DNA from: Nitrospirales bacterium
Lineage (GTDB): Bacteria > Nitrospirota > Nitrospiria > Nitrospirales > UBA8639
Assembly (NCBI GenBank): GCA_963555755.3
Contig: OY820905.2
Location: forward strand, 2,624,001 to 2,688,000
Direction of reading: 5' to 3'
Length of the DNA stretch: 64,000 nt
This document shows positions 1-64,000 of this stretch, in pieces (the first letter of the stretch is position 1; every line of letters begins with the position of its first letter). The notes under the pieces are model-generated. The model saw nothing but the letters and a program-made list of their open reading frames with translations, made no database searches and was not told the DNA's origin. A program made the position numbers and the translations under genes.

Positions 1-321
1 ATTTGCCGACAAAGAAGTCGCGCGCGCGATTAGCGACTTGTTCAATGGTATATGATTCGATGTTCAGTGGAGCAGCCCTGGTGTCAGACAATTCTAGTCG
101 CAAATCCTTCGCTAGATTGCTGATTGATGCCGGCCCCAAATGTCCCATACCGGCGGTCATTGCCACGATAGGTAAGCCCCTATAGAGGTTGAAAACCTTT
201 ATGCCGTGTTGCCAAATATTAGACACCAGAGATCTGCCATCCGTGTCTGTGGAGACAAGCGACGTAGCGCTGTCCGCCGCAAACACGATGCAGTCATGCA
301 CCTTGATGGCAACACAAACAG

Positions 322-543
322 TCATGATCTGATGTGGCTAAAGGAGACGGGCCGGCCTACCTTATGTGGAGTCCGATTCGGACCCTGCGGTGGGTTCGTC
401 TCGTCACGCCGTTCAGCGCCGCCACGGGTGACAGCCCAAGCCAACGCGTCAGGTGTGGCATTGATGCCCACGTCCTCTTCTATCTCGGCTTTGCTGGGCT
501 GATGGGAAGAAGGACTCACTCGCCTCTGCACGCACTTATCCAC
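322..543 (-). CDS. small hypothetical protein
   Basis: 73-aa ORF (HQPSKAEIEEDVGINATPDALAWAV) preceded by an AGGA-like RBS; no confident family. Confidence 0.3.
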   Translation of the reverse strand: MDKCVQRRVSPSSHQPSKAEIEEDVGINATPDALAWAVTRGGAERRDETNPPQGPNRTPHKVGRPVSFSHIRS

Positions 544-722
544 GGGATATCCTCCCTAGCTGGTCCTCACCCTCAAGCACACCACATATAGTGTGCCTGA
601 ACCATTGACACCCATTAGTTCCCATGTTTTCCCCGATGTCCACAGATATTAACTAAAGTGGTTTAATCATCCGCCATCAGCCACCGCTAGCGGCTGTTCG
701 GCACTTTGCGATATAAGTCCCT

Positions 723-761
723 AAAAAAGGGGGCCGGGACTGTAAAGTCCCGACCCCTTTT
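723..761 (-). terminator. rho-independent terminator of nxrAB
   Basis: Minus strand GGGGTCGGGAC-TTTACA-GTCCCGGCCCCC followed by a T run, about 30 bp after the nxrB stop. Confidence 0.85.
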
Positions 762-792
762 CCTGTGACTCTTGAATCAAAGATCAAGAATC

Positions 793-2082
793 TTACAACC
801 AGGTGGCGCGTTCTGCTGGCCGAATGTAAATTGGCTCTTCCACCTGTTGCCGCACCGCTTCCTTGCCGGACTTGTTGAAGCCCAACACGGTGTCGTTATA
901 CATCTGGAACCGCTTCCCGTGAATCTGGGTCTCAAACACTAACGGCCCAGGAATCACGTCATACCGGAAGATGATTTGTTGGCTCGCTCTCCACAATTGG
1001 AGCACCGCTAACAACTCCCGACTCGGTACCAAATACTTCTCAATCGCGCTGTCCACGCCCGGCCCAAACATCTGCCGGATGTAGCCACGCGGGGCCTGCC
1101 GCGGTGGAATGTAGAATCCATTCGGCTCCGTGCCCCATTGAGGATACAATGGTAACGCCACTTGTTCCACCCGAATGGTGTAATAGAGTGGGTTCCAGCG
1201 GTCTTCCGCCCACAGGCCATCTTCGCCAATTTTGACGAGATTCTGTAAGCGGATTTTTCCGACGCAAGCTGCCATACATCGTGTTTCCATTGGCTCACCA
1301 CCGGTCAAAGGATCTTTTCCCTCCACCCGCGGATAACATGCAATGCACTTCTCGGTCACCCGAGTTGTTCCACGATACATTGGCTTCTTGTATGGACATT
1401 GTTCCACGCACTTCTTGTAACCACGGCAACGGTTTTGGTCGATTAGCACGATGCCGTCCTCAGGCCTCTTATAAATGGCCTTTCGTGGGCAAGCAGCCAA
1501 ACAACCAGGGTAGGTGCAATGATTACAAATACGTTGGAGATAGAAGAAGTAGGTTTCATGCTCTGGCAAACTGCTGCCCTGCATTTTCCATGGTTCTTCT
1601 TTTGTGAAACCGGTTTTGTCAATGCCTTCCACAATAGCACGCATCGACGTCGCCGTGTCTTCATAAATATTCACAAACCGCCATTCTTGGTCAGTCGGAA
1701 TGTACCCGATTGCGGCTTGGCCGACTTTGGCGCCCGCATCAAAAATCGTCATTCCTTCGAACACGCCATATGGCGCATGGTGTTTGCGGCCCACACGAAC
1801 ATTCCACACCTGTCCGCCTGGATTTACTTGCTCGACCAACTGCGTGATTTTCACATCGTAGAACTGTGGATAACCACCATATGGTTTGGTTTCCACATTG
1901 TTCCACCACATGTATTCCTGACCTTTTGAGAACAACCAAGTTGACTTGTCTGCCATGGAACAGGTTTGACAGGCCAAACATCGATTGATGTTGAACACAA
2001 AGGCGAATTGCCACTTTGGATGGCGTTCCTCATACGGATACAACATCTTCCGTCCTAATTGCCAATTATATACTTCTGGCAT
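793..2082 (-). CDS. nxrB: nitrite oxidoreductase beta subunit (Nitrospira-type)
   Basis: MPEVYNWQLGR N-terminus; Fe-S motifs CLACQTC, CNHCTYPGCLAACP, CRGYKKCVEQCP, CIACYPR. Confidence 0.97.
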   Translation of the reverse strand: MPEVYNWQLGRKMLYPYEERHPKWQFAFVFNINRCLACQTCSMADKSTWLFSKGQEYMWWNNVETKPYGGYPQFYDVKITQLVEQVNPGGQVWNVRVGRKHHAPYGVFEGMTIFDAGAKVGQAAIGYIPTDQEWRFVNIYEDTATSMRAIVEGIDKTGFTKEEPWKMQGSSLPEHETYFFYLQRICNHCTYPGCLAACPRKAIYKRPEDGIVLIDQNRCRGYKKCVEQCPYKKPMYRGTTRVTEKCIACYPRVEGKDPLTGGEPMETRCMAACVGKIRLQNLVKIGEDGLWAEDRWNPLYYTIRVEQVALPLYPQWGTEPNGFYIPPRQAPRGYIRQMFGPGVDSAIEKYLVPSRELLAVLQLWRASQQIIFRYDVIPGPLVFETQIHGKRFQMYNDTVLGFNKSGKEAVRQQVEEPIYIRPAERATWL

Positions 2083-2191
2083 AATTTCCTCCGTTTCTTT
2101 GAACCATTTTTAAAATCCAATTGGTAAAGTTCCACATTTGATCTTGGATGCTAAGGGAGGAAAACCATACCCCTCCCCCATGGAATACTTA

Positions 2192-5100
2192 TTACACCTT
2201 GATCTTAATGTGGTCGCCTTTGAGCCACTTAATCATGAACTCATTTTCCTGGCCAGGGGTAAACCCGGTTCGGACTGGCTCCCATGGACCACGACCGCCG
2301 ATACCACCGTCTTCTGCTTTTGTGATTCGCATCAGACATTCTTTTGGAACGGTATTGACCGCATGGTTATCCACTTGATAGCCGAATTTAAACTTCCATG
2401 CCACGGCATGTTTGCCTGGCAAGGAGTCTAACTGATGCATTGGCATCAACCAATCCCGTGTAAAGGACTGTTGGGCCCCATACCGGAAGTTCGATTGATA
2501 CCCCGTATCCATCGCAATCGCGCGTCCGTCTGGCCGTGTTTCATGACCTTTCACGGATTTAGCGGTTGCCACATACGGTGCATGTTTCGCCATACACACA
2601 TGATACGGGAAGGCCGGGTTGTACTTCGCCCGAATCATTAACCGTGCCACTTTGTAATATGGATCTGATGGTTTCCATCCACGGTACGGCCGATCCACTG
2701 GGTTACCATCAACGTAGATGTAGTCACCGTCGTTGATACCACGATCCTTGGCCGCTTGCGGATTCACATGCATTTGATGTTCACCGACGCCTGGCGTCCG
2801 TTTATCCATACGATATGCATCACCGAAATTCGATTCATACATCTGCACCCAGTCGTTCACTGACCATTGACTGTGCACCCGATGTCGAGTCTTCGGTGTC
2901 ACACAATAGAATTGATACCCCTTTTCCCACAATGGATTAGAGTACCGTTTGATTTCCTGCCACGGCAATGCAATGTTCCGCACCGTTTTATCATCATGGT
3001 GCTGCGCCGTGATGGGAATCCCGTAGTCATCTGGCCGCACATACGGGTTTGTCGTCATAATCGCATTTGGCAGGTACGGCGTTGCTTCCGTTCCTTCACG
3101 ATGCGAAATGAAGTTTTCCCCATACTCAATGGCTTCCGGCTCGATCCGGTAGTTTTCATACCGACCCGTCCGCGTCCATTGGGGCTTCGACTCGTTGGTT
3201 TCTTCCCAGAATGGCTGCCGTGGATACGTACGAGACATCACCATCCAGCCTTTTTCAGACTTCAACATGGCATCTGCACTGTATCCATACGACGAACAGC
3301 TCGCATCCAACAACCGTTGAACATACACATCAACCCGGTTGTCATACACAAATTTGAAGTAATCACGGAACCGACGATCACCTGTCATTTGCGTCAACTT
3401 CGCGGCCGTGCCAGCCGTGGTATCTAGATCGTTCCGCGTGTCATACAACGGCCGAATGCCGCCTTTCCACACTTGGAACCACGGATTGGACACCGTCGCC
3501 GTATGCTCCGGATACGTGAACTCCATCCACGTATTGACACCCAACGCGACGTCGTTGTGGTTGACGTCTGAGGTCATTTCAATGTCTTGCGTAACAAGGC
3601 ATTCATTGTGTGGATCAACGTTCTTCACCATATCATAGTGATGTTTCGCGTTGTTGATCACGTTCACATTCGCCACCCACCGGAATTTACTTGGGGTCGG
3701 CATGTGCGTCTTCCCGGTAAACACCCGGCGCCCATACTTTGGCGTGTTCACAATCAACGCCGTATCCCCATGATTCCAATACGCGACTTCTTCACCGTAG
3801 TAGTACCCACGTACATGGATTTCTTTGCCATGCGCGTTCGGATCCAAGGTGATCTTAAATGGATTCTCTGCAGTGTGCGTGCCGAGACCACCACCCGACC
3901 ATGGCGTGGCGTTCCAAATCCCGGCTTTATAGTTCCCGGCCCAGGTATGCTGCCCGGTCCCGAACTTCCCGACGTTCCCTGTGATGATCAATACCATCGC
4001 AGCCCCACGGCCAATGATGGTTTGGTGGAAGTAATGGTTCGTGCCTTCCCCGTTATGAATCGCCGCAGGTTTAATCGTACCTGAATCCCGCGCCCAACGG
4101 ACAATCAAGTCCTTTGGCGCCCGGTTGATCTGATGTACCGTATCCAAATCATAATCTTGCAAATGCGCTTGATACATTTGGAATACTGGCAACACGTCCA
4201 CTTCCCGATTATTTAACAACTTCACCCGGTAAGATCCGTTCATAGCGGCTTCAATACCGCTATTTCGGTAATGCCACCCCACCAACTCACGATGAATCGG
4301 CACGGCTTGATTTTTATTGATATCCCACACCATGAAACCACCAAGACGGGCGATTTTGGATGGGTTTAATGTTTGGACTTTCCCTGAATACGTCTTGGAG
4401 AAATCCGGGAGGGTATAACCTTTGATCACGTCCCGGGGGTCCAAGTATTGCAACGTATCCGTTCGCACCAAAATCGGCATGTCCGTGTACGCTGCACAGA
4501 AATCATGATCGTGCATGTTTTCATCAAAGATGATTTTGCATGCACCCAAGAACAATGCCGCGTCTGTGGCTGGCCGCACCGGAATCCAGTAGTCCGCCCG
4601 ATACGCCGTCGGGTTATACTCTGGGGTGATGACCACAACACGCGCACCACGCTCAATGGATTCGAGCTTCCAATGCGCTTCCGGCATTTTGTTTTCCACG
4701 AAGTTCTTCCCCCAGCTCGTGTTCAGCTTGGAGAAACGCATGTCGTTCATGTCGATGTCCGAGGTTTGTACCCCTGACCAGTAAGGATGTGCTGGGTTTT
4801 GGTCACCATGCCAGGTGTAGTTCGACCAATACCGACCACCCTGAGCTTGATGTGGCTTCACTTTGCGAATGTAGGTGTCGAGCAATGCCCCACAACCACC
4901 GTTCATTCGAGTGATTGCCATTTTCCCAATGACACCCAAAATCGGCATCCCGGCGCGGAACTTCATGGTCCGCACACCAGAGCCTTTGGTCATTTCGATC
5001 ATTTCCGGTGGATAGCCCTGCTCCCGCAACCGACGGGCGCCGGATTCACCACTATACCGCTCGGCAATGACCATCATCGCTTTGGCAAGATACGTAAACG

Positions 5101-5629
5101 CTGTATCCCAGCTGACGCGCAACATGTCATCCAGGTACCGCGCATTGAATTTGTATTTACTCATCACATCAGGCGTGAACTCCGGGCTGCCCGCATCCAT
5201 CCAGGCTTTCCACCCGCGTCGCATCAAAGGACCTTTCAACCGATATGGTCCATACACACGACGATGCATCGTGTACCCCTTCAAGCACATCCGTGGATTG
5301 TGCGCGAAGGTTCCGCGATTGCCGTACAAATCTTCGTACGTTTGATGATCGTAGTTTTGTTCCACCCGCATCACCACACCATTACGTACAAATGAACGTA
5401 CGCGGCAAGCATGGGTGTCGTTCGGGGAACAGACCCATGTAAAGGAAGAATCATAGCGATACTGATCGTGATACACACGCTCCCAGGCGCGATCAGGATA
5501 CTCGCCGAGTGGATTTCCCACTTCAATGACCGGTTGCAGCGCGGTCAGCGCTAAGGCCTTGTCGGCCAACGCCACCGCCGCCACCGTCCCGGTGGTGACC
5601 TTTAAAAACTGTCTTCTGGAAAGAAACAT
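2192..5629 (-). CDS. nxrA: nitrite oxidoreductase alpha subunit, periplasmic, Mo-bisPGD
   Basis: 1145 aa; Tat signal SRRQFLK; FS0 motif CSPNDTHAC...PRMC; NYTWHGD; directly upstream of nxrB. Confidence 0.97.
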   Translation of the reverse strand: MFLSRRQFLKVTTGTVAAVALADKALALTALQPVIEVGNPLGEYPDRAWERVYHDQYRYDSSFTWVCSPNDTHACRVRSFVRNGVVMRVEQNYDHQTYEDLYGNRGTFAHNPRMCLKGYTMHRRVYGPYRLKGPLMRRGWKAWMDAGSPEFTPDVMSKYKFNARYLDDMLRVSWDTAFTYLAKAMMVIAERYSGESGARRLREQGYPPEMIEMTKGSGVRTMKFRAGMPILGVIGKMAITRMNGGCGALLDTYIRKVKPHQAQGGRYWSNYTWHGDQNPAHPYWSGVQTSDIDMNDMRFSKLNTSWGKNFVENKMPEAHWKLESIERGARVVVITPEYNPTAYRADYWIPVRPATDAALFLGACKIIFDENMHDHDFCAAYTDMPILVRTDTLQYLDPRDVIKGYTLPDFSKTYSGKVQTLNPSKIARLGGFMVWDINKNQAVPIHRELVGWHYRNSGIEAAMNGSYRVKLLNNREVDVLPVFQMYQAHLQDYDLDTVHQINRAPKDLIVRWARDSGTIKPAAIHNGEGTNHYFHQTIIGRGAAMVLIITGNVGKFGTGQHTWAGNYKAGIWNATPWSGGGLGTHTAENPFKITLDPNAHGKEIHVRGYYYGEEVAYWNHGDTALIVNTPKYGRRVFTGKTHMPTPSKFRWVANVNVINNAKHHYDMVKNVDPHNECLVTQDIEMTSDVNHNDVALGVNTWMEFTYPEHTATVSNPWFQVWKGGIRPLYDTRNDLDTTAGTAAKLTQMTGDRRFRDYFKFVYDNRVDVYVQRLLDASCSSYGYSADAMLKSEKGWMVMSRTYPRQPFWEETNESKPQWTRTGRYENYRIEPEAIEYGENFISHREGTEATPYLPNAIMTTNPYVRPDDYGIPITAQHHDDKTVRNIALPWQEIKRYSNPLWEKGYQFYCVTPKTRHRVHSQWSVNDWVQMYESNFGDAYRMDKRTPGVGEHQMHVNPQAAKDRGINDGDYIYVDGNPVDRPYRGWKPSDPYYKVARLMIRAKYNPAFPYHVCMAKHAPYVATAKSVKGHETRPDGRAIAMDTGYQSNFRYGAQQSFTRDWLMPMHQLDSLPGKHAVAWKFKFGYQVDNHAVNTVPKECLMRITKAEDGGIGGRGPWEPVRTGFTPGQENEFMIKWLKGDHIKIKV

Positions 5630-5809
5630 TGCAAATACCTCCTCGTGTGAAGACTGTGAGATTACAGCCTAACGTGGAATACGTTAAACATTAAAAAGAC
5701 TCCCTTATAATTAGGGAAACGTAAACCGTACCACCTCCCTTCTTTAAAAACCTGATTGTGGTTAAATAAATACATTTCAAATTCCAAAAATAATCCCAAT
5801 AAACTTTAA

Positions 5810-5825
5810 AGCAAATATCGAGCCA
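5810..5825 (-). promoter_or_regulatory. sigma54 (-24/-12) promoter of nxrAB
   Basis: Minus strand TGGCTCGATATTTGCT = GG-N10-GC, about 180 bp upstream of the nxrA ATG. Confidence 0.7.
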
Positions 5826-6144
5826 AAAATAAAACATTTGAGCGCAATCATAACTTATTGTTTTTACTGGAAAAATTATGTAAATTGATATGGGGTTTAT
5901 AATGAATGTTTACTTTTGGTAGCAAAATTATTTTATTTTATTGAGCAACTTAAATTAAATTTGCTTTCCAATTTTGGTGGAACAATTTAAAATGAAAAAA
6001 AACAGCACGTTATAAAAAAAAATACTGAAAATTAATAAAAAAAATGGATTAACAAGACGCATTTCATGTTTACAATTGGTAACGTATAGAAAGTTTTTGG
6101 CTTTTATTTCAATTAAATCAATGATGAACAATCAACAATTTTAT

Positions 6145-6286
6145 GGGCACCTCTAAAAACCAGGCATTTTTTGTGAGGGCTAAGGAAGCCGCGCGGGGAA
6201 AACCGGGGTGTATGGGCGAATACATGAGGATTTGAGCACGCGGCTGACGCCGCCATCGGGGAAAAGGACGGTTTTTAGAGGTGCCC
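6145..6286. mobile_element. MITE family A, copy 1
   Basis: Terminal IR GGGCACCTCTAAAAAC; 4-bp TSD TTAT; near-identical copies at 11479 and 54941. Confidence 0.9.
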
Positions 6287-6507
6287 TTATCAAACTTTTA
6301 CGGAGGATTTGAAATTGTTCTTGCTCTCAAGACCCCGTTAAGTTGCTGCGTGAGTCCATTTTTTAATGGGAAATGTCTCCTGTTATTTTCTAAAATCAAG
6401 TTACACATTCACGGACGTTACCTTTTAGTAACAATTTGAAAATACACTAGATTATTAGCTTTTTCTCTGTGATCCAGTGATAGTGATACCGATATAAAAA
6501 CCTGAAA

Positions 6508-7599
6508 TTATTGTAGGGAAGTCAGAGGAATGGAGCTCCAAGAGTTTGCGCTATCTGTGCTTTTGTATAATCCACTCCCATTAGTACCACAGTAAATGAT
6601 AGACTGATCTTTTGGGTCCATGACAAGCACTCGAATATTCAAATTTTCAAGGCCATCGTGCTTCGGAACCCAATTTTCCCCGGCATCCAGACTTTTATAC
6701 ATCCCTTCGCTGGTTCCTAGGTATAAGTGGAAGGTGTTATGAGGGTTTATGATAAGACTACTGACATATGGCTCCCCTAAACCAGTCTCAATTTCTGACC
6801 ACAGCTCCCCCTTGTCAGAGGTTTTAAATAAACCTTTGGTGGTTCCAGCATAGACAATATCTGCGTTAGATGGGTCGATCACCAACCAGTTCACACCCAA
6901 AGCCATCGACGCCAGTTTGGCATCGTCCGGAACCAGGCCATTATTGATCTTCACCCAATTTTCAGTCCCGTCAAAACTCCTGTAGACCCCTCCACTGGTC
7001 CCCGCATATACAATGTTGGGATGCTGAGGATCCACTGCCAAGGCTACGATAAAATTAATCTCCTTCATTCCCTTCATGCGCTCGACCCAAGACTCCCCAC
7101 CATCCGTACTTCGAAACACCCCAACGGTTGTCGCCGCATACAAGGTTTGGGTGTCAGTAGGATGAAAAACCAGCTGATTCACATTTGACGAAATAGTGCC
7201 CTTTTGAATGCCGGCATTCCGGGGAAGCCACCGTCGGCCCCCATCGGGACTTTTGTAGACCCCATCCGTCAGGGTTCCTGCAAACACATTGGCAGGGAGG
7301 AGAGGATCAATAGCCAGGTTCATCACCCGAACATGGCTCAACCCCTCGGTTAGCCGCGTCCACCCGTGTCCGCCATCACGGGTTTTATAGACAGCCTCAT
7401 CCGTGGCAATATACATAATGTTGGGTTTGGTCGGATGCACCACGATCGCTGCCACCCGATCACTACGTTGGCTACAGCCAACAAGGACAATAATGGCCCC
7501 GAGGGCGCAGAGGGTCATTTTGGTGAAAATACTCATAGAATATCCCGAGTTACTCCCTCCCCATCTTGAGTGGTCGGGTATATCCGGTAAGCTCCACAT
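6508..7599 (-). CDS. BNR/YCF48-like beta-propeller lipoprotein (true start probably MSIFTK, ~7536)
   Basis: Repeated S.DGG..W Asp-box motifs; lipobox LVGC. Confidence 0.8.
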   Translation of the reverse strand: MWSLPDIPDHSRWGGSNSGYSMSIFTKMTLCALGAIIVLVGCSQRSDRVAAIVVHPTKPNIMYIATDEAVYKTRDGGHGWTRLTEGLSHVRVMNLAIDPLLPANVFAGTLTDGVYKSPDGGRRWLPRNAGIQKGTISSNVNQLVFHPTDTQTLYAATTVGVFRSTDGGESWVERMKGMKEINFIVALAVDPQHPNIVYAGTSGGVYRSFDGTENWVKINNGLVPDDAKLASMALGVNWLVIDPSNADIVYAGTTKGLFKTSDKGELWSEIETGLGEPYVSSLIINPHNTFHLYLGTSEGMYKSLDAGENWVPKHDGLENLNIRVLVMDPKDQSIIYCGTNGSGLYKSTDSANSWSSIPLTSLQ

Positions 7600-8833
7600 A
7601 TCCCTGTCCTCGAATCGTGTCTCCCCGATGCTGCCCGCTCACGTCCACTGCTCCTTCCCAATAGCTTGTCTGAGTACTTTGAGACGTTCGCAATTCCTGA
7701 TCAGCCAAAACTGGTTTGATTTGCACACGAAGCTGAGCAGACGGCACGTCGAGTACCCAGCCAGAGGGGTAACGAGCCTTTGTATGCGGGCTGGTCCAAT
7801 AATCCTGAGTTTCGACGCCGATGTCCTGCAATCGCAGATACTGAGATCGCCCGTCGGGGAATATGAGGGTCCCGCTGGACACCGGATCCGATGAACCGTC
7901 TTTCCTTCGCAAGAGGTAGACCATCAGTTCCATTTTTGAGTCAAACTGCAGGCTAAACCAGTCCCACCCAACTTGATCCTCACCCAATTCACCCGAGCCA
8001 AATTCGTGATCCATCCAACTGAGGCCCGTCACCTCGAATTGATCCGATCCAAGAGTCAGTTGCCCCTCGGTAACTAATCGGGTGAGGGAATAATAATGTG
8101 AGGCTTGTCCCGCTTCAGCCCCCTTGCGACTGATGCCGTCTTCTCCATGGATCACCGGTGATTTTTCCACAGTCAGCTTGAGGTCAAGGCCAAAGGTTCC
8201 CTCAGCAGCCTTAAGGGATAAAACTTGGTGATCGGGTATCACAGGGTTGAGCGACCAACGATCGATCCACACTTCCATGTGATCAGCCCTGGCACCTGCC
8301 TTCCCAAGCCCAGCTCGACTGAGTTTCTCCGCGAAACGAAACGTGTGATTTTCAACATCCGTCAAAGCCAAATGTGCAAAATACAATTGTGTGATTGCCC
8401 AGCGGGAAGAGCTATTCTGAACTCGTGGATCATCAATGGCTTTCCGGAAGAACGTCAGCTCATACCCAAACCGTCGCCCTGTATCGTTTGCAAGATGCCC
8501 CGTGAAGTACCACCATTCAAGACCAAATTGGTCATGTGAACCATGGTCATGAGGAAACGAATACACATAGCCGGGCTTTGCCTGCATCCTTCCCTTGAGG
8601 GGGTTATTGGGGATGGGCATTTCTTCGACAGCGAATGCCGCCGCACACCACATAAAAAAGAATGCCATCCCCGTCAACACCAAGACCATGGCGCCCTGAC
8701 ACAAAAACCGTCGTTCAAAACCTTTCATAGAGCCTCGCGTAAATGAATTTCCCACATGGCCCGGCTTATAACATGCCATCATGGAACGCGCAATCGCCTT
8801 TCCTGATGCGGATATTTCCGATTTTTCACTCAC
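7550..8833 (-). CDS. lipocalin-like CrtC/AttH-family protein (start uncertain)
   Basis: FPHDHGSH, EWWYFTG, WMDHEF, GWDWFSLQ, YWEGAV, GYVELTGY motifs. Confidence 0.85.
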   Translation of the reverse strand: MSEKSEISASGKAIARSMMACYKPGHVGNSFTRGSMKGFERRFLCQGAMVLVLTGMAFFFMWCAAAFAVEEMPIPNNPLKGRMQAKPGYVYSFPHDHGSHDQFGLEWWYFTGHLANDTGRRFGYELTFFRKAIDDPRVQNSSSRWAITQLYFAHLALTDVENHTFRFAEKLSRAGLGKAGARADHMEVWIDRWSLNPVIPDHQVLSLKAAEGTFGLDLKLTVEKSPVIHGEDGISRKGAEAGQASHYYSLTRLVTEGQLTLGSDQFEVTGLSWMDHEFGSGELGEDQVGWDWFSLQFDSKMELMVYLLRRKDGSSDPVSSGTLIFPDGRSQYLRLQDIGVETQDYWTSPHTKARYPSGWVLDVPSAQLRVQIKPVLADQELRTSQSTQTSYWEGAVDVSGQHRGDTIRGQGYVELTGYTRPLKMGRE

Positions 8834-9557
8834 ACGGGTTTCGCAACGTCACGTTGACAAGGCTCCAAAACCTTCGCTATCGTACCGCATGCCTCAATTG
8901 GATCGAGAAACAGCATCTGAAGCCTTTCCTATCCCGGACGTGATTCCCATTTTCCCGCTTCCCAATGTGGTGTTTTTCCCTAATACGTATCTGCCACTCC
9001 ACATTTTCGAACCACGCTATCGGGACATGATCACGCAAGCGAGCCAGGAAGGCCAGTGCATCGGAATGGTTTTATTAAAGGAAGGGTGGGAAAACGATTA
9101 CTTTGGTGCCCCCCCGGTGTTCTCGCTCGGATGCGTCGGTCGGATCAAAAATATCCAGTCACTTGCGGATGGACGATCAAATGTAATTTTGCATGGATTG
9201 TCGCGCTACGATATTGAAGAAGAATTTTTTGATACCAGTTATCGGCGAGCCAAAATTGCCCTCAGGGCGTATGAGCCGTTTCAGGATCCTGTTGATCCGG
9301 GCCTTCGATTAGGCCTGACCAAATTAGCGCTGCAATATTTGCGCGCTCGCAAAGCCCAGGAACTCTGTAAATTGATTACAGGGCAATCCATCTCAGACAC
9401 GGTGCTCATTAATAGTTTATCGTCGTGTTTGGACTTCACGCCCTTTGAAAAACAGTTTTTATTGGAATCCGAAAGCCTGCATCAACAAACACGCCGTCTT
9501 ATTGACCTGCTTCGATTCAAACTCGACGCGCAAAAGCATTCAACAGAATTGGAATAG
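8781..9557 (+). CDS. LON peptidase substrate-binding domain protein (start possibly 8889)
   Basis: IPIFPLPNVVFFP..LPLHIFEPRYR motif. Confidence 0.85.
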   Translation: MERAIAFPDADISDFSLTRVSQRHVDKAPKPSLSYRMPQLDRETASEAFPIPDVIPIFPLPNVVFFPNTYLPLHIFEPRYRDMITQASQEGQCIGMVLLKEGWENDYFGAPPVFSLGCVGRIKNIQSLADGRSNVILHGLSRYDIEEEFFDTSYRRAKIALRAYEPFQDPVDPGLRLGLTKLALQYLRARKAQELCKLITGQSISDTVLINSLSSCLDFTPFEKQFLLESESLHQQTRRLIDLLRFKLDAQKHSTELE

Positions 9558-10529
9558 ATGAATCCCGCTATTGAAGTGAAAAACTTGGGGAAGACGTATG
9601 GGTCTGTCACAGCCATTGATGACCTCTCCCTCACCATCAATCCTGGGGAAATCTTTGGCCTCCTCGGACCAAATGGGGCCGGAAAAAGTACCACCCTCCG
9701 TATCCTGATCACGGTCCTGAAACCCACAACCGGGACTGCCACGGTTCTGGGACACGATGTGGTACAAGAACCCGATACGGTCAGAAGTCTTATTGGCTAT
9801 GTTCCTCAAGAACGGGCGATCGATCGGTTCTTAACAGGCCGGGAGCATCTCCAACTCTTGGGAGACCTGTACCATTTACCCAAGGCCCAGGCCACACAAC
9901 GCATCCAGGAATTACTCAAACTCGTGGACCTGGAAGAACATGCCGACCGCCCAGCCAAAACCTATTCGGGTGGGATGAAACGCAAATTGGATATTGCCTG
10001 CGGGTTGTTGCCGAATCCGAAAATTGTGTTCCTCGATGAACCGACGCTGGGACTTGATGTCCACAGCCGCCTTCGCATCTGGGATCATATCCGTCAATTG
10101 CGTGAACAAGGCATTACCATCGTGATGACCACGAACTATTTAGAAGAGGCCGATCAGCTCTGTGACCGGTTAGCCATCATCGACCAGGGAAAGATAAAAG
10201 TCATTGGGACACCCAAAGAACTCAAGGCAGGTTTGGGTGGTGATAGTTTGTCTTTGACCGTGAAAGAAAGCCAACTTGATAAACTCGATCGACTCAGCGA
10301 GGGAGTCAAAACTCTTTCCTTTGTTCGGAATATTCGCACCATAGATAATGGTTTAAATATTCGAGTTGAATCACCGGAAAAATCTTTACCCGCCGTTCTG
10401 GAGGTAGCCAATCGCATCGATTGCCAAGTGGATGGCATTGAGTATCATCGGCCACGTCTGGATGATGTATTTGTGTCCTTTACCGGCCATGCCCTCAAAG
10501 GAGAATATCCAGACCCCATGGAGGAGTAA
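9558..10529 (+). CDS. ABC transporter ATP-binding protein (DrrA-like)
   Basis: Walker A GPNGAGKST; signature YSGGMKR; Walker B FLDEPT. Confidence 0.95.
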   Translation: MNPAIEVKNLGKTYGSVTAIDDLSLTINPGEIFGLLGPNGAGKSTTLRILITVLKPTTGTATVLGHDVVQEPDTVRSLIGYVPQERAIDRFLTGREHLQLLGDLYHLPKAQATQRIQELLKLVDLEEHADRPAKTYSGGMKRKLDIACGLLPNPKIVFLDEPTLGLDVHSRLRIWDHIRQLREQGITIVMTTNYLEEADQLCDRLAIIDQGKIKVIGTPKELKAGLGGDSLSLTVKESQLDKLDRLSEGVKTLSFVRNIRTIDNGLNIRVESPEKSLPAVLEVANRIDCQVDGIEYHRPRLDDVFVSFTGHALKGEYPDPMEE

Positions 10530-10538
10530 GCCTGCTCC

Positions 10539-11351
10539 ATGCAACAAGGATCTACAGAAAAAATTATGAATTTTCCACACTACAAACAAGAAGTTTTGGC
10601 CTTAACCCTGAGATGGATTCGGCGCCTCAGTCGAGAAAAATTCAGCATGCTGTTTACGCTGATCCAACCCATGTTGTTCTGGCTCATTTTCTTTGGAAGC
10701 TTGTTCCAACGTGCCGCCGATATTGAAGTCCTCCAAGCCCCCAACTACATGAGTTTCCTCGCTGGTGGTGTCGTTGTCATGACCGTGTTAAATAATGGGT
10801 TAGCCGGAGGCGTGGATCTCTTGTTTGATAAAGAAAATGGGTTTTTAGAACGCATGATGTCCACGCCTATTCATCGGACTTCCATTATTCTCAGCCGGTA
10901 TTTATTTGTGATGGCCATCACTGGCATGCAGATTTTAGTCATTTTGGGCATCGCGTTCTTATTTGGCGTCCACCCAGTAACCGGCCTCCTGGGTATTGCC
11001 GTAATCCTTGTGATTGGAATGTTGTTTGGAATCGGCCTCACCGCCATTTCCCTGGCTATGGCATTTTCCGTCAAAAGCCATGGAGATTTTTTCTCGATGC
11101 TGGGCTTTCTCTCCTTGCCGATGATTTTTCTCAGCTCCGCGCTGGTGCCCCTGTCAGCCATGCCAGGATGGATGCAAGCGCTGGCATTTCTGAACCCAAT
11201 GACGTGGGTCATTGATGCGGTCCGTCCCCTCATTATCACCGGATGGGAAGCTGCGATTCCTCAAGTCGCCATCGCCTTAGTCATTTTGGCGATTTTTGAT
11301 GCGATTTGCTTATATGGCGGGGCCAAAGCCTTCGAAAAAGCCATTGGGTAA
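10539..11351 (+). CDS. ABC-2 type permease (DrrB-like)
   Basis: Multiple TM segments; NPMTW motif; follows the ATPase. Confidence 0.9.
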   Translation: MQQGSTEKIMNFPHYKQEVLALTLRWIRRLSREKFSMLFTLIQPMLFWLIFFGSLFQRAADIEVLQAPNYMSFLAGGVVVMTVLNNGLAGGVDLLFDKENGFLERMMSTPIHRTSIILSRYLFVMAITGMQILVILGIAFLFGVHPVTGLLGIAVILVIGMLFGIGLTAISLAMAFSVKSHGDFFSMLGFLSLPMIFLSSALVPLSAMPGWMQALAFLNPMTWVIDAVRPLIITGWEAAIPQVAIALVILAIFDAICLYGGAKAFEKAIG

Positions 11352-11366
11352 TCCCGTAGGAATGAA

Positions 11367-11470
11367 CGTAACTACTCAGGTTGCTTCAATTTTGGCTAGG
11401 ACCAGGCGGGAGGATTTGAGCACCACAGCAACGCCGTCATGGGGCAAAATTGAAGCAACCTGGGTAGTTA
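11367..11470. mobile_element. MITE with IS66-type ends
   Basis: IR GTAACTACTCAGGTTGCTTCAATTTT / AAAATTGAAGCAACCTGGGTAGTTA; same TAACTACTCAGG terminus as the IS66 end at 47595. Confidence 0.7.
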
Positions 11471-11478
11471 TGAATAAA

Positions 11479-11619
11479 GGGCACCTCTAAAAACCCGGCA
11501 TTTTTTGTGAGGGCAAGGAAGCCGCGCGCGGAAAACCGGAGTGTATGGGCGAATACATGAGGATTTGAGCACGCGGCTGACGCCGCCATCACGGAAAAGG
11601 ACGGTTTTTAGAGGTGCCC
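11479..11619. mobile_element. MITE family A, copy 2
   Basis: Same IR; TSD TAAA. Confidence 0.9.
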
Positions 11620-11633
11620 TAAAGTTGTGCGAC

Positions 11634-12521
11634 ATGAAAAACCAGCCCTCGGCTTGCGCTGAATATTCAGAAAAGCAAATCAACGCCCTTATTCATCTCC
11701 TGTCTGATCAAGACTCACAGATTGCCCAGACCATCCATGACCAATTAGTAGCCGTTGGCCAACCCGCCCTTCCACTTCTTCAACAGGCCCATGATGGACC
11801 GGACGAGCCAACCATGTCGGATCGTATTGGCTCAGTCATCGCGGACATCAAGCTCATTGAAGTCGAGCATTCGTTTAAAGTCCTGATGACATCATCAACA
11901 GAGCCCGTTGATCTTGAAACGGGCGCGTTTCTTATTGCGCAGGCCGCGTACCCGGACCTTGATGTTCAGGCCTCCCAACGCCAAATCGAAAACATGGTCG
12001 CTGTCCTGAAACCACGTTTGGAGAAAGACATCCCTCCACGACAAGCGATTCAGACGATCAGCGAATACTTGTTCCATGAACTCGGCTTTACAGGCAACAC
12101 CCGAGACTATTACGATCCAGCCAACAGTTTTTTGCACCACGTGCTCAAACGCCGCATCGGCATCCCCATCAGCCTATCCCTGCTATACTTGTTAATCGGC
12201 AAGCGTCTCAATGTACCAGTGGTGGGGATAGGCTTGCCCGGACATTTTATGGTGGGATTACAGACAGAACCTGTTTTTATCGATTGTTTCAATCAAGGGG
12301 TCGTCCTGTACCAAAAGGACTGTGCCAAATTTTTACAGGAGTATGGCGTCGAGTTTGAAAGCCGCTACCTGGATCCCACCCCAAACGAACACATCCTTGC
12401 TCGGATGCTTCGGAACCTTGTAGCCATCTACCAAAACCGTGATGAGTCCAATCAAGCCGGCCGATTTAGCCGGCTGTTGGCCATCATCGAATGCATGAAC
12501 ACCGCCACACCATCACGATGA
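11634..12521 (+). CDS. SirB1-like transglutaminase-core/TPR protein
   Basis: GFTGN..DYYDP.NS, GIPISLS, GLPGHF, RMLRNL motifs; the ORF-track start lies inside a MITE, so ATG 11634 was chosen. Confidence 0.85.
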   Translation: MKNQPSACAEYSEKQINALIHLLSDQDSQIAQTIHDQLVAVGQPALPLLQQAHDGPDEPTMSDRIGSVIADIKLIEVEHSFKVLMTSSTEPVDLETGAFLIAQAAYPDLDVQASQRQIENMVAVLKPRLEKDIPPRQAIQTISEYLFHELGFTGNTRDYYDPANSFLHHVLKRRIGIPISLSLLYLLIGKRLNVPVVGIGLPGHFMVGLQTEPVFIDCFNQGVVLYQKDCAKFLQEYGVEFESRYLDPTPNEHILARMLRNLVAIYQNRDESNQAGRFSRLLAIIECMNTATPSR

Positions 12522-13171
12522 ATATTCATCCGCACGTCAAGACAATCGCCAACCACCGAGGACAGACCAACATTACATCGGCGTTGTTTTTGCTGATCAT
12601 CATCGTCGGCTCGGTGTGGGGGTGGAATCATCTCGACTTTGACACGCAGGATTTTATCATCGATGAAGTCGTACCGGTCCTCTTTCTGCTCATTGTTGCT
12701 ACCCTCGGAACGTGGGTGATCGTCCGAAAGATCAAACGCAGGAAAGATACGCGAAAACACCGAGACCTGCTTATTCAACGATTCAACCAAGAGAAGTCTC
12801 CGAAAAAACGATTTGACATTGCCACGGAGTTGATTGATCTCAACAACTACGAAGGGGATGGATTAGAAAGTATCGCCCCAGACATGGCAGACGTGTTAAC
12901 CCTCACCTTTAAACGATCGCTTGGCGACAAACAACATCGCATTCGCGGCATGGCCGCCAGCCACCTTGGCGTAATCCAGCATCGGGAAAGTATTCCGCTT
13001 TTAATGAAAGCGTTGGAAGACGACCACGCGTATGTCAGAGGAAGCGCCGCACTCGCCTTAGGCCGCATGCGCGCCACGGAAGCCAAAGACAAGCTGGAGT
13101 ACACGATGAAGGAAGACTGGGATCAAACCGTCCGCAGCCGATCCCGCGAAGCGGTGGAGAGGATGCGTTAA
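12518..13171 (+). CDS. membrane-anchored HEAT-repeat protein
   Basis: Two N-terminal TM helices; HEAT motifs LMKALEDDHAYVRGSAALALG; ATGA overlap with the upstream stop. Confidence 0.8.
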   Translation: MNIHPHVKTIANHRGQTNITSALFLLIIIVGSVWGWNHLDFDTQDFIIDEVVPVLFLLIVATLGTWVIVRKIKRRKDTRKHRDLLIQRFNQEKSPKKRFDIATELIDLNNYEGDGLESIAPDMADVLTLTFKRSLGDKQHRIRGMAASHLGVIQHRESIPLLMKALEDDHAYVRGSAALALGRMRATEAKDKLEYTMKEDWDQTVRSRSREAVERMR

Positions 13172-13232
13172 GACTGCGCCAGTCATGGACCTACCCGGAT
13201 AACCGCCCTGTCCCCGAAAAAATCCCATATCC

Positions 13233-13500
13233 TAGTGTAGTGTCCTAAACAGATAGTGCATTAAGTGCGGCCTTCGCCCGGCGGACCTTTTTCAGAATTG
13301 TTTCCGCCGATTTCATCCACACAAACGGTTTCGGGGCCGTATTGTTCTGGGCAATATAGTCGCCAATCGCCGCTTCCAATTCTTCCACGGACCGAAACAC
13401 GCCGCGCCGGATCTGCTTGGCCGTGATGTTGGCGAAAAATCGTTCGACCAAATTCAGCCACGATGAACTGGTTGGGATAAAGTGGAAATGGACCCGCGGG
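13233..13500 (-). mobile_element. IS630 3' fragment (left border of island)
   Basis: End TAGTGTAGTGTCCTAAA and C-terminus matching the full IS630 at 44554; cut by IS1595. Confidence 0.9.
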
Positions 13501-14337
13501 CCTGCATACCGGCTTGACTCCAGTTGCCCCACTATGTAGTGTTTTGCGACATGGTGAGTTACCCCAAGGACATGGCCGATCTGATGACCCGTTTTTTTAC
13601 TGAGGAGGCCTGTCGCACCCATATTGAGAAGCTTCGATGGCCAGACGGGTATACCTGTGTGAAATGTGGGAATCAAAAGAGGTGGAAAACCAAGCGAGGG
13701 TTGTCGATGTGCTCCAGCTGTCAATATCAGCAGTCACCCTTGGCCGGAACGATTTTTCAAGATTCTCGTATCCCGTTGCGCATTTGGTTTCAGGCAATCT
13801 GGTGGTTTACAAGCCAGAAAAATGGAGCGAGCGCTCAAACGTTGCAAAGGGTGTTGGGGATGAGCGGTCACGAGCCTGCGTGGCTCATGCTTCATCAATT
13901 ACGGGTTGCGATGGGTCGCCCCTCCCGCAACCGTCTTGCCGGGCAAGTTGAAGTGGATGAAGCCTAGTTGGGTGGAGAAGGAAACAAGCAACTTGTTGGC
14001 GTTGCCGTGGAAATCAAAGACAAAGGAAGTGGGCGAATGCGAAGGCAAACGCTTAAGGGCCGGACGAGCGCGGATGTCAAGAATTTCGTTCAGCAGCATG
14101 TTGAGCCTGGCAGTACGATTATAACCGACGGACTCACAAGTTATTGCTGTCTGGCAGACGAAGGGTATGCGCACAAACCAATGCGAAAGCCCGATGTTGG
14201 GGGAAATCACGACCCAGACGCGGACAACCTGTTGCCACGAGTCCACCGTGCCATTTCACTGGTGAAACGTTGGCTACTGGGCACATACCAGGGACGCCTT
14301 GATCATAAGTACCTCGACGCCTACCTGAATGAATTTA
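13501..14337 (+). pseudogene. IS1595-family element A, copy 1 (internal TAG, 3' truncated)
   Basis: Near-identical to 23411-24398; TAT->TAG at 13965-13967; interrupted by a second IS1595. Confidence 0.9.
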
Positions 14338-15349
14338 GATGGTTCTACGGTTGACTCCGGTTGAGACAGTTGCGACTATGCAGGTATGGGTCGTCCGCAG
14401 TATCCGAAGGACATGCGGGAATTCCGCCAACGCTTCACTTCACGCCAGGCTTGCCTTGAATATTTGGTGCAGAGTCGCTGGCCAGATGAGTTTGTTTGTC
14501 CAACGTGCACGGGTAAGTCGGCCTGGCTAAACTCCAAGCGTTACGTTTTCGAGTGTAGGACGTGTGGTCGTCAGACTTCGCCTATGGCAGGCACGCTCAT
14601 GCACCGTTCCCACGTGCCCGTCCAGGAGTGGTTCTGGGCTGCTTATCTCGTTACGACCCATACGCCAGGAATCAGTGCCGTCCAGCTCTCACGACAGCTT
14701 GGCCTATCGAGCGCCACCACAGCCTGGCATATGCTGCATCGGCTGCGTCAAGGAATGGTCAACAAGAACCGAAGCCAGCTCTCTGGCTTGATTGAGGCCG
14801 ATGAGGCGATCATCGGCGGACCAGCAACAGGCAAGCAAGGTCGAGGCTCAACTGCAGCCAAGCACAAGAGTTTGCTGATCGGTGCCGTTGAGGTTCTCCC
14901 CTATACTGATAAGAAGGGAAAACAATGTGAACGGGCAGGGCGGTTGCGTCTCTCGCTCCTAAAGGATGCAGGCGAGAGCAGCATTCGTGGGTTTTTGATA
15001 GAAAATATTCAGGCCGGCTCCACACTCCGAACCGATGGTTGGCGCGGGTATTCCGATGCGGCGCTGGTGGGATACAAGCATCGTGTGCGAATTGTTCGGA
15101 CACCGGGGCGAGCGCACAAAGTTGCGCCCCCTATCCACCGGGTCTTCAGCAACCTCAAGGCGTGGCTCAATGGCACGCATCACGGGGTTGAGCCGAAGTA
15201 TCTCCAGAGCTATCTGGACGAGTTTGTTTTCCGCTTCAACCGGCGCAAGACGCCGATGGCTGCGTTTCAAACCCTCCTCGGGATCTCAGTGAATAAAGCG
15301 CCGCTAACGCTTGGCGATCTGGTTAACCGGAGTCAACCGTAGAACCATC
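14338..15349 (+). mobile_element. IS1595-family element B (transposase 14386-15342)
   Basis: IR GATGGTTCTACGGTTGACTCCGGTT; Zn ribbon, EADE, TDGW, YLDEFVFRFNRR. Confidence 0.92.
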
Positions 15350-15359
15350 TAAAATTTTT

Positions 15360-17111
15360 ATGTATCAAAAAATCAAAGAGGAAATTTCCCAAGATTACTA
15401 CCAGCAGAATTTCCCAAACGATGGACAAAGATTTGTCGCTTGGTACCTTAGAAATATTCATCTTCAAGATCCGAATGAAACAAAAGTAGATATTACTGAT
15501 GGGGCAGACGACAAACAAATTGATGCTATTGTGGTCGATGACAATAGCAATAGCGTTTTTATTCTCCAAGGCAAATTTATGGGTGCGGACAAAGTTGATG
15601 CGGAACCTTTACGGGAAGTTCTTTCTTCCTGGATACAACTTAAAGACCTTGTCCGTCTCCAGGAAACCGCAAACAACAAATTAAAACAAAGATTATCCGA
15701 GCTTGCGATTGCCCTTGATGATGAATACGACATTCATTTCGAGTTATTAACCACTGCCACCCTTACCCCCTCGGCAATGAGTGATCTTGCAACATTTCAA
15801 AAACAACTTGCCGATGCGGATGATTTGCCTGCAACTATCCATCTTGTTGACAATGATGAAATTCAGAAACGATATGAAATGGCTCTTGAGAAAGAGCACC
15901 CTGTGCTCAAATTTACATTGCCGCTAGAAAATGGGAAGTTCGTTAGACTGAAGATAGGAGATACACAGACAGTCATTGCCGCGGTACCGCTAAAAGACTG
16001 TCTTTCTTTTCCAGGCGTTAAAGATGGTACGTTATTTCAGAAAAATGTGCGTCAGTCGCTGGGCTTGAGTAATCGCGTGAACAAGGGAATAAAAGAAACC
16101 ATTTATAAGAACAATAAAGAATTTTTCTTCTACCATAACGGCATCACCGCCCTTTGCAACAAAATGGATTTTGATGAATCATCTCAAAATTTGACGTTCA
16201 ACGGTCTCAGCGTTGTAAATGGTTGCCAATCCCTTACCACCATCCTGTCGTGTAGTGAAAAAGTGAAGCAACTTGAAGAGTCTTTTGTGATGTTTCGGTT
16301 CTATGAAATTAAAACACGTGATCGAGCTGATCATATCAGCGTTAACACGAACTCCCAGAGTGCAGTAAAACCACGTGATTTGCGCAGTAATGACAAGCGA
16401 GTTTTAGGTCTTAAAAAACTCTTTGAGCAAAAATATTCTACCGGGTACTTGATTACAAAACGAGGGGAGGAAGCGCCGGCATTAAAAGACAAGAAGTATG
16501 TTTTGGATATGTCAGACCTAGGAAAATATATGATTTCTTGGCATTCCCAAAGACCCAATATCGCATACAGCGAAACGAAAATATTTGATAAATATTTTGA
16601 TCAACTTTTTAAGAGAGACTATAAAGCGGAAAATGCACAATCCCTGAATTTTATGATGCATGGCGTGCGGAAAAGATGGTCAAAGGAGAACCCTTTAGGT
16701 CTCAATGAATCCCTGTTGGCGATGCGCGCCTACGCCCCCTACCATCATTTATTTGCTGTTTCTCTTTGTTTCTGTGTTCTCAATAATATGGCTGAGGGCG
16801 TCCCAAATCCTGCAATCGCTTATGAGAAACTGATGTCCGACTCCTGCTTTGACCAAATTATAGATATAGCGGGCACTTGCTTGAATAGTGCCCTAGAAGC
16901 AGCGGCAAACGAGCCGCAACCGGCCAACCGTGTTTTCAGTCCGCAAAACTGGATCAAAACCAAAGCGTGCCTTTCGGGGATTCGTGCTGCCATAAGGCAG
17001 TATTTCACCATGCTTCCGACGATGCCCAATGGCAAAGAAATGAGCCAAAAAATAAAAATTTCTTTGGCAATGGAGTCATCAGAATTTGAAGCAAGATGGG
17101 CAGCAGATTGA
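15360..17111 (+). CDS. AIPR-family (abortive infection phage resistance) protein
   Basis: DGADDKQIDA..QGK N-domain; LFQKNVR, FFFYHNGIT, VVNGCQS, TNSQSAV motifs. Confidence 0.88.
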   Translation: MYQKIKEEISQDYYQQNFPNDGQRFVAWYLRNIHLQDPNETKVDITDGADDKQIDAIVVDDNSNSVFILQGKFMGADKVDAEPLREVLSSWIQLKDLVRLQETANNKLKQRLSELAIALDDEYDIHFELLTTATLTPSAMSDLATFQKQLADADDLPATIHLVDNDEIQKRYEMALEKEHPVLKFTLPLENGKFVRLKIGDTQTVIAAVPLKDCLSFPGVKDGTLFQKNVRQSLGLSNRVNKGIKETIYKNNKEFFFYHNGITALCNKMDFDESSQNLTFNGLSVVNGCQSLTTILSCSEKVKQLEESFVMFRFYEIKTRDRADHISVNTNSQSAVKPRDLRSNDKRVLGLKKLFEQKYSTGYLITKRGEEAPALKDKKYVLDMSDLGKYMISWHSQRPNIAYSETKIFDKYFDQLFKRDYKAENAQSLNFMMHGVRKRWSKENPLGLNESLLAMRAYAPYHHLFAVSLCFCVLNNMAEGVPNPAIAYEKLMSDSCFDQIIDIAGTCLNSALEAAANEPQPANRVFSPQNWIKTKACLSGIRAAIRQYFTMLPTMPNGKEMSQKIKISLAMESSEFEARWAAD

Positions 17112-17149
17112 GAAGTGGGGTGGCAGGAAGAGAAAAACGTATTAGAGCA

Positions 17150-17380
17150 CTACAAATAATTTGAGACCGCTTCAATATAAGCGCAGTAATTACAATCTGC
17201 TCCCGCTTCAGGAATGATGGCCCCATTTAAGCAGGCATGGGGATCCATGACCGTATTCTCCACCCAATCTGAGTTTCCCTTATAGGGTATGAGGGTGCCA
17301 TCAAACTCCAGCCTGCCATCAAATGCCTGTTTATCGGTTTTCCCATTACAGTAAACAAAATAGCCGGTATCAGGAACTAA
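17150..17380 (-). pseudogene. C-terminal remnant of a PD-(D/E)XK-type nuclease
   Basis: Manual translation TGYFVYCNG..AFDGRLEFD..LIPY.G..DWVE...CNYCAY; no start. Confidence 0.5.
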
Positions 17381-17632
17381 AACGCGAAGAAAAAAAGAAA
17401 GGCTAGGAAAGTAGGGGAGGGCAGTGTAAAAATAGAAGGGAGACGTTCACTCAGTTTAAATGGCAACGAAAGACAAATGATAAAGGCCCCGGCAAAATTA
17501 TTGGCAGAGTATTTCTGGCTCCAGATGAGCAGACGCTACATAAAAGCCAGAAAAGGAATGACCCGTTGGTTTTTAAAAAGGTCTGACGAAGATAAAATTA
17601 TAGATAATAGCTGGAGGAATTAGGCTTATAGG

Positions 17633-17863
17633 ATGAAAGTAAAACTCCACGGTCATATGGATCTCGAACAACTCTCCCACCAGCTTCAACTCGCCATCGC
17701 CAAGCTTCAGGATGCTAATGTTAAATATGTTAAGGGTTGTAATTTTTATCTAACGCCGGTTGACGCTGAAGGCGAGGAAGTCAATGTCTGGACCGGCAAG
17801 AAGAAGCCGACCAAGGAAATTGTAATAAAACTAGATCCCACCCAATCTGTTTTTGAAAGATAA
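17633..17863 (+). CDS. hypothetical protein
   Basis: 76-aa ORF with an upstream purine-rich RBS-like region. Confidence 0.55.
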   Translation: MKVKLHGHMDLEQLSHQLQLAIAKLQDANVKYVKGCNFYLTPVDAEGEEVNVWTGKKKPTKEIVIKLDPTQSVFER

Positions 17864-17895
17864 CGCTTATTTTCCGTCTATATTCAATTAGGGTG

Positions 17896-17946
17896 TTGAC
17901 TAATTTTAATTTACCGGTATGATGCTTTTAAGTACCGGTAAGGAGG
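17896..17946 (+). promoter_or_regulatory. MTase promoter containing two ACCGGT sites
   Basis: TTGACT-16bp-TATGAT; ACCGGT at 17913-17918 and 17934-17939; RBS AGGAGG 17941-17946. Confidence 0.7.
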
Positions 17947-17951
17947 ACACA

Positions 17952-18857
17952 TTGGAAAGCAAGATCGGACCTTTTGAAATCAATAAAGTTGCCCAGGGGG
18001 ATTGCCTTGATTTAATTCCTAAACTCCCTGATGAAAGTATTGATATTTTAGTTACAAGCCCTCCCTATTGGGGACAAAGGGTTTCTAATGGCATGGGGGT
18101 GGAAGACGATCCTAGAGAATACCTTAAGTTTTTAGAAAGAACCTTTGTTTCCTTTCTTCCAAAGCTTAAGAAGCATGGAATTATTTGGATAAACCTCGGT
18201 GATGCTTTTAATACACCAGTGAACTGGAGAGTGGATGACCGGAAATTTAGTTCACTGGGTCCGGATAAAAATGGCCTAAATAAAAACAACTCTGCCTATG
18301 TTAAACCGAGAGCGAAGAGGAAAGCTTTTATTGATGCTGAAGAAAATTGGCTTCGATATGGGAACCTTTTGGCCTTGCCCAATAGGCTTGTTATTTCCTT
18401 GTGTGATAAGGGGTACGTTTTTAGAGGAGAAGTTATTTGGCGAAAGAAAAATCCAATGCCTGAGGGAAGATGCAGACGCCCGCATCGACAACATGAACCT
18501 ATTTTTTTAATGGCAAGGGATGATAATCACTGGTTTAGAGTCTCACCACCAGTGGGAAGTGTTTGGGAGTTTGGAAACGAAAAAATTAACGGAACCGCAC
18601 ATTATTCTAGATTTCCTGAGGAATTACCTAGGCGATGTATTGAAGCTTATGGGTCTGTCGGATCAGATATCGTTGTCTTTGATCCGTATTCTGGCTCAGG
18701 AACCACGGGTTTAACTGCCTTAAAATTGGGATGTTCATATATTGGGTTTGAAATTGACCCTGTTCAGGTTGAGGCCTCTAATGAACGTTTGGAAAGTTTA
18801 GAATTTGAAGACATTCCTCTTCTTAGGAAGAACGGCGGGCTTGCCAGCGCGATATGA
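17952..18857 (+). CDS. beta-class amino-DNA methyltransferase (probably N4-mC)
   Basis: Motif IV TSPPY before motif I DPYSGSGTT; TTG start after AGGAGG. Confidence 0.9.
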   Translation: MESKIGPFEINKVAQGDCLDLIPKLPDESIDILVTSPPYWGQRVSNGMGVEDDPREYLKFLERTFVSFLPKLKKHGIIWINLGDAFNTPVNWRVDDRKFSSLGPDKNGLNKNNSAYVKPRAKRKAFIDAEENWLRYGNLLALPNRLVISLCDKGYVFRGEVIWRKKNPMPEGRCRRPHRQHEPIFLMARDDNHWFRVSPPVGSVWEFGNEKINGTAHYSRFPEELPRRCIEAYGSVGSDIVVFDPYSGSGTTGLTALKLGCSYIGFEIDPVQVEASNERLESLEFEDIPLLRKNGGLASAI

Positions 18858-19974
18858 TGAATCTTGAGAATTCATCATCGGGGTTTTGAAAGTTACATAC
18901 GTAAATTCGTTGCTCTGACGGAAGTGAAGAATTACTGACGCTCGTATTTGAATTATAGGAAAAGCATCCCGTAAAATATCCCTCGTCTTCTATATCTTTT
19001 CGTTTTGCACTTCTTCTGCCACTGGCCTCACCAAGTTCTCCCTTATTTACAGGTTCATCCGCAGGCACGCTTTTACAATCCATGGTCCATAAGGGAGAAG
19101 TAAACCCCGCCTGTTTCAAAGCCGTGCTCATGGGGACATCATCTGTTCTACGCTCGGCAAAACTCGCTTTTACATGAACGACCCCAAAAAACATTTCTTT
19201 CCCTTCAGAATTACCGTTTAAAACAACATCAATTTTATCTGCCTCAATTCGATCTTCTATCTCAAGATTATTAACAAGATTTTGCTTTGTTTCTGAATTT
19301 GCAATGAAAAGGTTTATACCTTTGGTTTTTAGAAAAGGGCCGTAGTGACGAACAAGAACTTCTTCTAAAGCCCAGCCCCCTGTTCGCTTCCAACTTTGTG
19401 TAAAGTCCATTCTGGCAAAATGGGCCGGGTGATTATAAGGATCACAGTAGGCCCTATAAATAACAAACCACCAAAGATCAGAGGGGTTGACATGAGGCCA
19501 AACCTCAACGGCTTTGAGAAAAGCCATGGCAACTGAATCTGATTTTATAGCTTCACTCAAATCGGCCTCTGTTTCTGAAAGACGGGCTAACCCGTCCCGA
19601 AGGGTCTTAATCACAGTTTCAAATTCTTCAACCTTGCCGTTTGGAAGGGTATATTTCGCATCATGTTTGGCATATCGGAAGTGGATAACGAGGTCATTTC
19701 CTACTTGTTCAGCGTAAATAATCCGCTCTATTTCGGAAGCGGCTAGATGGTCTGGAATATCTTCAAGAAGGTCTGGTAGTGAAGAGCCAGTTTGATGAAG
19801 AATGGCCAAAAGCATATCAATACTTGGAATTGTTTCACCGGTTTCAAAACGTGTGATCCATCCTGGGCCTAGGATTAAACGGTCTTCTAGTTGAGCAGGG
19901 GAGAGGCCGGATGTTTCCCGAATTGTTTTAAGTTTATTAAGAAGGGATTTTAAGTAACCCTGGGCCTTACTCAT
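18823..19974 (-). CDS. type II restriction endonuclease (BsaWI/CCGG-family-like) with N-terminal XRE HTH
   Basis: HTH LKTIRETSGLS..LED..ITRFETG; SWKRTGGWALE; DKIDVVL..VHVKASFAERR; convergent with the MTase. Confidence 0.7.
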   Translation of the reverse strand: MSKAQGYLKSLLNKLKTIRETSGLSPAQLEDRLILGPGWITRFETGETIPSIDMLLAILHQTGSSLPDLLEDIPDHLAASEIERIIYAEQVGNDLVIHFRYAKHDAKYTLPNGKVEEFETVIKTLRDGLARLSETEADLSEAIKSDSVAMAFLKAVEVWPHVNPSDLWWFVIYRAYCDPYNHPAHFARMDFTQSWKRTGGWALEEVLVRHYGPFLKTKGINLFIANSETKQNLVNNLEIEDRIEADKIDVVLNGNSEGKEMFFGVVHVKASFAERRTDDVPMSTALKQAGFTSPLWTMDCKSVPADEPVNKGELGEASGRRSAKRKDIEDEGYFTGCFSYNSNTSVSNSSLPSEQRIYVCNFQNPDDEFSRFIISRWQARRSS

Positions 19975-20212
19975 TGAAAAAGTCCTTTGCTGGAATACCC
20001 AGGGTTTTTGCTATTTTTTGAATGTTAACAAGGCTTATATTCCGTTCCCCACGTTCAACGCCACCGATGTAAGTACGGTCCAGATCGCAGGCTAAGGCCA
20101 AAGACTCTTGAGAGAGCCCTGAGGTTTTTTGTGCGCTCTTCTTTTTACGAAGGAGCCGAAGTTCTTCTCCAAAGGCTTTTTTAACCTTGATTTCATATTT
20201 CTCATTTTTCAT
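19967..20212 (-). CDS. RM controller (C) protein, XRE HTH
   Basis: SQESLALACDLDRTYIGGVERGERNISLVNI; overlaps the REase start; C-box upstream. Confidence 0.88.
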   Translation of the reverse strand: MKNEKYEIKVKKAFGEELRLLRKKKSAQKTSGLSQESLALACDLDRTYIGGVERGERNISLVNIQKIAKTLGIPAKDFFNE

Positions 20213-20234
20213 TCTTGTATGTCACCATTTTGAT

Positions 20235-20260
20235 GACAATGAGTCCACGGACTTTAAGTA
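20235..20260 (-). promoter_or_regulatory. C-box operator
   Basis: Minus strand TACT-TAA-AGTC-CGTG-GACT-CAT-TGTC, matching GACT-N3-AGTC-xGTG-GACT-N3-AGTC. Confidence 0.8.
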
Positions 20261-20458
20261 TCTTTTATTTGGGCGGTTTTTTCTGTGCTATTTGAAGTTT
20301 TTCCCGTTTGGGGAGAAAGGCTGCTATATTGATAAACACTCAATTAGAGAAGTACTCACACCCCAAATAGGGATCAACAGATGGCTATGAGTATAGAAAA
20401 ATAATCCAGAATGATATAGTGAAAAGTACTTTTCCAATTTTTTTGGATTTATAGATTA

Positions 20459-20977
20459 ATGGCCATTTCCCAAGCCACTCTTCAGAATTACGCTGGCCGC
20501 GCACCTCTTGGAAAATCGGCTTCTATAGTGAGGGAAGCCAAGATTGCCGGGAAGCAAACTGCCTTTCTTTGCCATAGTCATTTAGACGGTGATTTGGCAA
20601 AGGGGGTTCAAGGATTCCTCCAAGATCAGGGATGGGATGTTTACATTGATTGGGAAGACACAACGCTCCCTGATACGCCAGATAGGATGACAGCAGAACA
20701 GATTCAAAGAAAAGTTCGTGACCTTGATTGGTTTTTGTTCCTAGCAACGGCAAATTCGATGAGGAGTCGTTGGTGCCCATGGGAGATTGGATATGCGGAT
20801 GGAGTTAAGCAATATGATGCTATCCTAATTATTCCAACGACGGATAGTTTAGGGGCCTTTTACGGGAACGAGTATTTGCGACTTTATCGCCAGATTACAG
20901 GAGCAGAAGGTGGAGGGTACGGGGCATTTCGACCTAATAATGGAGGATGCTTGCTTAAAAGTCTTTCTCTCCCATAA
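20459..20977 (+). CDS. TIR-domain protein
   Basis: AFLCHSHLD, VYIDWED, SRWCPWEIG with catalytic Glu. Confidence 0.88.
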   Translation: MAISQATLQNYAGRAPLGKSASIVREAKIAGKQTAFLCHSHLDGDLAKGVQGFLQDQGWDVYIDWEDTTLPDTPDRMTAEQIQRKVRDLDWFLFLATANSMRSRWCPWEIGYADGVKQYDAILIIPTTDSLGAFYGNEYLRLYRQITGAEGGGYGAFRPNNGGCLLKSLSLP

Positions 20978-21009
20978 TGGTGAGTTAGGCGAAGGATAAG
21001 GTTGCTCCC

Positions 21010-21426
21010 ATGGAACAGAAAACGAAACATATGGAGTTCATACAAGGTGTAATTAACCGCCTGTCTCAGAACTCCTTTCTTTTAAAAGGGTGGAGTGTGG
21101 TCCTCATATCAGCGCTTTTTGCTTTATCCGCTGGGGATTCCAACCCTGCCTTTATTGTTTTAGCATATATTCCCGCTTTTATTTTTTGGGGTTTAGACGG
21201 GTATTTCCTTCGGGAAGAAAGAAAATTTAGGGCGCTGTACGATCATGTGAGAATTCTTAACGAGGATGAGATTAATTTTTCGATGGATACGTCAGTCGTC
21301 AAGGATCAAGTGAAGGGCTGGTCATCAGCGACCCTTTCAAAAACACTCGTTCCGTTTCATGGTGTTTTAATTGGTGCTATTTTCGTTGTGATGATTTTAA
21401 CTCTTTACCAACAGGGAGAGTCATAA
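21010..21426 (+). CDS. small multi-TM membrane protein, putative TIR-coupled effector
   Basis: HMEFIQGVINRLSQNSFLLKGW then ~3 hydrophobic helices; FWGLDGYFL..ER.FR.LY; between two TIR genes. Confidence 0.75.
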   Translation: MEQKTKHMEFIQGVINRLSQNSFLLKGWSVVLISALFALSAGDSNPAFIVLAYIPAFIFWGLDGYFLREERKFRALYDHVRILNEDEINFSMDTSVVKDQVKGWSSATLSKTLVPFHGVLIGAIFVVMILTLYQQGES

Positions 21427-21921
21427 ATGGCTCGGTGTTTCTACAGTTTTCATTACAAACCAGATGTCAGCCGCGCTTCACAAGTTCGTCAGATTGGCGC
21501 TATCGAAGGGAATAGACCAGCCACTGACAATGACTGGGAAACGATAACCAGGGGAGGGGATGCTGCTATCGAGAGATGGATAGCAGATCAAATGAAATAC
21601 CGATCATGCACAATTGTTCTTGTTGGCAGTAATACAGCCAATCGAAAATGGATAAACTACGAGATCAGTGAATCTTGGAATGCTGAAATGGGCTTAGTTG
21701 GCATTCGGATACACGGCCTTAAAAACTTTGACCAACAAATTTCCACAATGGGGGGCAACCCGTTTGACTACGTTACATTTAAAGGATCGGGGAAAAAATT
21801 TTCTTCATTAGTGAAGTGTTACAACCCAGGAGGCACGACAAGTAAAGAACGGTATGCGTGGATTTCACAGCATTTAGCTAATGCAGTGGATGAGGCTATC
21901 AAGATCAGAAAAGAAAATTAG
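21427..21921 (+). CDS. ThsB-like TIR (DUF1863/MTH538-like) protein
   Basis: CFYSFHY, SCTIVLVG..TANRKWINYEI..SW, GIRIHGLK. Confidence 0.88.
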   Translation: MARCFYSFHYKPDVSRASQVRQIGAIEGNRPATDNDWETITRGGDAAIERWIADQMKYRSCTIVLVGSNTANRKWINYEISESWNAEMGLVGIRIHGLKNFDQQISTMGGNPFDYVTFKGSGKKFSSLVKCYNPGGTTSKERYAWISQHLANAVDEAIKIRKEN

Positions 21922-22175
21922 AGTGATAAGTGGGTATTTTCGCCTATCCCCTCCATGTAATTTGCCACGCTATTTGGCGTGGTTTCTGACTCGATAAATG
22001 ACACCCTCACGATCGTGGAATTGAGAGGGGACATACTGTTAGATAAATGGAGAAGTTATGAGGTGACAATTATCTTGAAAGATTACAAAGCTTTAGAATT
22101 TTCATTAATTAAAGTGATAATGTATCTTACGGAAATTATGAGGAGGGATTAATTTCCAGTTTTCACACCCCTAAT

Positions 22176-23410
22176 CTATAGTCCCGGCCATGTCGCCGTG
22201 CATTGTGCTGTGCTCGCGGTTGTAGTGATGCCGTCATCGATGTCAGTGTCGGGGACTTGAACGGAGGAAGAACCTCTTATGCCTGTATCGGTCACTGTTG
22301 TTCCCCCAACAGCAGCAGTCGCAATTGCAAACGATACAACAGAACTATGCTGGACAAAACCTGTACTCTCTACATTAGCCGAGAATCCAGGGCTGGATTT
22401 AAAATCCGTACGAGTATAAACCACACCGCCCTGCATTCTTGCAAAACATTGTACGGTGCCAATAACGGCTTGTGTCACGGATATCTCACATGAAATTTCG
22501 GTTCCATCCGGGATGAACACACCGTCAATCGTTTGGCCGCCCCCACCTCCGAATACTTTCCAGGCCGGGACGGGGTTGCCATTGCTATCGAGGTCGCCAG
22601 CTGACGCGCAAAATTCCATGGCGTCGAGTGTTGGGTTATATCGCGTTGCACCTATATTGGCGGTAGTGCATTGCGTTGGTGTGGCCGGATCATCAACAGC
22701 GCGCATTGTACCAACAACATCAAGGGAAGATTGCGGGGTCGTCGTCCCGATCCCGACATTGCCGTCTGAAGCAATGCGCATCCTTTCATTGGCTTCTCTA
22801 GAAAAACCTCCCGTCGTAAAGCGTATAGTTCCGTTGGAATCAGCCGCCGTAATTTGCAAATTATCACTGGAACCGGATTGAGGTGCATATATCATCACTG
22901 TATTGTCCAAATAAGCATTTGAAGATTCCGGGTAGCCATAAAAACCTAGGCTGGTACGTTCTGAAGACCCTTCCAGGGTAATCCTGGCACCCAAGGTAGA
23001 TGGATCACCTGGAACAGAATTTGTCTCCTGACGAATATCCAGTCGTGTTTGCGGATTCGCCGTCCCGATCCCGACAAAGCCATCTTCCACAATGGTCATA
23101 CGAGTCTGGTTATCTGTTATAAAACTAAGACGATCGTGGCGGACGGCACCAAATTGAATCTCTGGGCCATTATATGACCATTGAGCGAACGTAGTAGGGT
23201 TTCCAATCCGGCTTAAAGCAATAGTACTATTTGTATTACCGTAAACATTAAGTGTTCCCAGAGGCATATCCGTCCCGATCCCAACATTGCCGGGATTTAA
23301 ATTATAGATATTCGCAGGATCAGCAGGAGAGGCCGCCCACCAACTATCCGTGTCACCAGAATCAACCAATGTAAAAGCCATATGGTCATCGGAAAATTCT
23401 GTGTTTTGTA
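22176..23410 (-). pseudogene. tail-fibre-like/adhesin repeat protein, 5' truncated by IS1595
   Basis: Repeated G(N/F)VGIGT..P...L.V and ERMRI motifs; N-terminus replaced by IS sequence. Confidence 0.65.
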
Positions 23411-24398
23411 CCTGCATACCGGCTTGACTCCAGTTGCCCCACTATGTAGTGTTTTGCGACATGGTGAGTTACCCCAAGGACATGGCCGATCTGATGACCC
23501 GTTTTTTTACTGAGGAGGCCTGTCGCACCCATATTGAGAAGCTTCGATGGCCAGACGGGTATACCTGTGTGAAATGTGGGAATCAAAAGAGGTGGAAAAC
23601 CAAGCGAGGGTTGTCGATGTGCTCCAGCTGTCAATATCAGCAGTCACCCTTGGCCGGAACGATTTTTCAAGATTCTCGTATCCCGTTGCGCATTTGGTTT
23701 CAGGCAATCTGGTGGTTTACAAGCCAGAAAAATGGAGCGAGCGCTCAAACGTTGCAAAGGGTGTTGGGGATGAGCGGTCACGAGCCTGCGTGGCTCATGC
23801 TTCATAAATTACGGGTTGCGATGGGTCGCCCCTCCCGCAACCGTCTTGCCGGGCAAGTTGAAGTGGATGAAGCCTATTTGGGTGGAGAAGGAAACAAGCA
23901 ACTTGTTGGCGTTGCCGTGGAAATCAAAGACAAAGGAAGTGGGCGAATGCGAATGCAAACGCTTAAGGGCCGGACGAGCGCGGATGTCAAGAATTTCGTT
24001 CAGCAGCATGTTGAGCCTGGCAGTACGATTATAACCGACGGACTCACAAGTTATTGCTGTCTGGCAGACGAAGGGTATGCGCACAAACCAATGCGAAAGC
24101 CCGATGTTGGGGGAAATCACGACCCAGACGCGGACAACCTGTTGCCACGAGTCCACCGTGCCATTTCACTGGTGAAACGTTGGCTACTGGGCACATACCA
24201 GGGACGCCTTGATCATAAGTACCTCGACGCCTACCTGAATGAATTTATCTTTCGATTCAATCGTCGGACCTCGCGCTCTCGGGGCCTCTTGTTTCATCGA
24301 CTCCTGGAAAATGCTATCGCAGTCGACCCGGCTCCGCTCCAAAAAATTCAGAGGACCCACAAAATCTAGTAGCAACTGGAGTTAAGCCGGTATGCAGG
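23411..24398 (+). mobile_element. IS1595-family element A, copy 2 (transposase ~23461-24369)
   Basis: IR CCTGCATACCGGCTT(G/A)ACTCCAGTTGC; EVDE, TDG, YLNEFIFRFNRR. Confidence 0.95.
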
Positions 24399-24539
24399 GA
24401 CACGGGGCAAGTTGGTGGCCGTATCGTCACCAATGTTCGCACTTGACATCCAGTTACATCTGTCACGTTCAACAGCCAGTCCGTCGTACAGTTGGACTGG
24501 ACGGCATAAAAGTACAAAGTGATTCCTGTTGATTGACCA

Positions 24540-24743
24540 CTATACATTTCCGTTCGAATCCGTCTCCTGGGGAATAGGAATTTTAAAAGCCCTTTTTGAC
24601 TGAACCGAAGGTTTCACTGATTGACGTTTTCGGCCAATTCGAGGGGTCTGGGCCGTGGGGGACGGAGGAGGAGGAATCGTGAGGGGGGCCACTATAGGAG
24701 GTGTGGGCTGTACTTTCGGCTTTGGTGAGCTAAAAAGGCACAT
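24540..24743 (-). CDS. T7-like podophage small virion/tail-assembly protein
   Basis: MCLFSSPKPK.. Pro-rich N-terminus; position downstream of the exonuclease. Confidence 0.55.
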   Translation of the reverse strand: MCLFSSPKPKVQPTPPIVAPLTIPPPPSPTAQTPRIGRKRQSVKPSVQSKRAFKIPIPQETDSNGNV

Positions 24744-24750
24744 GGGTACA

Positions 24751-24945
24751 TTACTCCATCGTTCCTGATACTTGGTGAGTGAGAAATTTCACGACCCGTG
24801 CTTCCCCTACCGCAATCCACACATCACGGTCTGTCATAGCGGGGACAGGACACCGGTCTGGAAAAAGGAGCGCAAGGCGTTCAACGAGGTCCTGTGAAAC
24901 CACTGGAAAGGCGTCTGACGGTTTAATCATAGGTTGAAGTTTCAT
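24751..24945 (-). CDS. podophage conserved small protein
   Basis: LVERLALLFPDRCP....DRDVWIAVG..RVVKFL; synteny with the exonuclease. Confidence 0.55.
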   Translation of the reverse strand: MKLQPMIKPSDAFPVVSQDLVERLALLFPDRCPVPAMTDRDVWIAVGEARVVKFLTHQVSGTME

Positions 24946-24998
24946 GGTTATTTTGCCTTTTCTTATTAAGAATGGGTATAAACTGTTTTATCATATAT

Positions 24999-25569
24999 TC
25001 AAGGAGGGAGCCAGAGATTGACCGTTCTTGTTGTGGTGTTATAATCACCATGGCGCAGTATTCGAGCGCACCTGGCTTGTGGTAACGCCTCCTCTTTTGA
25101 GAGACCAGCAGTGCCAAAAGCACCTATTACAACCGGCCACATGGCAATGTATGAGGGATCAACTGACCCTAATATCCTCGCCGCCTTTTTTGGCCCTACT
25201 CCAGGACAACCAGGATACCCATCACACGAGTCCCCAGTTAACGTCTGAACCATGTGCGCATAGTCGGCTTCCGGCTCTGTCACAATCTGAACACCGTCCT
25301 TAGGCCGCCGAAAGTTGTAGTAACGCCCTGGAATTGTTAAGAAGTCTTTGTCAACGGACACAATGATACGTTCCTCGTCTATTGGCACTGGTCTTGTAGA
25401 TAAGATTCCAAGAACATCATCACCCTCTAGAGAGTCCATCTCTTGAGTCGTGTAATATTCCTTAAGGAACTCTCGCAGTTCTGTATAACATAGGGGTTTC
25501 CGTACTTTCCGGTTCCGTTTATACGCAGGATAGACGCGATCTTGACGGAAGTTACCCTGCATGGACTTG
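24999..25569 (-). pseudogene. T7 gp6-like 5'-3' exonuclease, 5' truncated by IS1595
   Basis: NFR..VYPAYKRNR, LEGDDVLGI, SVDKD, LTGDSCDGYPGCPGVG, QARCARILR. Confidence 0.88.
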
Positions 25570-26557
25570 CCTGCATACCGGCTTAACTCCAGTTGCCCCA
25601 CTATGTAGTGTTTTGCGACATGGTGAGTTACCCCAAGGACATGGCCGATCTGATGACCCGTTTTTTTACTGAGGAGGCCTGTCGCACCCATATTGAGAAG
25701 CTTCGATGGCCAGACGGGTATACCTGTGTGAAATGTGGGAATCAAAAGAGGTGGAAAACCAAGCGAGGGTTGTCGATGTGCTCCAGCTGTCAATATCAGC
25801 AGTCACCCTTGGCCGGAACGATTTTTCAAGATTCTCGTATCCCGTTGCGCATTTGGTTTCAGGCAATCTGGTGGTTTACAAGCCAGAAAAATGGAGCGAG
25901 CGCTCAAACGTTGCAAAGGGTGTTGGGGATGAGCGGTCACGAGCCTGCGTGGCTCATGCTTCATAAATTACGGGTTGCGATGGGTCGCCCCTCCCGCAAC
26001 CGTCTTGCCGGGCAAGTTGAAGTGGATGAAGCCTATTTGGGTGGAGAAGGAAACAAGCAACTTGTTGGCGTTGCCGTGGAAATCAAAGACAAAGGAAGTG
26101 GGCGAATGCGAATGCAAACGCTTAAGGGCCGGACGAGCGCGGATGTCAAGAATTTCGTTCAGCAGCATGTTGAGCCTGGCAGTACGATTATAACCGACGG
26201 ACTCACAAGTTATTGCTGTCTGGCAGACGAAGGGTATGCGCACAAACCAATGCGAAAGCCCGATGTTGGGGGAAATCACGACCCAGACGCGGACAACCTG
26301 TTGCCACGAGTCCACCGTGCCATTTCACTGGTGAAACGTTGGCTACTGGGCACATACCAGGGACGCCTTGATCATAAGTACCTCGACGCCTACCTGAATG
26401 AATTTATCTTTCGATTCAATCGTCGGACCTCGCGCTCTCGGGGCCTCTTGTTTCATCGACTCCTGGAAAATGCTATCGCAGTCGACCCGGCTCCGCTCCA
26501 AAAAATTCAGAGGACCCACAAAATCTAGTAGCAACTGGAGTTAAGCCGGTATGCAGG
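25570..26557 (+). mobile_element. IS1595-family element A, copy 3
   Basis: Same transposase as copy 2; left IR carries the right-IR variant base (TTAACTCC). Confidence 0.95.
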
Positions 26558-26610
26558 CCCGTGTCGGCGGATGCGGTGACGAGCGACTCCATATTGGCTG
26601 CAATGCTCTG

Positions 26611-26667
26611 TGAGGTCTTTGGTACTTTCCGGTTCAGTCAAAAAGGGCTTTTAAAATTCCTATTCCC
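26611..26667 (+). mobile_element. isolated IS91/ISCR oriIS end (57 bp)
   Basis: TGAGGTCTTTGG...GGGCTTTTAAAATTCCTATTCCC, matching the ends at 42844, 52329 and 54813. Confidence 0.88.
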
Positions 26668-26763
26668 CTACACGTGCGCGTGTGGGCGTCATACTGAAAA
26701 TGCTGGTACTAGTGGTACTAGTGGACCATCGGCCCGCCGTCGTGGCGCCGGTTCGGGAAGGGC

Positions 26764-27279
26764 GTGAGGTACATCCTGACCGCGGAAGGCGGGCGAGCTG
26801 GCCGGCATCGGATCGCGGTCGGGAAGCAAGGCGCGGCCGGGCGGCTGATTACCGGGATCGAGTACGTGCTCGGTTCCCGGTATCTCGGCGAGCGTGGCGT
26901 GGCCCCTGACTTGCGGCCAGCTCGCGGGAAGGGCGGACCCGGCGCGGTGCTGACCTTGCCGTTGCCGGTGGTGGCGGCGCTGATGGGCGAAAGCGATCCG
27001 ATCGCAGACAAGCCGACATGGCGCCGGGTGGACCGCGCCATTGAGACCGCGCGACCGCAGTACGAGTCCGGACCCGGGCGCCACGACACGGCGCCGGCCG
27101 GTGATTCGGTGGAAATCATCGGCAGGACCCGCGGGAGCCGGGCGCATCCCGCGGCGTTGCGGGTGCGCGCTTCGGCCCGGTTCGTCGAGGCGGCGCGGCG
27201 GGCGCAGTTGGCCGGCGGAAAGGGATTCGAGACGGTGACGCTTGCGGACTGGCTTGGGCTCGACCTGGACGCGCAATAG
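26764..27279 (+). CDS. hypothetical protein, possibly the C-terminus of a replication protein
   Basis: GC-rich ORF ending directly at iteron-like repeats; probably 5' truncated. Confidence 0.35.
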   Translation: MRYILTAEGGRAGRHRIAVGKQGAAGRLITGIEYVLGSRYLGERGVAPDLRPARGKGGPGAVLTLPLPVVAALMGESDPIADKPTWRRVDRAIETARPQYESGPGRHDTAPAGDSVEIIGRTRGSRAHPAALRVRASARFVEAARRAQLAGGKGFETVTLADWLGLDLDAQ

Positions 27280-27408
27280 GCCGGTACCCTATCCGCAATA
27301 GGCCGGTACCCTAACTCGCCCCCGAAAGCGCGGAATATGCTGCTATACAAGCGTGAAGTGCTCGGCGGCGACCCTCACCTATGGATCCCTATGGATCCCT
27401 ACTGGATC
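27272..27408. repeat. iteron-like direct repeats
   Basis: CGCAATAGGCCGGTACCCTA x2 (22-bp period) and CCTATGGATC x3 (third imperfect) at 27378-27408. Confidence 0.65.
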
Positions 27409-27535
27409 GGCGGCACTTTGAAGGCACCCGCCGTCCAGAAAAAGCGACAAGCAACCCCGCGCCGGAAACACCCGATAGCGTCGGCGCGACACCCTGACCC
27501 CGGCCCGCACAGGCAACCTCGCGAGCCTGGGAGCG

Positions 27536-28450
27536 ATGCTATGGTTTGCGGCGGCCAAGAGTGCGGCGGCTGGTATACTGTCAGCTCGTGCCGGACGACA
27601 GGGCTCCTCACAGCACGGTACGGGCTTCCCCATGGCGAAACAGCGAAGGCCGCGAGTCTGCCGGGAGCACCACCGACCCGATCGCAAGTGCATGGCGATG
27701 GCGGCACCTGGAAGCGACCGGTGCGCCCTTCACCACCTGGAGGCCTTCACGCAGCAACGGGCTCTCAACCGCCGCCGCCGGTTGTGCGGATGCGGCGCTC
27801 AACCGGACCCCGGATACCGTACGTGCGCTTGGTGCCGGGTTTGGGCGTCGTGGGCGAAGCGACGCCAGCGCAACCCCGCGCTGCGCTTGGATTACCGCAC
27901 GACCCGGTTCGTTGCTGGCTGCGCCGACCACGGCAACGCGGCTCGGGCGGCTCGGGAAGCGAAATTAGGGACCGGCCTGGGGGCGAGGCGGGTTGGGTAC
28001 TGTCTTCTGCAGAAGCCTCACGTACGCGCTGCTATTGCGGACCTGAAAGCCGCCATCCTCAACCGCGCTCACCAGCGAGCCGAGGACGAGGAGCGGGCGG
28101 CGGCACTCGCCCGCGAAGCCGAGCTCGACCGCCTGGCGCGCCTCGAACTGACCGCGCTGCTCGAAATCGAGGAAGCCGAACGCGAGCTCAAAATGCTCAT
28201 GCGGATGCATCACGAAGTCATAGCCGGCGGAAGGCGGCACCGCGTAGGCTCGCAAGGCGGCGCACAATCGCGGCTCGCGCGTGTCTGTCGGCAGCTCCGA
28301 GGCGAGCCTGCACACCGTGAGCCGGGCCGGTGTTGTTGCGGCCAGCTGGCTACGTCGCCCCGAGGCGCGTCATGCGACTACTGCCGGGAACGAAACCGTC
28401 ACTACCGGCGGCGGTATCGGGCTACGGTCCGGCGGCTTCGAGCCGTCTAG
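27536..28450 (+). CDS. Cys/His-rich protein with terminase-small-subunit-like HTH (start probably ~27632)
   Basis: RFVAG..DHGNAARAAREA..G..ARRVGYCLLQKPHVRAAI resembles a TerS N-terminus; several CxxC motifs. Confidence 0.5.
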   Translation: MLWFAAAKSAAAGILSARAGRQGSSQHGTGFPMAKQRRPRVCREHHRPDRKCMAMAAPGSDRCALHHLEAFTQQRALNRRRRLCGCGAQPDPGYRTCAWCRVWASWAKRRQRNPALRLDYRTTRFVAGCADHGNAARAAREAKLGTGLGARRVGYCLLQKPHVRAAIADLKAAILNRAHQRAEDEERAAALAREAELDRLARLELTALLEIEEAERELKMLMRMHHEVIAGGRRHRVGSQGGAQSRLARVCRQLRGEPAHREPGRCCCGQLATSPRGASCDYCRERNRHYRRRYRATVRRLRAV

Positions 28451-28773
28451 GAGCCCGCCTGCCCGCGCGCTGATCTAGGGGTAGCCCAGGTATGCCTCGG
28501 TTTCGATGCGTCGATTCTGAACCTTCTCACGGGCTCGGTGAGGCTGCCGCTGGCCGGTTGTGCCGCCATGCCATGGTTCACCCTGCAGATCCGATTCCAC
28601 CGAGCTTAGGCGCGCCCGCGGTCCGCTCGCATGGATGGGGGGGCTCCAAGGTGAAATCGAGGACGAGACCAAGACCGTGTGCCAAGTTTTCGTCGGCAAG
28701 TAAAAATTTTTCTGGAACCGGGCTGGTGGCGCTAGGTGCATAATTGTCGGCCCCTTGCTAGAGGATTTACACC

Positions 28774-29044
28774 CATGAGCAAACTAGAGAACGAGCTGAG
28801 CGTAGAGGCACTGGTGGAGCGACTCTATGCCGCATGTATGGATTGCCTATCGGAGCGAGACCCGGCGACGCTTAATGCTGGCGTCAACCTGGCGGCTCGG
28901 TTAGCCAAGATGCAAGGCTGGGACGCGCTGGACAAATACGAGATCAACAAGCCGAGCGAGTTCGAATCGATGACATCCGAGGAGCGCCGCGCCAAGATTG
29001 TCGAGCTGACCGAGCGAATTAAGGGACGGGACGACGATGCCTAG
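28774..29044 (+). CDS. hypothetical protein resembling a TerS C-terminal region
   Basis: GAGGA RBS; NLAARLAKMQGW..ESMTSEERRAKI. Confidence 0.4.
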
Positions 29045-29402
29045 TACCGCGGCCTGAGCGCCGGGTTCTACCGCCCGCACGTCGCGGCCGTCGGGGAAGC
29101 GCACGACCAGCTCGGCTCCAAGCTCGGGTCTATCCCCGGCCGCGGAGCCCGAGATGACCACCACTCGCGCCGCCATGACAACCGCTCACCAAAGAATCCG
29201 CCACAATAACTCTATGACCCTAAGAGGCTTAAAAGCGGGCGACCAGCCGCCCCGCTTCTAAGCCTTGGCGCGGGTGCGCTCGCCTTGGAGGCGGCACCCC
29301 CGGCCCACGCCTGGCGGACCTACCTTGCAACGTTAGCGAACCCACCAACTCACACCCGAGATAGCGTCGGCGCGACACCCTGACGCTTGGGAGTCCGAGG
29401 GA

Positions 29403-31517
29403 CTATTGGAAAGGGATGACGTAGCGCGTCCAGTACTCCCTGGAGAGCTTCTGTGCTTTCGCGACCTGAGACTGCGTCATGTGTTTGGCGACATGTTCCT
29501 TGACTTCGTTAGCGCTCGACTGGCCCTGCGCGGCAGCGATGTTGAGCCAGGCGTACGCGGTTACGTCATCCTCGGGCACACCCTCGCCGTTGGCGTACAT
29601 GACCCCGAGATTGACCTGCGCGAGGGCGTTGCCCTGCTCGGCGGCGAGGCGGTACCACCGCACCGCCTCGGCGTCGTCCTTGGGCACACCCTTGCCGCTG
29701 GCGTACCTGAACCCGAGGATGGACTGCGCGAGGGCGTTGCCCTGCTCGGCGGCGAGGCGGTACCACCGCACCGCCTCGGCGTCGTCCTTGGGCACACCCT
29801 CGCCGCTGGCGTACATGAGTCCGAGGTTGACTGCGCGAGGGCGTGCGCCTGCTCGCTCGGCGGCGAGGCGGTACCACCGCACCGCCTCGGCGTCGTCCTT
29901 GGGCACACCCTCGCCGCTGGCGTACATGAGTCCGAGGTTGAACTGCGCGAGGGCGTTGCCCTGCTCGGCGGCGAGGCGGAACCACCGCACCGCCTCGGCG
30001 TCGTCCTTGGGCACACCCTTGCCGTTGGCGTACATGAGTCCGAGGTTGGACTGCGCGGCGGCTTCGCCCTGCTCGGCGGCGAGGCGGTACCACCGCACCG
30101 CCTCGGCGTCGTCCTTGGGCACACCCTCGCCGCTGGCGTACATGACCCCGAGATTGGACTGCGCGTGGGCGTCGCCCTGCTCGGCGGCGAGGCGGTACCA
30201 CCGCACCGCCTCGGCGTCGTCCTTGGGCACACCCTCGCCGCTGGCGTACATGACCCCGAGATTGACTGCGCGAGGGCGTTGCCCTGCTCGGCGGCGAGGC
30301 GGTACCACCGCACCGCCTCGGCGTCGTCCTTGGGCACACCCTCGCCGCTGGCGTACATGAGTCCGAGGATGGACTGCGCGAGGGCGTTGCCCTGCTCGGC
30401 GGCGAGGCGGTACCACCGCACCGCCTCGGCGTCGTCCTTGGGCACACCCTCGCCGTTGGCGTACATGAGTCCGAGGTTGGACTGCGCGTGGGCGTCGCCC
30501 TGCTCGGCGGCGAGGCGGTACCACCGCACCGCCTCGGCGTCGTCCTTGGGCACACCCTTGCCGTTGGCGTACATGACCCCGAGATTGAACTGCGCGTGGG
30601 CGTCGCCCTGCTCGGCGGCGAGGCGGTACCACCGCACCGCCTCGGCGTCGTCCTTGGGCACACCCTTGCCGTTGGCGTACATGCCCCCGAGATTGAACTG
30701 CGCGCGGGCGTTGCCCTGCTCGGCGGCGAGGCGGTACCACCGCACCGCCTCGGCGTCGTCCTTGGGCACACCCTTGCCGCTGGCGTATGAGTCCGAACTG
30801 CGCGAGGGCGCTGCTCGGCGGCGAGGCGGTACCACCGCCCTGCTCGGCGGCGAGGCGGGTTGAACCACCGCACCGCCTCGGCGTCGTCCTTGGGCACACC
30901 CTTGCCGTTGGCGTACATGACTGCGCGTGGGCGTCGCCCTGCCCCGAGATTGAACTGCGCGAGGGCGTTGCCCTGCTCGGCGGCGAGGCGGAACCACCGC
31001 ACCGCCTCGGCGTCGTCCTTGGGCACACCCTTGCCGTTGGCGTACATGAGTCCGAGGTTGCGCTGCGCGAGGGCGTTGCGCGGTGGGCGTTGCCCTGCTC
31101 GGCGGCGTGGCGTACATTCGCGACGGCGTTGCCCTGCTCGGCGGCGAGGCGGTACCACCGCACCGCCTCGGCGTCGTCCTTGGGCACGCCCTCGCCGTTG
31201 GCGTACATGAGTCCGAGATTGAACTGCGCGGCGGCGTTGCCCTGCTCGGCGAGGCGGTACCACCGCACCGCCTCGGCGTCGTCCTTGGGCACTTCTCCCT
31301 CGCCGTTGGCGTACATGAATCCGAGATTGAACTGCGCGGCGGCGTTGCCCTGCTCGGCGTAGTTCTGGAATCCAGCAAGGGCGGTGGCATAGTCGCCTCG
31401 CTCATATGCCTCTACCGCTGCATCGAACCTCTGTGCTGCCGCCGGAAGGGTACCTACTGTGACGAGCAGCAGCGCAGCAGCAGCGAAGAGTTGCGTCGTT
31501 AACATTGTCCTCGTCAT
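29403..31517 (-). pseudogene. secreted Sel1-repeat protein with multiple frameshifts
   Basis: Signal peptide; tandem ~108-bp units AQ.NLG.MYA.G.GVPKDDAEAVRWYRLAAEQG spread over all three frames. Confidence 0.88.
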
Positions 31518-31845
31518 GATGATTCCTCAGTAGAGCGGCTTTGCCCGGTGTGTGCGCTCAGGCGGGTCGCCGCCTTGGATGCACGCGGCGAGCTCGTCGA
31601 CGTCGGTCATAGCCGGGTCCAGCCAGGCGGGAACGGCTGGTCCCCAAGGTAGAGCTCACGGTATCGGCTCTCGGTCCAGATCAGGAGTTCGGACTCCCAC
31701 ACGTCGGCTAGGCCGACCGTGCGCCCTGAATTCAGCCCCCTGGACTGCCCATGCCTGTCCCCGAGCGGACATTTCTGAGCGGCCCTGAAACGCAAATCGG
31801 GGCGCGAGGCCCCCGGCTTCCGGTCCCCCCGGTGGTGCGAGCGAC

Positions 31846-32781
31846 CTATGCGCCGTAGCGGAGCCTCGCGACGGCCCCGCGGGCAGCGAGCTGGCCTCTG
31901 GCGTACCGGCCGGGCATTTCCGGCGACTTCCACCGGCCCGCCGTTTGCATATCGACAACGGAGGCCCCGGCCGCTGCGAGCGATTGCGCGGCGCCGACCC
32001 GGAGCGAATGCCCCGAAATGCGGCCCTCGACCCCGGCATCCGCCGCACGGCGCGCGATGATGCGCCGGAGCGAGCGGTCCGCTATGCGCTCGTTCCCCAC
32101 AACCCCGCCCCGCCGCACGCGCCGGAACATCGGCCCCGCCCGGTGGCCGGCCGCATCTAGCCAAACCTGCACGCGCCGCACGGTCGGCGAGCCTATGAAC
32201 TGCACGGCGCCCTCGCCCTTTTGGTCTGTTTTCGAGGACCGGATGGTGAGCCGGCCGGACCCGTCCGTTTCGGTGGCAAGGTCGGCGCAATCGAGGGCGG
32301 CGACTTCGGAAACCCGGAGCATTGCATCGGACATGAGGGCGACGATTGCCGCATCGCGGAGCCCGGCAAGCGAGCCCCCCCAATTCGCCGCAACGGCCCC
32401 GATTGCATCGGCCTGTTCCCATCGGATGCCAGCGACTTGCCCGCGGCCCCGGTCCCGAGCTTCCCGCCGGAAGCCGGCGAGCACGCGATCCGTTGCCGGA
32501 CCCGCGGGCGACGGCTGGCCGGCGAGTTTGGCCCGGAGCTTCGCCGCGGCGACTGCCTGACCGGCGACGGCGGGCGCGCGGCCCGCATCGCGCAACGTCG
32601 CGAGGTACGCGGCGAGGGCGCCATCTTCCAACGGCCGGCCGGCGAGGAACGAATCGAGGCGGGCGAGGGCGCCGGAGTAGGCGCGGCGGGTGTTCGTGGT
32701 GAGCGAGGCCGCGGCGAGGGTGCGGGCCGACTCGGGAAGCGTAGCGAGGGCGGCGGCCGGGGCGGGAATGAGCGCGGACAT
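31846..32781 (-). CDS. Cre-like tyrosine recombinase/resolvase
   Basis: RDAAIV..LRVSEV, SKTDQ, SGHSLRVG, GRWKS..M..Y catalytic set. Confidence 0.9.
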   Translation of the reverse strand: MSALIPAPAAALATLPESARTLAAASLTTNTRRAYSGALARLDSFLAGRPLEDGALAAYLATLRDAGRAPAVAGQAVAAAKLRAKLAGQPSPAGPATDRVLAGFRREARDRGRGQVAGIRWEQADAIGAVAANWGGSLAGLRDAAIVALMSDAMLRVSEVAALDCADLATETDGSGRLTIRSSKTDQKGEGAVQFIGSPTVRRVQVWLDAAGHRAGPMFRRVRRGGVVGNERIADRSLRRIIARRAADAGVEGRISGHSLRVGAAQSLAAAGASVVDMQTAGRWKSPEMPGRYARGQLAARGAVARLRYGA

Positions 32782-32802
32782 GGCGTGTTCCTGATAGGTA
32801 GG

Positions 32803-32832
32803 TAGGTCCGATAAACAGAATTATCGGACCTA
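32803..32832. other. putative recombination (res/lox-like) site
   Basis: Perfect 12-bp IR TAGGTCCGATAA-ACAGAA-TTATCGGACCTA just upstream of the recombinase. Confidence 0.75.
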
Positions 32833-32894
32833 TTATTGGGCGTTACAACCCCCCTGTGAGACGGTCGGATGCGACGTGTTCCCGTATTATTCCC

Positions 32895-33258
32895 CTCAGC
32901 CTGAATTTCAACTCCGTCCAATACTCTAAATACTTCAACATCAAAAGTTGGAGGAGTAGCAGTACTTTCTAAGTTGGTTATTTTAATCTTTAACTCATTA
33001 TTAGCATAAGCACCAGGATCAACTGAGTAGATAGCATATAAGCCAACAAGTTGATCGAAGTCAACAGTTACATCACCAGCAGAAGGTGCAGTAGCCCAAG
33101 TTACTGAAATAACTCTTGTTTCATAATTAACTGTACCAGTAACTTTTACTGTACCATCAGTACCTGAAATTACTCCATCACCGTCATCGGTAGCTACTTC
33201 ATCAGTAGCTCTCTTAATAGAGACTAAAGTAGGTCTGATAGGATTGTCAGAAGTGGAT
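32895..33258 (-). pseudogene. internal fragment of an AT-rich phage tail-sheath-like gene
   Basis: GTVNYETRVISVTWATAP..AIYSVDPGAYANNELKIKI..TFDVEVF; both ends cut. Confidence 0.6.
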
Positions 33259-34647
33259 GAGTTATACTTGAAAGTAGTGCCTGAGGTGAGTTGAAAAGAC
33301 GCGGCGTCTCGGGTTGAAATGGTTGTTCTCACAACACCCACCTTCAACCACAAAGGAGAGACGCCACGATGGAGAAGCGTAACAAAACAGAGCAAGAAGA
33401 GCGAGGAGGCCAAGACGAACTCACCGCATTGATTCGGACGGGAGCCCAGAAGCTGATTGCCCAAGCACTGAAAGTGGAGGTGGCTGACTTGTTAGCTACC
33501 TATGCTGGCCAGCAGGATGAGCAGGGCCACGCGCGGGTCGTCCTCAGTGGCCATCACCCGACGCGAGAGATTCAGACAGGGATCGGGCCGGTGACGGTGC
33601 AGGTCCCCAAGGTGCGCAGTCGAGCGGGGGAGCCTGCCACCTTTCGGTCGGCCTTGGTTCCACCCTACGTACGCAAGACGCGGAACTTGGAAGCGGCCCT
33701 CCCCTGGCTGTATTTGAAGGGCATCTCGACCGGGGAGATGCAGGCGGCTTTGGAAGTGTGAGTCGGTTCCGAGGCGAAGGGCCTCTCCGCTAGTACCATC
33801 GCCCGGTTAAAGCAGGTGTGGCGAGAAGAATACGACACCTGGCGGCAGCGACGGCTCGATGATGCACAGTGGGTCTATATTGGGGTGGATGGGATTTACA
33901 GTGGCCTGCGGGCAGAGACGCAACGGCTCTGTGCGTGAGTCGTCATTGGCGTAAAGAGCCAGGGGGACAAGCAGTTCTTGGCGATCGAAGACGGGGTGCG
34001 TGAGTCCACCCAGAGCTGGCGGGAAGTGCTGCTGCATCTCAAAGCCCGGGGGATGCACGCTCCCGAATTGGCCATTGGCGATGGCGCGATGGGCTTCTGG
34101 GCAGCTGTGGAGGAAATCTATCCGACCACGCGCCAGCAGCGGTGTTGGGTGCACAAGACGATCAATGTGCTGAATGCATTGCCGAAGAGTGGGCAGCCGA
34201 AGGCGAAACAGGCGTTGCAGGAGATCTGGCGGGCCGAGACCAAAACCGCTGCCACCCGCGCCTTCGATCGCTTTCTTCGAACCTATGAGGCCAAGTATCC
34301 GAAGGCCACCGCGTGTTTAGAAAAAGATCGGGAGGAGTTGCTGACATTCTATGCGTTTCCGGCTTCGCACTGGCAGAGTCTTCGCACCACGAATCCAATT
34401 GAATCGACCTTTGGAACAATTCGCCATCGGACCAAGCGGACCAAGGGCTGCCTGACTCGTGATGGCCTGTTACAGATGATGGTCAAGCTGGGACGATGTG
34501 CGGAGAAAAACTGGCGCCGCCTCCGGGGATTCAAGGAGTTGGAAAAAGTTATCACGGGCATTCAATGTACTGATGGCATCGAGGAAGCCAAGCTTGATCC
34601 GGTCGCCGCGTAATCAACAGCTCAGACACCAGATTTGACAATAGCTC
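33259..34647 (+). pseudogene. IS256-family element with two in-frame TGA
   Basis: Imperfect IRs GAGTTATAC../..CAATAGCTC; YLKGISTG, IGDGAMGFW, QRCWVH, LRTTNPIES; TGA at 33759 and 33936. Confidence 0.9.
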
Positions 34648-34810
34648 GTTTTTTCGCCGCTGGAGGTGGATCACCCGGGCATGCCGATCCCCAGATCCCC
34701 CCCCTCAATTTCGATGAGGCGGTGAACCCAGGGAAGGAAAATAACTCGCGAATCGATTTGGGATTTTTCATGGCGTGAGTTTACCCGTAAAGTGAACCAA
34801 TTTTCACCCC
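34648..34810 (-). pseudogene. ISL3-like 5' remnant
   Basis: MKNPKSIRELFSFPGF..GD..ARVIHLQRRK, cut by IS256. Confidence 0.4.
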
Positions 34811-35065
34811 CCACCGAATCTCTCAATACCTACATGAATGCTATGGTTTTCACTTTGTGGAACGCAGGATTCCGCCACACGTTTCCGCGTAGACCCATAT
34901 TTGTAATCTCAGATATACCTGAATATGGCAGTGAACTAGGCTCTTTATCCTTTTCCTTATGCTCATCTAACTCTTCTGGAGTTGGCACTGAAACTGGTAG
35001 TGTCATAATTTACCTCAATCATAGAGTGGACAAGAAATTTTTGTCCACTCTATTTCTCACCTAAG

Positions 35066-35978
35066 CTAGAATGCATACTTCATACTTAAAGTCATTGCCC
35101 AGAAAGATAAATCATTAGTCATAGCGTTATACTTCACCATATCGGCACGTTTGTTGTGAGATGCGTGGCTTCTTAGTTGATCCCATGCTACTGGATCACC
35201 TGAGAAATTACCTAAATCTGTCCATCTAAACTTTAAACCTACAGACAAAGGTTCAGTCCACTGGTAATCAACTCCTGCAATCGCTTGCCAGCCCATCATT
35301 ACATCAGAGAAAGTATTTCTACCAATAGAAGTAGTACCAGCTAGTTTAGCATTTAATGCATACCATCAGCTGCTATCTGCACCATCACCCGTAAAGTATC
35401 GCACCATCAAAGGTACTGATTTTGGCAGGGTCAGACTCCCTGGCCCACCTTGAGTAGTAGGCCATATCAACTTTAGCCATACCAACACCAACCCCAATGT
35501 AAGGTGTAAACTTGGACGAGTTATGAAAATCATAGTAAACATTCGCAAATAAGTTATGCGAAGTTAAACTATCTACAGCAGCTTCTAGTGCTGACAGCTC
35601 TTGAAGTTGTTTGGCATCTGCACCATCACTAGCTACACTATCTCGATCAGTACCTATATTATTGTGGCCTCTGTAGAAGTACTCACCTTCAAATCTGAGA
35701 TGATTCCACTTATAACCAGCTGATGCACCAGCCATTACGCCCCAGTTACTACCAAACTGTGACATCCAAGAATCACCAGCTGGGTTAGGACCACATTCAC
35801 CACCTGCTGTTTGACTATCATCAGGGTTTATAAATTGGTCACACTTGGAAGGATGATCGTTATCTTTCCCAGTTACACTCATTTCAGAGCCATCAGCCAC
35901 TCCCATATCCAGACCAATATACCAACCATCAGCAGCAAATGCTGGACTCGCTACTGCTAGCATAAAAGCTACTAACAT
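35066..35978 (-). pseudogene. outer-membrane beta-barrel (opacity/P44-Msp2-like) protein, frameshifted near 35370
   Basis: Signal peptide; GWYIGL, LRFEGEYFYR, FANVYYDF, PYIGVGVG, WQAIAGVDY; C-terminal KYAF. Confidence 0.7.
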
Positions 35979-36024
35979 TAAGAAATCTCATTTTAATCTC
36001 CTTTAGATTAAATACGATTAATAT

Positions 36025-36414
36025 TTAGAGCTTAGATAAACTCTTTTGGTAAAAATAATAACCAGCATTCTTATTAGGATTGTAATCATAATAAATTATC
36101 TTTACCTTTTTATCTTCATAAGAATTGTACTTAAACATAAAATCATGCTCATCCTCTAATGAGTTACCATGAAAATCAATGCTAGATAAGATACCTTTTC
36201 CTAAGAATACTCCTTTAGGAATGTTAATAAAAGACAATTCAGCTCGATTCAGACTGGCAGTATCTTTATGAGATAATAGACGCTTCTTACTCTTTAACTT
36301 GCTCTCTATCTGCTTGAGTAGATCCTTAAATTCCTTAACTGGAATCTTATCAGCAATTTCAACTGAATCAGAAGTAATAATCTTATAATTATCCACTGTA
36401 TTAATCTTTATCAC
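36025..36414 (-). CDS. AT-rich phage-like hypothetical protein
   Basis: GAGGAGG RBS; tightly packed with neighbours. Confidence 0.6.
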   Translation of the reverse strand: MIKINTVDNYKIITSDSVEIADKIPVKEFKDLLKQIESKLKSKKRLLSHKDTASLNRAELSFINIPKGVFLGKGILSSIDFHGNSLEDEHDFMFKYNSYEDKKVKIIYYDYNPNKNAGYYFYQKSLSKL

Positions 36415-36835
36415 CTCCTCTTCTATGAGGAGTTATCTTGATAGTCTTGCCTATGGATTCGCCTTCAAAAACTTCGTAGATACTAGTAACTTCGAAAGTT
36501 CTAGTCACAAGCTTTTTGTGTGAGTTGATAAAGTGCACTTTACCTAATGAAGATTTTTTTATGTCATCAGCAAATTTAGCTAGAGCTTCAATCGCAGGCT
36601 CCTCCTCAAATGAAGCTGAATCACCTCGCTGAGAATATCTATCAGGCCAATTTATGACCATTTTAGTATCTAAATAAGTACTACCACCGTATTCAATAAA
36701 GTCTCCATAGAAATCCCTATTAGAACTATCACTAGTCTCAATTGAGACTGGAGTTCCTATTAATTCTATATACTCATCACGCAAGCTTCTTTGCCTGTCC
36801 AGCACTGATCTCTAGAACTCATAAGTGGTAGCCAT
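36401..36835 (-). pseudogene. AT-rich phage-like hypothetical protein with in-frame TAG at codon 8
   Basis: MATTYEF*RSVLDRQRSLRDEY; ATG 36835 lies 3 bp after the upstream stop. Confidence 0.55.
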
Positions 36836-36838
36836 AAA

Positions 36839-37272
36839 TTACTCCACGCTAGTTATTTCACCTAAAAACCATATTTTCTTCAATGAATTGTAGTCATAAT
36901 TTACGTTGTAGTGGTTTCCATAATCATCTCTTAGAATAATTATAAAACAAATATCACCACTCGTCTTAAATCCATAAATAAAAGATTTAATTTTCCCACC
37001 TTCTATTTCCACATTTCGTTTCATGGACTTAAAAGAAGTAGGTGCATGATTTATAATCTTTTGCACATATTCTGTGGGCACTAAGTATCTGATAATGAAT
37101 CCTGATCCATCTTCATTGTACTCAAACTTACGTAGAGTCATATTAATCAGTATTGGAAGCATTTGAGAATGCCTCACCATCCTTAGGGTAAAAACTATCA
37201 AAATCATCTGAACTAAGCTCTTCAGTGGATGAGTATCCATCATCAGAAGATACTGCTTCTATTATCTTCATA
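36839..37272 (-). pseudogene. paralogue 1 of a tandem phage-like gene family (apparently frameshifted N-terminus)
   Basis: GDICFIIILRDD..YNSLKKIWFL, similar to 37444-37833. Confidence 0.55.
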
Positions 37273-37443
37273 AATACCTCATATATAACCAAGGTAAACT
37301 ATCCAAATTGTCTAAGCTTTAGGTAATGAGCTAATAGGTATATTACCTATAAGTTCTCCATCTGCAAAATATCTACCAATTTATTAGCAAACTTCATAAT
37401 CTCTCTAGCTTCAGTAGCATGTGGAAACTTAGTTCTTAGCAAA

Positions 37444-37833
37444 TTAACCTAACCTAGTTACATCATCTAAGTACCAGCTCTTCTTCACCGAATTATTATA
37501 ATACAATAATTTGTAGTGATTGTCATCATTATTGTCTCTCAGAACAACCTGAAAGCAAATATCACCATCTTCCGTTAATCCCCAAGAAAAGGATAAAATC
37601 TCACCACCATCTTCATCTAAATCTTTCGCCATACTTTTAAGACTTCTAGGAGACAATTTTAATAATCTTACCACATCTTCATCTCTAACAGTGTACTTGA
37701 CAGCATATCCCATAGTTACAGTATCAATATGATTACTCCGATGCATAAATTTCAGAAGATTTACCATATCAATATTCTTCAGACGCTGTGGATAAAAACT
37801 ATTATCCAGCATCTCTTCAATCATTATCTTCAT
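37444..37833 (-). CDS. paralogue 2 of a tandem phage-like gene family
   Basis: GAGG RBS, MKIMIEE; GDICFQVVLRD..NSVKKSWYL. Confidence 0.6.
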   Translation of the reverse strand: MKIMIEEMLDNSFYPQRLKNIDMVNLLKFMHRSNHIDTVTMGYAVKYTVRDEDVVRLLKLSPRSLKSMAKDLDEDGGEILSFSWGLTEDGDICFQVVLRDNNDDNHYKLLYYNNSVKKSWYLDDVTRLG

Positions 37834-37938
37834 AAATACCTCATATATAACCAAGGTAAACTAACAAAATTGTCTAAGTTTTCGGTAATGAACTAATAGG
37901 TATATTAAATATAAGTTCTCCATCTGGTAAAATATCCG

Positions 37939-38610
37939 TTGGGATTCACCACAGAAGAGTTCAACGCGATCATGGTCGGGGCGACTATTAGCGGCAGGAC
38001 GCTGAACTTCCCGACAGCGGACGGCGGCAGCATAGCCATCAATCTCCCGGCTGACATGGATACTCAGGACGGCGTGGTGAGTAGCGGATCATTCAGCGCG
38101 GACGGCATGATGCTGAATCTGGTGCTCGAAGACGGCACGGAGGTGCATATACCGGTTCCGGAGCTGTTCAGGGGAGCAGGACTCAGCGAGGCTGTGGTCA
38201 ACGATCTGATCGCCGCCGCGGGCCACGCATCTGCTACCGACGTGGCAAGTCTGGATGCCAGAGTGGCTGCGTTGGAGGGGGTGCCGCCGGGCATGCACTT
38301 GAGGTACTTCGGATTCTCAGCCGATCGGTCCGTCATGACAGCGGAGTTCGCAGATGCGAGTTCGTCGATGACCGACGAGGGAACGCTGCCCGCAAATACG
38401 GACGCAGCGTACCCGTACTTCGCGGTGCCGGAGACTGTCGGTGCGCCCGACAGCCTTCTGTTCCCGCCGAACCCGGTAGACCAGCTCTCATTCTACCAGC
38501 GCCAGGACGACACGGTGGACGACACCAACGGGGACCCGCATATCGTCTACATCGGATTCAACCAACTGCCGCCGGGTGGCGTCAGAGCCGTGAACCTCAT
38601 CTACAACTAA
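37939..38610 (+). pseudogene. GC-rich phage structural-like protein, 5' truncated
   Basis: Abrupt AT-to-GC switch at ~37936; DGVVSSGSFS..LNL, LDARVAALEG. Confidence 0.5.
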
Positions 38611-38621
38611 GGGAGCCGAGA

Positions 38622-39443
38622 ATGTTTCGACGCCTGACCTTGATCGCCGCCGCGGTCCTTCTGCCCCTGCTCGGCTGGGCGCAGACCTACACGCCGAACG
38701 CCGGCCAGCTCCCGTTCTACGGGCCGCTGCGCTCGGATTACATCGCTCCGGCCGGCAGCAAGATGCTGGACGCGCGGGATCTGGACGGGTTGTACGTCAA
38801 GTCGATCATCTTGAACGGGGCGATTCTCACCGCCACGTACCAGGACGCTGACAACGCCGAGCATTTGCTCAACGTCACCGTTGGCGGGGGCGGTGGGTTC
38901 GACGGTGTCCTGACGACCGCCGCGTACGAGTCCACCACGGAGGTGCTGACGCTCACCACGTCCACTGGTGGAGTGGTGACCGCCAGCTTCGCCGAGGTCA
39001 CCACCGCGGCCGACCTAACGGCTGCGCTTGAGGCGCTGGCAACGGTGCCGTCCGGCGGGGTGCCCGGTGACGTTCTGACGTGGCAGAGCGACGATACGTG
39101 GGACTGGGCGGCACCGGTCGGCGACGGCGTCGTTGAGGACGGTTCGGTGTCGGGCACGACGCTGACCCTGGACCGGACCGGGAGTCTGTCGGACGTGGTC
39201 ATCACCGGGCTGCCGCAGGACGGCGTGGTCGAGGACGGTTCGGTGTCGGGCACGACGCTGACGTTGGACAGGACGGTGGGCGCGGACGTGGTCATCACCG
39301 GGCTGCCGAGCGGAGGCGCCGCGGACGGCGTGGTCGAGGACGGTTCGGTGTCGGGCACGACGCTGACGCTCATCAGGACGATCGGCGGCGACGTGACGAT
39401 CACCGGTCTGCCACAAGGAGCCGCCGATGGCGTCGTGACCACT
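38622..39443 (+). pseudogene. repeat-rich tail-fibre-like protein, 3' truncated by IS630
   Basis: Three [18 protein letters not shown]...DV.ITGLP repeats; signal-like N-terminus. Confidence 0.55.
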
Positions 39444-40147
39444 GTCATCGTGCCACAGCGGCCCTTCTTCATCGGCAGACCTGGCTGCGTACGATCCAAG
39501 GCCTGAATCGAACTCTTCTCGTCCACACACAGCACCACGGCTTTTTCGGGGGGATTGAGATATAGCCCCACGACGTCGTGTCATTTCTCCTCAAACCGGG
39601 GGTCCGTGCTGACTTTAAAGTGCTTCACCAGATGGGGCTTCAAGCCATGGGCCTGCCAGACGCGCTGGACAAAACTATGCTGACAGCCTACGGCTTGCGC
39701 CATGGACCGGGTGGACCAATGGGTCGCCCCTTTGGGTGTGCCCTGGGTGGTCCGGCGAAGAATCTTCTGCCTCAACCTCGTTTGCTCTTCCGTCTTCTGG
39801 CCGCCGTGGTTGGCGCCGCGTGGCGCATCTTTGATGATCCCGGGGTAGCCTTGCGCCGCATACCGATTGCGCCATCGCCCCACTTTATGCGGATCAATCC
39901 CAAGCACCAGACTGATCTCTTTGTTGGTGTTCCCGGCCGCGGCAAGAAGAACAATCTTTGAACGTTCCACCAATCGGACCATACTGCGGCGACTTCGGAT
40001 CTGTCGTTGTAACTGCCTACGGTCCCTGGCTTCTAACGTGATAGGCACGGCTTGACGCATACGCCCCTCCTCAACACGAGCATGAATGATATCGTGATGA
40101 TACCAGAATGCGTTATAATGTACAATCTATTTAGGACACTACACTAG
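39444..40147 (-). pseudogene. IS630 5' fragment with TTA->TGA stop
   Basis: End TTTAGGACACTACACTAG; divergent isoform of 44554-45746. Confidence 0.9.
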
Positions 40148-40257
40148 CTCCTTCAACGGCCCTCGGTAATTCCCAGTCCCTGTGATGGGGCCCATGCTGC
40201 GGGAGAGCCCCCCAACCGGTGAGACACACTCGGCAAAGAACAGATTCGCATTGCCGC

Positions 40258-40287
40258 TTGACAGTGAACATCTGTTCACCGTATCCT
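40258..40287 (+). promoter_or_regulatory. lexA-like promoter with SOS-box-like palindrome
   Basis: TTGACA, GTGAAC-ATCT-GTTCAC in the spacer, TATCCT. Confidence 0.7.
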
Positions 40288-40296
40288 TGAGCCCTC

Positions 40297-40872
40297 ATGG
40301 ATTCCCGCTCGCATTTCCCGGCCATTGTCACGTTCTACCGCACGCACCAGCGCATGCCCACCTACCGGGAGATCATGCGGCTGGCCGGGTTTCGCTCCAC
40401 CAATGCCGCCGCGAAGCTCGTCAAGAAGCTCCTCGCCGCCCAACTTCTCCAGCAAGACTCCACGGGACGGCTCCTGCCCAGTCGCTTCTTTTCCGAGATC
40501 CGCGTGTTAGGCACGGTGGAAGCGGGCCTCCCCGCGCCGGCGGAAGAGGGCCACCTCGACACCATCAATCTGGAGGCACACCTCATCCGCAACCCGCAGG
40601 CCACCTACCTACTTCGGGTTCAAGGTGAGTCCATGATCGACGCCGGAATTCTCCCAGGGGATGCCGTCCTGGTGGAGCGCCGGAAGGAGGCCAAGACGGG
40701 GGACATCGTGATTGCCGAGGTCGATGGCGAGTGGACGATGAAAGTGTTCCGCAAGCGGGGGCGGCGCGTCTTACTGGAACCCGCGAACCCACACTTCCCG
40801 ACGATTGTCCCGAAGCAGCACCTGCGCATTGCCGCCGTGGTCATCGCGGTGATACGCACCTATCCCACCTAA
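40297..40872 (+). CDS. LexA-like S24 peptidase repressor
   Basis: RMPTYREI wHTH; VEAG cleavage site; GESMIDAGI Ser; WTMK Lys. Confidence 0.88.
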   Translation: MDSRSHFPAIVTFYRTHQRMPTYREIMRLAGFRSTNAAAKLVKKLLAAQLLQQDSTGRLLPSRFFSEIRVLGTVEAGLPAPAEEGHLDTINLEAHLIRNPQATYLLRVQGESMIDAGILPGDAVLVERRKEAKTGDIVIAEVDGEWTMKVFRKRGRRVLLEPANPHFPTIVPKQHLRIAAVVIAVIRTYPT

Positions 40873-41139
40873 GCCCACGGCGCCCGAACGATGCTGGCGG
40901 CCCTGGGGACAGCGATTCCGTCAACGCGCGGTGGCGCGAGCCCCAAGCCCACGAGCCCGGCTCCACCCGATGACACCCCGGCTCCCTACGAACGCCGCCG
41001 TCCCGAAGAGACCACGCTCTACCAGGTGATCCAAGATCACGTCGACACCTTCCTGGCTCAAGTCGAACAGGAAACCGGAACAGGCCTGCCCCAGTTTGTC
41101 AAAGACGAGTTCGAGGCGTTTCTGGAAGGCGGGATCTGA

Positions 41140-41319
41140 GGGCTCGCGAAACAATACCTTCCCAGAATTCGCGCCCAGATTTGGGTTAGATTGAGTCGAT
41201 CTGAGGGAGCAAAACTGCAGGCGTAGCAACGCCCACGTGGAGGATTTTGCGAGTGAAGATCGGCTCAAGATGGCCTGAAGCTGGGATGCGAAAATGGGAA
41301 GGTATTGTTTCGCGAGCCC
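41140..41319. mobile_element. MITE inserted in the ISCR transposase (second copy ~50627-50806)
   Basis: IR GGGCTCGCGAAACAATACCTTCCCA; 3-bp TSD TGA. Confidence 0.88.
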
Positions 41320-42843
41320 TGAGCGCACGGGGTTCTGCGCCTGCGATGTGGGGACCGCGCCCATGAGAAGCTGGTGGCCTTCTCCTGTAAACGCCGCGGG
41401 TTTTGCCCGGCCTGTGGCGCCAGACGCATGGCCGAGACTGCCGCCCATCTGGTGGAGCAGGTGATCCCTCACGTGCCCGTGCGCCAATGGGTGGTCTCGT
41501 GTCCTATCCCCTTGCGGCATCTGTTCGCGACCCAGCCGCAGCGGCTTTCCCCGGTGTTGCAAGTCATTCACCGCGCCCTCTCGACCTTCGTGATCCACCA
41601 CGCCGGCTTGACCCATGCCCAGGCGCAAACCGGCGCGGTGACCCTCATCCAACGCTTTGGCTCCGCCGCGAATCTCAACATTCATCTGCATTGCCTGATG
41701 CTCGATGGCGTCTATCGCCTCACCGACGGGGTCCCGATCTTTCAGCCCGTGCCGGCCCCTACCGCTGACCAGCTTCAGGCATTACTCACGCGGATCATCA
41801 CGCGGCTGCTGAAGATGCTCACGCGCCAAGGCGCGCTCATGGAAGAAGTCTCCGAGATTCCGTATCTGACCAATCCCGATGCCGATCCCGCCTTGGCCCC
41901 GCTGCAGGCAGCGGCTTGCACCTACCGCATTGCCCTTGGCCCCCGAGCCGGCCAAAAAGTGCTGACGTGGAAAGATCCATCATTGCGCCTGGCCAGTCAG
42001 GAGGCGCCACAATCAAAGGGCGGTGTCAGTGCGCAAGGGTTCAGTCTGCATGCGGACACATGGTGTGGTCCCCAGCCGCGACAACAACTCGAACAGCTCT
42101 GTCGCGACATCACCCGTCCGGCCTTGGGCCACAAACGCCTGCGCCGGACCCCAGCCGGCGAGGTCGTCCTCCAACTCAAAACGCCGTATCGCGATGGCAC
42201 CACCCATCTGGTGATGAGCCCGCTGGAATTCCTGCAACGCCTCGCGGCCCTCGTCCCGCGTCCCCGACTCCATCTCATTCGCTTCCATGGCGTGCTGGCG
42301 CCCAACGCGGCGCTGCGGTCCCAGATCGTGCCCGGCGAGGCCGATCAGGCGACGGACCCCGCCAATGAGGAGGGCGATTCCCTCGCTCCTTCAACACGAG
42401 CCCGCCTGAGTTGGGCCCAATGACTCAAACGCGTCTTCGCCATCGATATCACCACCTGCCCGCAGTGCGGCGGGCCATTGACCATCCTCGCGGCGATCGA
42501 GGATCCTGCGGTGATCATCAAGATTCTCACGCACCTGGGCTTGCCGAGCCGAGCCCCACCACGAGCCCCGGCCCGCCTCGACGCGTTCATGCAGACAGCC
42601 TAAGCTTCCACCTGGATTCCGGTTCGGGGCCCGAACCGACACCCCCTTTTTTTGCCCAGTTCCCCTTCGCACACGCCACAATGGTGCGTCATGCTGGGCC
42701 TGATCCATGGCAAAAGAGCCAGTCAGGCCCGTCGCGCAGGGTAATTCCTTCATGGCAGACTCTGGAGTTGGCAGATTGACCCCACAATGAGGTCTTTGGT
42801 ACTTTCCGGTTCAGTCAAAAAGGGCTTTTAAAATTCCTATTCC

Positions 42844-43146
42844 CGACACTCTCACGACTTCGACCACCTCACGGTCATCGGTCGTGGAGGTTTCAAAGTT
42901 GAACGTATCTTCGAGAACGGAAAGAAGCGAATCGACTTTGTTTATGCACCGTATATCGTCGAGGTTCCGCGAGGAGAAGCGCACAGCCTGGTCGCCCTGG
43001 AGGACAACTCACTGGCGTTCTGCATCGAGACAACGGTGATCGAGGGGAACGCGATTGATCGTGGAGAGGGAGATAGGAAAAATATGGGGTCAGATACCCA
43101 ACCTCTCACGAGTGCCGATTTAGAACTTCGTGGGATGCACTCATAG
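42844..43146 (+). pseudogene. phage-type cupin-like gene, 5' truncated at oriIS
   Basis: Manual translation HSHDFDHLTVIGRG..APYIVEV..AHSLVALEDNSLAFCI. Confidence 0.55.
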
Positions 43147-43166
43147 GGAGAAAGGAAACTAGATTC

Positions 43167-43358
43167 ATGCCCGAGAACCAACCGGCCAGCGCCTTTGAAC
43201 AAGTAACAAGAGCAAATGTCCGGGACCTCAAGGACCGCGTTGAACGGATGGAGGATATTTTAGTTCATCTCAGAAACCGATTGCCCACCTGGGCCACATC
43301 CCTTATTGCTTTTTTATCGCTCTTTTTGGGCGCATGTGTGAGCTCGTATTTCAAATAA
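43167..43358 (+). CDS. holin/XhlA-like small membrane protein
   Basis: Coiled coil plus single C-terminal TM; AGGA RBS. Confidence 0.45.
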   Translation: MPENQPASAFEQVTRANVRDLKDRVERMEDILVHLRNRLPTWATSLIAFLSLFLGACVSSYFK

Positions 43359-43369
43359 TGGAGAAATCC

Positions 43370-43555
43370 GTGAAAAAATTGTTGGGGCTCTTGTTGGTGT
43401 GTTTTCTGTTTAGTGGATGCACCGCGACCAAATACAAAACGGTGGACGTGAAAATAAAAAAAGGCTTCCTTACCGCACCGGGCTTGCAACTATCCGGCGA
43501 GGGATTGAAGTATCATAATATCCCCCGCCCCTGTCAGGCTCCTACCGAATCATGA
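43370..43555 (+). CDS. small lipoprotein
   Basis: MKKLLGLLLVCFLFSGC lipobox; GGAG RBS. Confidence 0.55.
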   Translation: MKKLLGLLLVCFLFSGCTATKYKTVDVKIKKGFLTAPGLQLSGEGLKYHNIPRPCQAPTES

Positions 43556-43818
43556 TTGCCTACTTTTTCTTAGTGGTGCTGTTTGCCGCCAATGGAGAAA
43601 TTAACGGTGTGGGAATGTCTCCTGTTTTTGAAGACGTGGGTAGTTGCCATAATGCGCGAGAAACGTTTTTGGCTCGCAACCCCCAAACGGTCCAGAAGCC
43701 GAATATCCGGTACGTAAGGCCCTGCACAGCATTCGACCTTCGCCACCTTCCACGCTGTATTGTGCCCCCCATCGCCAACCCGGAAGCCAGACGAAGAACG
43801 CCGGGTCGTCTAGGGTAA
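43552..43818 (+). CDS. hypothetical exported protein
   Basis: ATGA overlap; hydrophobic N-terminus. Confidence 0.45.
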   Translation: MIAYFFLVVLFAANGEINGVGMSPVFEDVGSCHNARETFLARNPQTVQKPNIRYVRPCTAFDLRHLPRCIVPPIANPEARRRTPGRLG

Positions 43819-43921
43819 TCCCGTCCACTCTAGCCTCTCAAAGAAAACTACGTATACGCAAAAGCACCATGCCTAGGGCGTTTTGTCGCCTGAAATAATG
43901 TAAATTTTTTTGTCATACCCC

Positions 43922-43950
43922 TTGACAGTAACTACAAATGTAGTTATAAT
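43922..43950 (+). promoter_or_regulatory. consensus sigma70 promoter with palindromic operator
   Basis: TTGACA-17bp-TATAAT; TAACTACA-AA-TGTAGTTA across the spacer. Confidence 0.88.
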
Positions 43951-43956
43951 TACCTT

Positions 43957-44232
43957 ATGAATTTTGAATGGGATGAACAGAAACGGGAAGGCAATCTCAC
44001 CAAGCACGGGATTGATTTTGCATTGGCTGGTAAAATTTTCGACACTTCCACGGTTGAACGATTAGATGATAGGGACGACTATGGAGAAACGCGGTATATT
44101 GCTATCGGCCACACGGCAAAAGTATTTTTAGTTGTGGTCTACACCTGGCGCGGAGACACACGCCGGATCATCTCAGCATGGAGGGCTGGGCGCGATGAAG
44201 AAGAAACGTATCACCAAAATTTCACGGGCTGA
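43957..44232 (+). CDS. brnT: BrnT-family toxin
   Basis: FEWDEQK..N..KHGIDF, YGETR, RIISA. Confidence 0.92.
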   Translation: MNFEWDEQKREGNLTKHGIDFALAGKIFDTSTVERLDDRDDYGETRYIAIGHTAKVFLVVVYTWRGDTRRIISAWRAGRDEEETYHQNFTG

Positions 44233-44479
44233 ATTGGAGAAGATGGAAGACCGGAGCAGGCCCGATGCTCCAATCGGGCCTAGTCTTGGAAAGGCCTTCT
44301 GGAAAAATGCCCAAGTGGTCTATCCTGAAGGTCCGAAGGCCCAAGTGACGGTCCGCGTGGATGGCGATGTGCTTCGATGGTTTAAGGCACAGGGGCGCGG
44401 GTATCAAACCCGGATCAATGCGGTTCTCCGGTCGTATTATGAGGCGAGTAAAGGGAAGAAAGCGCCTGCGAAAGTATAG
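44195..44479 (+). CDS. brnA: BrnA-family antitoxin
   Basis: VTVRVDGDVLRWFKAQGRGYQTRINAVLRSY. Confidence 0.92.
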   Translation: MKKKRITKISRAELEKMEDRSRPDAPIGPSLGKAFWKNAQVVYPEGPKAQVTVRVDGDVLRWFKAQGRGYQTRINAVLRSYYEASKGKKAPAKV

Positions 44480-44486
44480 GTGTTTT

Positions 44487-44523
44487 ATGCCCCAGGATTC
44501 CTCGGAGTCTTGGGGCGTTTTTT
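44487..44523 (+). terminator. terminator of brnTA
   Basis: GCCCCAGGATTC-CTCG-GAGTCTTGGGGC plus T run. Confidence 0.75.
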
Positions 44524-44553
44524 GTGCCAAAAATTATTTACACTTTTTGTAAC

Positions 44554-45746
44554 TAGTGTAGTGTCCTAAACAGGTAGTGCATTAAGTGCGGCCTTCGCCC
44601 GGCGGACCTTTTTCAGAATTGTTTCCGCCGATTTCGTCCACACAAACGGTTTTGGGGCCGTATTGTTCTGGGCAATATGGTCACCAATCGCCGCTTCCAA
44701 TTCTTCCACGGACCGAAACACTCCGCGCCGGATCTGCTTGGCCGTGATGTTGGCGAAGAACCGTTCTACCAAATTCAGCCACGACGAACTGGTCGGGATA
44801 AAGTGGAAATGGACCCGCGGGTGCTTGGCAAGCCACGCCTGGACCTTCGCATGTTTATGCGTGGCATAATTATCCATGATAATGTGCAAGTCGACCGTCT
44901 TGTCCACGGTTCGATCAATCAGGGACAGAAACTTGAGAAATTCCTGATGCCGGTGTCGCGGCATACATTTGCCCAGAATCTGTCCGCTCAAGACATCCAG
45001 CGCCGCAAAGAGGGTACTCGTGCCATGGCGCTTATAATCGTGAGTCATCGTTCCACAGCGGCCCTTCTTCATCGGCAGGCCTGGCTGCGTACGATCCAAG
45101 GCCTGAATCGAACTCTTCTCGTCGACACACAGCACCACGGCTTTTTCGGGGGGATTCAAATAGAGCCCCACGACGTCGTGTAATTTCTCCTCAAACCGGG
45201 GGTCATTGCTGATTTTAAAGTGTTTCACCAGATGGGGCTTCAAGCCATGGGCTTTCCAGACGCGCTGGACGAAACTATGCTGACAGCCCACAGCCTGTGC
45301 CATGGATCGGGTGGACCAGTGGGTCGCGCCCTTGGGTTTGTCCTGGGTGGTGCGGCGAAGAATCTTCTGCCTCAGCCGCGTCTGGTCTTCCGTCTTCTTG
45401 CCGCCGTGGTTGGCTCCGCGCGGCGCATCTTTGAGGATGCCAGGGTATCCTTGCGCTGCATACCGATTGCGCCATCGCCCCACTTTATGCGGATCAATCC
45501 CCAGCACCAGACTAATCTCTTTGTTGGTATTCCCGGCTGCGGCAAGCAGAACAATCTTTGAGCGCTCCACCAATCGGACCGCACTGCGGCGACTTCGGGT
45601 ATGCCGTTGTAACTGCTGACGGTCCCCAGCTCTTAAGGTGATCGGCACGGCTTGACGCATACTCCCCTCCTCAACACGAGCATGAATAATATCGTGATGC
45701 TAGCAGAATGCGTTATAATATACAATCTATTTAGGACACTACACTA
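44554..45746 (-). mobile_element. IS630-family element, intact transposase 44566-45660
   Basis: IR TAGTGTAGTGTCCTAAA; CVDEKSS, MDNYATH, SSWLNLVERFF. Confidence 0.95.
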
Positions 45747-47596
45747 GTGTCTGAGAGAAAACGCCGGTTTTTTCGGGCATGTTCCGGGATATTTTTTCCA
45801 CACCTCTCTTCGGCCTCCTCTGTCGTGCTCACGAACGGCTTTTCTCGTCCACCATTCGTGCCATGTCCTGGATGGGAGCCCTCCCCAGGACGTCGCAGTC
45901 GATTCGTGACAGAGGTCGCCCTCGGGTGCAGGATTCCTTCCGGCAGCTTGCAGCGCTAGGCCGCTTGCTTGAGTTGCGGCTTACGGCGTCGGTCGTGTTC
46001 CAGCAACCGATGGCCAATCTTGTGGAGATTGTACGCCAAGATCCCCAACCCGACGTAGCGCTGAAACCCCGCCCATCCTTTGTCAGGACACCGATTCAAC
46101 CCATGGTGTTCCAAGGCCTTGATGTCCGATTCAATCGCACTGTGCTGCTGCCGTAAGCGGCGAAAGGTCGGCTGCGTTTCCCGGGCCTGATCGGCTTGGG
46201 AACGCCGCCCTTTTTGGGGCATGATGACTTCGGGAATAAACAGCTCGAGGAGTTCGCGATCCTGTTGTGCGCTGAACCCCTTATCCACACTCCAACTCTG
46301 GATCTGGCCGTCCCCCAATCGGGCCAACAGCCGATCGGCGAGAGGCAGGGTTTCCTTCACATCACTGCTCTGGGTCATGATCTTATAGTCCAGGATCAAA
46401 CTATATTGATCCGTGGTGATGAGTAATTTATGGCCGAGTTCCACCGCCGGGGCGACTTTCCCCTTGTTGATCCATTCGGTATGCGGTTCAAACAGGGACA
46501 AGAGTTTGTCGGCAGGGGGAATCGTTTCGCCCTGCAGGACCCGTCGGTCGATAAGATCCAGATGCTTGATGAGCATCTCGTGATAGTATTCCACCTCGGC
46601 CAGGATGTTTTGCTCCAGTAGGGAGCAGGTCTGGGGCCGAAGAAGCAGTAGGCTGGCAAAGACTTTCTGCTCCACCGCGTAGGCTTTCTGCAGATAGGCC
46701 GTGACCGCCGCGTCGAGCCGCTCGCGCTTCTTGGCGCCCCCGCCATGGGAGATTGTCCCACAGGTTCGAAGCAAGGTCTTCAGTTGCTTCCGCCACGTGT
46801 AGGCCTTGCGCCACCCCGAGTGCTCCAGGTGCTGCGCCAGCCGCGGGAGCAAAACCAAACATTTCCGACAGGCATCCCACAGCAGATTCAAATCCGTGGG
46901 GAAATGGACGTTGGTCTCCAGCACGTAGGTATCACTTTTGGCGTGAATGGGCTCGTCGTCTTTTTTTTTAACCAGCGGCCGCCCGGCCTGGACCACAATA
47001 GCATTGATGGCCGCCAAGAAGGCCTCGTCGACGTGGCAGACAGTCTCACTCAACGTCTTTTGATGAAACCCTTTCCCAAACTCTCCACGGAAGGGGGACT
47101 CCAAACCCATGATGCGCCGGAGTAATGTGTCATAGTGAACCAGGTATTCCACCCGGTCATAGTCACAATCCAAGGCGAGGCGGACGACGCCCAGTACCAG
47201 AACATGCCAGAGGTCCATCCCCGGCCGTCCTGTCGCCGGCTTCTTCGTCCCCTGGATCTTCTGTTCCAGCAAGGCAAAGATTTGCTCATTGACGTCGGGG
47301 GTCTGAAAAATCCACTGGAGCCCCCGCAACACCGGCGGCAATTCATCTCGACTCTTCGGGGGAATGGGCACTTCCTCAATTGGGGTCTGCCCTAAGTCCA
47401 ACTGCCGTTCAAATCGTTGCCGCATCGTATCGATCCTCCCTCAACCAACACTGGGCACTCGGTGAATGTTGAGGCAGTTTACACGAAAAACAGGCTGTTT
47501 TCAGGGATTTCTCGCACATACCGTGAAAGATTCACAACCCAAAAACCGAGAAAACCCGCGTCACGCTTAGGCAATCCTGTTTTCTCTCAGACACTA
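45745..47596 (-). mobile_element. ISNCY/IS5-like element, transposase 45956-47425
   Basis: IR TAGTGTCTGAGAGAAAAC; GRPGMDLW, DTYVLETNVHFPTD, DKGF, HSAIES. Confidence 0.85.
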
Positions 47597-48976
47597 ACTA
47601 CTCAGGTGTGGTGAACTTTGTCGTTCAGCGTGTGGGCATAAAGGGGTGGCCGCACATGGCCTGTGAAATGGCTTGCAGGATGTTGCCGCCCTGCTTTCTC
47701 GCCGTCGAAAGATAGCCCCGTATGCGAGCGAACTGGATGGCGCCTGAAAGCGTTCGGAAACAGCCCGAGATTTTGAGGCGGAGCTTGATCATCCGGATAT
47801 CCTGTTCCGCCAGATTGTTGGTGAAAGGCACCTGGTTGTCATGAAAAAACGCCAGCACGGAGGCTTCATGCTCGCCCAGCCGGGCAAGGAGATTTTGGGC
47901 CTTGGTCTTTTGGGGCCGGCCTCGTGTCTTATGCCGAGGCGTGGCCGGCAGGGGGTTGGCCTGCCAACCGAGCGTGAGAAGATCTCGGTACTGTTTCAGC
48001 CACGGGGTTTTCTGTTCTCCAGTTAGCTGTGAGGGGTGCTTGCTGACACACTCGTTCATCTCAAGCAACAGATCAAACCTGCGTTTGGCCCATGGTTGGT
48101 CGTGCTGCTCGAACAGGCACGTCAGTTCACGCAAATGATGGGCGTTACAGAGGCCGTGGGCACAGTCATAGGTGAGAGAGGGTTTCCAGAAGTCGTGGAG
48201 CAGGTGGCCAGAAAAGTCCGGGATGATCTTGAACTCCTCGATCGCCGCTCGTCCCCGTTTTTCATGCACGCCGTAAAAGGTCAACGTGTCGGTGCTGGCG
48301 CTGTGGAGCCAGTGGAGTGTTCCGGCCGTGCGGACACCACTTTCATCGGCATGGAGAATTGGACTCTTGCCGAGAGCCTCGTTGACCGCCGTCTCAAACG
48401 GCGCGAGGTGCTCATCGCATCGACGGGTGGCGTCCACAATGGTGGCGTCGCTGACAGGGGCGCCATACAGGTCAGCCATCATTTGGCTGATGCGGCGCAA
48501 GGGGATCACCTGTTGGTTCTGGAGATAGACCAGGAGGCTGCGAAATCTGGGACCGTACTGTGCCGGCGCAGGCAGGTCATCAGGAAATGACGCCGTGACC
48601 GAGCGGCCGCATTGGGGGCAGGTTTTGCTTGCTCCCCGATATTCGGTGACGTCGAGTGTAGGTTCCGGCAGGTCAAAGAGCTGTCGGCGTTCATAGCCGA
48701 TGACCGTCTCGTTGGTGAGGTCGGCATGGCAGGAACAGGAGTGAACGGGCAGTGTGACACGGTGGGCTGGGTGTTCCACCTGCTTCAGAGTCTGGCCGGG
48801 ATGCCCCGTTTGGCCGCCCGGCTTTTTCCCGGACGGTGTGCGCAGGCTCGTGGTTCGGGGCTTGGCTGGTCCATCGGACGAGGGCGGCTTACTCCTGTTT
48901 CGACTGGTTGTGTCGAGCCGCTGCTTCAGGTCGGTGACTTGCGTGGTCAGCGCCTGCACCTGTTCCTTCAGCGCCA
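47595..48976 (-). pseudogene. IS66-family transposase, 5' truncated
   Basis: SKPPSSD, HADESG, CNAHHLREL, FTNNLAEQDIR, ISGCFR; end TAACTACTCAGG. Confidence 0.88.
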
Positions 48977-48977
48977 G

Positions 48978-50288
48978 GGGGCTTGTCAAGTTAACTGTGT
49001 AACTGAATTGTGGGCTAGATTGTTGGCACTCGATCTCCTAAGAACATGGCGAATTGGTTGAGAGCCCGCTTCCAGTGCGGAATGGGCATCGTCCATTTCT
49101 GCGCAATCCGCTGCATCCCTAAATACCGCACCTTCAGAATTGATTCATCTGTCGGAAAGGCTCCCCGACTTTTCAGGACTTTGCGTAACGAAAAATTCAC
49201 CGATTCGATCGCATTGGTGGTATAGATGGCTTTCCTGCTTTCTGGGGGATAATCAAAAAAGATCGTGAGCCGACTCCAAGGCCGTCGCCACGTCGCACTG
49301 ATCGTCGGATATTTCGCATCCCACATGGCGGCAAATGTCTCCAACGCGCTTTCCGCCTCCGACAACGTCGCGGCGCCATAGATGGCTCGTCGCTCTTTCC
49401 ACACCACATACCGCAAGGATTGCCGTACCTTATGCACAATGCACAGTTGCACCTGGGTGTGTGGGAACACCGTCTCCAAGGCTTCTGGCAAGCCCCCACG
49501 CCCAGCAACGCAAGCCACAAAACAATCCCGGACCCCGCGCTGCTGGAGTTCGGTGAAGATCGACAGCCAGAACTTGGCCCCTTCGGTCTCACGGATCCAG
49601 CGCCCCAGGAGTGCTTTCTCTCCCTGTAGATTCACCCCTAAGGCCCCATACACGGCTTTATTCTTGACGACGCCCTCCTGCCGAGACTTCACACACAGAC
49701 AATCGAAGTACAGAATCGGATACACGGCATCTAAGGGCCGACGCTGCCAGAGGCGCACATCCTCCCACACCGCATCAGTGATGGCCGAAATGAGCGTGGG
49801 CGACACCTCCACGTCATAGAGTTCTTCCAGATGCCCTTGAATGTCGCGAGTCGTCAGCCCTCGGGCAGACAACGCCAGGACCTTCTCATCAAACCCTTCC
49901 ACGCGCCGTTGGCGTGTGGGCACCAACAGCGGCTCAAAGCTGCCTTGACGATCACGGGGCACCTGGAGCGGGAGATCCCCGTGGGCCGTCTGCACCGTTT
50001 TCGACGTGCTCCCATTGCGGGCATTGCCGGATCCACGGCCCTCAGGGGCATGAGGGGCATAGCCCCAATGCTCGGTCAGTTCTGCCCGCAGGGCGCGTTC
50101 TACGAGCCGTTTCGTGAGACGCTTCACCAGCCCATGTTTGCCGAATATGTCTTCGGGTGACGCACACCCTTCCCATAGCTCATCTAACAGCACATCGGTT
50201 TTGCTTGGGGTCTTGGCTCTGGTCATCAGTCCTCCTTCTTCAATGGATCCGTCATGATAACCAGTTACACAGTTTATCTTACAGGCCC
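48978..50288 (-). mobile_element. IS256-family element (transposase 49015-50226, degenerate)
   Basis: IRs GGGC(T/C)TGT..AACTGTGTAACTG; RNG, QLCIVH, IYTTNAIES. Confidence 0.9.
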
Positions 50289-52329
50289 CTTCCCGACGAT
50301 TGTCCCGAAGCAGCACCTGCGCATTGCCGCCGTGGTCATCGCGGTGATACGCACTTATCCCACCTAAGCCCACGGCGCCCGAACGATGCTGGCGGCCCTG
50401 GGGACAGCGATTCCGTCAACGCGCGGTGGCGCGTGCCCCAAGCCCGTCTCCACCCGCTGACACCCCGGCTCCCTACGAACGCCGCCGTCCCGAAGAGACC
50501 ACGCTCTACCAGGTGAGCCAAGATCACGTCGACACCTTCTTGGCCCAAGTCGAACAGGAAACGGGGTCGGGGCTGCCTCAGTTTGTCAAAGACGAGTTCG
50601 AGGCATTTCTGGAAGGCGGGATCTGAGGGCTCGCGAAACAATACCTTCCCAGAATTCGCGCCCAGATTTGGGGCAGATTGAGTCGAGCTGAGGGAGCAAA
50701 ACCGCAGGCGTAGCACCGCCCACGTGGAGGATTGTGCGAGTGAAGATCGGCTCAAGATGGCCTGAAGCTGGGATGCGAAAAGGGGAAGGTATTGTTTCGC
50801 GAGCCCTGAGCGCACGGGGTTCTGCGCCTGCGATGTGGGGACTGCGCCCATGAGAAGCTGGTGGCCTTCTCCTGTAACCGCCGCGGGTTTTGCCCGGCCT
50901 GTGGCGCCAGACGCATGGCCGAGACTGCCGCCCATCTGGTGGAGCAGGTGATCCCTCACGTGCCCGTGCGCCAATGGGTGGTCTCGTGTCCTATCCCCTT
51001 GCGGCATCTGTTCGCGACCCAGCCGCAGCGGCTTTCCCCGGTGTTGCAGGGCATCCACCGCGCCCTCTCGACCTTCGTGATCCACCACGCCGGCTTGCCC
51101 CATGCCCAGGCGCAAACCGGCGCGGTGCCCCGCATCCAACGCTTTGGCTCCGCCGCGACTCTCAACATTCATCTGCATTGCCGGATGCTCGATGGCGTCT
51201 ATCGCCTCACCGACGGGGTCCCGATCTTTCAGCCCGTGCCGGCCCCTACCGCTGACCAGCTTCAGGCATTACTCACGCGGATCATCACGCGGCTGCTGAA
51301 GATGCTCACGCGCCAAGGCGCGCTCATGGAAGAAGTCTCCGAGATTCCGTATCTGACCAATCCCGATGCCGATCCCGCCTTGGCCCCGCTGCAGGCAGCG
51401 GCTTGCACCTACCGCATTGCCCTTGGCCCCCGAGCCGGCCAAAAAGTGCTGACGTGGAAAGATCCATCATTGCGCCTGGCCAGTCAGGAGGCGCCACAAT
51501 CAAAGGGCGGTGTCAGTGCGCAAGGGTTCAGTCTGCATGCGGACACATGGTGTGGTCCCCAGCCGCGACAACAACTCGAACAGCTCTGTCGCGACATCAC
51601 CCGTCCGGCCTTGGGCCACAAACGCCTGCGCCGGACACCAGCCGGCGAGGTCGTCCTCCAACTCAAAACGCCGTATCGCGATGGCACCACCCATCTGGTG
51701 ATGAGCCCACTGGAATTCCTGCAACGCCTCGCGGCCCTCGTCCCGCGTCCCCGACTCCCTCTCATTCGCTTCCATGGCGTGCTGGCGCCCAACGCGGCGC
51801 TGCGGTCCCAGATCGTGCCCGGCGAGGCCGATCAGGCGACGGACCCCGCCAATGAGGAGGGCGATGCCCTCGCTCCTTCAACACGAGCCCGCCTAAACTG
51901 GGCGCAATGACTCAAACGTGTCTTCGCCATCGATATCACCACCTGCCCGCAGTGCGGCGGGCCATTGACCATCCTCGCGGCGATCGAGGATCCTGCGGTG
52001 ATCATCAAGATTCTCACGCACCTGGGCTTGCCGAGCCAAGCCCCACCACGAGCCCCGGCCCGCCTCGACGCGTTCATGCAGACAGCCTAAGCTTCCACCT
52101 GGATTCCGGTTCGGGGCCCGAACCGACACCCCCCCTTTGCCCAGTTCCCCTTCGCACACGCCACAATGGTGCGTCATGCTGGGCCTGATCCATGGCAAAA
52201 GAGCCAGTCAGGCCCGTCGCGCAGGGTCATTCCTTCATGGCAGACTCTGGAGTTGGCAGATTGACCCCACAATGAGGTCTTTGGTACTTTCCGGTTCAGT
52301 CAAAAAGGGCTTTTAAAATTCCTATTCCC
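50289..52329 (+). mobile_element. IS91/ISCR element copy 2 (lexA 3' end, MITE, broken transposase, oriIS)
   Basis: Near-identical to ~40795-42844. Confidence 0.9.
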
Positions 52330-52478
52330 GGTAGCAGAATAATTTCCCACCGTAGGCAGACTTCCAGCATCTCCTCGCCGATGCCTAATCGAGCACAGAT
52401 TTCTTCTCGGCGCATCATGCCTTGTGTGATGATTTCTGCCGTGACTTGTTCCAGTGTGGGTGGGGATTCGTCATTCAT
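52330..52478 (-). pseudogene. CbpM-like chaperone modulator, 3' truncated at oriIS
   Basis: MerR-like EEICARLGI..L..WEII; coupled to the DnaJ-like gene. Confidence 0.55.
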
Positions 52479-52719
52479 GGGTGGCCTCACGAAGAAGGGA
52501 TGAACGGGGATCAGGATGATCGAATTTAGCTAATTGTTCGTATAGATGGCGCTCTTCGGACGAAGGTGTTTGGGGTGTCATAATTTCCAGCACGACAAAT
52601 TGGTTGCCATGGCCCCCTGCTCGTTTGGGAAGCCCCTTTCCTTTTAAACGCATACGTTGTTGCGGTTGACTGCCGGGAGGAATTTTTAGTCGGACAGATC
52701 CGGATAGAGTGGGCACCTG
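52471..52719 (-). pseudogene. DnaJ/CbpA C-terminal fragment
   Basis: VPTLSG.V.LKIPPGSQ..RMRLKGKGLP..GNQFV..P. Confidence 0.8.
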
Positions 52720-53092
52720 TCCCACACTTCCATCAATTCTTGTGGATGAATCGCAAAAAAGACTTCAACACACTCTAGATGTAAGTAACAATGCGGCCCA
52801 AAAGATCCAGCAGTCTATAGAAGATATGGCCATAGAATGGGGTCTCAAACAGTATCCACGGAAACGTGAACAATCAAAAGAAGCTGCTGAATTAATGTAT
52901 GGTTCTATACTTGCTGATAACTCTAATTGGCTATTTGATTTAAACGATGAGGATCGTTCTTACATTGAAAAGATGAAAGCGGAACTAAGAAAATCACCAA
53001 ACAACCCGTTTACCCTTTCCATCTCGAAGCACCAACTCTTAAAGGCAATAGCCATTTTAGAATTAAATAAAGGAGGTATTATTAATGTCTGA
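52720..53092 (+). pseudogene. AT-rich hypothetical gene, 5' truncated
   Basis: Open frame starting at the TCCC junction; composition switch. Confidence 0.5.
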
Positions 53093-53450
53093 ATTTGACA
53101 AGAAATTTGATAAATCATTTAACAATACAGTTAAAGATGAAGGCGAAATACCTATAGACGCGAAAAAGACGGCTATCATGGGTGGCGTAGCAGCTGGTGC
53201 GACAGCGGCGGGTGGAGCTGCAGCCGTTGTAGCAGCCGTCGGAACTGCTAGTACCGGAACTGCAATTGCAACTCTAAGCGGTGCAGCTGCTACAAGCGCT
53301 ACTTTGGCTTGGCTTGGAGGGGGAGCCATCGCTGCGGGTGGCGGAGGTGTAGCATTGGGCGCTGCTATCCTCACTGGTGGAGGAGCTGTTGTTGCTTGCG
53401 GTGTTGGCTACGGTCTCTACAAATGGAAGTGCAAGAAATTGAAAAAATAA
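53085..53450 (+). CDS. Gly/Ala-rich glycine-zipper membrane protein
   Basis: AGGAGG RBS; GTASTGTAIATLSGAAATSATLAWLGGGAIAAGGGG. Confidence 0.75.
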   Translation: MSEFDKKFDKSFNNTVKDEGEIPIDAKKTAIMGGVAAGATAAGGAAAVVAAVGTASTGTAIATLSGAAATSATLAWLGGGAIAAGGGGVALGAAILTGGGAVVACGVGYGLYKWKCKKLKK

Positions 53451-53603
53451 GCCTTCACCTAAATAGAGTTCTCACTGATCTTGGTATTACAGGTGATGGT
53501 TGGGGAATGTATGGGCACTTCCGTTAAAATACTTAACAAATTGCATAAGCTCGGGTATTTTGCTCTGCTACGTGCTTCAAAAATTCCGTTTACGCAGGTC
53601 TTT

Positions 53604-53680
53604 AATGTCTGCTTTCAGTATGAAGCGGACATTAGAGTTGATTGTGCTTGAACGTCCGCTAACCAGCGAAAGCGGACATT
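53604..53680. repeat. pair of REP-like hairpins
   Basis: AATGTCTGCTT..AAGCGGACATT and AACGTCCGCT..AGCGGACATT, 47-bp period. Confidence 0.65.
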
Positions 53681-53689
53681 CGGATAATT

Positions 53690-54813
53690 TCACCGACGGG
53701 GTCCCGATCTTTCAGCCCGTGCCGGCCCCTACCGCTGACCAGCTTCAGGCATTACTCACGCGGATCATCACGCGGCTGCTGAAGATGCTCACGCGCCAAG
53801 GCGCGCTCATGGAAGAAGTCTCCGAGATTCCGTATCTGACCAATCCCGATGCCGATCCCGCCTTGGCCCCGCTGCAGGCAGCGGCTTGCACCTACCGCAT
53901 TGCCCTTGGCCCCCGAGCCGGCCAAAAAGTGCTGACGTGGAAAGATCCATCATTGCGCCTGGCCAGTCAGGAGGCGCCACAATCAAAGGGCGGTGTCAGT
54001 GCGCAAGGGTTCAGTCTGCATGCGGACACATGGTGTGGTCCCCAGCAGCGACAACAACTCGAACAGCTCTGTCGCGACATCACCCGTCCGGCCTTGGGCC
54101 ACAAACGCCTGCGCCGGACCCCAGCCGGCGAGGTCGTCCTCCAACTCAAAACCCCGTATCGCGATGGCACCACCCATCTGGTGATGAGCCCGCTGGAATT
54201 CCTGCAACGCCTCGCGGCCCTCGTCCCGCGTCCCCGACTCCATCTCATTCGCTTCCATGGCGTGCTGGCGCCCAACGCGGCGCTGCGGTCCCAGATCGTG
54301 CCCGGCGAGGCCGATCAGGCGACGGACCCCGCCAATGAGGAGGGCGATGCCCTCGCTCCTTCAACACGAGCCCGCCTAAACTGGGCGCAATGACTCAAAC
54401 GTGTCTTCGCCATCGATATCACCACCTGCCCGCAGTGCGGCGGGCCATTGACCATCCTCGCGGCGATCGAGGATCCTGCGGTGATCATCAAGATTCTCAC
54501 GCACCTGGGCTTGCCGAGCCGAGCCCCACCACGAGCCCCGGCCCGCCTCGACGCGTTCATGCAGACAGCCTAAGCTTCCACCTGGATTCCGGTTCGGGGC
54601 CCGAACCGACACCCCCTTTTTTGCCCAGTTCCCCTTCGCACACGCCACAATGGTGCGTCATGCTGGGCCTGATCCATGGCAAAAGAGCCAGTCAGGCCCG
54701 TCGCGCAGGGTCATTCCTTCATGGCAGACTCTGGAGGTGGCAGATTGCCCCCACAATGAGGTCTTTGGTACTTTCCGGTTCAGTCAAAAAGGGCTTTTAA
54801 AATTCCTATTCCC
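53690..54813 (+). mobile_element. IS91/ISCR element copy 3 (3' half and oriIS; right border of island)
   Basis: Near-identical to ~41720-42844. Confidence 0.9.
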
Positions 54814-54940
54814 TTTCTCATTCTCTACATATTCAGCCCATACAATCCTGAAAAGTAGAAAAGAAAAGTGCTTAGAAAATGGTAGTGTCAACTTAATAGA
54901 AATTCCACACTGAGTACCCAATTCGTCCCAAGATAATCCA

Positions 54941-55081
54941 GGGCACCTCTTTAAACCGTCCTTTTCCGTGATGGCGGCGTCAGGCGCGTGCTCACATCCT
55001 CATGTATTCGCCCATACACTTCGGTTTTCCGCGCGCGGCTTCCTTGCCCTCACAAAAAATGCCTGGTTTTTAGAGGTGCCC
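54941..55081. mobile_element. MITE family A, copy 3 (inverted)
   Basis: Same IR; TSD TCCA. Confidence 0.9.
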
Positions 55082-55307
55082 TCCATTGATTTATCGGGGA
55101 TTAGGCTGTGCCCTCTACACGTTCGCTCAGCCAAATCTGGCTTAAGCTGACAATACCCTCTCTCTCCTTGGCCGTCGGCTAAATCGTAACCTGACAAGCC
55201 CGCACAGCCCCCGCTTTATGACAAGTAGATAGGCCCCACCCCCAAAAAGCCCCACCGCCGAAACGATGAGGCTCTCAGTTTGGGTGACGCTGTTATCGAT
55301 GATTCGT

Positions 55308-55925
55308 TTATGCCGATTTCATCTTCTTCCTTATCCGGTAGCCAATGAGTCCGGCTATGCCTGTACCCAACAGCAATATCGTGCTGGGTTCGGGGTTCGG
55401 GATGCTCCTCGATGGCTCCGGACCAAAAGCTTGTGTCCCATAGAAAGTAAGATGGGAGATAGTGAATTGGTTCCCATTGTTTCCGGCAAGCCCAAAGGTT
55501 GACCACAGACCCCTCGTAACCGACCCATCGACATTGAGGTAATCTTGAAGGAGAAATGTGTTGCCAGCTTTGGCAACCACAAAGTCGATAGCTATATCCG
55601 AAGACCATGTTCCACTAAACATATCTCCATCCACTGTCACGGTCACGCCATTCCCATCCACCCCTGGAGGGTCAGATTTAAAGATCTCTATCACGGACAT
55701 CTCAACGATGCTCGAAATGGTTCCTTCAGAATCATTGCCCGTGAATGGCCCCAGCACCGTACAACCAACACCAATGTTACAGGGATCGAGCATCGGGGTT
55801 GCGGCTACATTGTTGGCTAACCCAAGGGTGAGTAAGAACACGATGGAAATACTTCCAAAGATCTTTTGGAATAACTGTTTCTTTTTCAATAATTCAGTCC
55901 TACATGTGAGAGATAACTGTTTCAT
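55308..55925 (-). CDS. PEP-CTERM sorting domain protein
   Basis: C-terminal NPEPSTILLLGTGIAGLIGYRIRKK; signal-like N-region. Confidence 0.88.
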   Translation of the reverse strand: MKQLSLTCRTELLKKKQLFQKIFGSISIVFLLTLGLANNVAATPMLDPCNIGVGCTVLGPFTGNDSEGTISSIVEMSVIEIFKSDPPGVDGNGVTVTVDGDMFSGTWSSDIAIDFVVAKAGNTFLLQDYLNVDGSVTRGLWSTFGLAGNNGNQFTISHLTFYGTQAFGPEPSRSIPNPEPSTILLLGTGIAGLIGYRIRKKMKSA

Positions 55926-56637
55926 AAATTTCCATCTCCTTGATAAACCATGAGAGGTGACTAGTCACTATAAAGACAAGTAGGAACCTCTCAATCTTTA
56001 AATGTTTAGGCTGGAAACGCTCTCTCCCCCGGTTCCTGATCGAAGAAAAAAGTATTCGCCTCCTCTGCTATTTGAGTATTGCGTTTCTTCTTAATCCATT
56101 GGTGTCTTAAGAACATATCGGTCAAATACAACTTTGTCACAACAGATATGGACCTGGAAAGGGGGGAGAGTTCGACATGCTGCTGCCCAAAAAAATTACA
56201 AGGCGATTCCGATTCGCAAGGATAAGGCCATAAACACAGACGAGGTTTTTGGTAGGGAACACCAATCAGAAAAACCGTGCACTAATCGATACAAACAGAA
56301 GGCACAACGCAAAACACCCGTTCCGATTTCACTTAGTCAGGCTCGTTTCAATAAGGTGGAAACGATGATTCTCTTGGTCTGCACATGGAAGCGGTAAGAA
56401 TTTTCCCACATGATCCGGAAAGCAATTGATGTCTCGTACCCACCTTTTTCCAAGTTCACAACTTCAGGCAATGAACAGCAAGATCATAAAAACACGGGAC
56501 AATTGGGAGGGCCGGACGCTTTTGGGCTACCCCGGCGTCGCTCATCGCTTCCATACTCCCGGTATGCGCGCTCTTCGCTCCTTGGCTCGCTCCAAAATCG
56601 TCTCGGCCAATTGTCTCGGTTATTTCGTGACGGACCC

Positions 56638-57025
56638 TAAGGACCTACGAGAAAATAACTTGATCAATATCGCGCCAAGATTTGGGTCGGATTTGGACGG
56701 AACGATTGCGAAACACTCGAGGCATAGCACAGCTATGGTGAGGGTTTTTCGATTGAGGCCCGTTCAAAGATGGCCCGAAGATTGGATGCGAGATTGATCA
56801 AGTTATTTTCTCGCAGGTCCTAAGAGCTTGCGCGGACTTTGGTGATCCAACTGCTGCTTCTAGGTTCAATGATGGCCCGAAGATTGGATGCGAGATTGAT
56901 CAAGTTATTTTCTCGCAGGTCCTAAGAGCTTGCGTGGACTTTTGTGATCCAACTACTGTTTCTAGGTTCCAAGATGGCCCGAAGATGGGATGCGAGATGT
57001 CCAGAAGGTATTTTTTAACAGGCCC
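56638..57025. repeat. MITE plus tandem partial duplications of its right end
   Basis: IR GGACCT.CGAGAAAATAACTTGATCAAT with TAA flanks (56638-56823); ~100-bp unit GATGGCCCGAAGAT.. at 56769, 56871, 56973. Confidence 0.7.
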
Positions 57026-57673
57026 TTAGGAGAGGTGTTGCCCGGTCACCTTGTTTAAAGCATCTTGGTCAGCCAGGGTCAGGCGGTAGCCTTTTGTGAA
57101 CAAGGCTTGCATACCATCGGTTAACACAGAGAATTCTACGTTTTCGTGAACGGTATCAAACATCCCATTGAGTTTGGACAGATGCTGTAAGGCCCCGTCG
57201 TGTTCCAAATAGCCCACACCGACGGATTCGAACACATCTTGAAGCTCCGTGGAATCGTATTCCCCATCGTCGTTCCGATCCCCCACCAACGCGAATTGAT
57301 AAAACGTAAGACTGAACGACAGTGACGATTGCGTTTGGGCAAAGGCGGCTCTGGCTCCGTTGATACTATCGGGGTAGTCGGTTAAACAAGGATTCTGCTC
57401 AGAGTCACGACCAATCGGTTGAAAGGAGAGTTGTTGGACTTCCGGACGATTATGCTTTTTCTTCTTTAATTGTTCGTAATGCCATGTGGTACAGATTTCG
57501 GCGGCGGCGAATTCCACTTTGTCTTTCATGATTTGTTCGGAAATGTGATGCGTGAACCCAACAAATACTCCAGCGGTCACCGCGGCAAATAGGGTCGCCC
57601 CACCACACCAAGCGACCACAGATCCCACAATGAGAATTTGCAGGCAACGTGTTCTGAGGAAACTTTTTTGCAT
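57026..57673 (-). CDS. hypothetical exported/membrane protein
   Basis: N-terminal hydrophobic segment; EF-hand-like DRNDDGEYDSTEL. Confidence 0.65.
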   Translation of the reverse strand: MQKSFLRTRCLQILIVGSVVAWCGGATLFAAVTAGVFVGFTHHISEQIMKDKVEFAAAEICTTWHYEQLKKKKHNRPEVQQLSFQPIGRDSEQNPCLTDYPDSINGARAAFAQTQSSLSFSLTFYQFALVGDRNDDGEYDSTELQDVFESVGVGYLEHDGALQHLSKLNGMFDTVHENVEFSVLTDGMQALFTKGYRLTLADQDALNKVTGQHLS

Positions 57674-57791
57674 GACGTCAGTATACCACCCGTCTAATGT
57701 CGGAGCTAGGGAAAATTCACAAACCCCTTAATTTAGTGAAGAAATTTTCCGATTGAGTGGATATGACCATTTATCCACGAAGGTGTAGAAT

Positions 57792-59066
57792 ATGACTATG
57801 GCGACTGAATCCGTAACCCTCGAAGGACATATTATTGACTCCCTCATCCTGGCCAAGGTGCTCGACACCATCCTCCAAATGGGTGGGACCTTTGACATGA
57901 AAGAAATAAAAGTGGGAGCCACTCGCGAGGAATCGTCTTTGACAAAAATCAAAGTGCAGGCGGACTCCCCCCAGCTTCTCGATGAAATCTTACAAGCCAT
58001 ACAACCGCATGGAGCCGTTGTCGATCAGATCGCCGATTGCACGATCGCGCCCGCCCCGAAAGAAGGCGTGTTGCCGGATTCGTTTTACGCCACATCACAC
58101 CTGCCCACCCAAATTCGCGTCAATGATCAATGGCTTGATGTCGAGGCCATTGAAATGGATTTAGCTATTCGAATATCAGGAGATCCTCCAAAAGCTCACA
58201 CAGTCCCCATGGCCGAAGTGAAAACGGGTGACATGATCGTCACGGGCCGTAATGGCGTACGCGTGTTTCCGTTGGAGCGCCCGAAAGAACGTGATGTGTT
58301 CGCGTTTATGGAAGCACAAGTATCATCGGAGCGCCCACATCAACATATTATTACGGACGTGGCCAAACGCATGCGAATGATTCGCGACAATCGGCACAAG
58401 GCGCTTACGCAAGGTGAGGCCGCATGTGATCCCGAACTCGGGACCAAAGTCCTCCTTGTCGGTGGCCCCGCCATTGTGCATGCCGGAGGCCGCGACGCCC
58501 TCTCCTGGCTGATCGATGAAGGATTTATCCACCTGCTGTTTTGCGGCAACGCCCTTGCAGCACATGATATGGAAGCCAGCGTGTACGGCACCTCTTTGGG
58601 CTACGGTTTATGCGCAGGCCGAACCGTGCCGCATGGGCATGAGCATCACCTGCGTACCATCAATATGGTTCGTTCCGCGGGCAGCATCAAACAAGCGGTA
58701 GAATCGGGACTGATCAAAAACGGCATCATGGCATCCTGCGTACATCAAAACGTGGATATGGTGTTGGCCGGCAGCATTCGCGATGATGGACCCCTGCCCG
58801 ACGTCATCACCGATTCCGTTCAAGCCCAAGGGGCCATGCGTGCGGCCCTTCCAGGAGTAGGACTCGCCATTATGATAGCAACCACTCTTCATTCCATTGC
58901 CACTGGCAACTGCCTGCCGGCCAAAGTCCCAACCGTGTGCGTGGATATTAATCCAGCCGTCCCCACCAAACTCAGCGATCGTGGCAGCTTTCAAGCCGTT
59001 GGACTCGTGATGGATTCGTCATCCTTCCTTCGGCAATTAGCGCAAGAACTCAGTTGGCATGGCTAA
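57792..59066 (+). CDS. TIGR00300/LOR-SDH family protein (ArgZ/AgrE C-terminal, ornithine cyclodeaminase-like)
   Basis: GHIIDS, FMEAQVSSE, GPAIVHAG, GNALAAHD, LAGSIRDDGPLP, HSIATGN, KLSDRGS. Confidence 0.88.
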   Translation: MTMATESVTLEGHIIDSLILAKVLDTILQMGGTFDMKEIKVGATREESSLTKIKVQADSPQLLDEILQAIQPHGAVVDQIADCTIAPAPKEGVLPDSFYATSHLPTQIRVNDQWLDVEAIEMDLAIRISGDPPKAHTVPMAEVKTGDMIVTGRNGVRVFPLERPKERDVFAFMEAQVSSERPHQHIITDVAKRMRMIRDNRHKALTQGEAACDPELGTKVLLVGGPAIVHAGGRDALSWLIDEGFIHLLFCGNALAAHDMEASVYGTSLGYGLCAGRTVPHGHEHHLRTINMVRSAGSIKQAVESGLIKNGIMASCVHQNVDMVLAGSIRDDGPLPDVITDSVQAQGAMRAALPGVGLAIMIATTLHSIATGNCLPAKVPTVCVDINPAVPTKLSDRGSFQAVGLVMDSSSFLRQLAQELSWHG

Positions 59067-59871
59067 CAAGATGGGACGCATACTCGTTTGCCCACCGGAT
59101 TATTTTGGAATTGAGTACGAAATCAATCCATGGATGCGTGTGTCCGACGCCACGGATCCCGACACAAGCAAAGCCCAATGGCATAATTTAGCGCGGGTGC
59201 TCGAAGAAGATGTCGGGGTCAAACTCGAACGGATGACCCCAATCAAAGGCCTGCCCGACTTAGTGTTCACCGCCAACGCGGGTGTGCTCCATGATGGCAA
59301 AGCCGTCATCAGTCGGTTCCGGCATCCGGAACGACAAGGAGAAGAGGAACACTTCGAACGCTGGTTCCGGGAACATGGCTACCAAGTGATCTTGCTAAAC
59401 AGAGATTGCTACTTTGAAGGAGCCGGGGATTTACTGGGCTTCCCCGACACATGGTTCGGAGGGTATCGACAACGTAGCGACATCAAAGCCTACAACGTCT
59501 TAAGCGACATTTATGGAAAAGAAATTTTGCCGCTGGAACTGGTCACGGAGCAGTTTTATCACCTAGACACGTGCTTCTGCCCACTCAGTGGCGGCGAATT
59601 GTTGTACTATCCCGGAGCATTCGACATGTACGGCCAAAACACCATTGCCCATCGTGTCGAAGAACATCGACGCCTCGTGGTGCCACAAGCCGAAGCCGAA
59701 CGCTTTGCCTGCAACTCCGTGTGCGTAGGCAAGCATGTCGTGCTCCCCACAGGGTGTCCCGAAACCATGGCCATGCTCAAAGACCGCGGCTACACCACCC
59801 ACCCCATCGAACTCGACCAATTCCTCAAATCCGGCGGCTCCGCCAAATGCCTCACCCTTGCGTTGGACTAA
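59059..59871 (+). CDS. amidinotransferase-superfamily enzyme (arginine dihydrolase/dimethylargininase-like)
   Basis: YEINPWM, LPDLVFTANAG, FEGAGD, YHLDTCF, GGSAKCLT. Confidence 0.88.
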   Translation: MANKMGRILVCPPDYFGIEYEINPWMRVSDATDPDTSKAQWHNLARVLEEDVGVKLERMTPIKGLPDLVFTANAGVLHDGKAVISRFRHPERQGEEEHFERWFREHGYQVILLNRDCYFEGAGDLLGFPDTWFGGYRQRSDIKAYNVLSDIYGKEILPLELVTEQFYHLDTCFCPLSGGELLYYPGAFDMYGQNTIAHRVEEHRRLVVPQAEAERFACNSVCVGKHVVLPTGCPETMAMLKDRGYTTHPIELDQFLKSGGSAKCLTLALD

Positions 59872-59920
59872 AAACTTCCGCAGAATCCTTCATATTAATT
59901 TTCGATTGAGTTTTTAACCG

Positions 59921-60263
59921 CGTTGGGCGCGGCGGAGCCGCAGCACCGAATCGACCCCTTTGGCGAGCACTGTCTGAGCGGAGCGAGTTGCGCAGCCATC
60001 TTGATTCGGTGCGGAGGCGGAGGGACCCCATAGGGGCCGCGCATAGGCAAAAATGGTTTTGGGTCCTTTTAGAGACTGTTCCAAAATCCCGCCAGCAGCG
60101 TTCTCGTTGCTCGAAGGCCTCAACGTACGGCCTGTACGCCTCGGCCTTCTCGCGGCCTGCGGCCTTGCTGGCGAACTTTTTGAACAGTCTCTTTTGCCGA
60201 AACAAAAGAGCCTGTCCTGAGCCAACGCCGAAGGAACCTCGTCGCGCCGGGGCGAAGCCCGGC
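59921..60263. repeat. structured intergenic repeat, copy 1, with nested MITE (~60071-60192)
   Basis: Homologous to 61740-61928 with compensatory stem changes; nested IR AGAGACTGTT/AACAGTCTCT. Confidence 0.65.
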
Positions 60264-60293
60264 ATAAATAAATTCCAGAATCCTTTTAAAATA

Positions 60294-60626
60294 ATGTCCA
60301 CCGAACCCTACTTCGAAATCAATCCAGACCCCGATACCGCCAAACACATTCGCAAAGAACGCGAAAAAGCCCGCATACTCAAACGCACCCCCTGGTGGAA
60401 AAACCAACTCCACAAAGGCACCTGCCACTACTGCGGCCAGCAATTCAAAGCAGACGAACTCTCAATGGACCACATCGTACCCCTAGCCAGAGGCGGAAAA
60501 TCCACCAAAGGCAACATCGTCCCATCTTGTGTGGAATGTAATAGGAAGAAAAAACTAGAAACCCCAGCGGAGGCGGTACTTAAAAAACTGAGTCCCCCCA
60601 AAAAAGGAACGGAGGACTTATATTAA
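60294..60626 (+). CDS. small HNH endonuclease
   Basis: CHYCG, MDHIVPLARGG, NIVPSCVECN. Confidence 0.88.
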   Translation: MSTEPYFEINPDPDTAKHIRKEREKARILKRTPWWKNQLHKGTCHYCGQQFKADELSMDHIVPLARGGKSTKGNIVPSCVECNRKKKLETPAEAVLKKLSPPKKGTEDLY

Positions 60627-61321
60627 GTACAGGTATTTTTGGATTCTTCAAAAACAGAAACACCTAAGATCTCTGGTGCCCAATCACGAAAGGCTTCTTC
60701 TCTAACTGCGTAAGACACCGAAGTTGACCTATCGTTCAGCTTTTCTCCGACGTATATTCCAATCACATCCCATTCCGGCGCGGTGAATTTACAAACAGGA
60801 GCACCAGAACATCCACTCCCGGCGATTTCGCTTAGCTCATAAAAAGAACAGCCCTGTATCAATGGAAGTTTTCCCGTAAAACGCCTGCGGACATACCCCT
60901 CGTTGTAAATTAGGTCAGGGCGAACAACGGCCTGACCTCCATCGGTTGACTCATAAGTGGTATCATCAGGGTAACCAAACAGACGATACTTACAAGAGGA
61001 ATATTCATTGCTATTGCTTAGCCGAAAAAAAGACTTCCATGGCCCACCATCAAGTTTTAACAGGGCAACATCTTCATCAGAATGCATGAGACTTGATACA
61101 ATTTCATATCCCAACCATCCACCCTCTGGATGAGCAAACATGGCAATTTTACGTTCTGATTCGGACCCACATATTACATGCTTTGCCGTCAGAGCAAATC
61201 CTCTATTACCTATGAAAAAACCAGAGCCAAGAATACGTTTTATAGCAATTTCGCTTGCCCTGCGTTCTGCAGTAGCAATGGGGAAAATATAATCCCTTAT
61301 TGCATCAGACTGCGTAAACAT
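60623..61321 (-). CDS. trypsin-like serine protease
   Basis: LTAKHV, DVALL, GCSGAPV triad; lower GC. Confidence 0.8.
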   Translation of the reverse strand: MFTQSDAIRDYIFPIATAERRASEIAIKRILGSGFFIGNRGFALTAKHVICGSESERKIAMFAHPEGGWLGYEIVSSLMHSDEDVALLKLDGGPWKSFFRLSNSNEYSSCKYRLFGYPDDTTYESTDGGQAVVRPDLIYNEGYVRRRFTGKLPLIQGCSFYELSEIAGSGCSGAPVCKFTAPEWDVIGIYVGEKLNDRSTSVSYAVREEAFRDWAPEILGVSVFEESKNTCT

Positions 61322-61446
61322 TTTCTATGTGTTCCAATGCTCAATTATTTAAGTCAAACGTTTTCCGAGTCCATTCGCGATTGCCCAAATGAGATCTAAA
61401 CTCTGCCATATCATCAAATGAATCTGATTCTGTTAACAAAAAACAA

Positions 61447-61695
61447 TCAATCTTCAGGGTACAAACCCTCTAACGCCTCATACCGCTCCTTCGCCTTCTT
61501 CGCCCATTCCGAATCCGGATGGTCGCGAAGGATCTGCTGATACAACTCTTTCGCATGCGCAAAATTGGTTTGCTTCTCCTCAAACTGCGCAGTCCCAAAC
61601 AAACTCTCCGGACTCTCCCCTCCACACCCCACTGTAAGGGCAAGTAGTAATCCCACCATGACCAAAAATAGCGTAGCTGTTTTTGATTTTTTCAT
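61447..61695 (-). CDS. small TPR-like lipoprotein
   Basis: Lipobox TVGC; YQQILRDHPDSEWAKKA; AGGAGG RBS. Confidence 0.75.
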   Translation of the reverse strand: MKKSKTATLFLVMVGLLLALTVGCGGESPESLFGTAQFEEKQTNFAHAKELYQQILRDHPDSEWAKKAKERYEALEGLYPED

Positions 61696-61739
61696 GAGCT
61701 TTTAATTCCTCCTAATAAGTATTGTCTTAGGCAGCCCGC

Positions 61740-61928
61740 ATTGGGTGTGGCTTCATCACCTTACCGAATCCGACTTTCTGGCGAAGACTGTCTGAGCGTA
61801 GCGAGTTTCTGAGCCATCATGATTCGGTAAGGTGATGAAGGGACCCGTAGGGACACACACGGGCGGAAATGGTTTTGGTCCCTTTTGCCGAAACAAAAGT
61901 GCCTCGTCGCGCGGGGACGAAACCCCGC
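61740..61928. repeat. structured intergenic repeat, copy 2
   Basis: CTGTCTGAGCG.AGCGAGTT, CTTTTGCCGAAACAAAAG and GGGG.CGAA.CCC shared with copy 1. Confidence 0.65.
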
Positions 61929-61937
61929 AGAAATGAA

Positions 61938-62681
61938 TCACCGCCTCATCATCATGATCCACCGCCAAATATTCAACAACCCTCCGAGAGAAGCCGCGAC
62001 ATAGGTTAAGGCCGCTGCCGTTAATATTTTTCTCGCCCCCTCCATATCCGTCGGAGAAATATAATGTCCCTCTTCTAACACCGGAAGGGCTCGACGAAAG
62101 CTGGCATCCCATTCAACCGGCAGTGTGACAAGATGCACCAACGCACCAATCGACATGATCGCAAGGCCAGCCATAAAAACCAGCACCCCACCTGCAGGTG
62201 AACGAGTTACCATTGCCATGAGGGGGATCCCCATCATCACAAAGGAACCAATTTTCTCCGCCCCCTGCGCCACCCGAACAAGTTTCGTGCGTTCATGAAG
62301 TGGCTTGTACCCTGTTTTATCTTGGATCGCATGCCCGACTTCATGGGCCGCGACCGTGACTGCGGTCAGCGACTTGCCATTATAATTATCCGGCGTGAGA
62401 CGAACGACTTTCGCTTGAGGATCATAGTGATCCCCAAGCTCCGTGGTTTCCACCTGTACATCCTGCATCTCAAACCGATCGAGCAGATGCCGAGCCAGCT
62501 CACCACCAGTTCCGGAATACTCTTCCCGATGCCCTCGATATTTTTTAAAGACATATTTGGTCCACAACTGCGGACCAATGAGAATGGCCAGGACGATGAT
62601 TAATAGAAGGATGCCTCGAATCATGTGAGAAAAGATTGTGAACGTTACGAAGAACAACTCACGACCAAACGTTTGCCCCAA
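61938..62681 (-). CDS. YugP-like neutral zinc metallopeptidase (start probably ~62624)
   Basis: GDHYDP, AAHEVGHAIQ, TLPVEWDAS.RAL, AAALTYVA. Confidence 0.9.
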   Translation of the reverse strand: MGQTFGRELFFVTFTIFSHMIRGILLLIIVLAILIGPQLWTKYVFKKYRGHREEYSGTGGELARHLLDRFEMQDVQVETTELGDHYDPQAKVVRLTPDNYNGKSLTAVTVAAHEVGHAIQDKTGYKPLHERTKLVRVAQGAEKIGSFVMMGIPLMAMVTRSPAGGVLVFMAGLAIMSIGALVHLVTLPVEWDASFRRALPVLEEGHYISPTDMEGARKILTAAALTYVAASLGGLLNIWRWIMMMRR

Positions 62682-64000
62682 TCCGGTGGTGGTGCAGCAT
62701 AGTCGTTCATCTCGGGTTGGTCATCGAAGGGGTGGCGAAGGAGTTCCAGTAGGCGATCGATTTCGGAATAGTCTTGTTGTTCAGTTGCCCGTTGAATGGC
62801 CACCTGAACGAGATAGTTTCGTAGAATATATTTTGGATTGCTTCGATCCATACGAATTTTGCGATCCGAATCTACACTGTTCTCGGTTTTAAGCCGTACT
62901 TGGTAGCGCTCAGCCCACCAATCGAATCCCTCGCGATCGAGGAATTGATCTCGAATCTTTGAATTGGCCGTAGGATCATCCTGGTTAAAATTCCCAAGGG
63001 CTCTGAAGAAATTCGTGAAGTCCACGTGATTGCTGTGCATCTGCGCGAATAGATCTCTTCTGAGTTTGTCATCGCCCTCGTGCGTTTCTTGTAATCCCAG
63101 TTTAGCCTGCATCAAGTCTGCGTAGGTCTTGAGCATGGTTTCTTCGTAAATTTCGGGGGCACCCACGACATCAGATTCTTCAAGCAAAGGGGAGAGCGCC
63201 TGCGAAAAAGCGCGAATGTTCCAATACCCAATGTCCGGTTGATTTTGAAACGAGTACCGTCCTTGATTATCAGAATGATTCGGAATGAAGGCCGGATTAA
63301 AATCATCCATGAACCCATAGGGTCCATAGTCCAAGGTCAAGCCCAAGATCGACATGTTGTCGGTATTCATCACGCCATGCGCCCAGCCCACAGACTGCCA
63401 ATGCGCAATCATCACACCTGTTCGCCGGGCAACTTCAGCAAGAAAATTGGCATATTTATTGGAGTTTTCATTCCAATGAGGAAAATGTTCAGCGATGACA
63501 TAATCGGCCAAAATTTTGAGGTGCTCATGCTGTTTCCGATAAAAAAATACTTCAAAGGACCCAAATCGCACATGCGTTGGTGCCATCCGAATGAGCATGG
63601 CCCCTGGTTCGGGGCGTTCTCGTAACACGCCTTCATTTCCGCCAATGATGCAGAGCGATCGCGTGGTGGGAATTCCTAACCCATGCATCGCCTCCCCACA
63701 CAAGTATTCACGGATTGTGGAACGCAGGACCGCACGGCCATCGCCATCGCGTGAATACCTGGTCTCCCCTGCCCCCTTTAACTGCAGATCCCATTTCTCG
63801 CCTCGGCTATTGCGTGCCTCACCCAAAAGAATGGCTCGACCATCCCCAAGCTGTGGCACATAATGTCCAAACTGATGGCCCGAATAGAGCATAGCAATAG
63901 GATCACTACCCGGCAGGAGGAGTTTCCCGCCAAACGCCTCATGAAATTCTGAGCGCTTGGCCTCATCCGGATCCAGGTCAATTAAATCCGCAGCCGGCGG
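62645..64000 (-). CDS. selO: protein adenylyltransferase SelO/YdiU (5' end outside window)
   Basis: YSGHQFG, LGDGR, QLKGAG, GDGRAVLRS, HGVMNTDN, DYGP, NPKYILRNY; C-terminal SCSS. Confidence 0.93.
   Translation of the reverse strand, partial: PPAADLIDLDPDEAKRSEFHEAFGGKLLLPGSDPIAMLYSGHQFGHYVPQLGDGRAILLGEARNSRGEKWDLQLKGAGETRYSRDGDGRAVLRSTIREYLCGEAMHGLGIPTTRSLCIIGGNEGVLRERPEPGAMLIRMAPTHVRFGSFEVFFYRKQHEHLKILADYVIAEHFPHWNENSNKYANFLAEVARRTGVMIAHWQSVGWAHGVMNTDNMSILGLTLDYGPYGFMDDFNPAFIPNHSDNQGRYSFQNQPDIGYWNIRAFSQALSPLLEESDVVGAPEIYEETMLKTYADLMQAKLGLQETHEGDDKLRRDLFAQMHSNHVDFTNFFRALGNFNQDDPTANSKIRDQFLDREGFDWWAERYQVRLKTENSVDSDRKIRMDRSNPKYILRNYLVQVAIQRATEQQDYSEIDRLLELLRHPFDDQPEMNDYAAPPPDWGKRLVVSCSS

Follow-up and report, generated by a model that had tools for sequence, protein, structure and literature searches.

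A polarised series of ISCR ori ends among foreign DNA fragments in a Nitrospirales chromosome: candidate serial capture by one element

The closest described relatives of the locus reported here are complex class 1 integrons, in which, according to the cited portions of PMC7707992 and PMC6218425, ISCR1 is accompanied by variable DNA captured on its ori side and then by a partial duplicate, and in which such units can stand in tandem in multiple copies. IS801 and IS91 undergo one-ended transposition and leave miniature ori-end derivatives, 5'-truncated copies that retain ori and lack a target site duplication (TSD), and they can mobilise neighbouring DNA and act in trans, as set out in the parts of PMC3189936 and PMC13181058 cited here. 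Helitrons are HUH rolling-circle elements that gather fragments of unrelated genes (PMC4778049, cited in part), and nonhomologous end joining (NHEJ) at breaks takes up linear foreign DNA without homology (PMC6379672, also cited in part). The mechanism by which ISCR elements acquire ori-side DNA, which bears on the spread of resistance genes, rests so far on models and not on demonstration. The island described here resembles, or on our reading would resemble, each of these systems in the respects just named; with ISCR1 it also shares a 48%-identical transposase and a homologous ori end, and capture by end joining could explain those of its seams that lack an element. A search of full texts, mostly outside subscription journals and confined to the main text, found no polarised ori-stub arrays with phage cargo.

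We analysed a 64,000-nt stretch of a 4.6-Mb Nitrospirales chromosome (the window), part of which had been predicted to be a patchwork of truncated segments with abrupt shifts in composition. This description was borne out. The island spans 41.6 kb, its GC content shifts abruptly between 32 and 72%, and the four top-ranked 41-kb intervals for GC variability in the chromosome all lie within it. It contains ten non-IS pieces totalling 15.9 kb, none of which has a second copy elsewhere in this genome, and 43% of it is IS sequence. A conserved host HEAT-repeat gene forms the left flank (12491..13171, + strand), and in 13 of 14 relative loci it lies at most 250 bp from the counterpart of the host gene on the right flank (57026..57673, - strand; its 90% cluster includes a Nitrospirales bacterium protein). 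The comparison with related genomes that the original prediction called for showed that 13 of 14 relatives lack the island between these two genes; an unrelated ISL3 rearrangement is found at the site in the closest relative. The predicted right end at 54,813 marks the end of the array, but relative to these genomes the insertion reaches about 57,000. No tRNA or tmRNA target was found at the island.

The organiser of the island, which the original prediction did not mention, is an ISCR-type (IS91-family) rolling-circle element. Its transposase is 48% identical to that of ISCR1 over 357 aligned positions (48-49% to ISCR1, ISCR2 and ISVsa3) and contains the PF04986 (Y2_Tnp) and PF14319 (Zn_Tnp_IS91) domains above cut-off. 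Scores of 334 and 491 against the NCBIfam clade Ia model lie below its cut-off of 925, so the element falls outside clade Ia. Some 230 bp beyond the transposase gene lies the ori end, which matches the ISCR1 terminus in sequence and distance, and the element has neither terminal inverted repeats nor a TSD. Five ori ends of one private variant, retaining 38, 57, 1124, 2041 and 2588 nt, are present; all copies of this variant lie inside the island, and the remaining 27 of the 32 ends in this genome differ from it. The longest copy (40257..42844, +) comprises a lexA-like passenger gene with an operator palindrome, the HUH transposase gene and the ori end. Two 5'-truncated copies retain ori, one of 2041 nt (50289..52329, +), which is 97.4% identical to the longest, and one of 1124 nt (53690..54813, +), which shares 99% identity with both other long copies and forms the right end of the array. 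The 38-nt stub (24570..24607, -), inverted along with its segment, and the 57-nt stub (26611..26667, +) are 100% identical to 42807-42844 and 42788-42844, respectively. A probable 7-nt remnant, TATTCCC (32888..32894, +), sits exactly at the seam between a GC-rich block and a tail-sheath fragment; it was spotted post hoc (chance about 0.003), at a seam that contig ends place at 32887.

In the longest copy, the transposase gene carries a 188-bp hairpin insertion and a premature TGA, and the conserved single Tyr of the ISCR-type motif, which we take to be the catalytic residue, is replaced by Asp. This Asp occurs in all three island copies and in 11 of the 12 copies in this genome that cover the motif, the hairpin is present in every copy that covers the N-terminus, and no intact transposase was found in the genome. 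Judged by these lesions, the island's own transposases are dead. The Tyr is retained in genomes G002, G006, G016 and G063. At the terminus opposite ori, four copies in this genome start at CTTGA plus a palindrome, a motif that also precedes stand-alone lexA-like genes, and the G016 and G063 copies start elsewhere. The lexA-like gene was rejected as a constant component of the element: none of the ten closest-homologue loci had a linked transposase gene, one of them holding only a 20-aa transposase scrap.

The ori ends border fragments, and they are co-oriented once an IS1595 inversion is undone. Two IS1595A copies (23411..24398 and 25570..26557, both +) delimit it, the right flank of the first being the reverse complement of the right flank of the other, that is, a split 8-bp TSD. 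Undoing the inversion aligns all ori ends and reopens the frame of a coding fragment of unknown origin, piece Z, whose two parts (24399..24569, -, and 26558..26610, +) rejoin into 216 bp with one stop-free frame, bracketed by two stubs. Pfam and atlas searches returned no relatives of piece Z. The unit of the array runs ori, fragment, shortened copy, ori. Foreign or truncated DNA directly follows four of the five ori ends, and no continuation of that DNA was found across the ISCR element. Nine of the 20 fragment ends adjoin an ISCR end (seven without the post hoc 7-nt stub), five adjoin other ISs and six are unexplained. The longest copy sits in the middle of the array, not at its head. Taken alone, co-orientation in this genome is weak (p 0.03-0.06); a replichore bias was rejected as its cause, as none was seen here (17 of 29).

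The junctions share no sequence signal that we could find. CTTG/GTTC was present at none of the 24 array flanks, which showed no base preference, and at none of the 32 ori flanks listed for the genome, and we found neither a common motif at stub starts nor a terminator-like tetranucleotide where cargo or stubs begin. Folding of the terminal 75 nt of ori is no better than that of shuffles (z 1.17). Short ori motifs are in weak excess downstream of ori ends (14 versus 6, two being known ends), and a possible new ori flank among loose contig ends was traced to a mixture of two copies already known in the genome.

Between these ends lie fragments of several sources. The 5' part of a tail-fibre-like gene with GNVGIGT repeats (22176..23410, -; PHROG E 2.5e-13) is cut at the left end of IS1595, and a 304-aa stretch of it is also present on a JGI contig. 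A T7-like phage fragment (24608..25569, -) encodes a truncated exonuclease followed downstream by two small genes, the second of which ends abruptly at the ori stub; the exonuclease matches PHROG 107, is about 50% identical to those of Autographiviridae-type phages and lacks its N-terminus. After a filler of about 60 bp comes a GC-rich mobile block (26668..32887) with a 5'-truncated gene, a TerS-like gene, a garbled Sel1 gene and a tyrosine recombinase. An AT-rich stretch from within a tail-sheath gene (32895..33258, -) is 47% identical over 55 aa to a Pfam-confirmed sheath on a 157-kb phage contig. An AT-rich block (34897..37937, -) holds four ORFans, two of which are paralogues behind a 114-bp repeat, and an OMP beta-barrel gene with a frameshift. 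It abuts, at a contig-bridged seam at 37937, a GC-rich piece (37938..39443, +) with a 5'-truncated ORFan and a 3'-truncated repeat protein. Farther right are a phage-like late fragment (42845..43830, +) with a 5'-truncated cupin, a small membrane protein, a lipoprotein and a small secreted protein, a host-type BrnT/BrnA toxin-antitoxin pair (43957..44479, +), the 3' end of cbpA with the start of the next gene (52330..52749, -; host-like composition, right boundary approximate) and an AT-rich gene pair followed by two short palindromes (52750..53689, +). Truncation was evident against full-length homologues for the exonuclease, for the 26764 ORF, which retains residues ~100-283 of a 283-aa homologue, and for the 38622 ORF, which has 274 aa where its five best homologues have 721-2162 or 438-786 aa.

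PHROG, Pfam and viral homologues agreed with the identities first proposed for the tail-fibre-like gene, the exonuclease, the TerS/Sel1/recombinase block, the sheath, the cupin (36% identical to a cupin on a viral contig) and the cbpA C-terminus. Other assignments fared less well: the tail-fibre-like label of the GC-rich gene near 38 kb is weakly supported, one of five scanned homologues matching tail families; the AT-rich block is foreign as proposed, but its phage identity is not established; and the cbpM part of the supposed cbpAM piece has no Pfam match. With T7-like, sheath-bearing and bacterial pieces of 36-70% GC, the island is not one decayed prophage. Some cargo is 98-99% identical to DNA of an unrelated bacterium and of a sample without this organism. 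In the unrelated genome G031, the counterparts of 31612-32618 and 27660-27846 (98.7 and 99% identical) are isolated scraps of the GC-rich element, 1007 and 187 bp long, and sequencing run X1, the one mapped among 18 small-share runs, lacks this organism's core genes and contains pieces of both the GC-rich and the AT-rich block. A search of IMG/VR for donor phages yielded only ~50% relatives of the exonuclease, two weak sheath and two weak cupin matches, and no match for ORF 37444; the best metagenomic match of the OMP protein was 36% over most of its span. Contigs of 34.6 and 40.9 kb that carry the T7-like protein were rejected as donor phage genomes, because the same sizes recur for OMP, TerS, PEP-CTERM and IS-chimeric proteins.

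Other ISs are interleaved with these pieces: nested debris of an IS630 end, part of IS1595A and IS1595B (13232..15353), a broken IS256 lying within the remaining 249 bp of an ISL3 end (33259..34896, +), half a copy of IS630 that meets the GC-rich piece in mid-gene (39444..40147, -) and a stack of IS630, ISNCY, truncated IS66 and IS256 (44553..50288, -). MITEs keep their 4-bp TSDs as predicted (three of three copies checked in the window), but the accompanying claim that the ISs mostly lack TSDs is weaker than it seemed. ISCR makes none, IS256b has none in three copies outside the island too, the full IS630 keeps its target, and one 8-bp IS1595 TSD is present but split by the inversion; outside the island, two of three full IS1595-family copies have 8-bp TSDs.

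Polarised ori series recur in other members of the family. In G063, an intact transposase heads an array of four shortened copies (1447, 266, 551 and 653 nt, with 0-1 mismatches); five of its six ori ends fall within 31 kb, genes are cut at ori, and the cargo is not a copy of sequence in the same genome and was for the most part not found in four congeners. G016 has 16 of 18 ori ends within 82 kb, 15 of them on one strand, and G040 has five co-oriented ends in 31 kb. The cargo in G063 and G016 consists of ordinary bacterial genes. Outside the genome studied here, 23 of 27 neighbouring ori pairs (at most 20 kb apart) are co-oriented, a result that loses significance (p 0.11) under an assumed 70% strand bias and comes from a test in which related genomes are not independent. 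Very short end duplications also occur, of 8 nt in G005 and 16 nt in G016.

The layout, the local identity of the copies, their co-orientation, the absence of junction motifs, the recurrence and the foreign origin of several pieces are all directly observed, and they are consistent with a stepwise capture that we infer, chemistry included, from the sequences. The HUH transposase would nick at ori and keep hold of the 5' end, while the freed 3'-OH would let host polymerase re-copy n nt of the element. The held end would then pass to the 3'-OH of stray foreign DNA, either debris of phages or neighbours' DNA that the cell had imported (ComEC is intact and, at 99% completeness of the genome, no Ku was found), and the far end of the fragment would be joined to the stalled new strand. 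The product would be ori, the fragment, the last n nt of the element, and ori again next to the old flank; n would range from 7 to more than 2000, and neither terminator nor target motif would be required. Since the island copies share three inactivating lesions, the transposase presumably acted in trans or earlier, and later IS1595, IS256, IS630, IS66 and ISL3 insertions, inversions and deletions may have removed or rearranged parts. No donor sequence across an ori seam was obtained, so an exact switch at the stub is putative. We put it at about an even chance that one ISCR-type element captured the foreign fragments in place, one by one, with IS erosion later; the original idea of a locus that serially traps foreign DNA is supported by the unrelated sources and by the polarised ori series at many seams.

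The published model for multicopy ISCR1 integrons (PMC7707992, in the part cited) offers another route, whereby a shortened copy transposes beside cargo in a donor and a read-through circle then recombines into a resident copy. It predicts the same order of ori, cargo, shortened copy and ori, and fits the 1124-, 1447- and 2041-nt duplicates. However, stubs of 38 and 57 nt (also those of 7-16 nt) offer RecA little homology, cargo and stubs do not start with the terminator-like tetranucleotide reported for IS801 minis (PMC3189936, cited in part), and every unit would need two ordinary transpositions of a variant that is absent from the rest of the chromosome. We consider this route unlikely. It is similarly improbable, in our judgement, that mobile elements simply accumulated at an intergenic location that tolerates insertion and then lost sequence through IS-adjacent and illegitimate deletions, with the stubs as passengers. 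The high IS content, the 11 of 20 fragment ends without an ISCR end, the ISL3 rearrangement in the closest relative and the scraps in G031 all favor such decay, as does the view, in the cited part of PMC3189936, that IS801 fragments in P. syringae are mostly recombination products. Other shortened ori copies are scattered through this genome, in accessory DNA generally, so the stubs could be late arrivals. Yet decay does not predict the near-identical stubs, facing one way and confined to one region, that follow an intact head copy in G063 and G016, nor a 216-bp piece between two stubs.

It is highly unlikely that real pieces of different strains or community members were chained by the assembler via shared repeats. 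Several observations could point that way: OMP, Sel1, IS256 and ISCR stretches differ from sample contigs at many letters, no IS is spanned by a sample contig, the short side of four seams measures 28-30 nt (under the 31-nt requirement), and piece depth ranges from 21 to 100% of core-gene depth and differs from piece to piece, which suggests that the island varies between cells. Against this, all 30 of 30 island bins were covered in three of the six organism-holding samples (X19, X20 and X22), from two studies, in both mappings. The seam at 37937 lies inside a single 1328-nt contig in all three organism-holding samples examined, and the stretch from the cupin (from 42845) to BrnTA within one 1766-nt contig in three samples, at depths of 28-114, so that the check for junction artefacts was passed locally; sample contigs were placed on the parts of the island outside 13.2-31.4 kb and 44.6-52.2 kb. 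Variants of island proteins, including an IS1595-exonuclease chimera, occur on contigs of 40,945, 133,650, 34,608 and 16,664 bp, and their recurrence at equal sizes, taken as the same contig, suggests other assemblies of the same island. That the fragments serve as a store for guiding or priming defence against phages, as the original prediction speculated, is barely credible. At least three pieces are phage-like, growth by insert plus end duplication formally resembles spacer acquisition, and an intact defence cluster (15360..21921) adjoins, with AIPR/AbiU, a type II methyltransferase, restriction enzyme and C protein, and a TIR (ThsB), PDC-M50A and TIR group. However, much of the cargo is non-phage, in G063 and G016 as well as here, and the transposase is dead. 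Candidate CCGG-family sites were not depleted, so a restriction-fragment origin of the pieces was rejected and nothing links the cluster to capture. The predicted absence of Argonaute from the window extends to the genome (no Piwi-domain or Argonaute protein), but Cas1 and a CRISPR array are present outside the window; the 54 inter-repeat stretches gave no match to the island beyond 14-18-nt chance hits, and a simple scan at one ori found no outward sigma-70 promoter. An immune-memory role is therefore unsupported.

The cargo is most probably neutral, by-catch gathered without selection, and the stubs are shorter than the recombination step of the standard model would need. At this locus, gene scraps that match DNA of unrelated neighbours at 98-99% identity have entered a chromosome, and they vary between co-existing cells. 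Because the near-perfect array of G063 is headed by an intact enzyme, the capture question is directly testable. More tentatively, and with considerable doubt, we suggest that ISCR elements may be stationary, homology-free DNA traps, in which ori is linked straight to stray DNA from phages or from across phyla and re-seals by copying as few as 7 nt of the element's own end, building polarised, roughly time-ordered archives of the DNA that a cell has encountered. Such traps would offer distant horizontal transfer a general route with no need for a terminator, target motif, RecA or Ku, and here would record the mobile DNA of a host-associated community.

Set against the known systems, the island departs from each as they are described in the cited parts of the sources. 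Unlike ISCR1 integrons (PMC7707992, PMC6218425), it has no integron or 3'-CS (intI1, attI and 3'-CS were absent among the 64 window proteins scanned, the sole tyrosine recombinase lying in the GC-rich cargo), it is chromosomal, what is duplicated is the ori end of the element itself (7-2041 nt), and its cargo is mostly broken phage and symbiont DNA rather than selected resistance genes. IS801 and IS91 minis end at a terminator-like tetranucleotide and insert at CTTG/GTTC (PMC3189936, PMC13181058), whereas the array flanks have no such site and the stubs no shared motif; the island enzyme has a single ISCR-type Tyr motif, and its stubs pile up at one locus. Helitrons are eukaryotic and helicase-fused and take host genes by terminator bypass (PMC4778049), whereas the cargo here is foreign and ori-side. 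NHEJ capture requires Ku and LigD and gives no polarised end copies (PMC6379672), and this genome has no detected Ku. The capturing agent is a known kind of element, and the island represents ISCR gene capture in a new form, not a new archive system.

The island (13,232-54,813) stands out within its genome (G000; 4.62 Mb in two contigs, 99.4% complete; the window is 2,624,001-2,688,000 of contig C1), as the chromosome's top four 41-kb windows for GC variability all fall here (SD 0.095-0.097 versus a median of 0.035), which confirms the abrupt composition shifts of the original prediction. Unique foreign pieces make up 38% of it, ISCR sequences 14%, other IS elements 29%, and a defence cluster 16%; none of the foreign pieces has a second copy elsewhere in the genome, and a search of six congeners recovered no piece lying between 34,900 and 44,550. 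When we ran the proposed comparison with related genomes, the host flanks proved to be close neighbors: in 13 of 14 relative loci, no more than 250 bp separates a HEAT gene from the gene at 57026-57673, and the fourteenth, in the closest relative (G005), carries an ISL3 element and a rearrangement at the same spot. We therefore regard ~44 kb as an insertion at a permissive site. One flank protein falls into a cluster with a protein named from a Nitrospirales bacterium. Elsewhere on contig C1, at 3,854,000-3,864,500, a second foreign block rich in GC (65-73%) contains a giant repeat protein that is broken and lies next to IS1595 copies.

IS elements are indeed interleaved with the fragments, as predicted, but the IS91-family element among them had not been singled out. 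This member of the ISCR group has a transposase 48% identical to that of ISCR1 and a 3' terminus matching ISCR1's ori end. BLAST finds 32 such ori ends in the genome, and a pattern search 33. One ori variant is private to the island, where all five of its copies lie (38, 57, 2588, 2041, and 1124 nt, each retaining the ori end); the nearest copy outside is 90% identical. Four of the island's ori ends point in the + direction and one in the − direction. To the right of each of two IS1595 copies (23,411 and 25,570) lies the same 8-mer, in reverse complement at one of them; as this IS1595 family makes 8-bp target site duplications at other sites, we conclude that the segment between the copies is inverted and that the split 8-mer is the scar. 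Tn10 provides an example of this sort of deletion-inversion. Undoing the inversion by script aligned the fifth ori with the others and restored, between the 38- and 57-nt stubs, a piece of 216 bp that has a frame free of stops (Z; 24399..24569 plus 26558..26610). At the seam between the GC block (26668..32887) and the sheath piece (32895..33258), which was positioned by contig ends in sequencing runs X20 and X1, the seven bases after 32,887 are the final seven of the ori, a match noticed post hoc with a chance of ~0.003 over six seams. The order before inversion was then T7-like piece (24608..25569), 38-nt stub, Z, 57-nt stub, GC block, 7-nt stub, sheath piece, and onward to the longest copy, cupin block (42845..43830), 2041-nt copy, cbpA scrap (52330..52749) with AT pair (52750..53689), 1124-nt copy, and host, with every stub or copy ending in its ori before the next piece. 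Among the 20 ends of ten pieces, 9 lie at an ISCR end, 5 at another IS, and 6 at nothing recognizable. The 57-nt stub starts at the same base here (26611) and in another family genome, G016 (locus L292, ~8786), just past the loop of a short ori-region hairpin, and ~70-nt stubs starting at the other arm also recur. After the AT pair, two short GTCCGCT...AGCGGAC-type palindromes (53600-53685), the second shared with other sample DNA as contig ends suggest, may be a cassette-like repeat.

A similar layout recurs in related genomes. We searched 61 family genomes for the ori end by pattern and found it in 18. In G063, five of six ori ends lie within 31 kb on a single strand, with an intact transposase at the head followed by copies of 1447, 266, 551, and 653 nt (0-1 mismatches); the cargo includes genes cut at the ori, has no duplicate in its own genome except IS, and, when sought in four congeners, turned up there only as an RHS piece and a single stretch of 510 bp. 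G016 has 16 of 18 ori ends within 82 kb, 15 of them on the + strand; the second cluster there begins with an intact transposase and has stubs of 57 to 367 nt. G040 has five same-facing ends in 31 kb. Behind the intact transposase of G016 (L292, 4087-5269), a 394-bp unit of fragment plus ori stub shows threefold tandem amplification. Clustering exceeds random placement in G063, G016, and G040 (p < 1e-5) and in G000 (0.002). Outside G000, 23 of 27 neighboring ori pairs are co-oriented (20 of 24 minus a tandem amplification), in genomes that are kin and not independent; within G000, ori ends show no replichore bias (17/29). Three congeners (G002, G005, and G006) offer smaller cases, in which an ori adjoins genes absent from G000. 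The other ori clusters in G000 likewise sit in accessory DNA, a location predicted by capture and passive accumulation alike, and one that counts against specificity. Elsewhere in G000 (L269, 11505-12239; C1 ~33.5-34.2 kb), an AT-rich gene resembling a pseudouridine synthase, with an 82% match in G002, lies between two co-oriented ori ends.

The island's copies show local identity, a single polarity once the inversion is undone, and variable stub lengths. A capture process producing this layout would begin with an HUH transposase nicking at the ori; the enzyme-bound end would be passed to foreign DNA, and the fragment's other end would be joined to the stalled new strand, duplicating n nt of the element's end. 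End duplications of 8 and 16 nt occur at other loci. Alternatively, in the route described for multicopy ISCR1 (PMC7707992), two aberrant rounds yield a circle that is rescued by homologous recombination. This route gives the same product and suits long duplicates, but it fits less well with short stubs and with the absent target or terminator motif, as CTTG or GTTC was found at 0 of 24 ori flanks. ComEC is intact in G000, and Ku was not found in the genome.

We found no intact ISCR transposase in G000. Among island copies covering each site, two of two carry a 188-bp hairpin insertion, three of three a premature TGA, and three of three Asp in place of a conserved Tyr; with dead transposases, the row is therefore either a relic or driven in trans. 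The same hairpin element (96-99.5% alike) occurs in every G000 ISCR copy covering the N-terminus (window 41136-41323 and 50623-50810; C1 498k, 757k, 762k, 4363k, and 4372k), and the spread of a dead lineage over several loci implies mobilization in trans. The TAC-to-GAC (Tyr to Asp) change is present in 11 of 12 G000 ISCR copies whose mutual likeness is just 79-90%. Where IS copies differ from one another, A:T/C:G transversions are abundant (81/100 for IS256b), a pattern that we take to resemble a mutT-type spectrum. A passenger lexA-like gene (40257-40872) has a GAAC-N4-GTTC palindrome adjoining a TTGACA hexamer, motifs that could place the downstream transposase under SOS-type control.

The claim that the fragments come from unrelated sources was borne out. 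Phage relatives at 34-52% exist for four pieces (T7-like, sheath, tail-fibre-like, and cupin), and the cbpA scrap, whose composition resembles the host's, shares 62% identity with a family member's gene. Two stretches of the GC block recur as isolated scraps in an unrelated bacterium, G031 (6.2 Mb), one of 1007 bp (98.7%) and one of 187 bp (99%), and the ORF at 26764 is the final two thirds of a 283-aa gene complete on an 8.7-Mb contig. Run X1 has zero cover on core genes, yet it matches the integrase block, and the AT block (34897..37937) in part, at 98-99%. Differing sources and near-identical matches thus indicate several donors and some recent transfers, and because G031 likewise carries scraps of the GC element, fragment patchworks may be common in the community. 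The G031 scraps (L192 and L193) adjoin IS and restriction genes. Given that X1, listed as a sponge metagenome, has these long matches to two pieces, and that the next relatives of the cargo integrase are Poribacteria MAGs, we infer a sponge-associated habitat.

Could the patchwork be an assembly artefact? Six runs (three samples, two studies), one sample of which may be the assembly's own source, contain 75-79% of the sequence words drawn from the 31.5-39.5 kb stretch. We compared contigs of one run per sample (X19, X20, and X22) and of X1 with 31,450-44,600 and 52,250-63,900. All 30 bins of both stretches were covered in the three samples, and single contigs bridge both the AT-to-GC seam at 37,937 (1328 nt; depth 114, 70, and 41) and 42,816-44,581 (depth 101, 53, and 28). 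At seams 32,887, 33,258, 42,844, 52,329, and 52,749, the short side of contigs is just 28-30 nt, under our 31-nt threshold for spanning, as expected where repeats break contigs. Locally, coverage speaks against an artefact; long-range order is supported only indirectly. Contigs of equal length (40,945, 133,650, 34,608, and 16,664 bp) carry variants of the IS1595-exonuclease chimera, a small T7-like gene, TerS, OMP, MTase, and a PEP-CTERM protein, and we read them as other assemblies of the island. Many mismatches between the window's OMP, Sel1, IS256, and ISCR letters and the samples' contigs make base-level detail in those repeats unreliable. In several assemblies, the OMP gene (35066-35998) is frameshifted at about one point; it diverges by ~10% between them, unlike its neighbors (99-100% identical), and is either hypervariable or a garbled consensus. 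A 136-bp deletion variant at 36043-36180 occurs in X20 and X22 (depth 61-68) and also in X1. Against core-gene depths of ~268, 107, and 70 (each averaged over three contigs), island pieces range unevenly from 0.21 to 1.0 (sheath, 0.23-0.34; cupin block, 0.38-0.50; AT block, 0.74-0.95), and host accessory genes also vary (0.37-0.92). The samples therefore hold several strains, and the island is, as a whole or in part, either polymorphic or shared with neighbors.

The speculative immune-memory role was not supported: Cas1 and an array of ~32 or more repeats lie 1.3 Mb from the island, no spacer matches it, and no Piwi protein was found in G000. The defence cluster beside the proposed capture locus is intact, although no test ties it to capture. 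At 20459-21921, a TIR-membrane protein-TIR arrangement matches two PADLOC models, PDC-M50 and ThsB, with no accompanying ThsA. We consider the cargo most likely to be neutral by-catch.

Tandem capture by ISCR is already known from resistance loci. IS91 is described as inserting without target site duplications at CTTG or GTTC (PMC13181058), whereas neither adjoins any of the 24 ori flanks compared here, and the ISCR1 ori is reported to have a promoter (PMC6218425), while a simple scan of one ori here found none facing outward. In IS801 minis, the end is marked by a terminator-like tetranucleotide, and the majority of natural IS801 fragments were attributed to rearrangement (PMC3189936). A full-text literature search turned up no account of polarized ori-stub arrays that contain phage scraps. 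To the known cases the locus adds support from reads, variability within the population, near-identical cross-phylum cargo, stubs ranging in length from 7 nt up to 2041 nt, and a clean replicate whose enzyme is intact.
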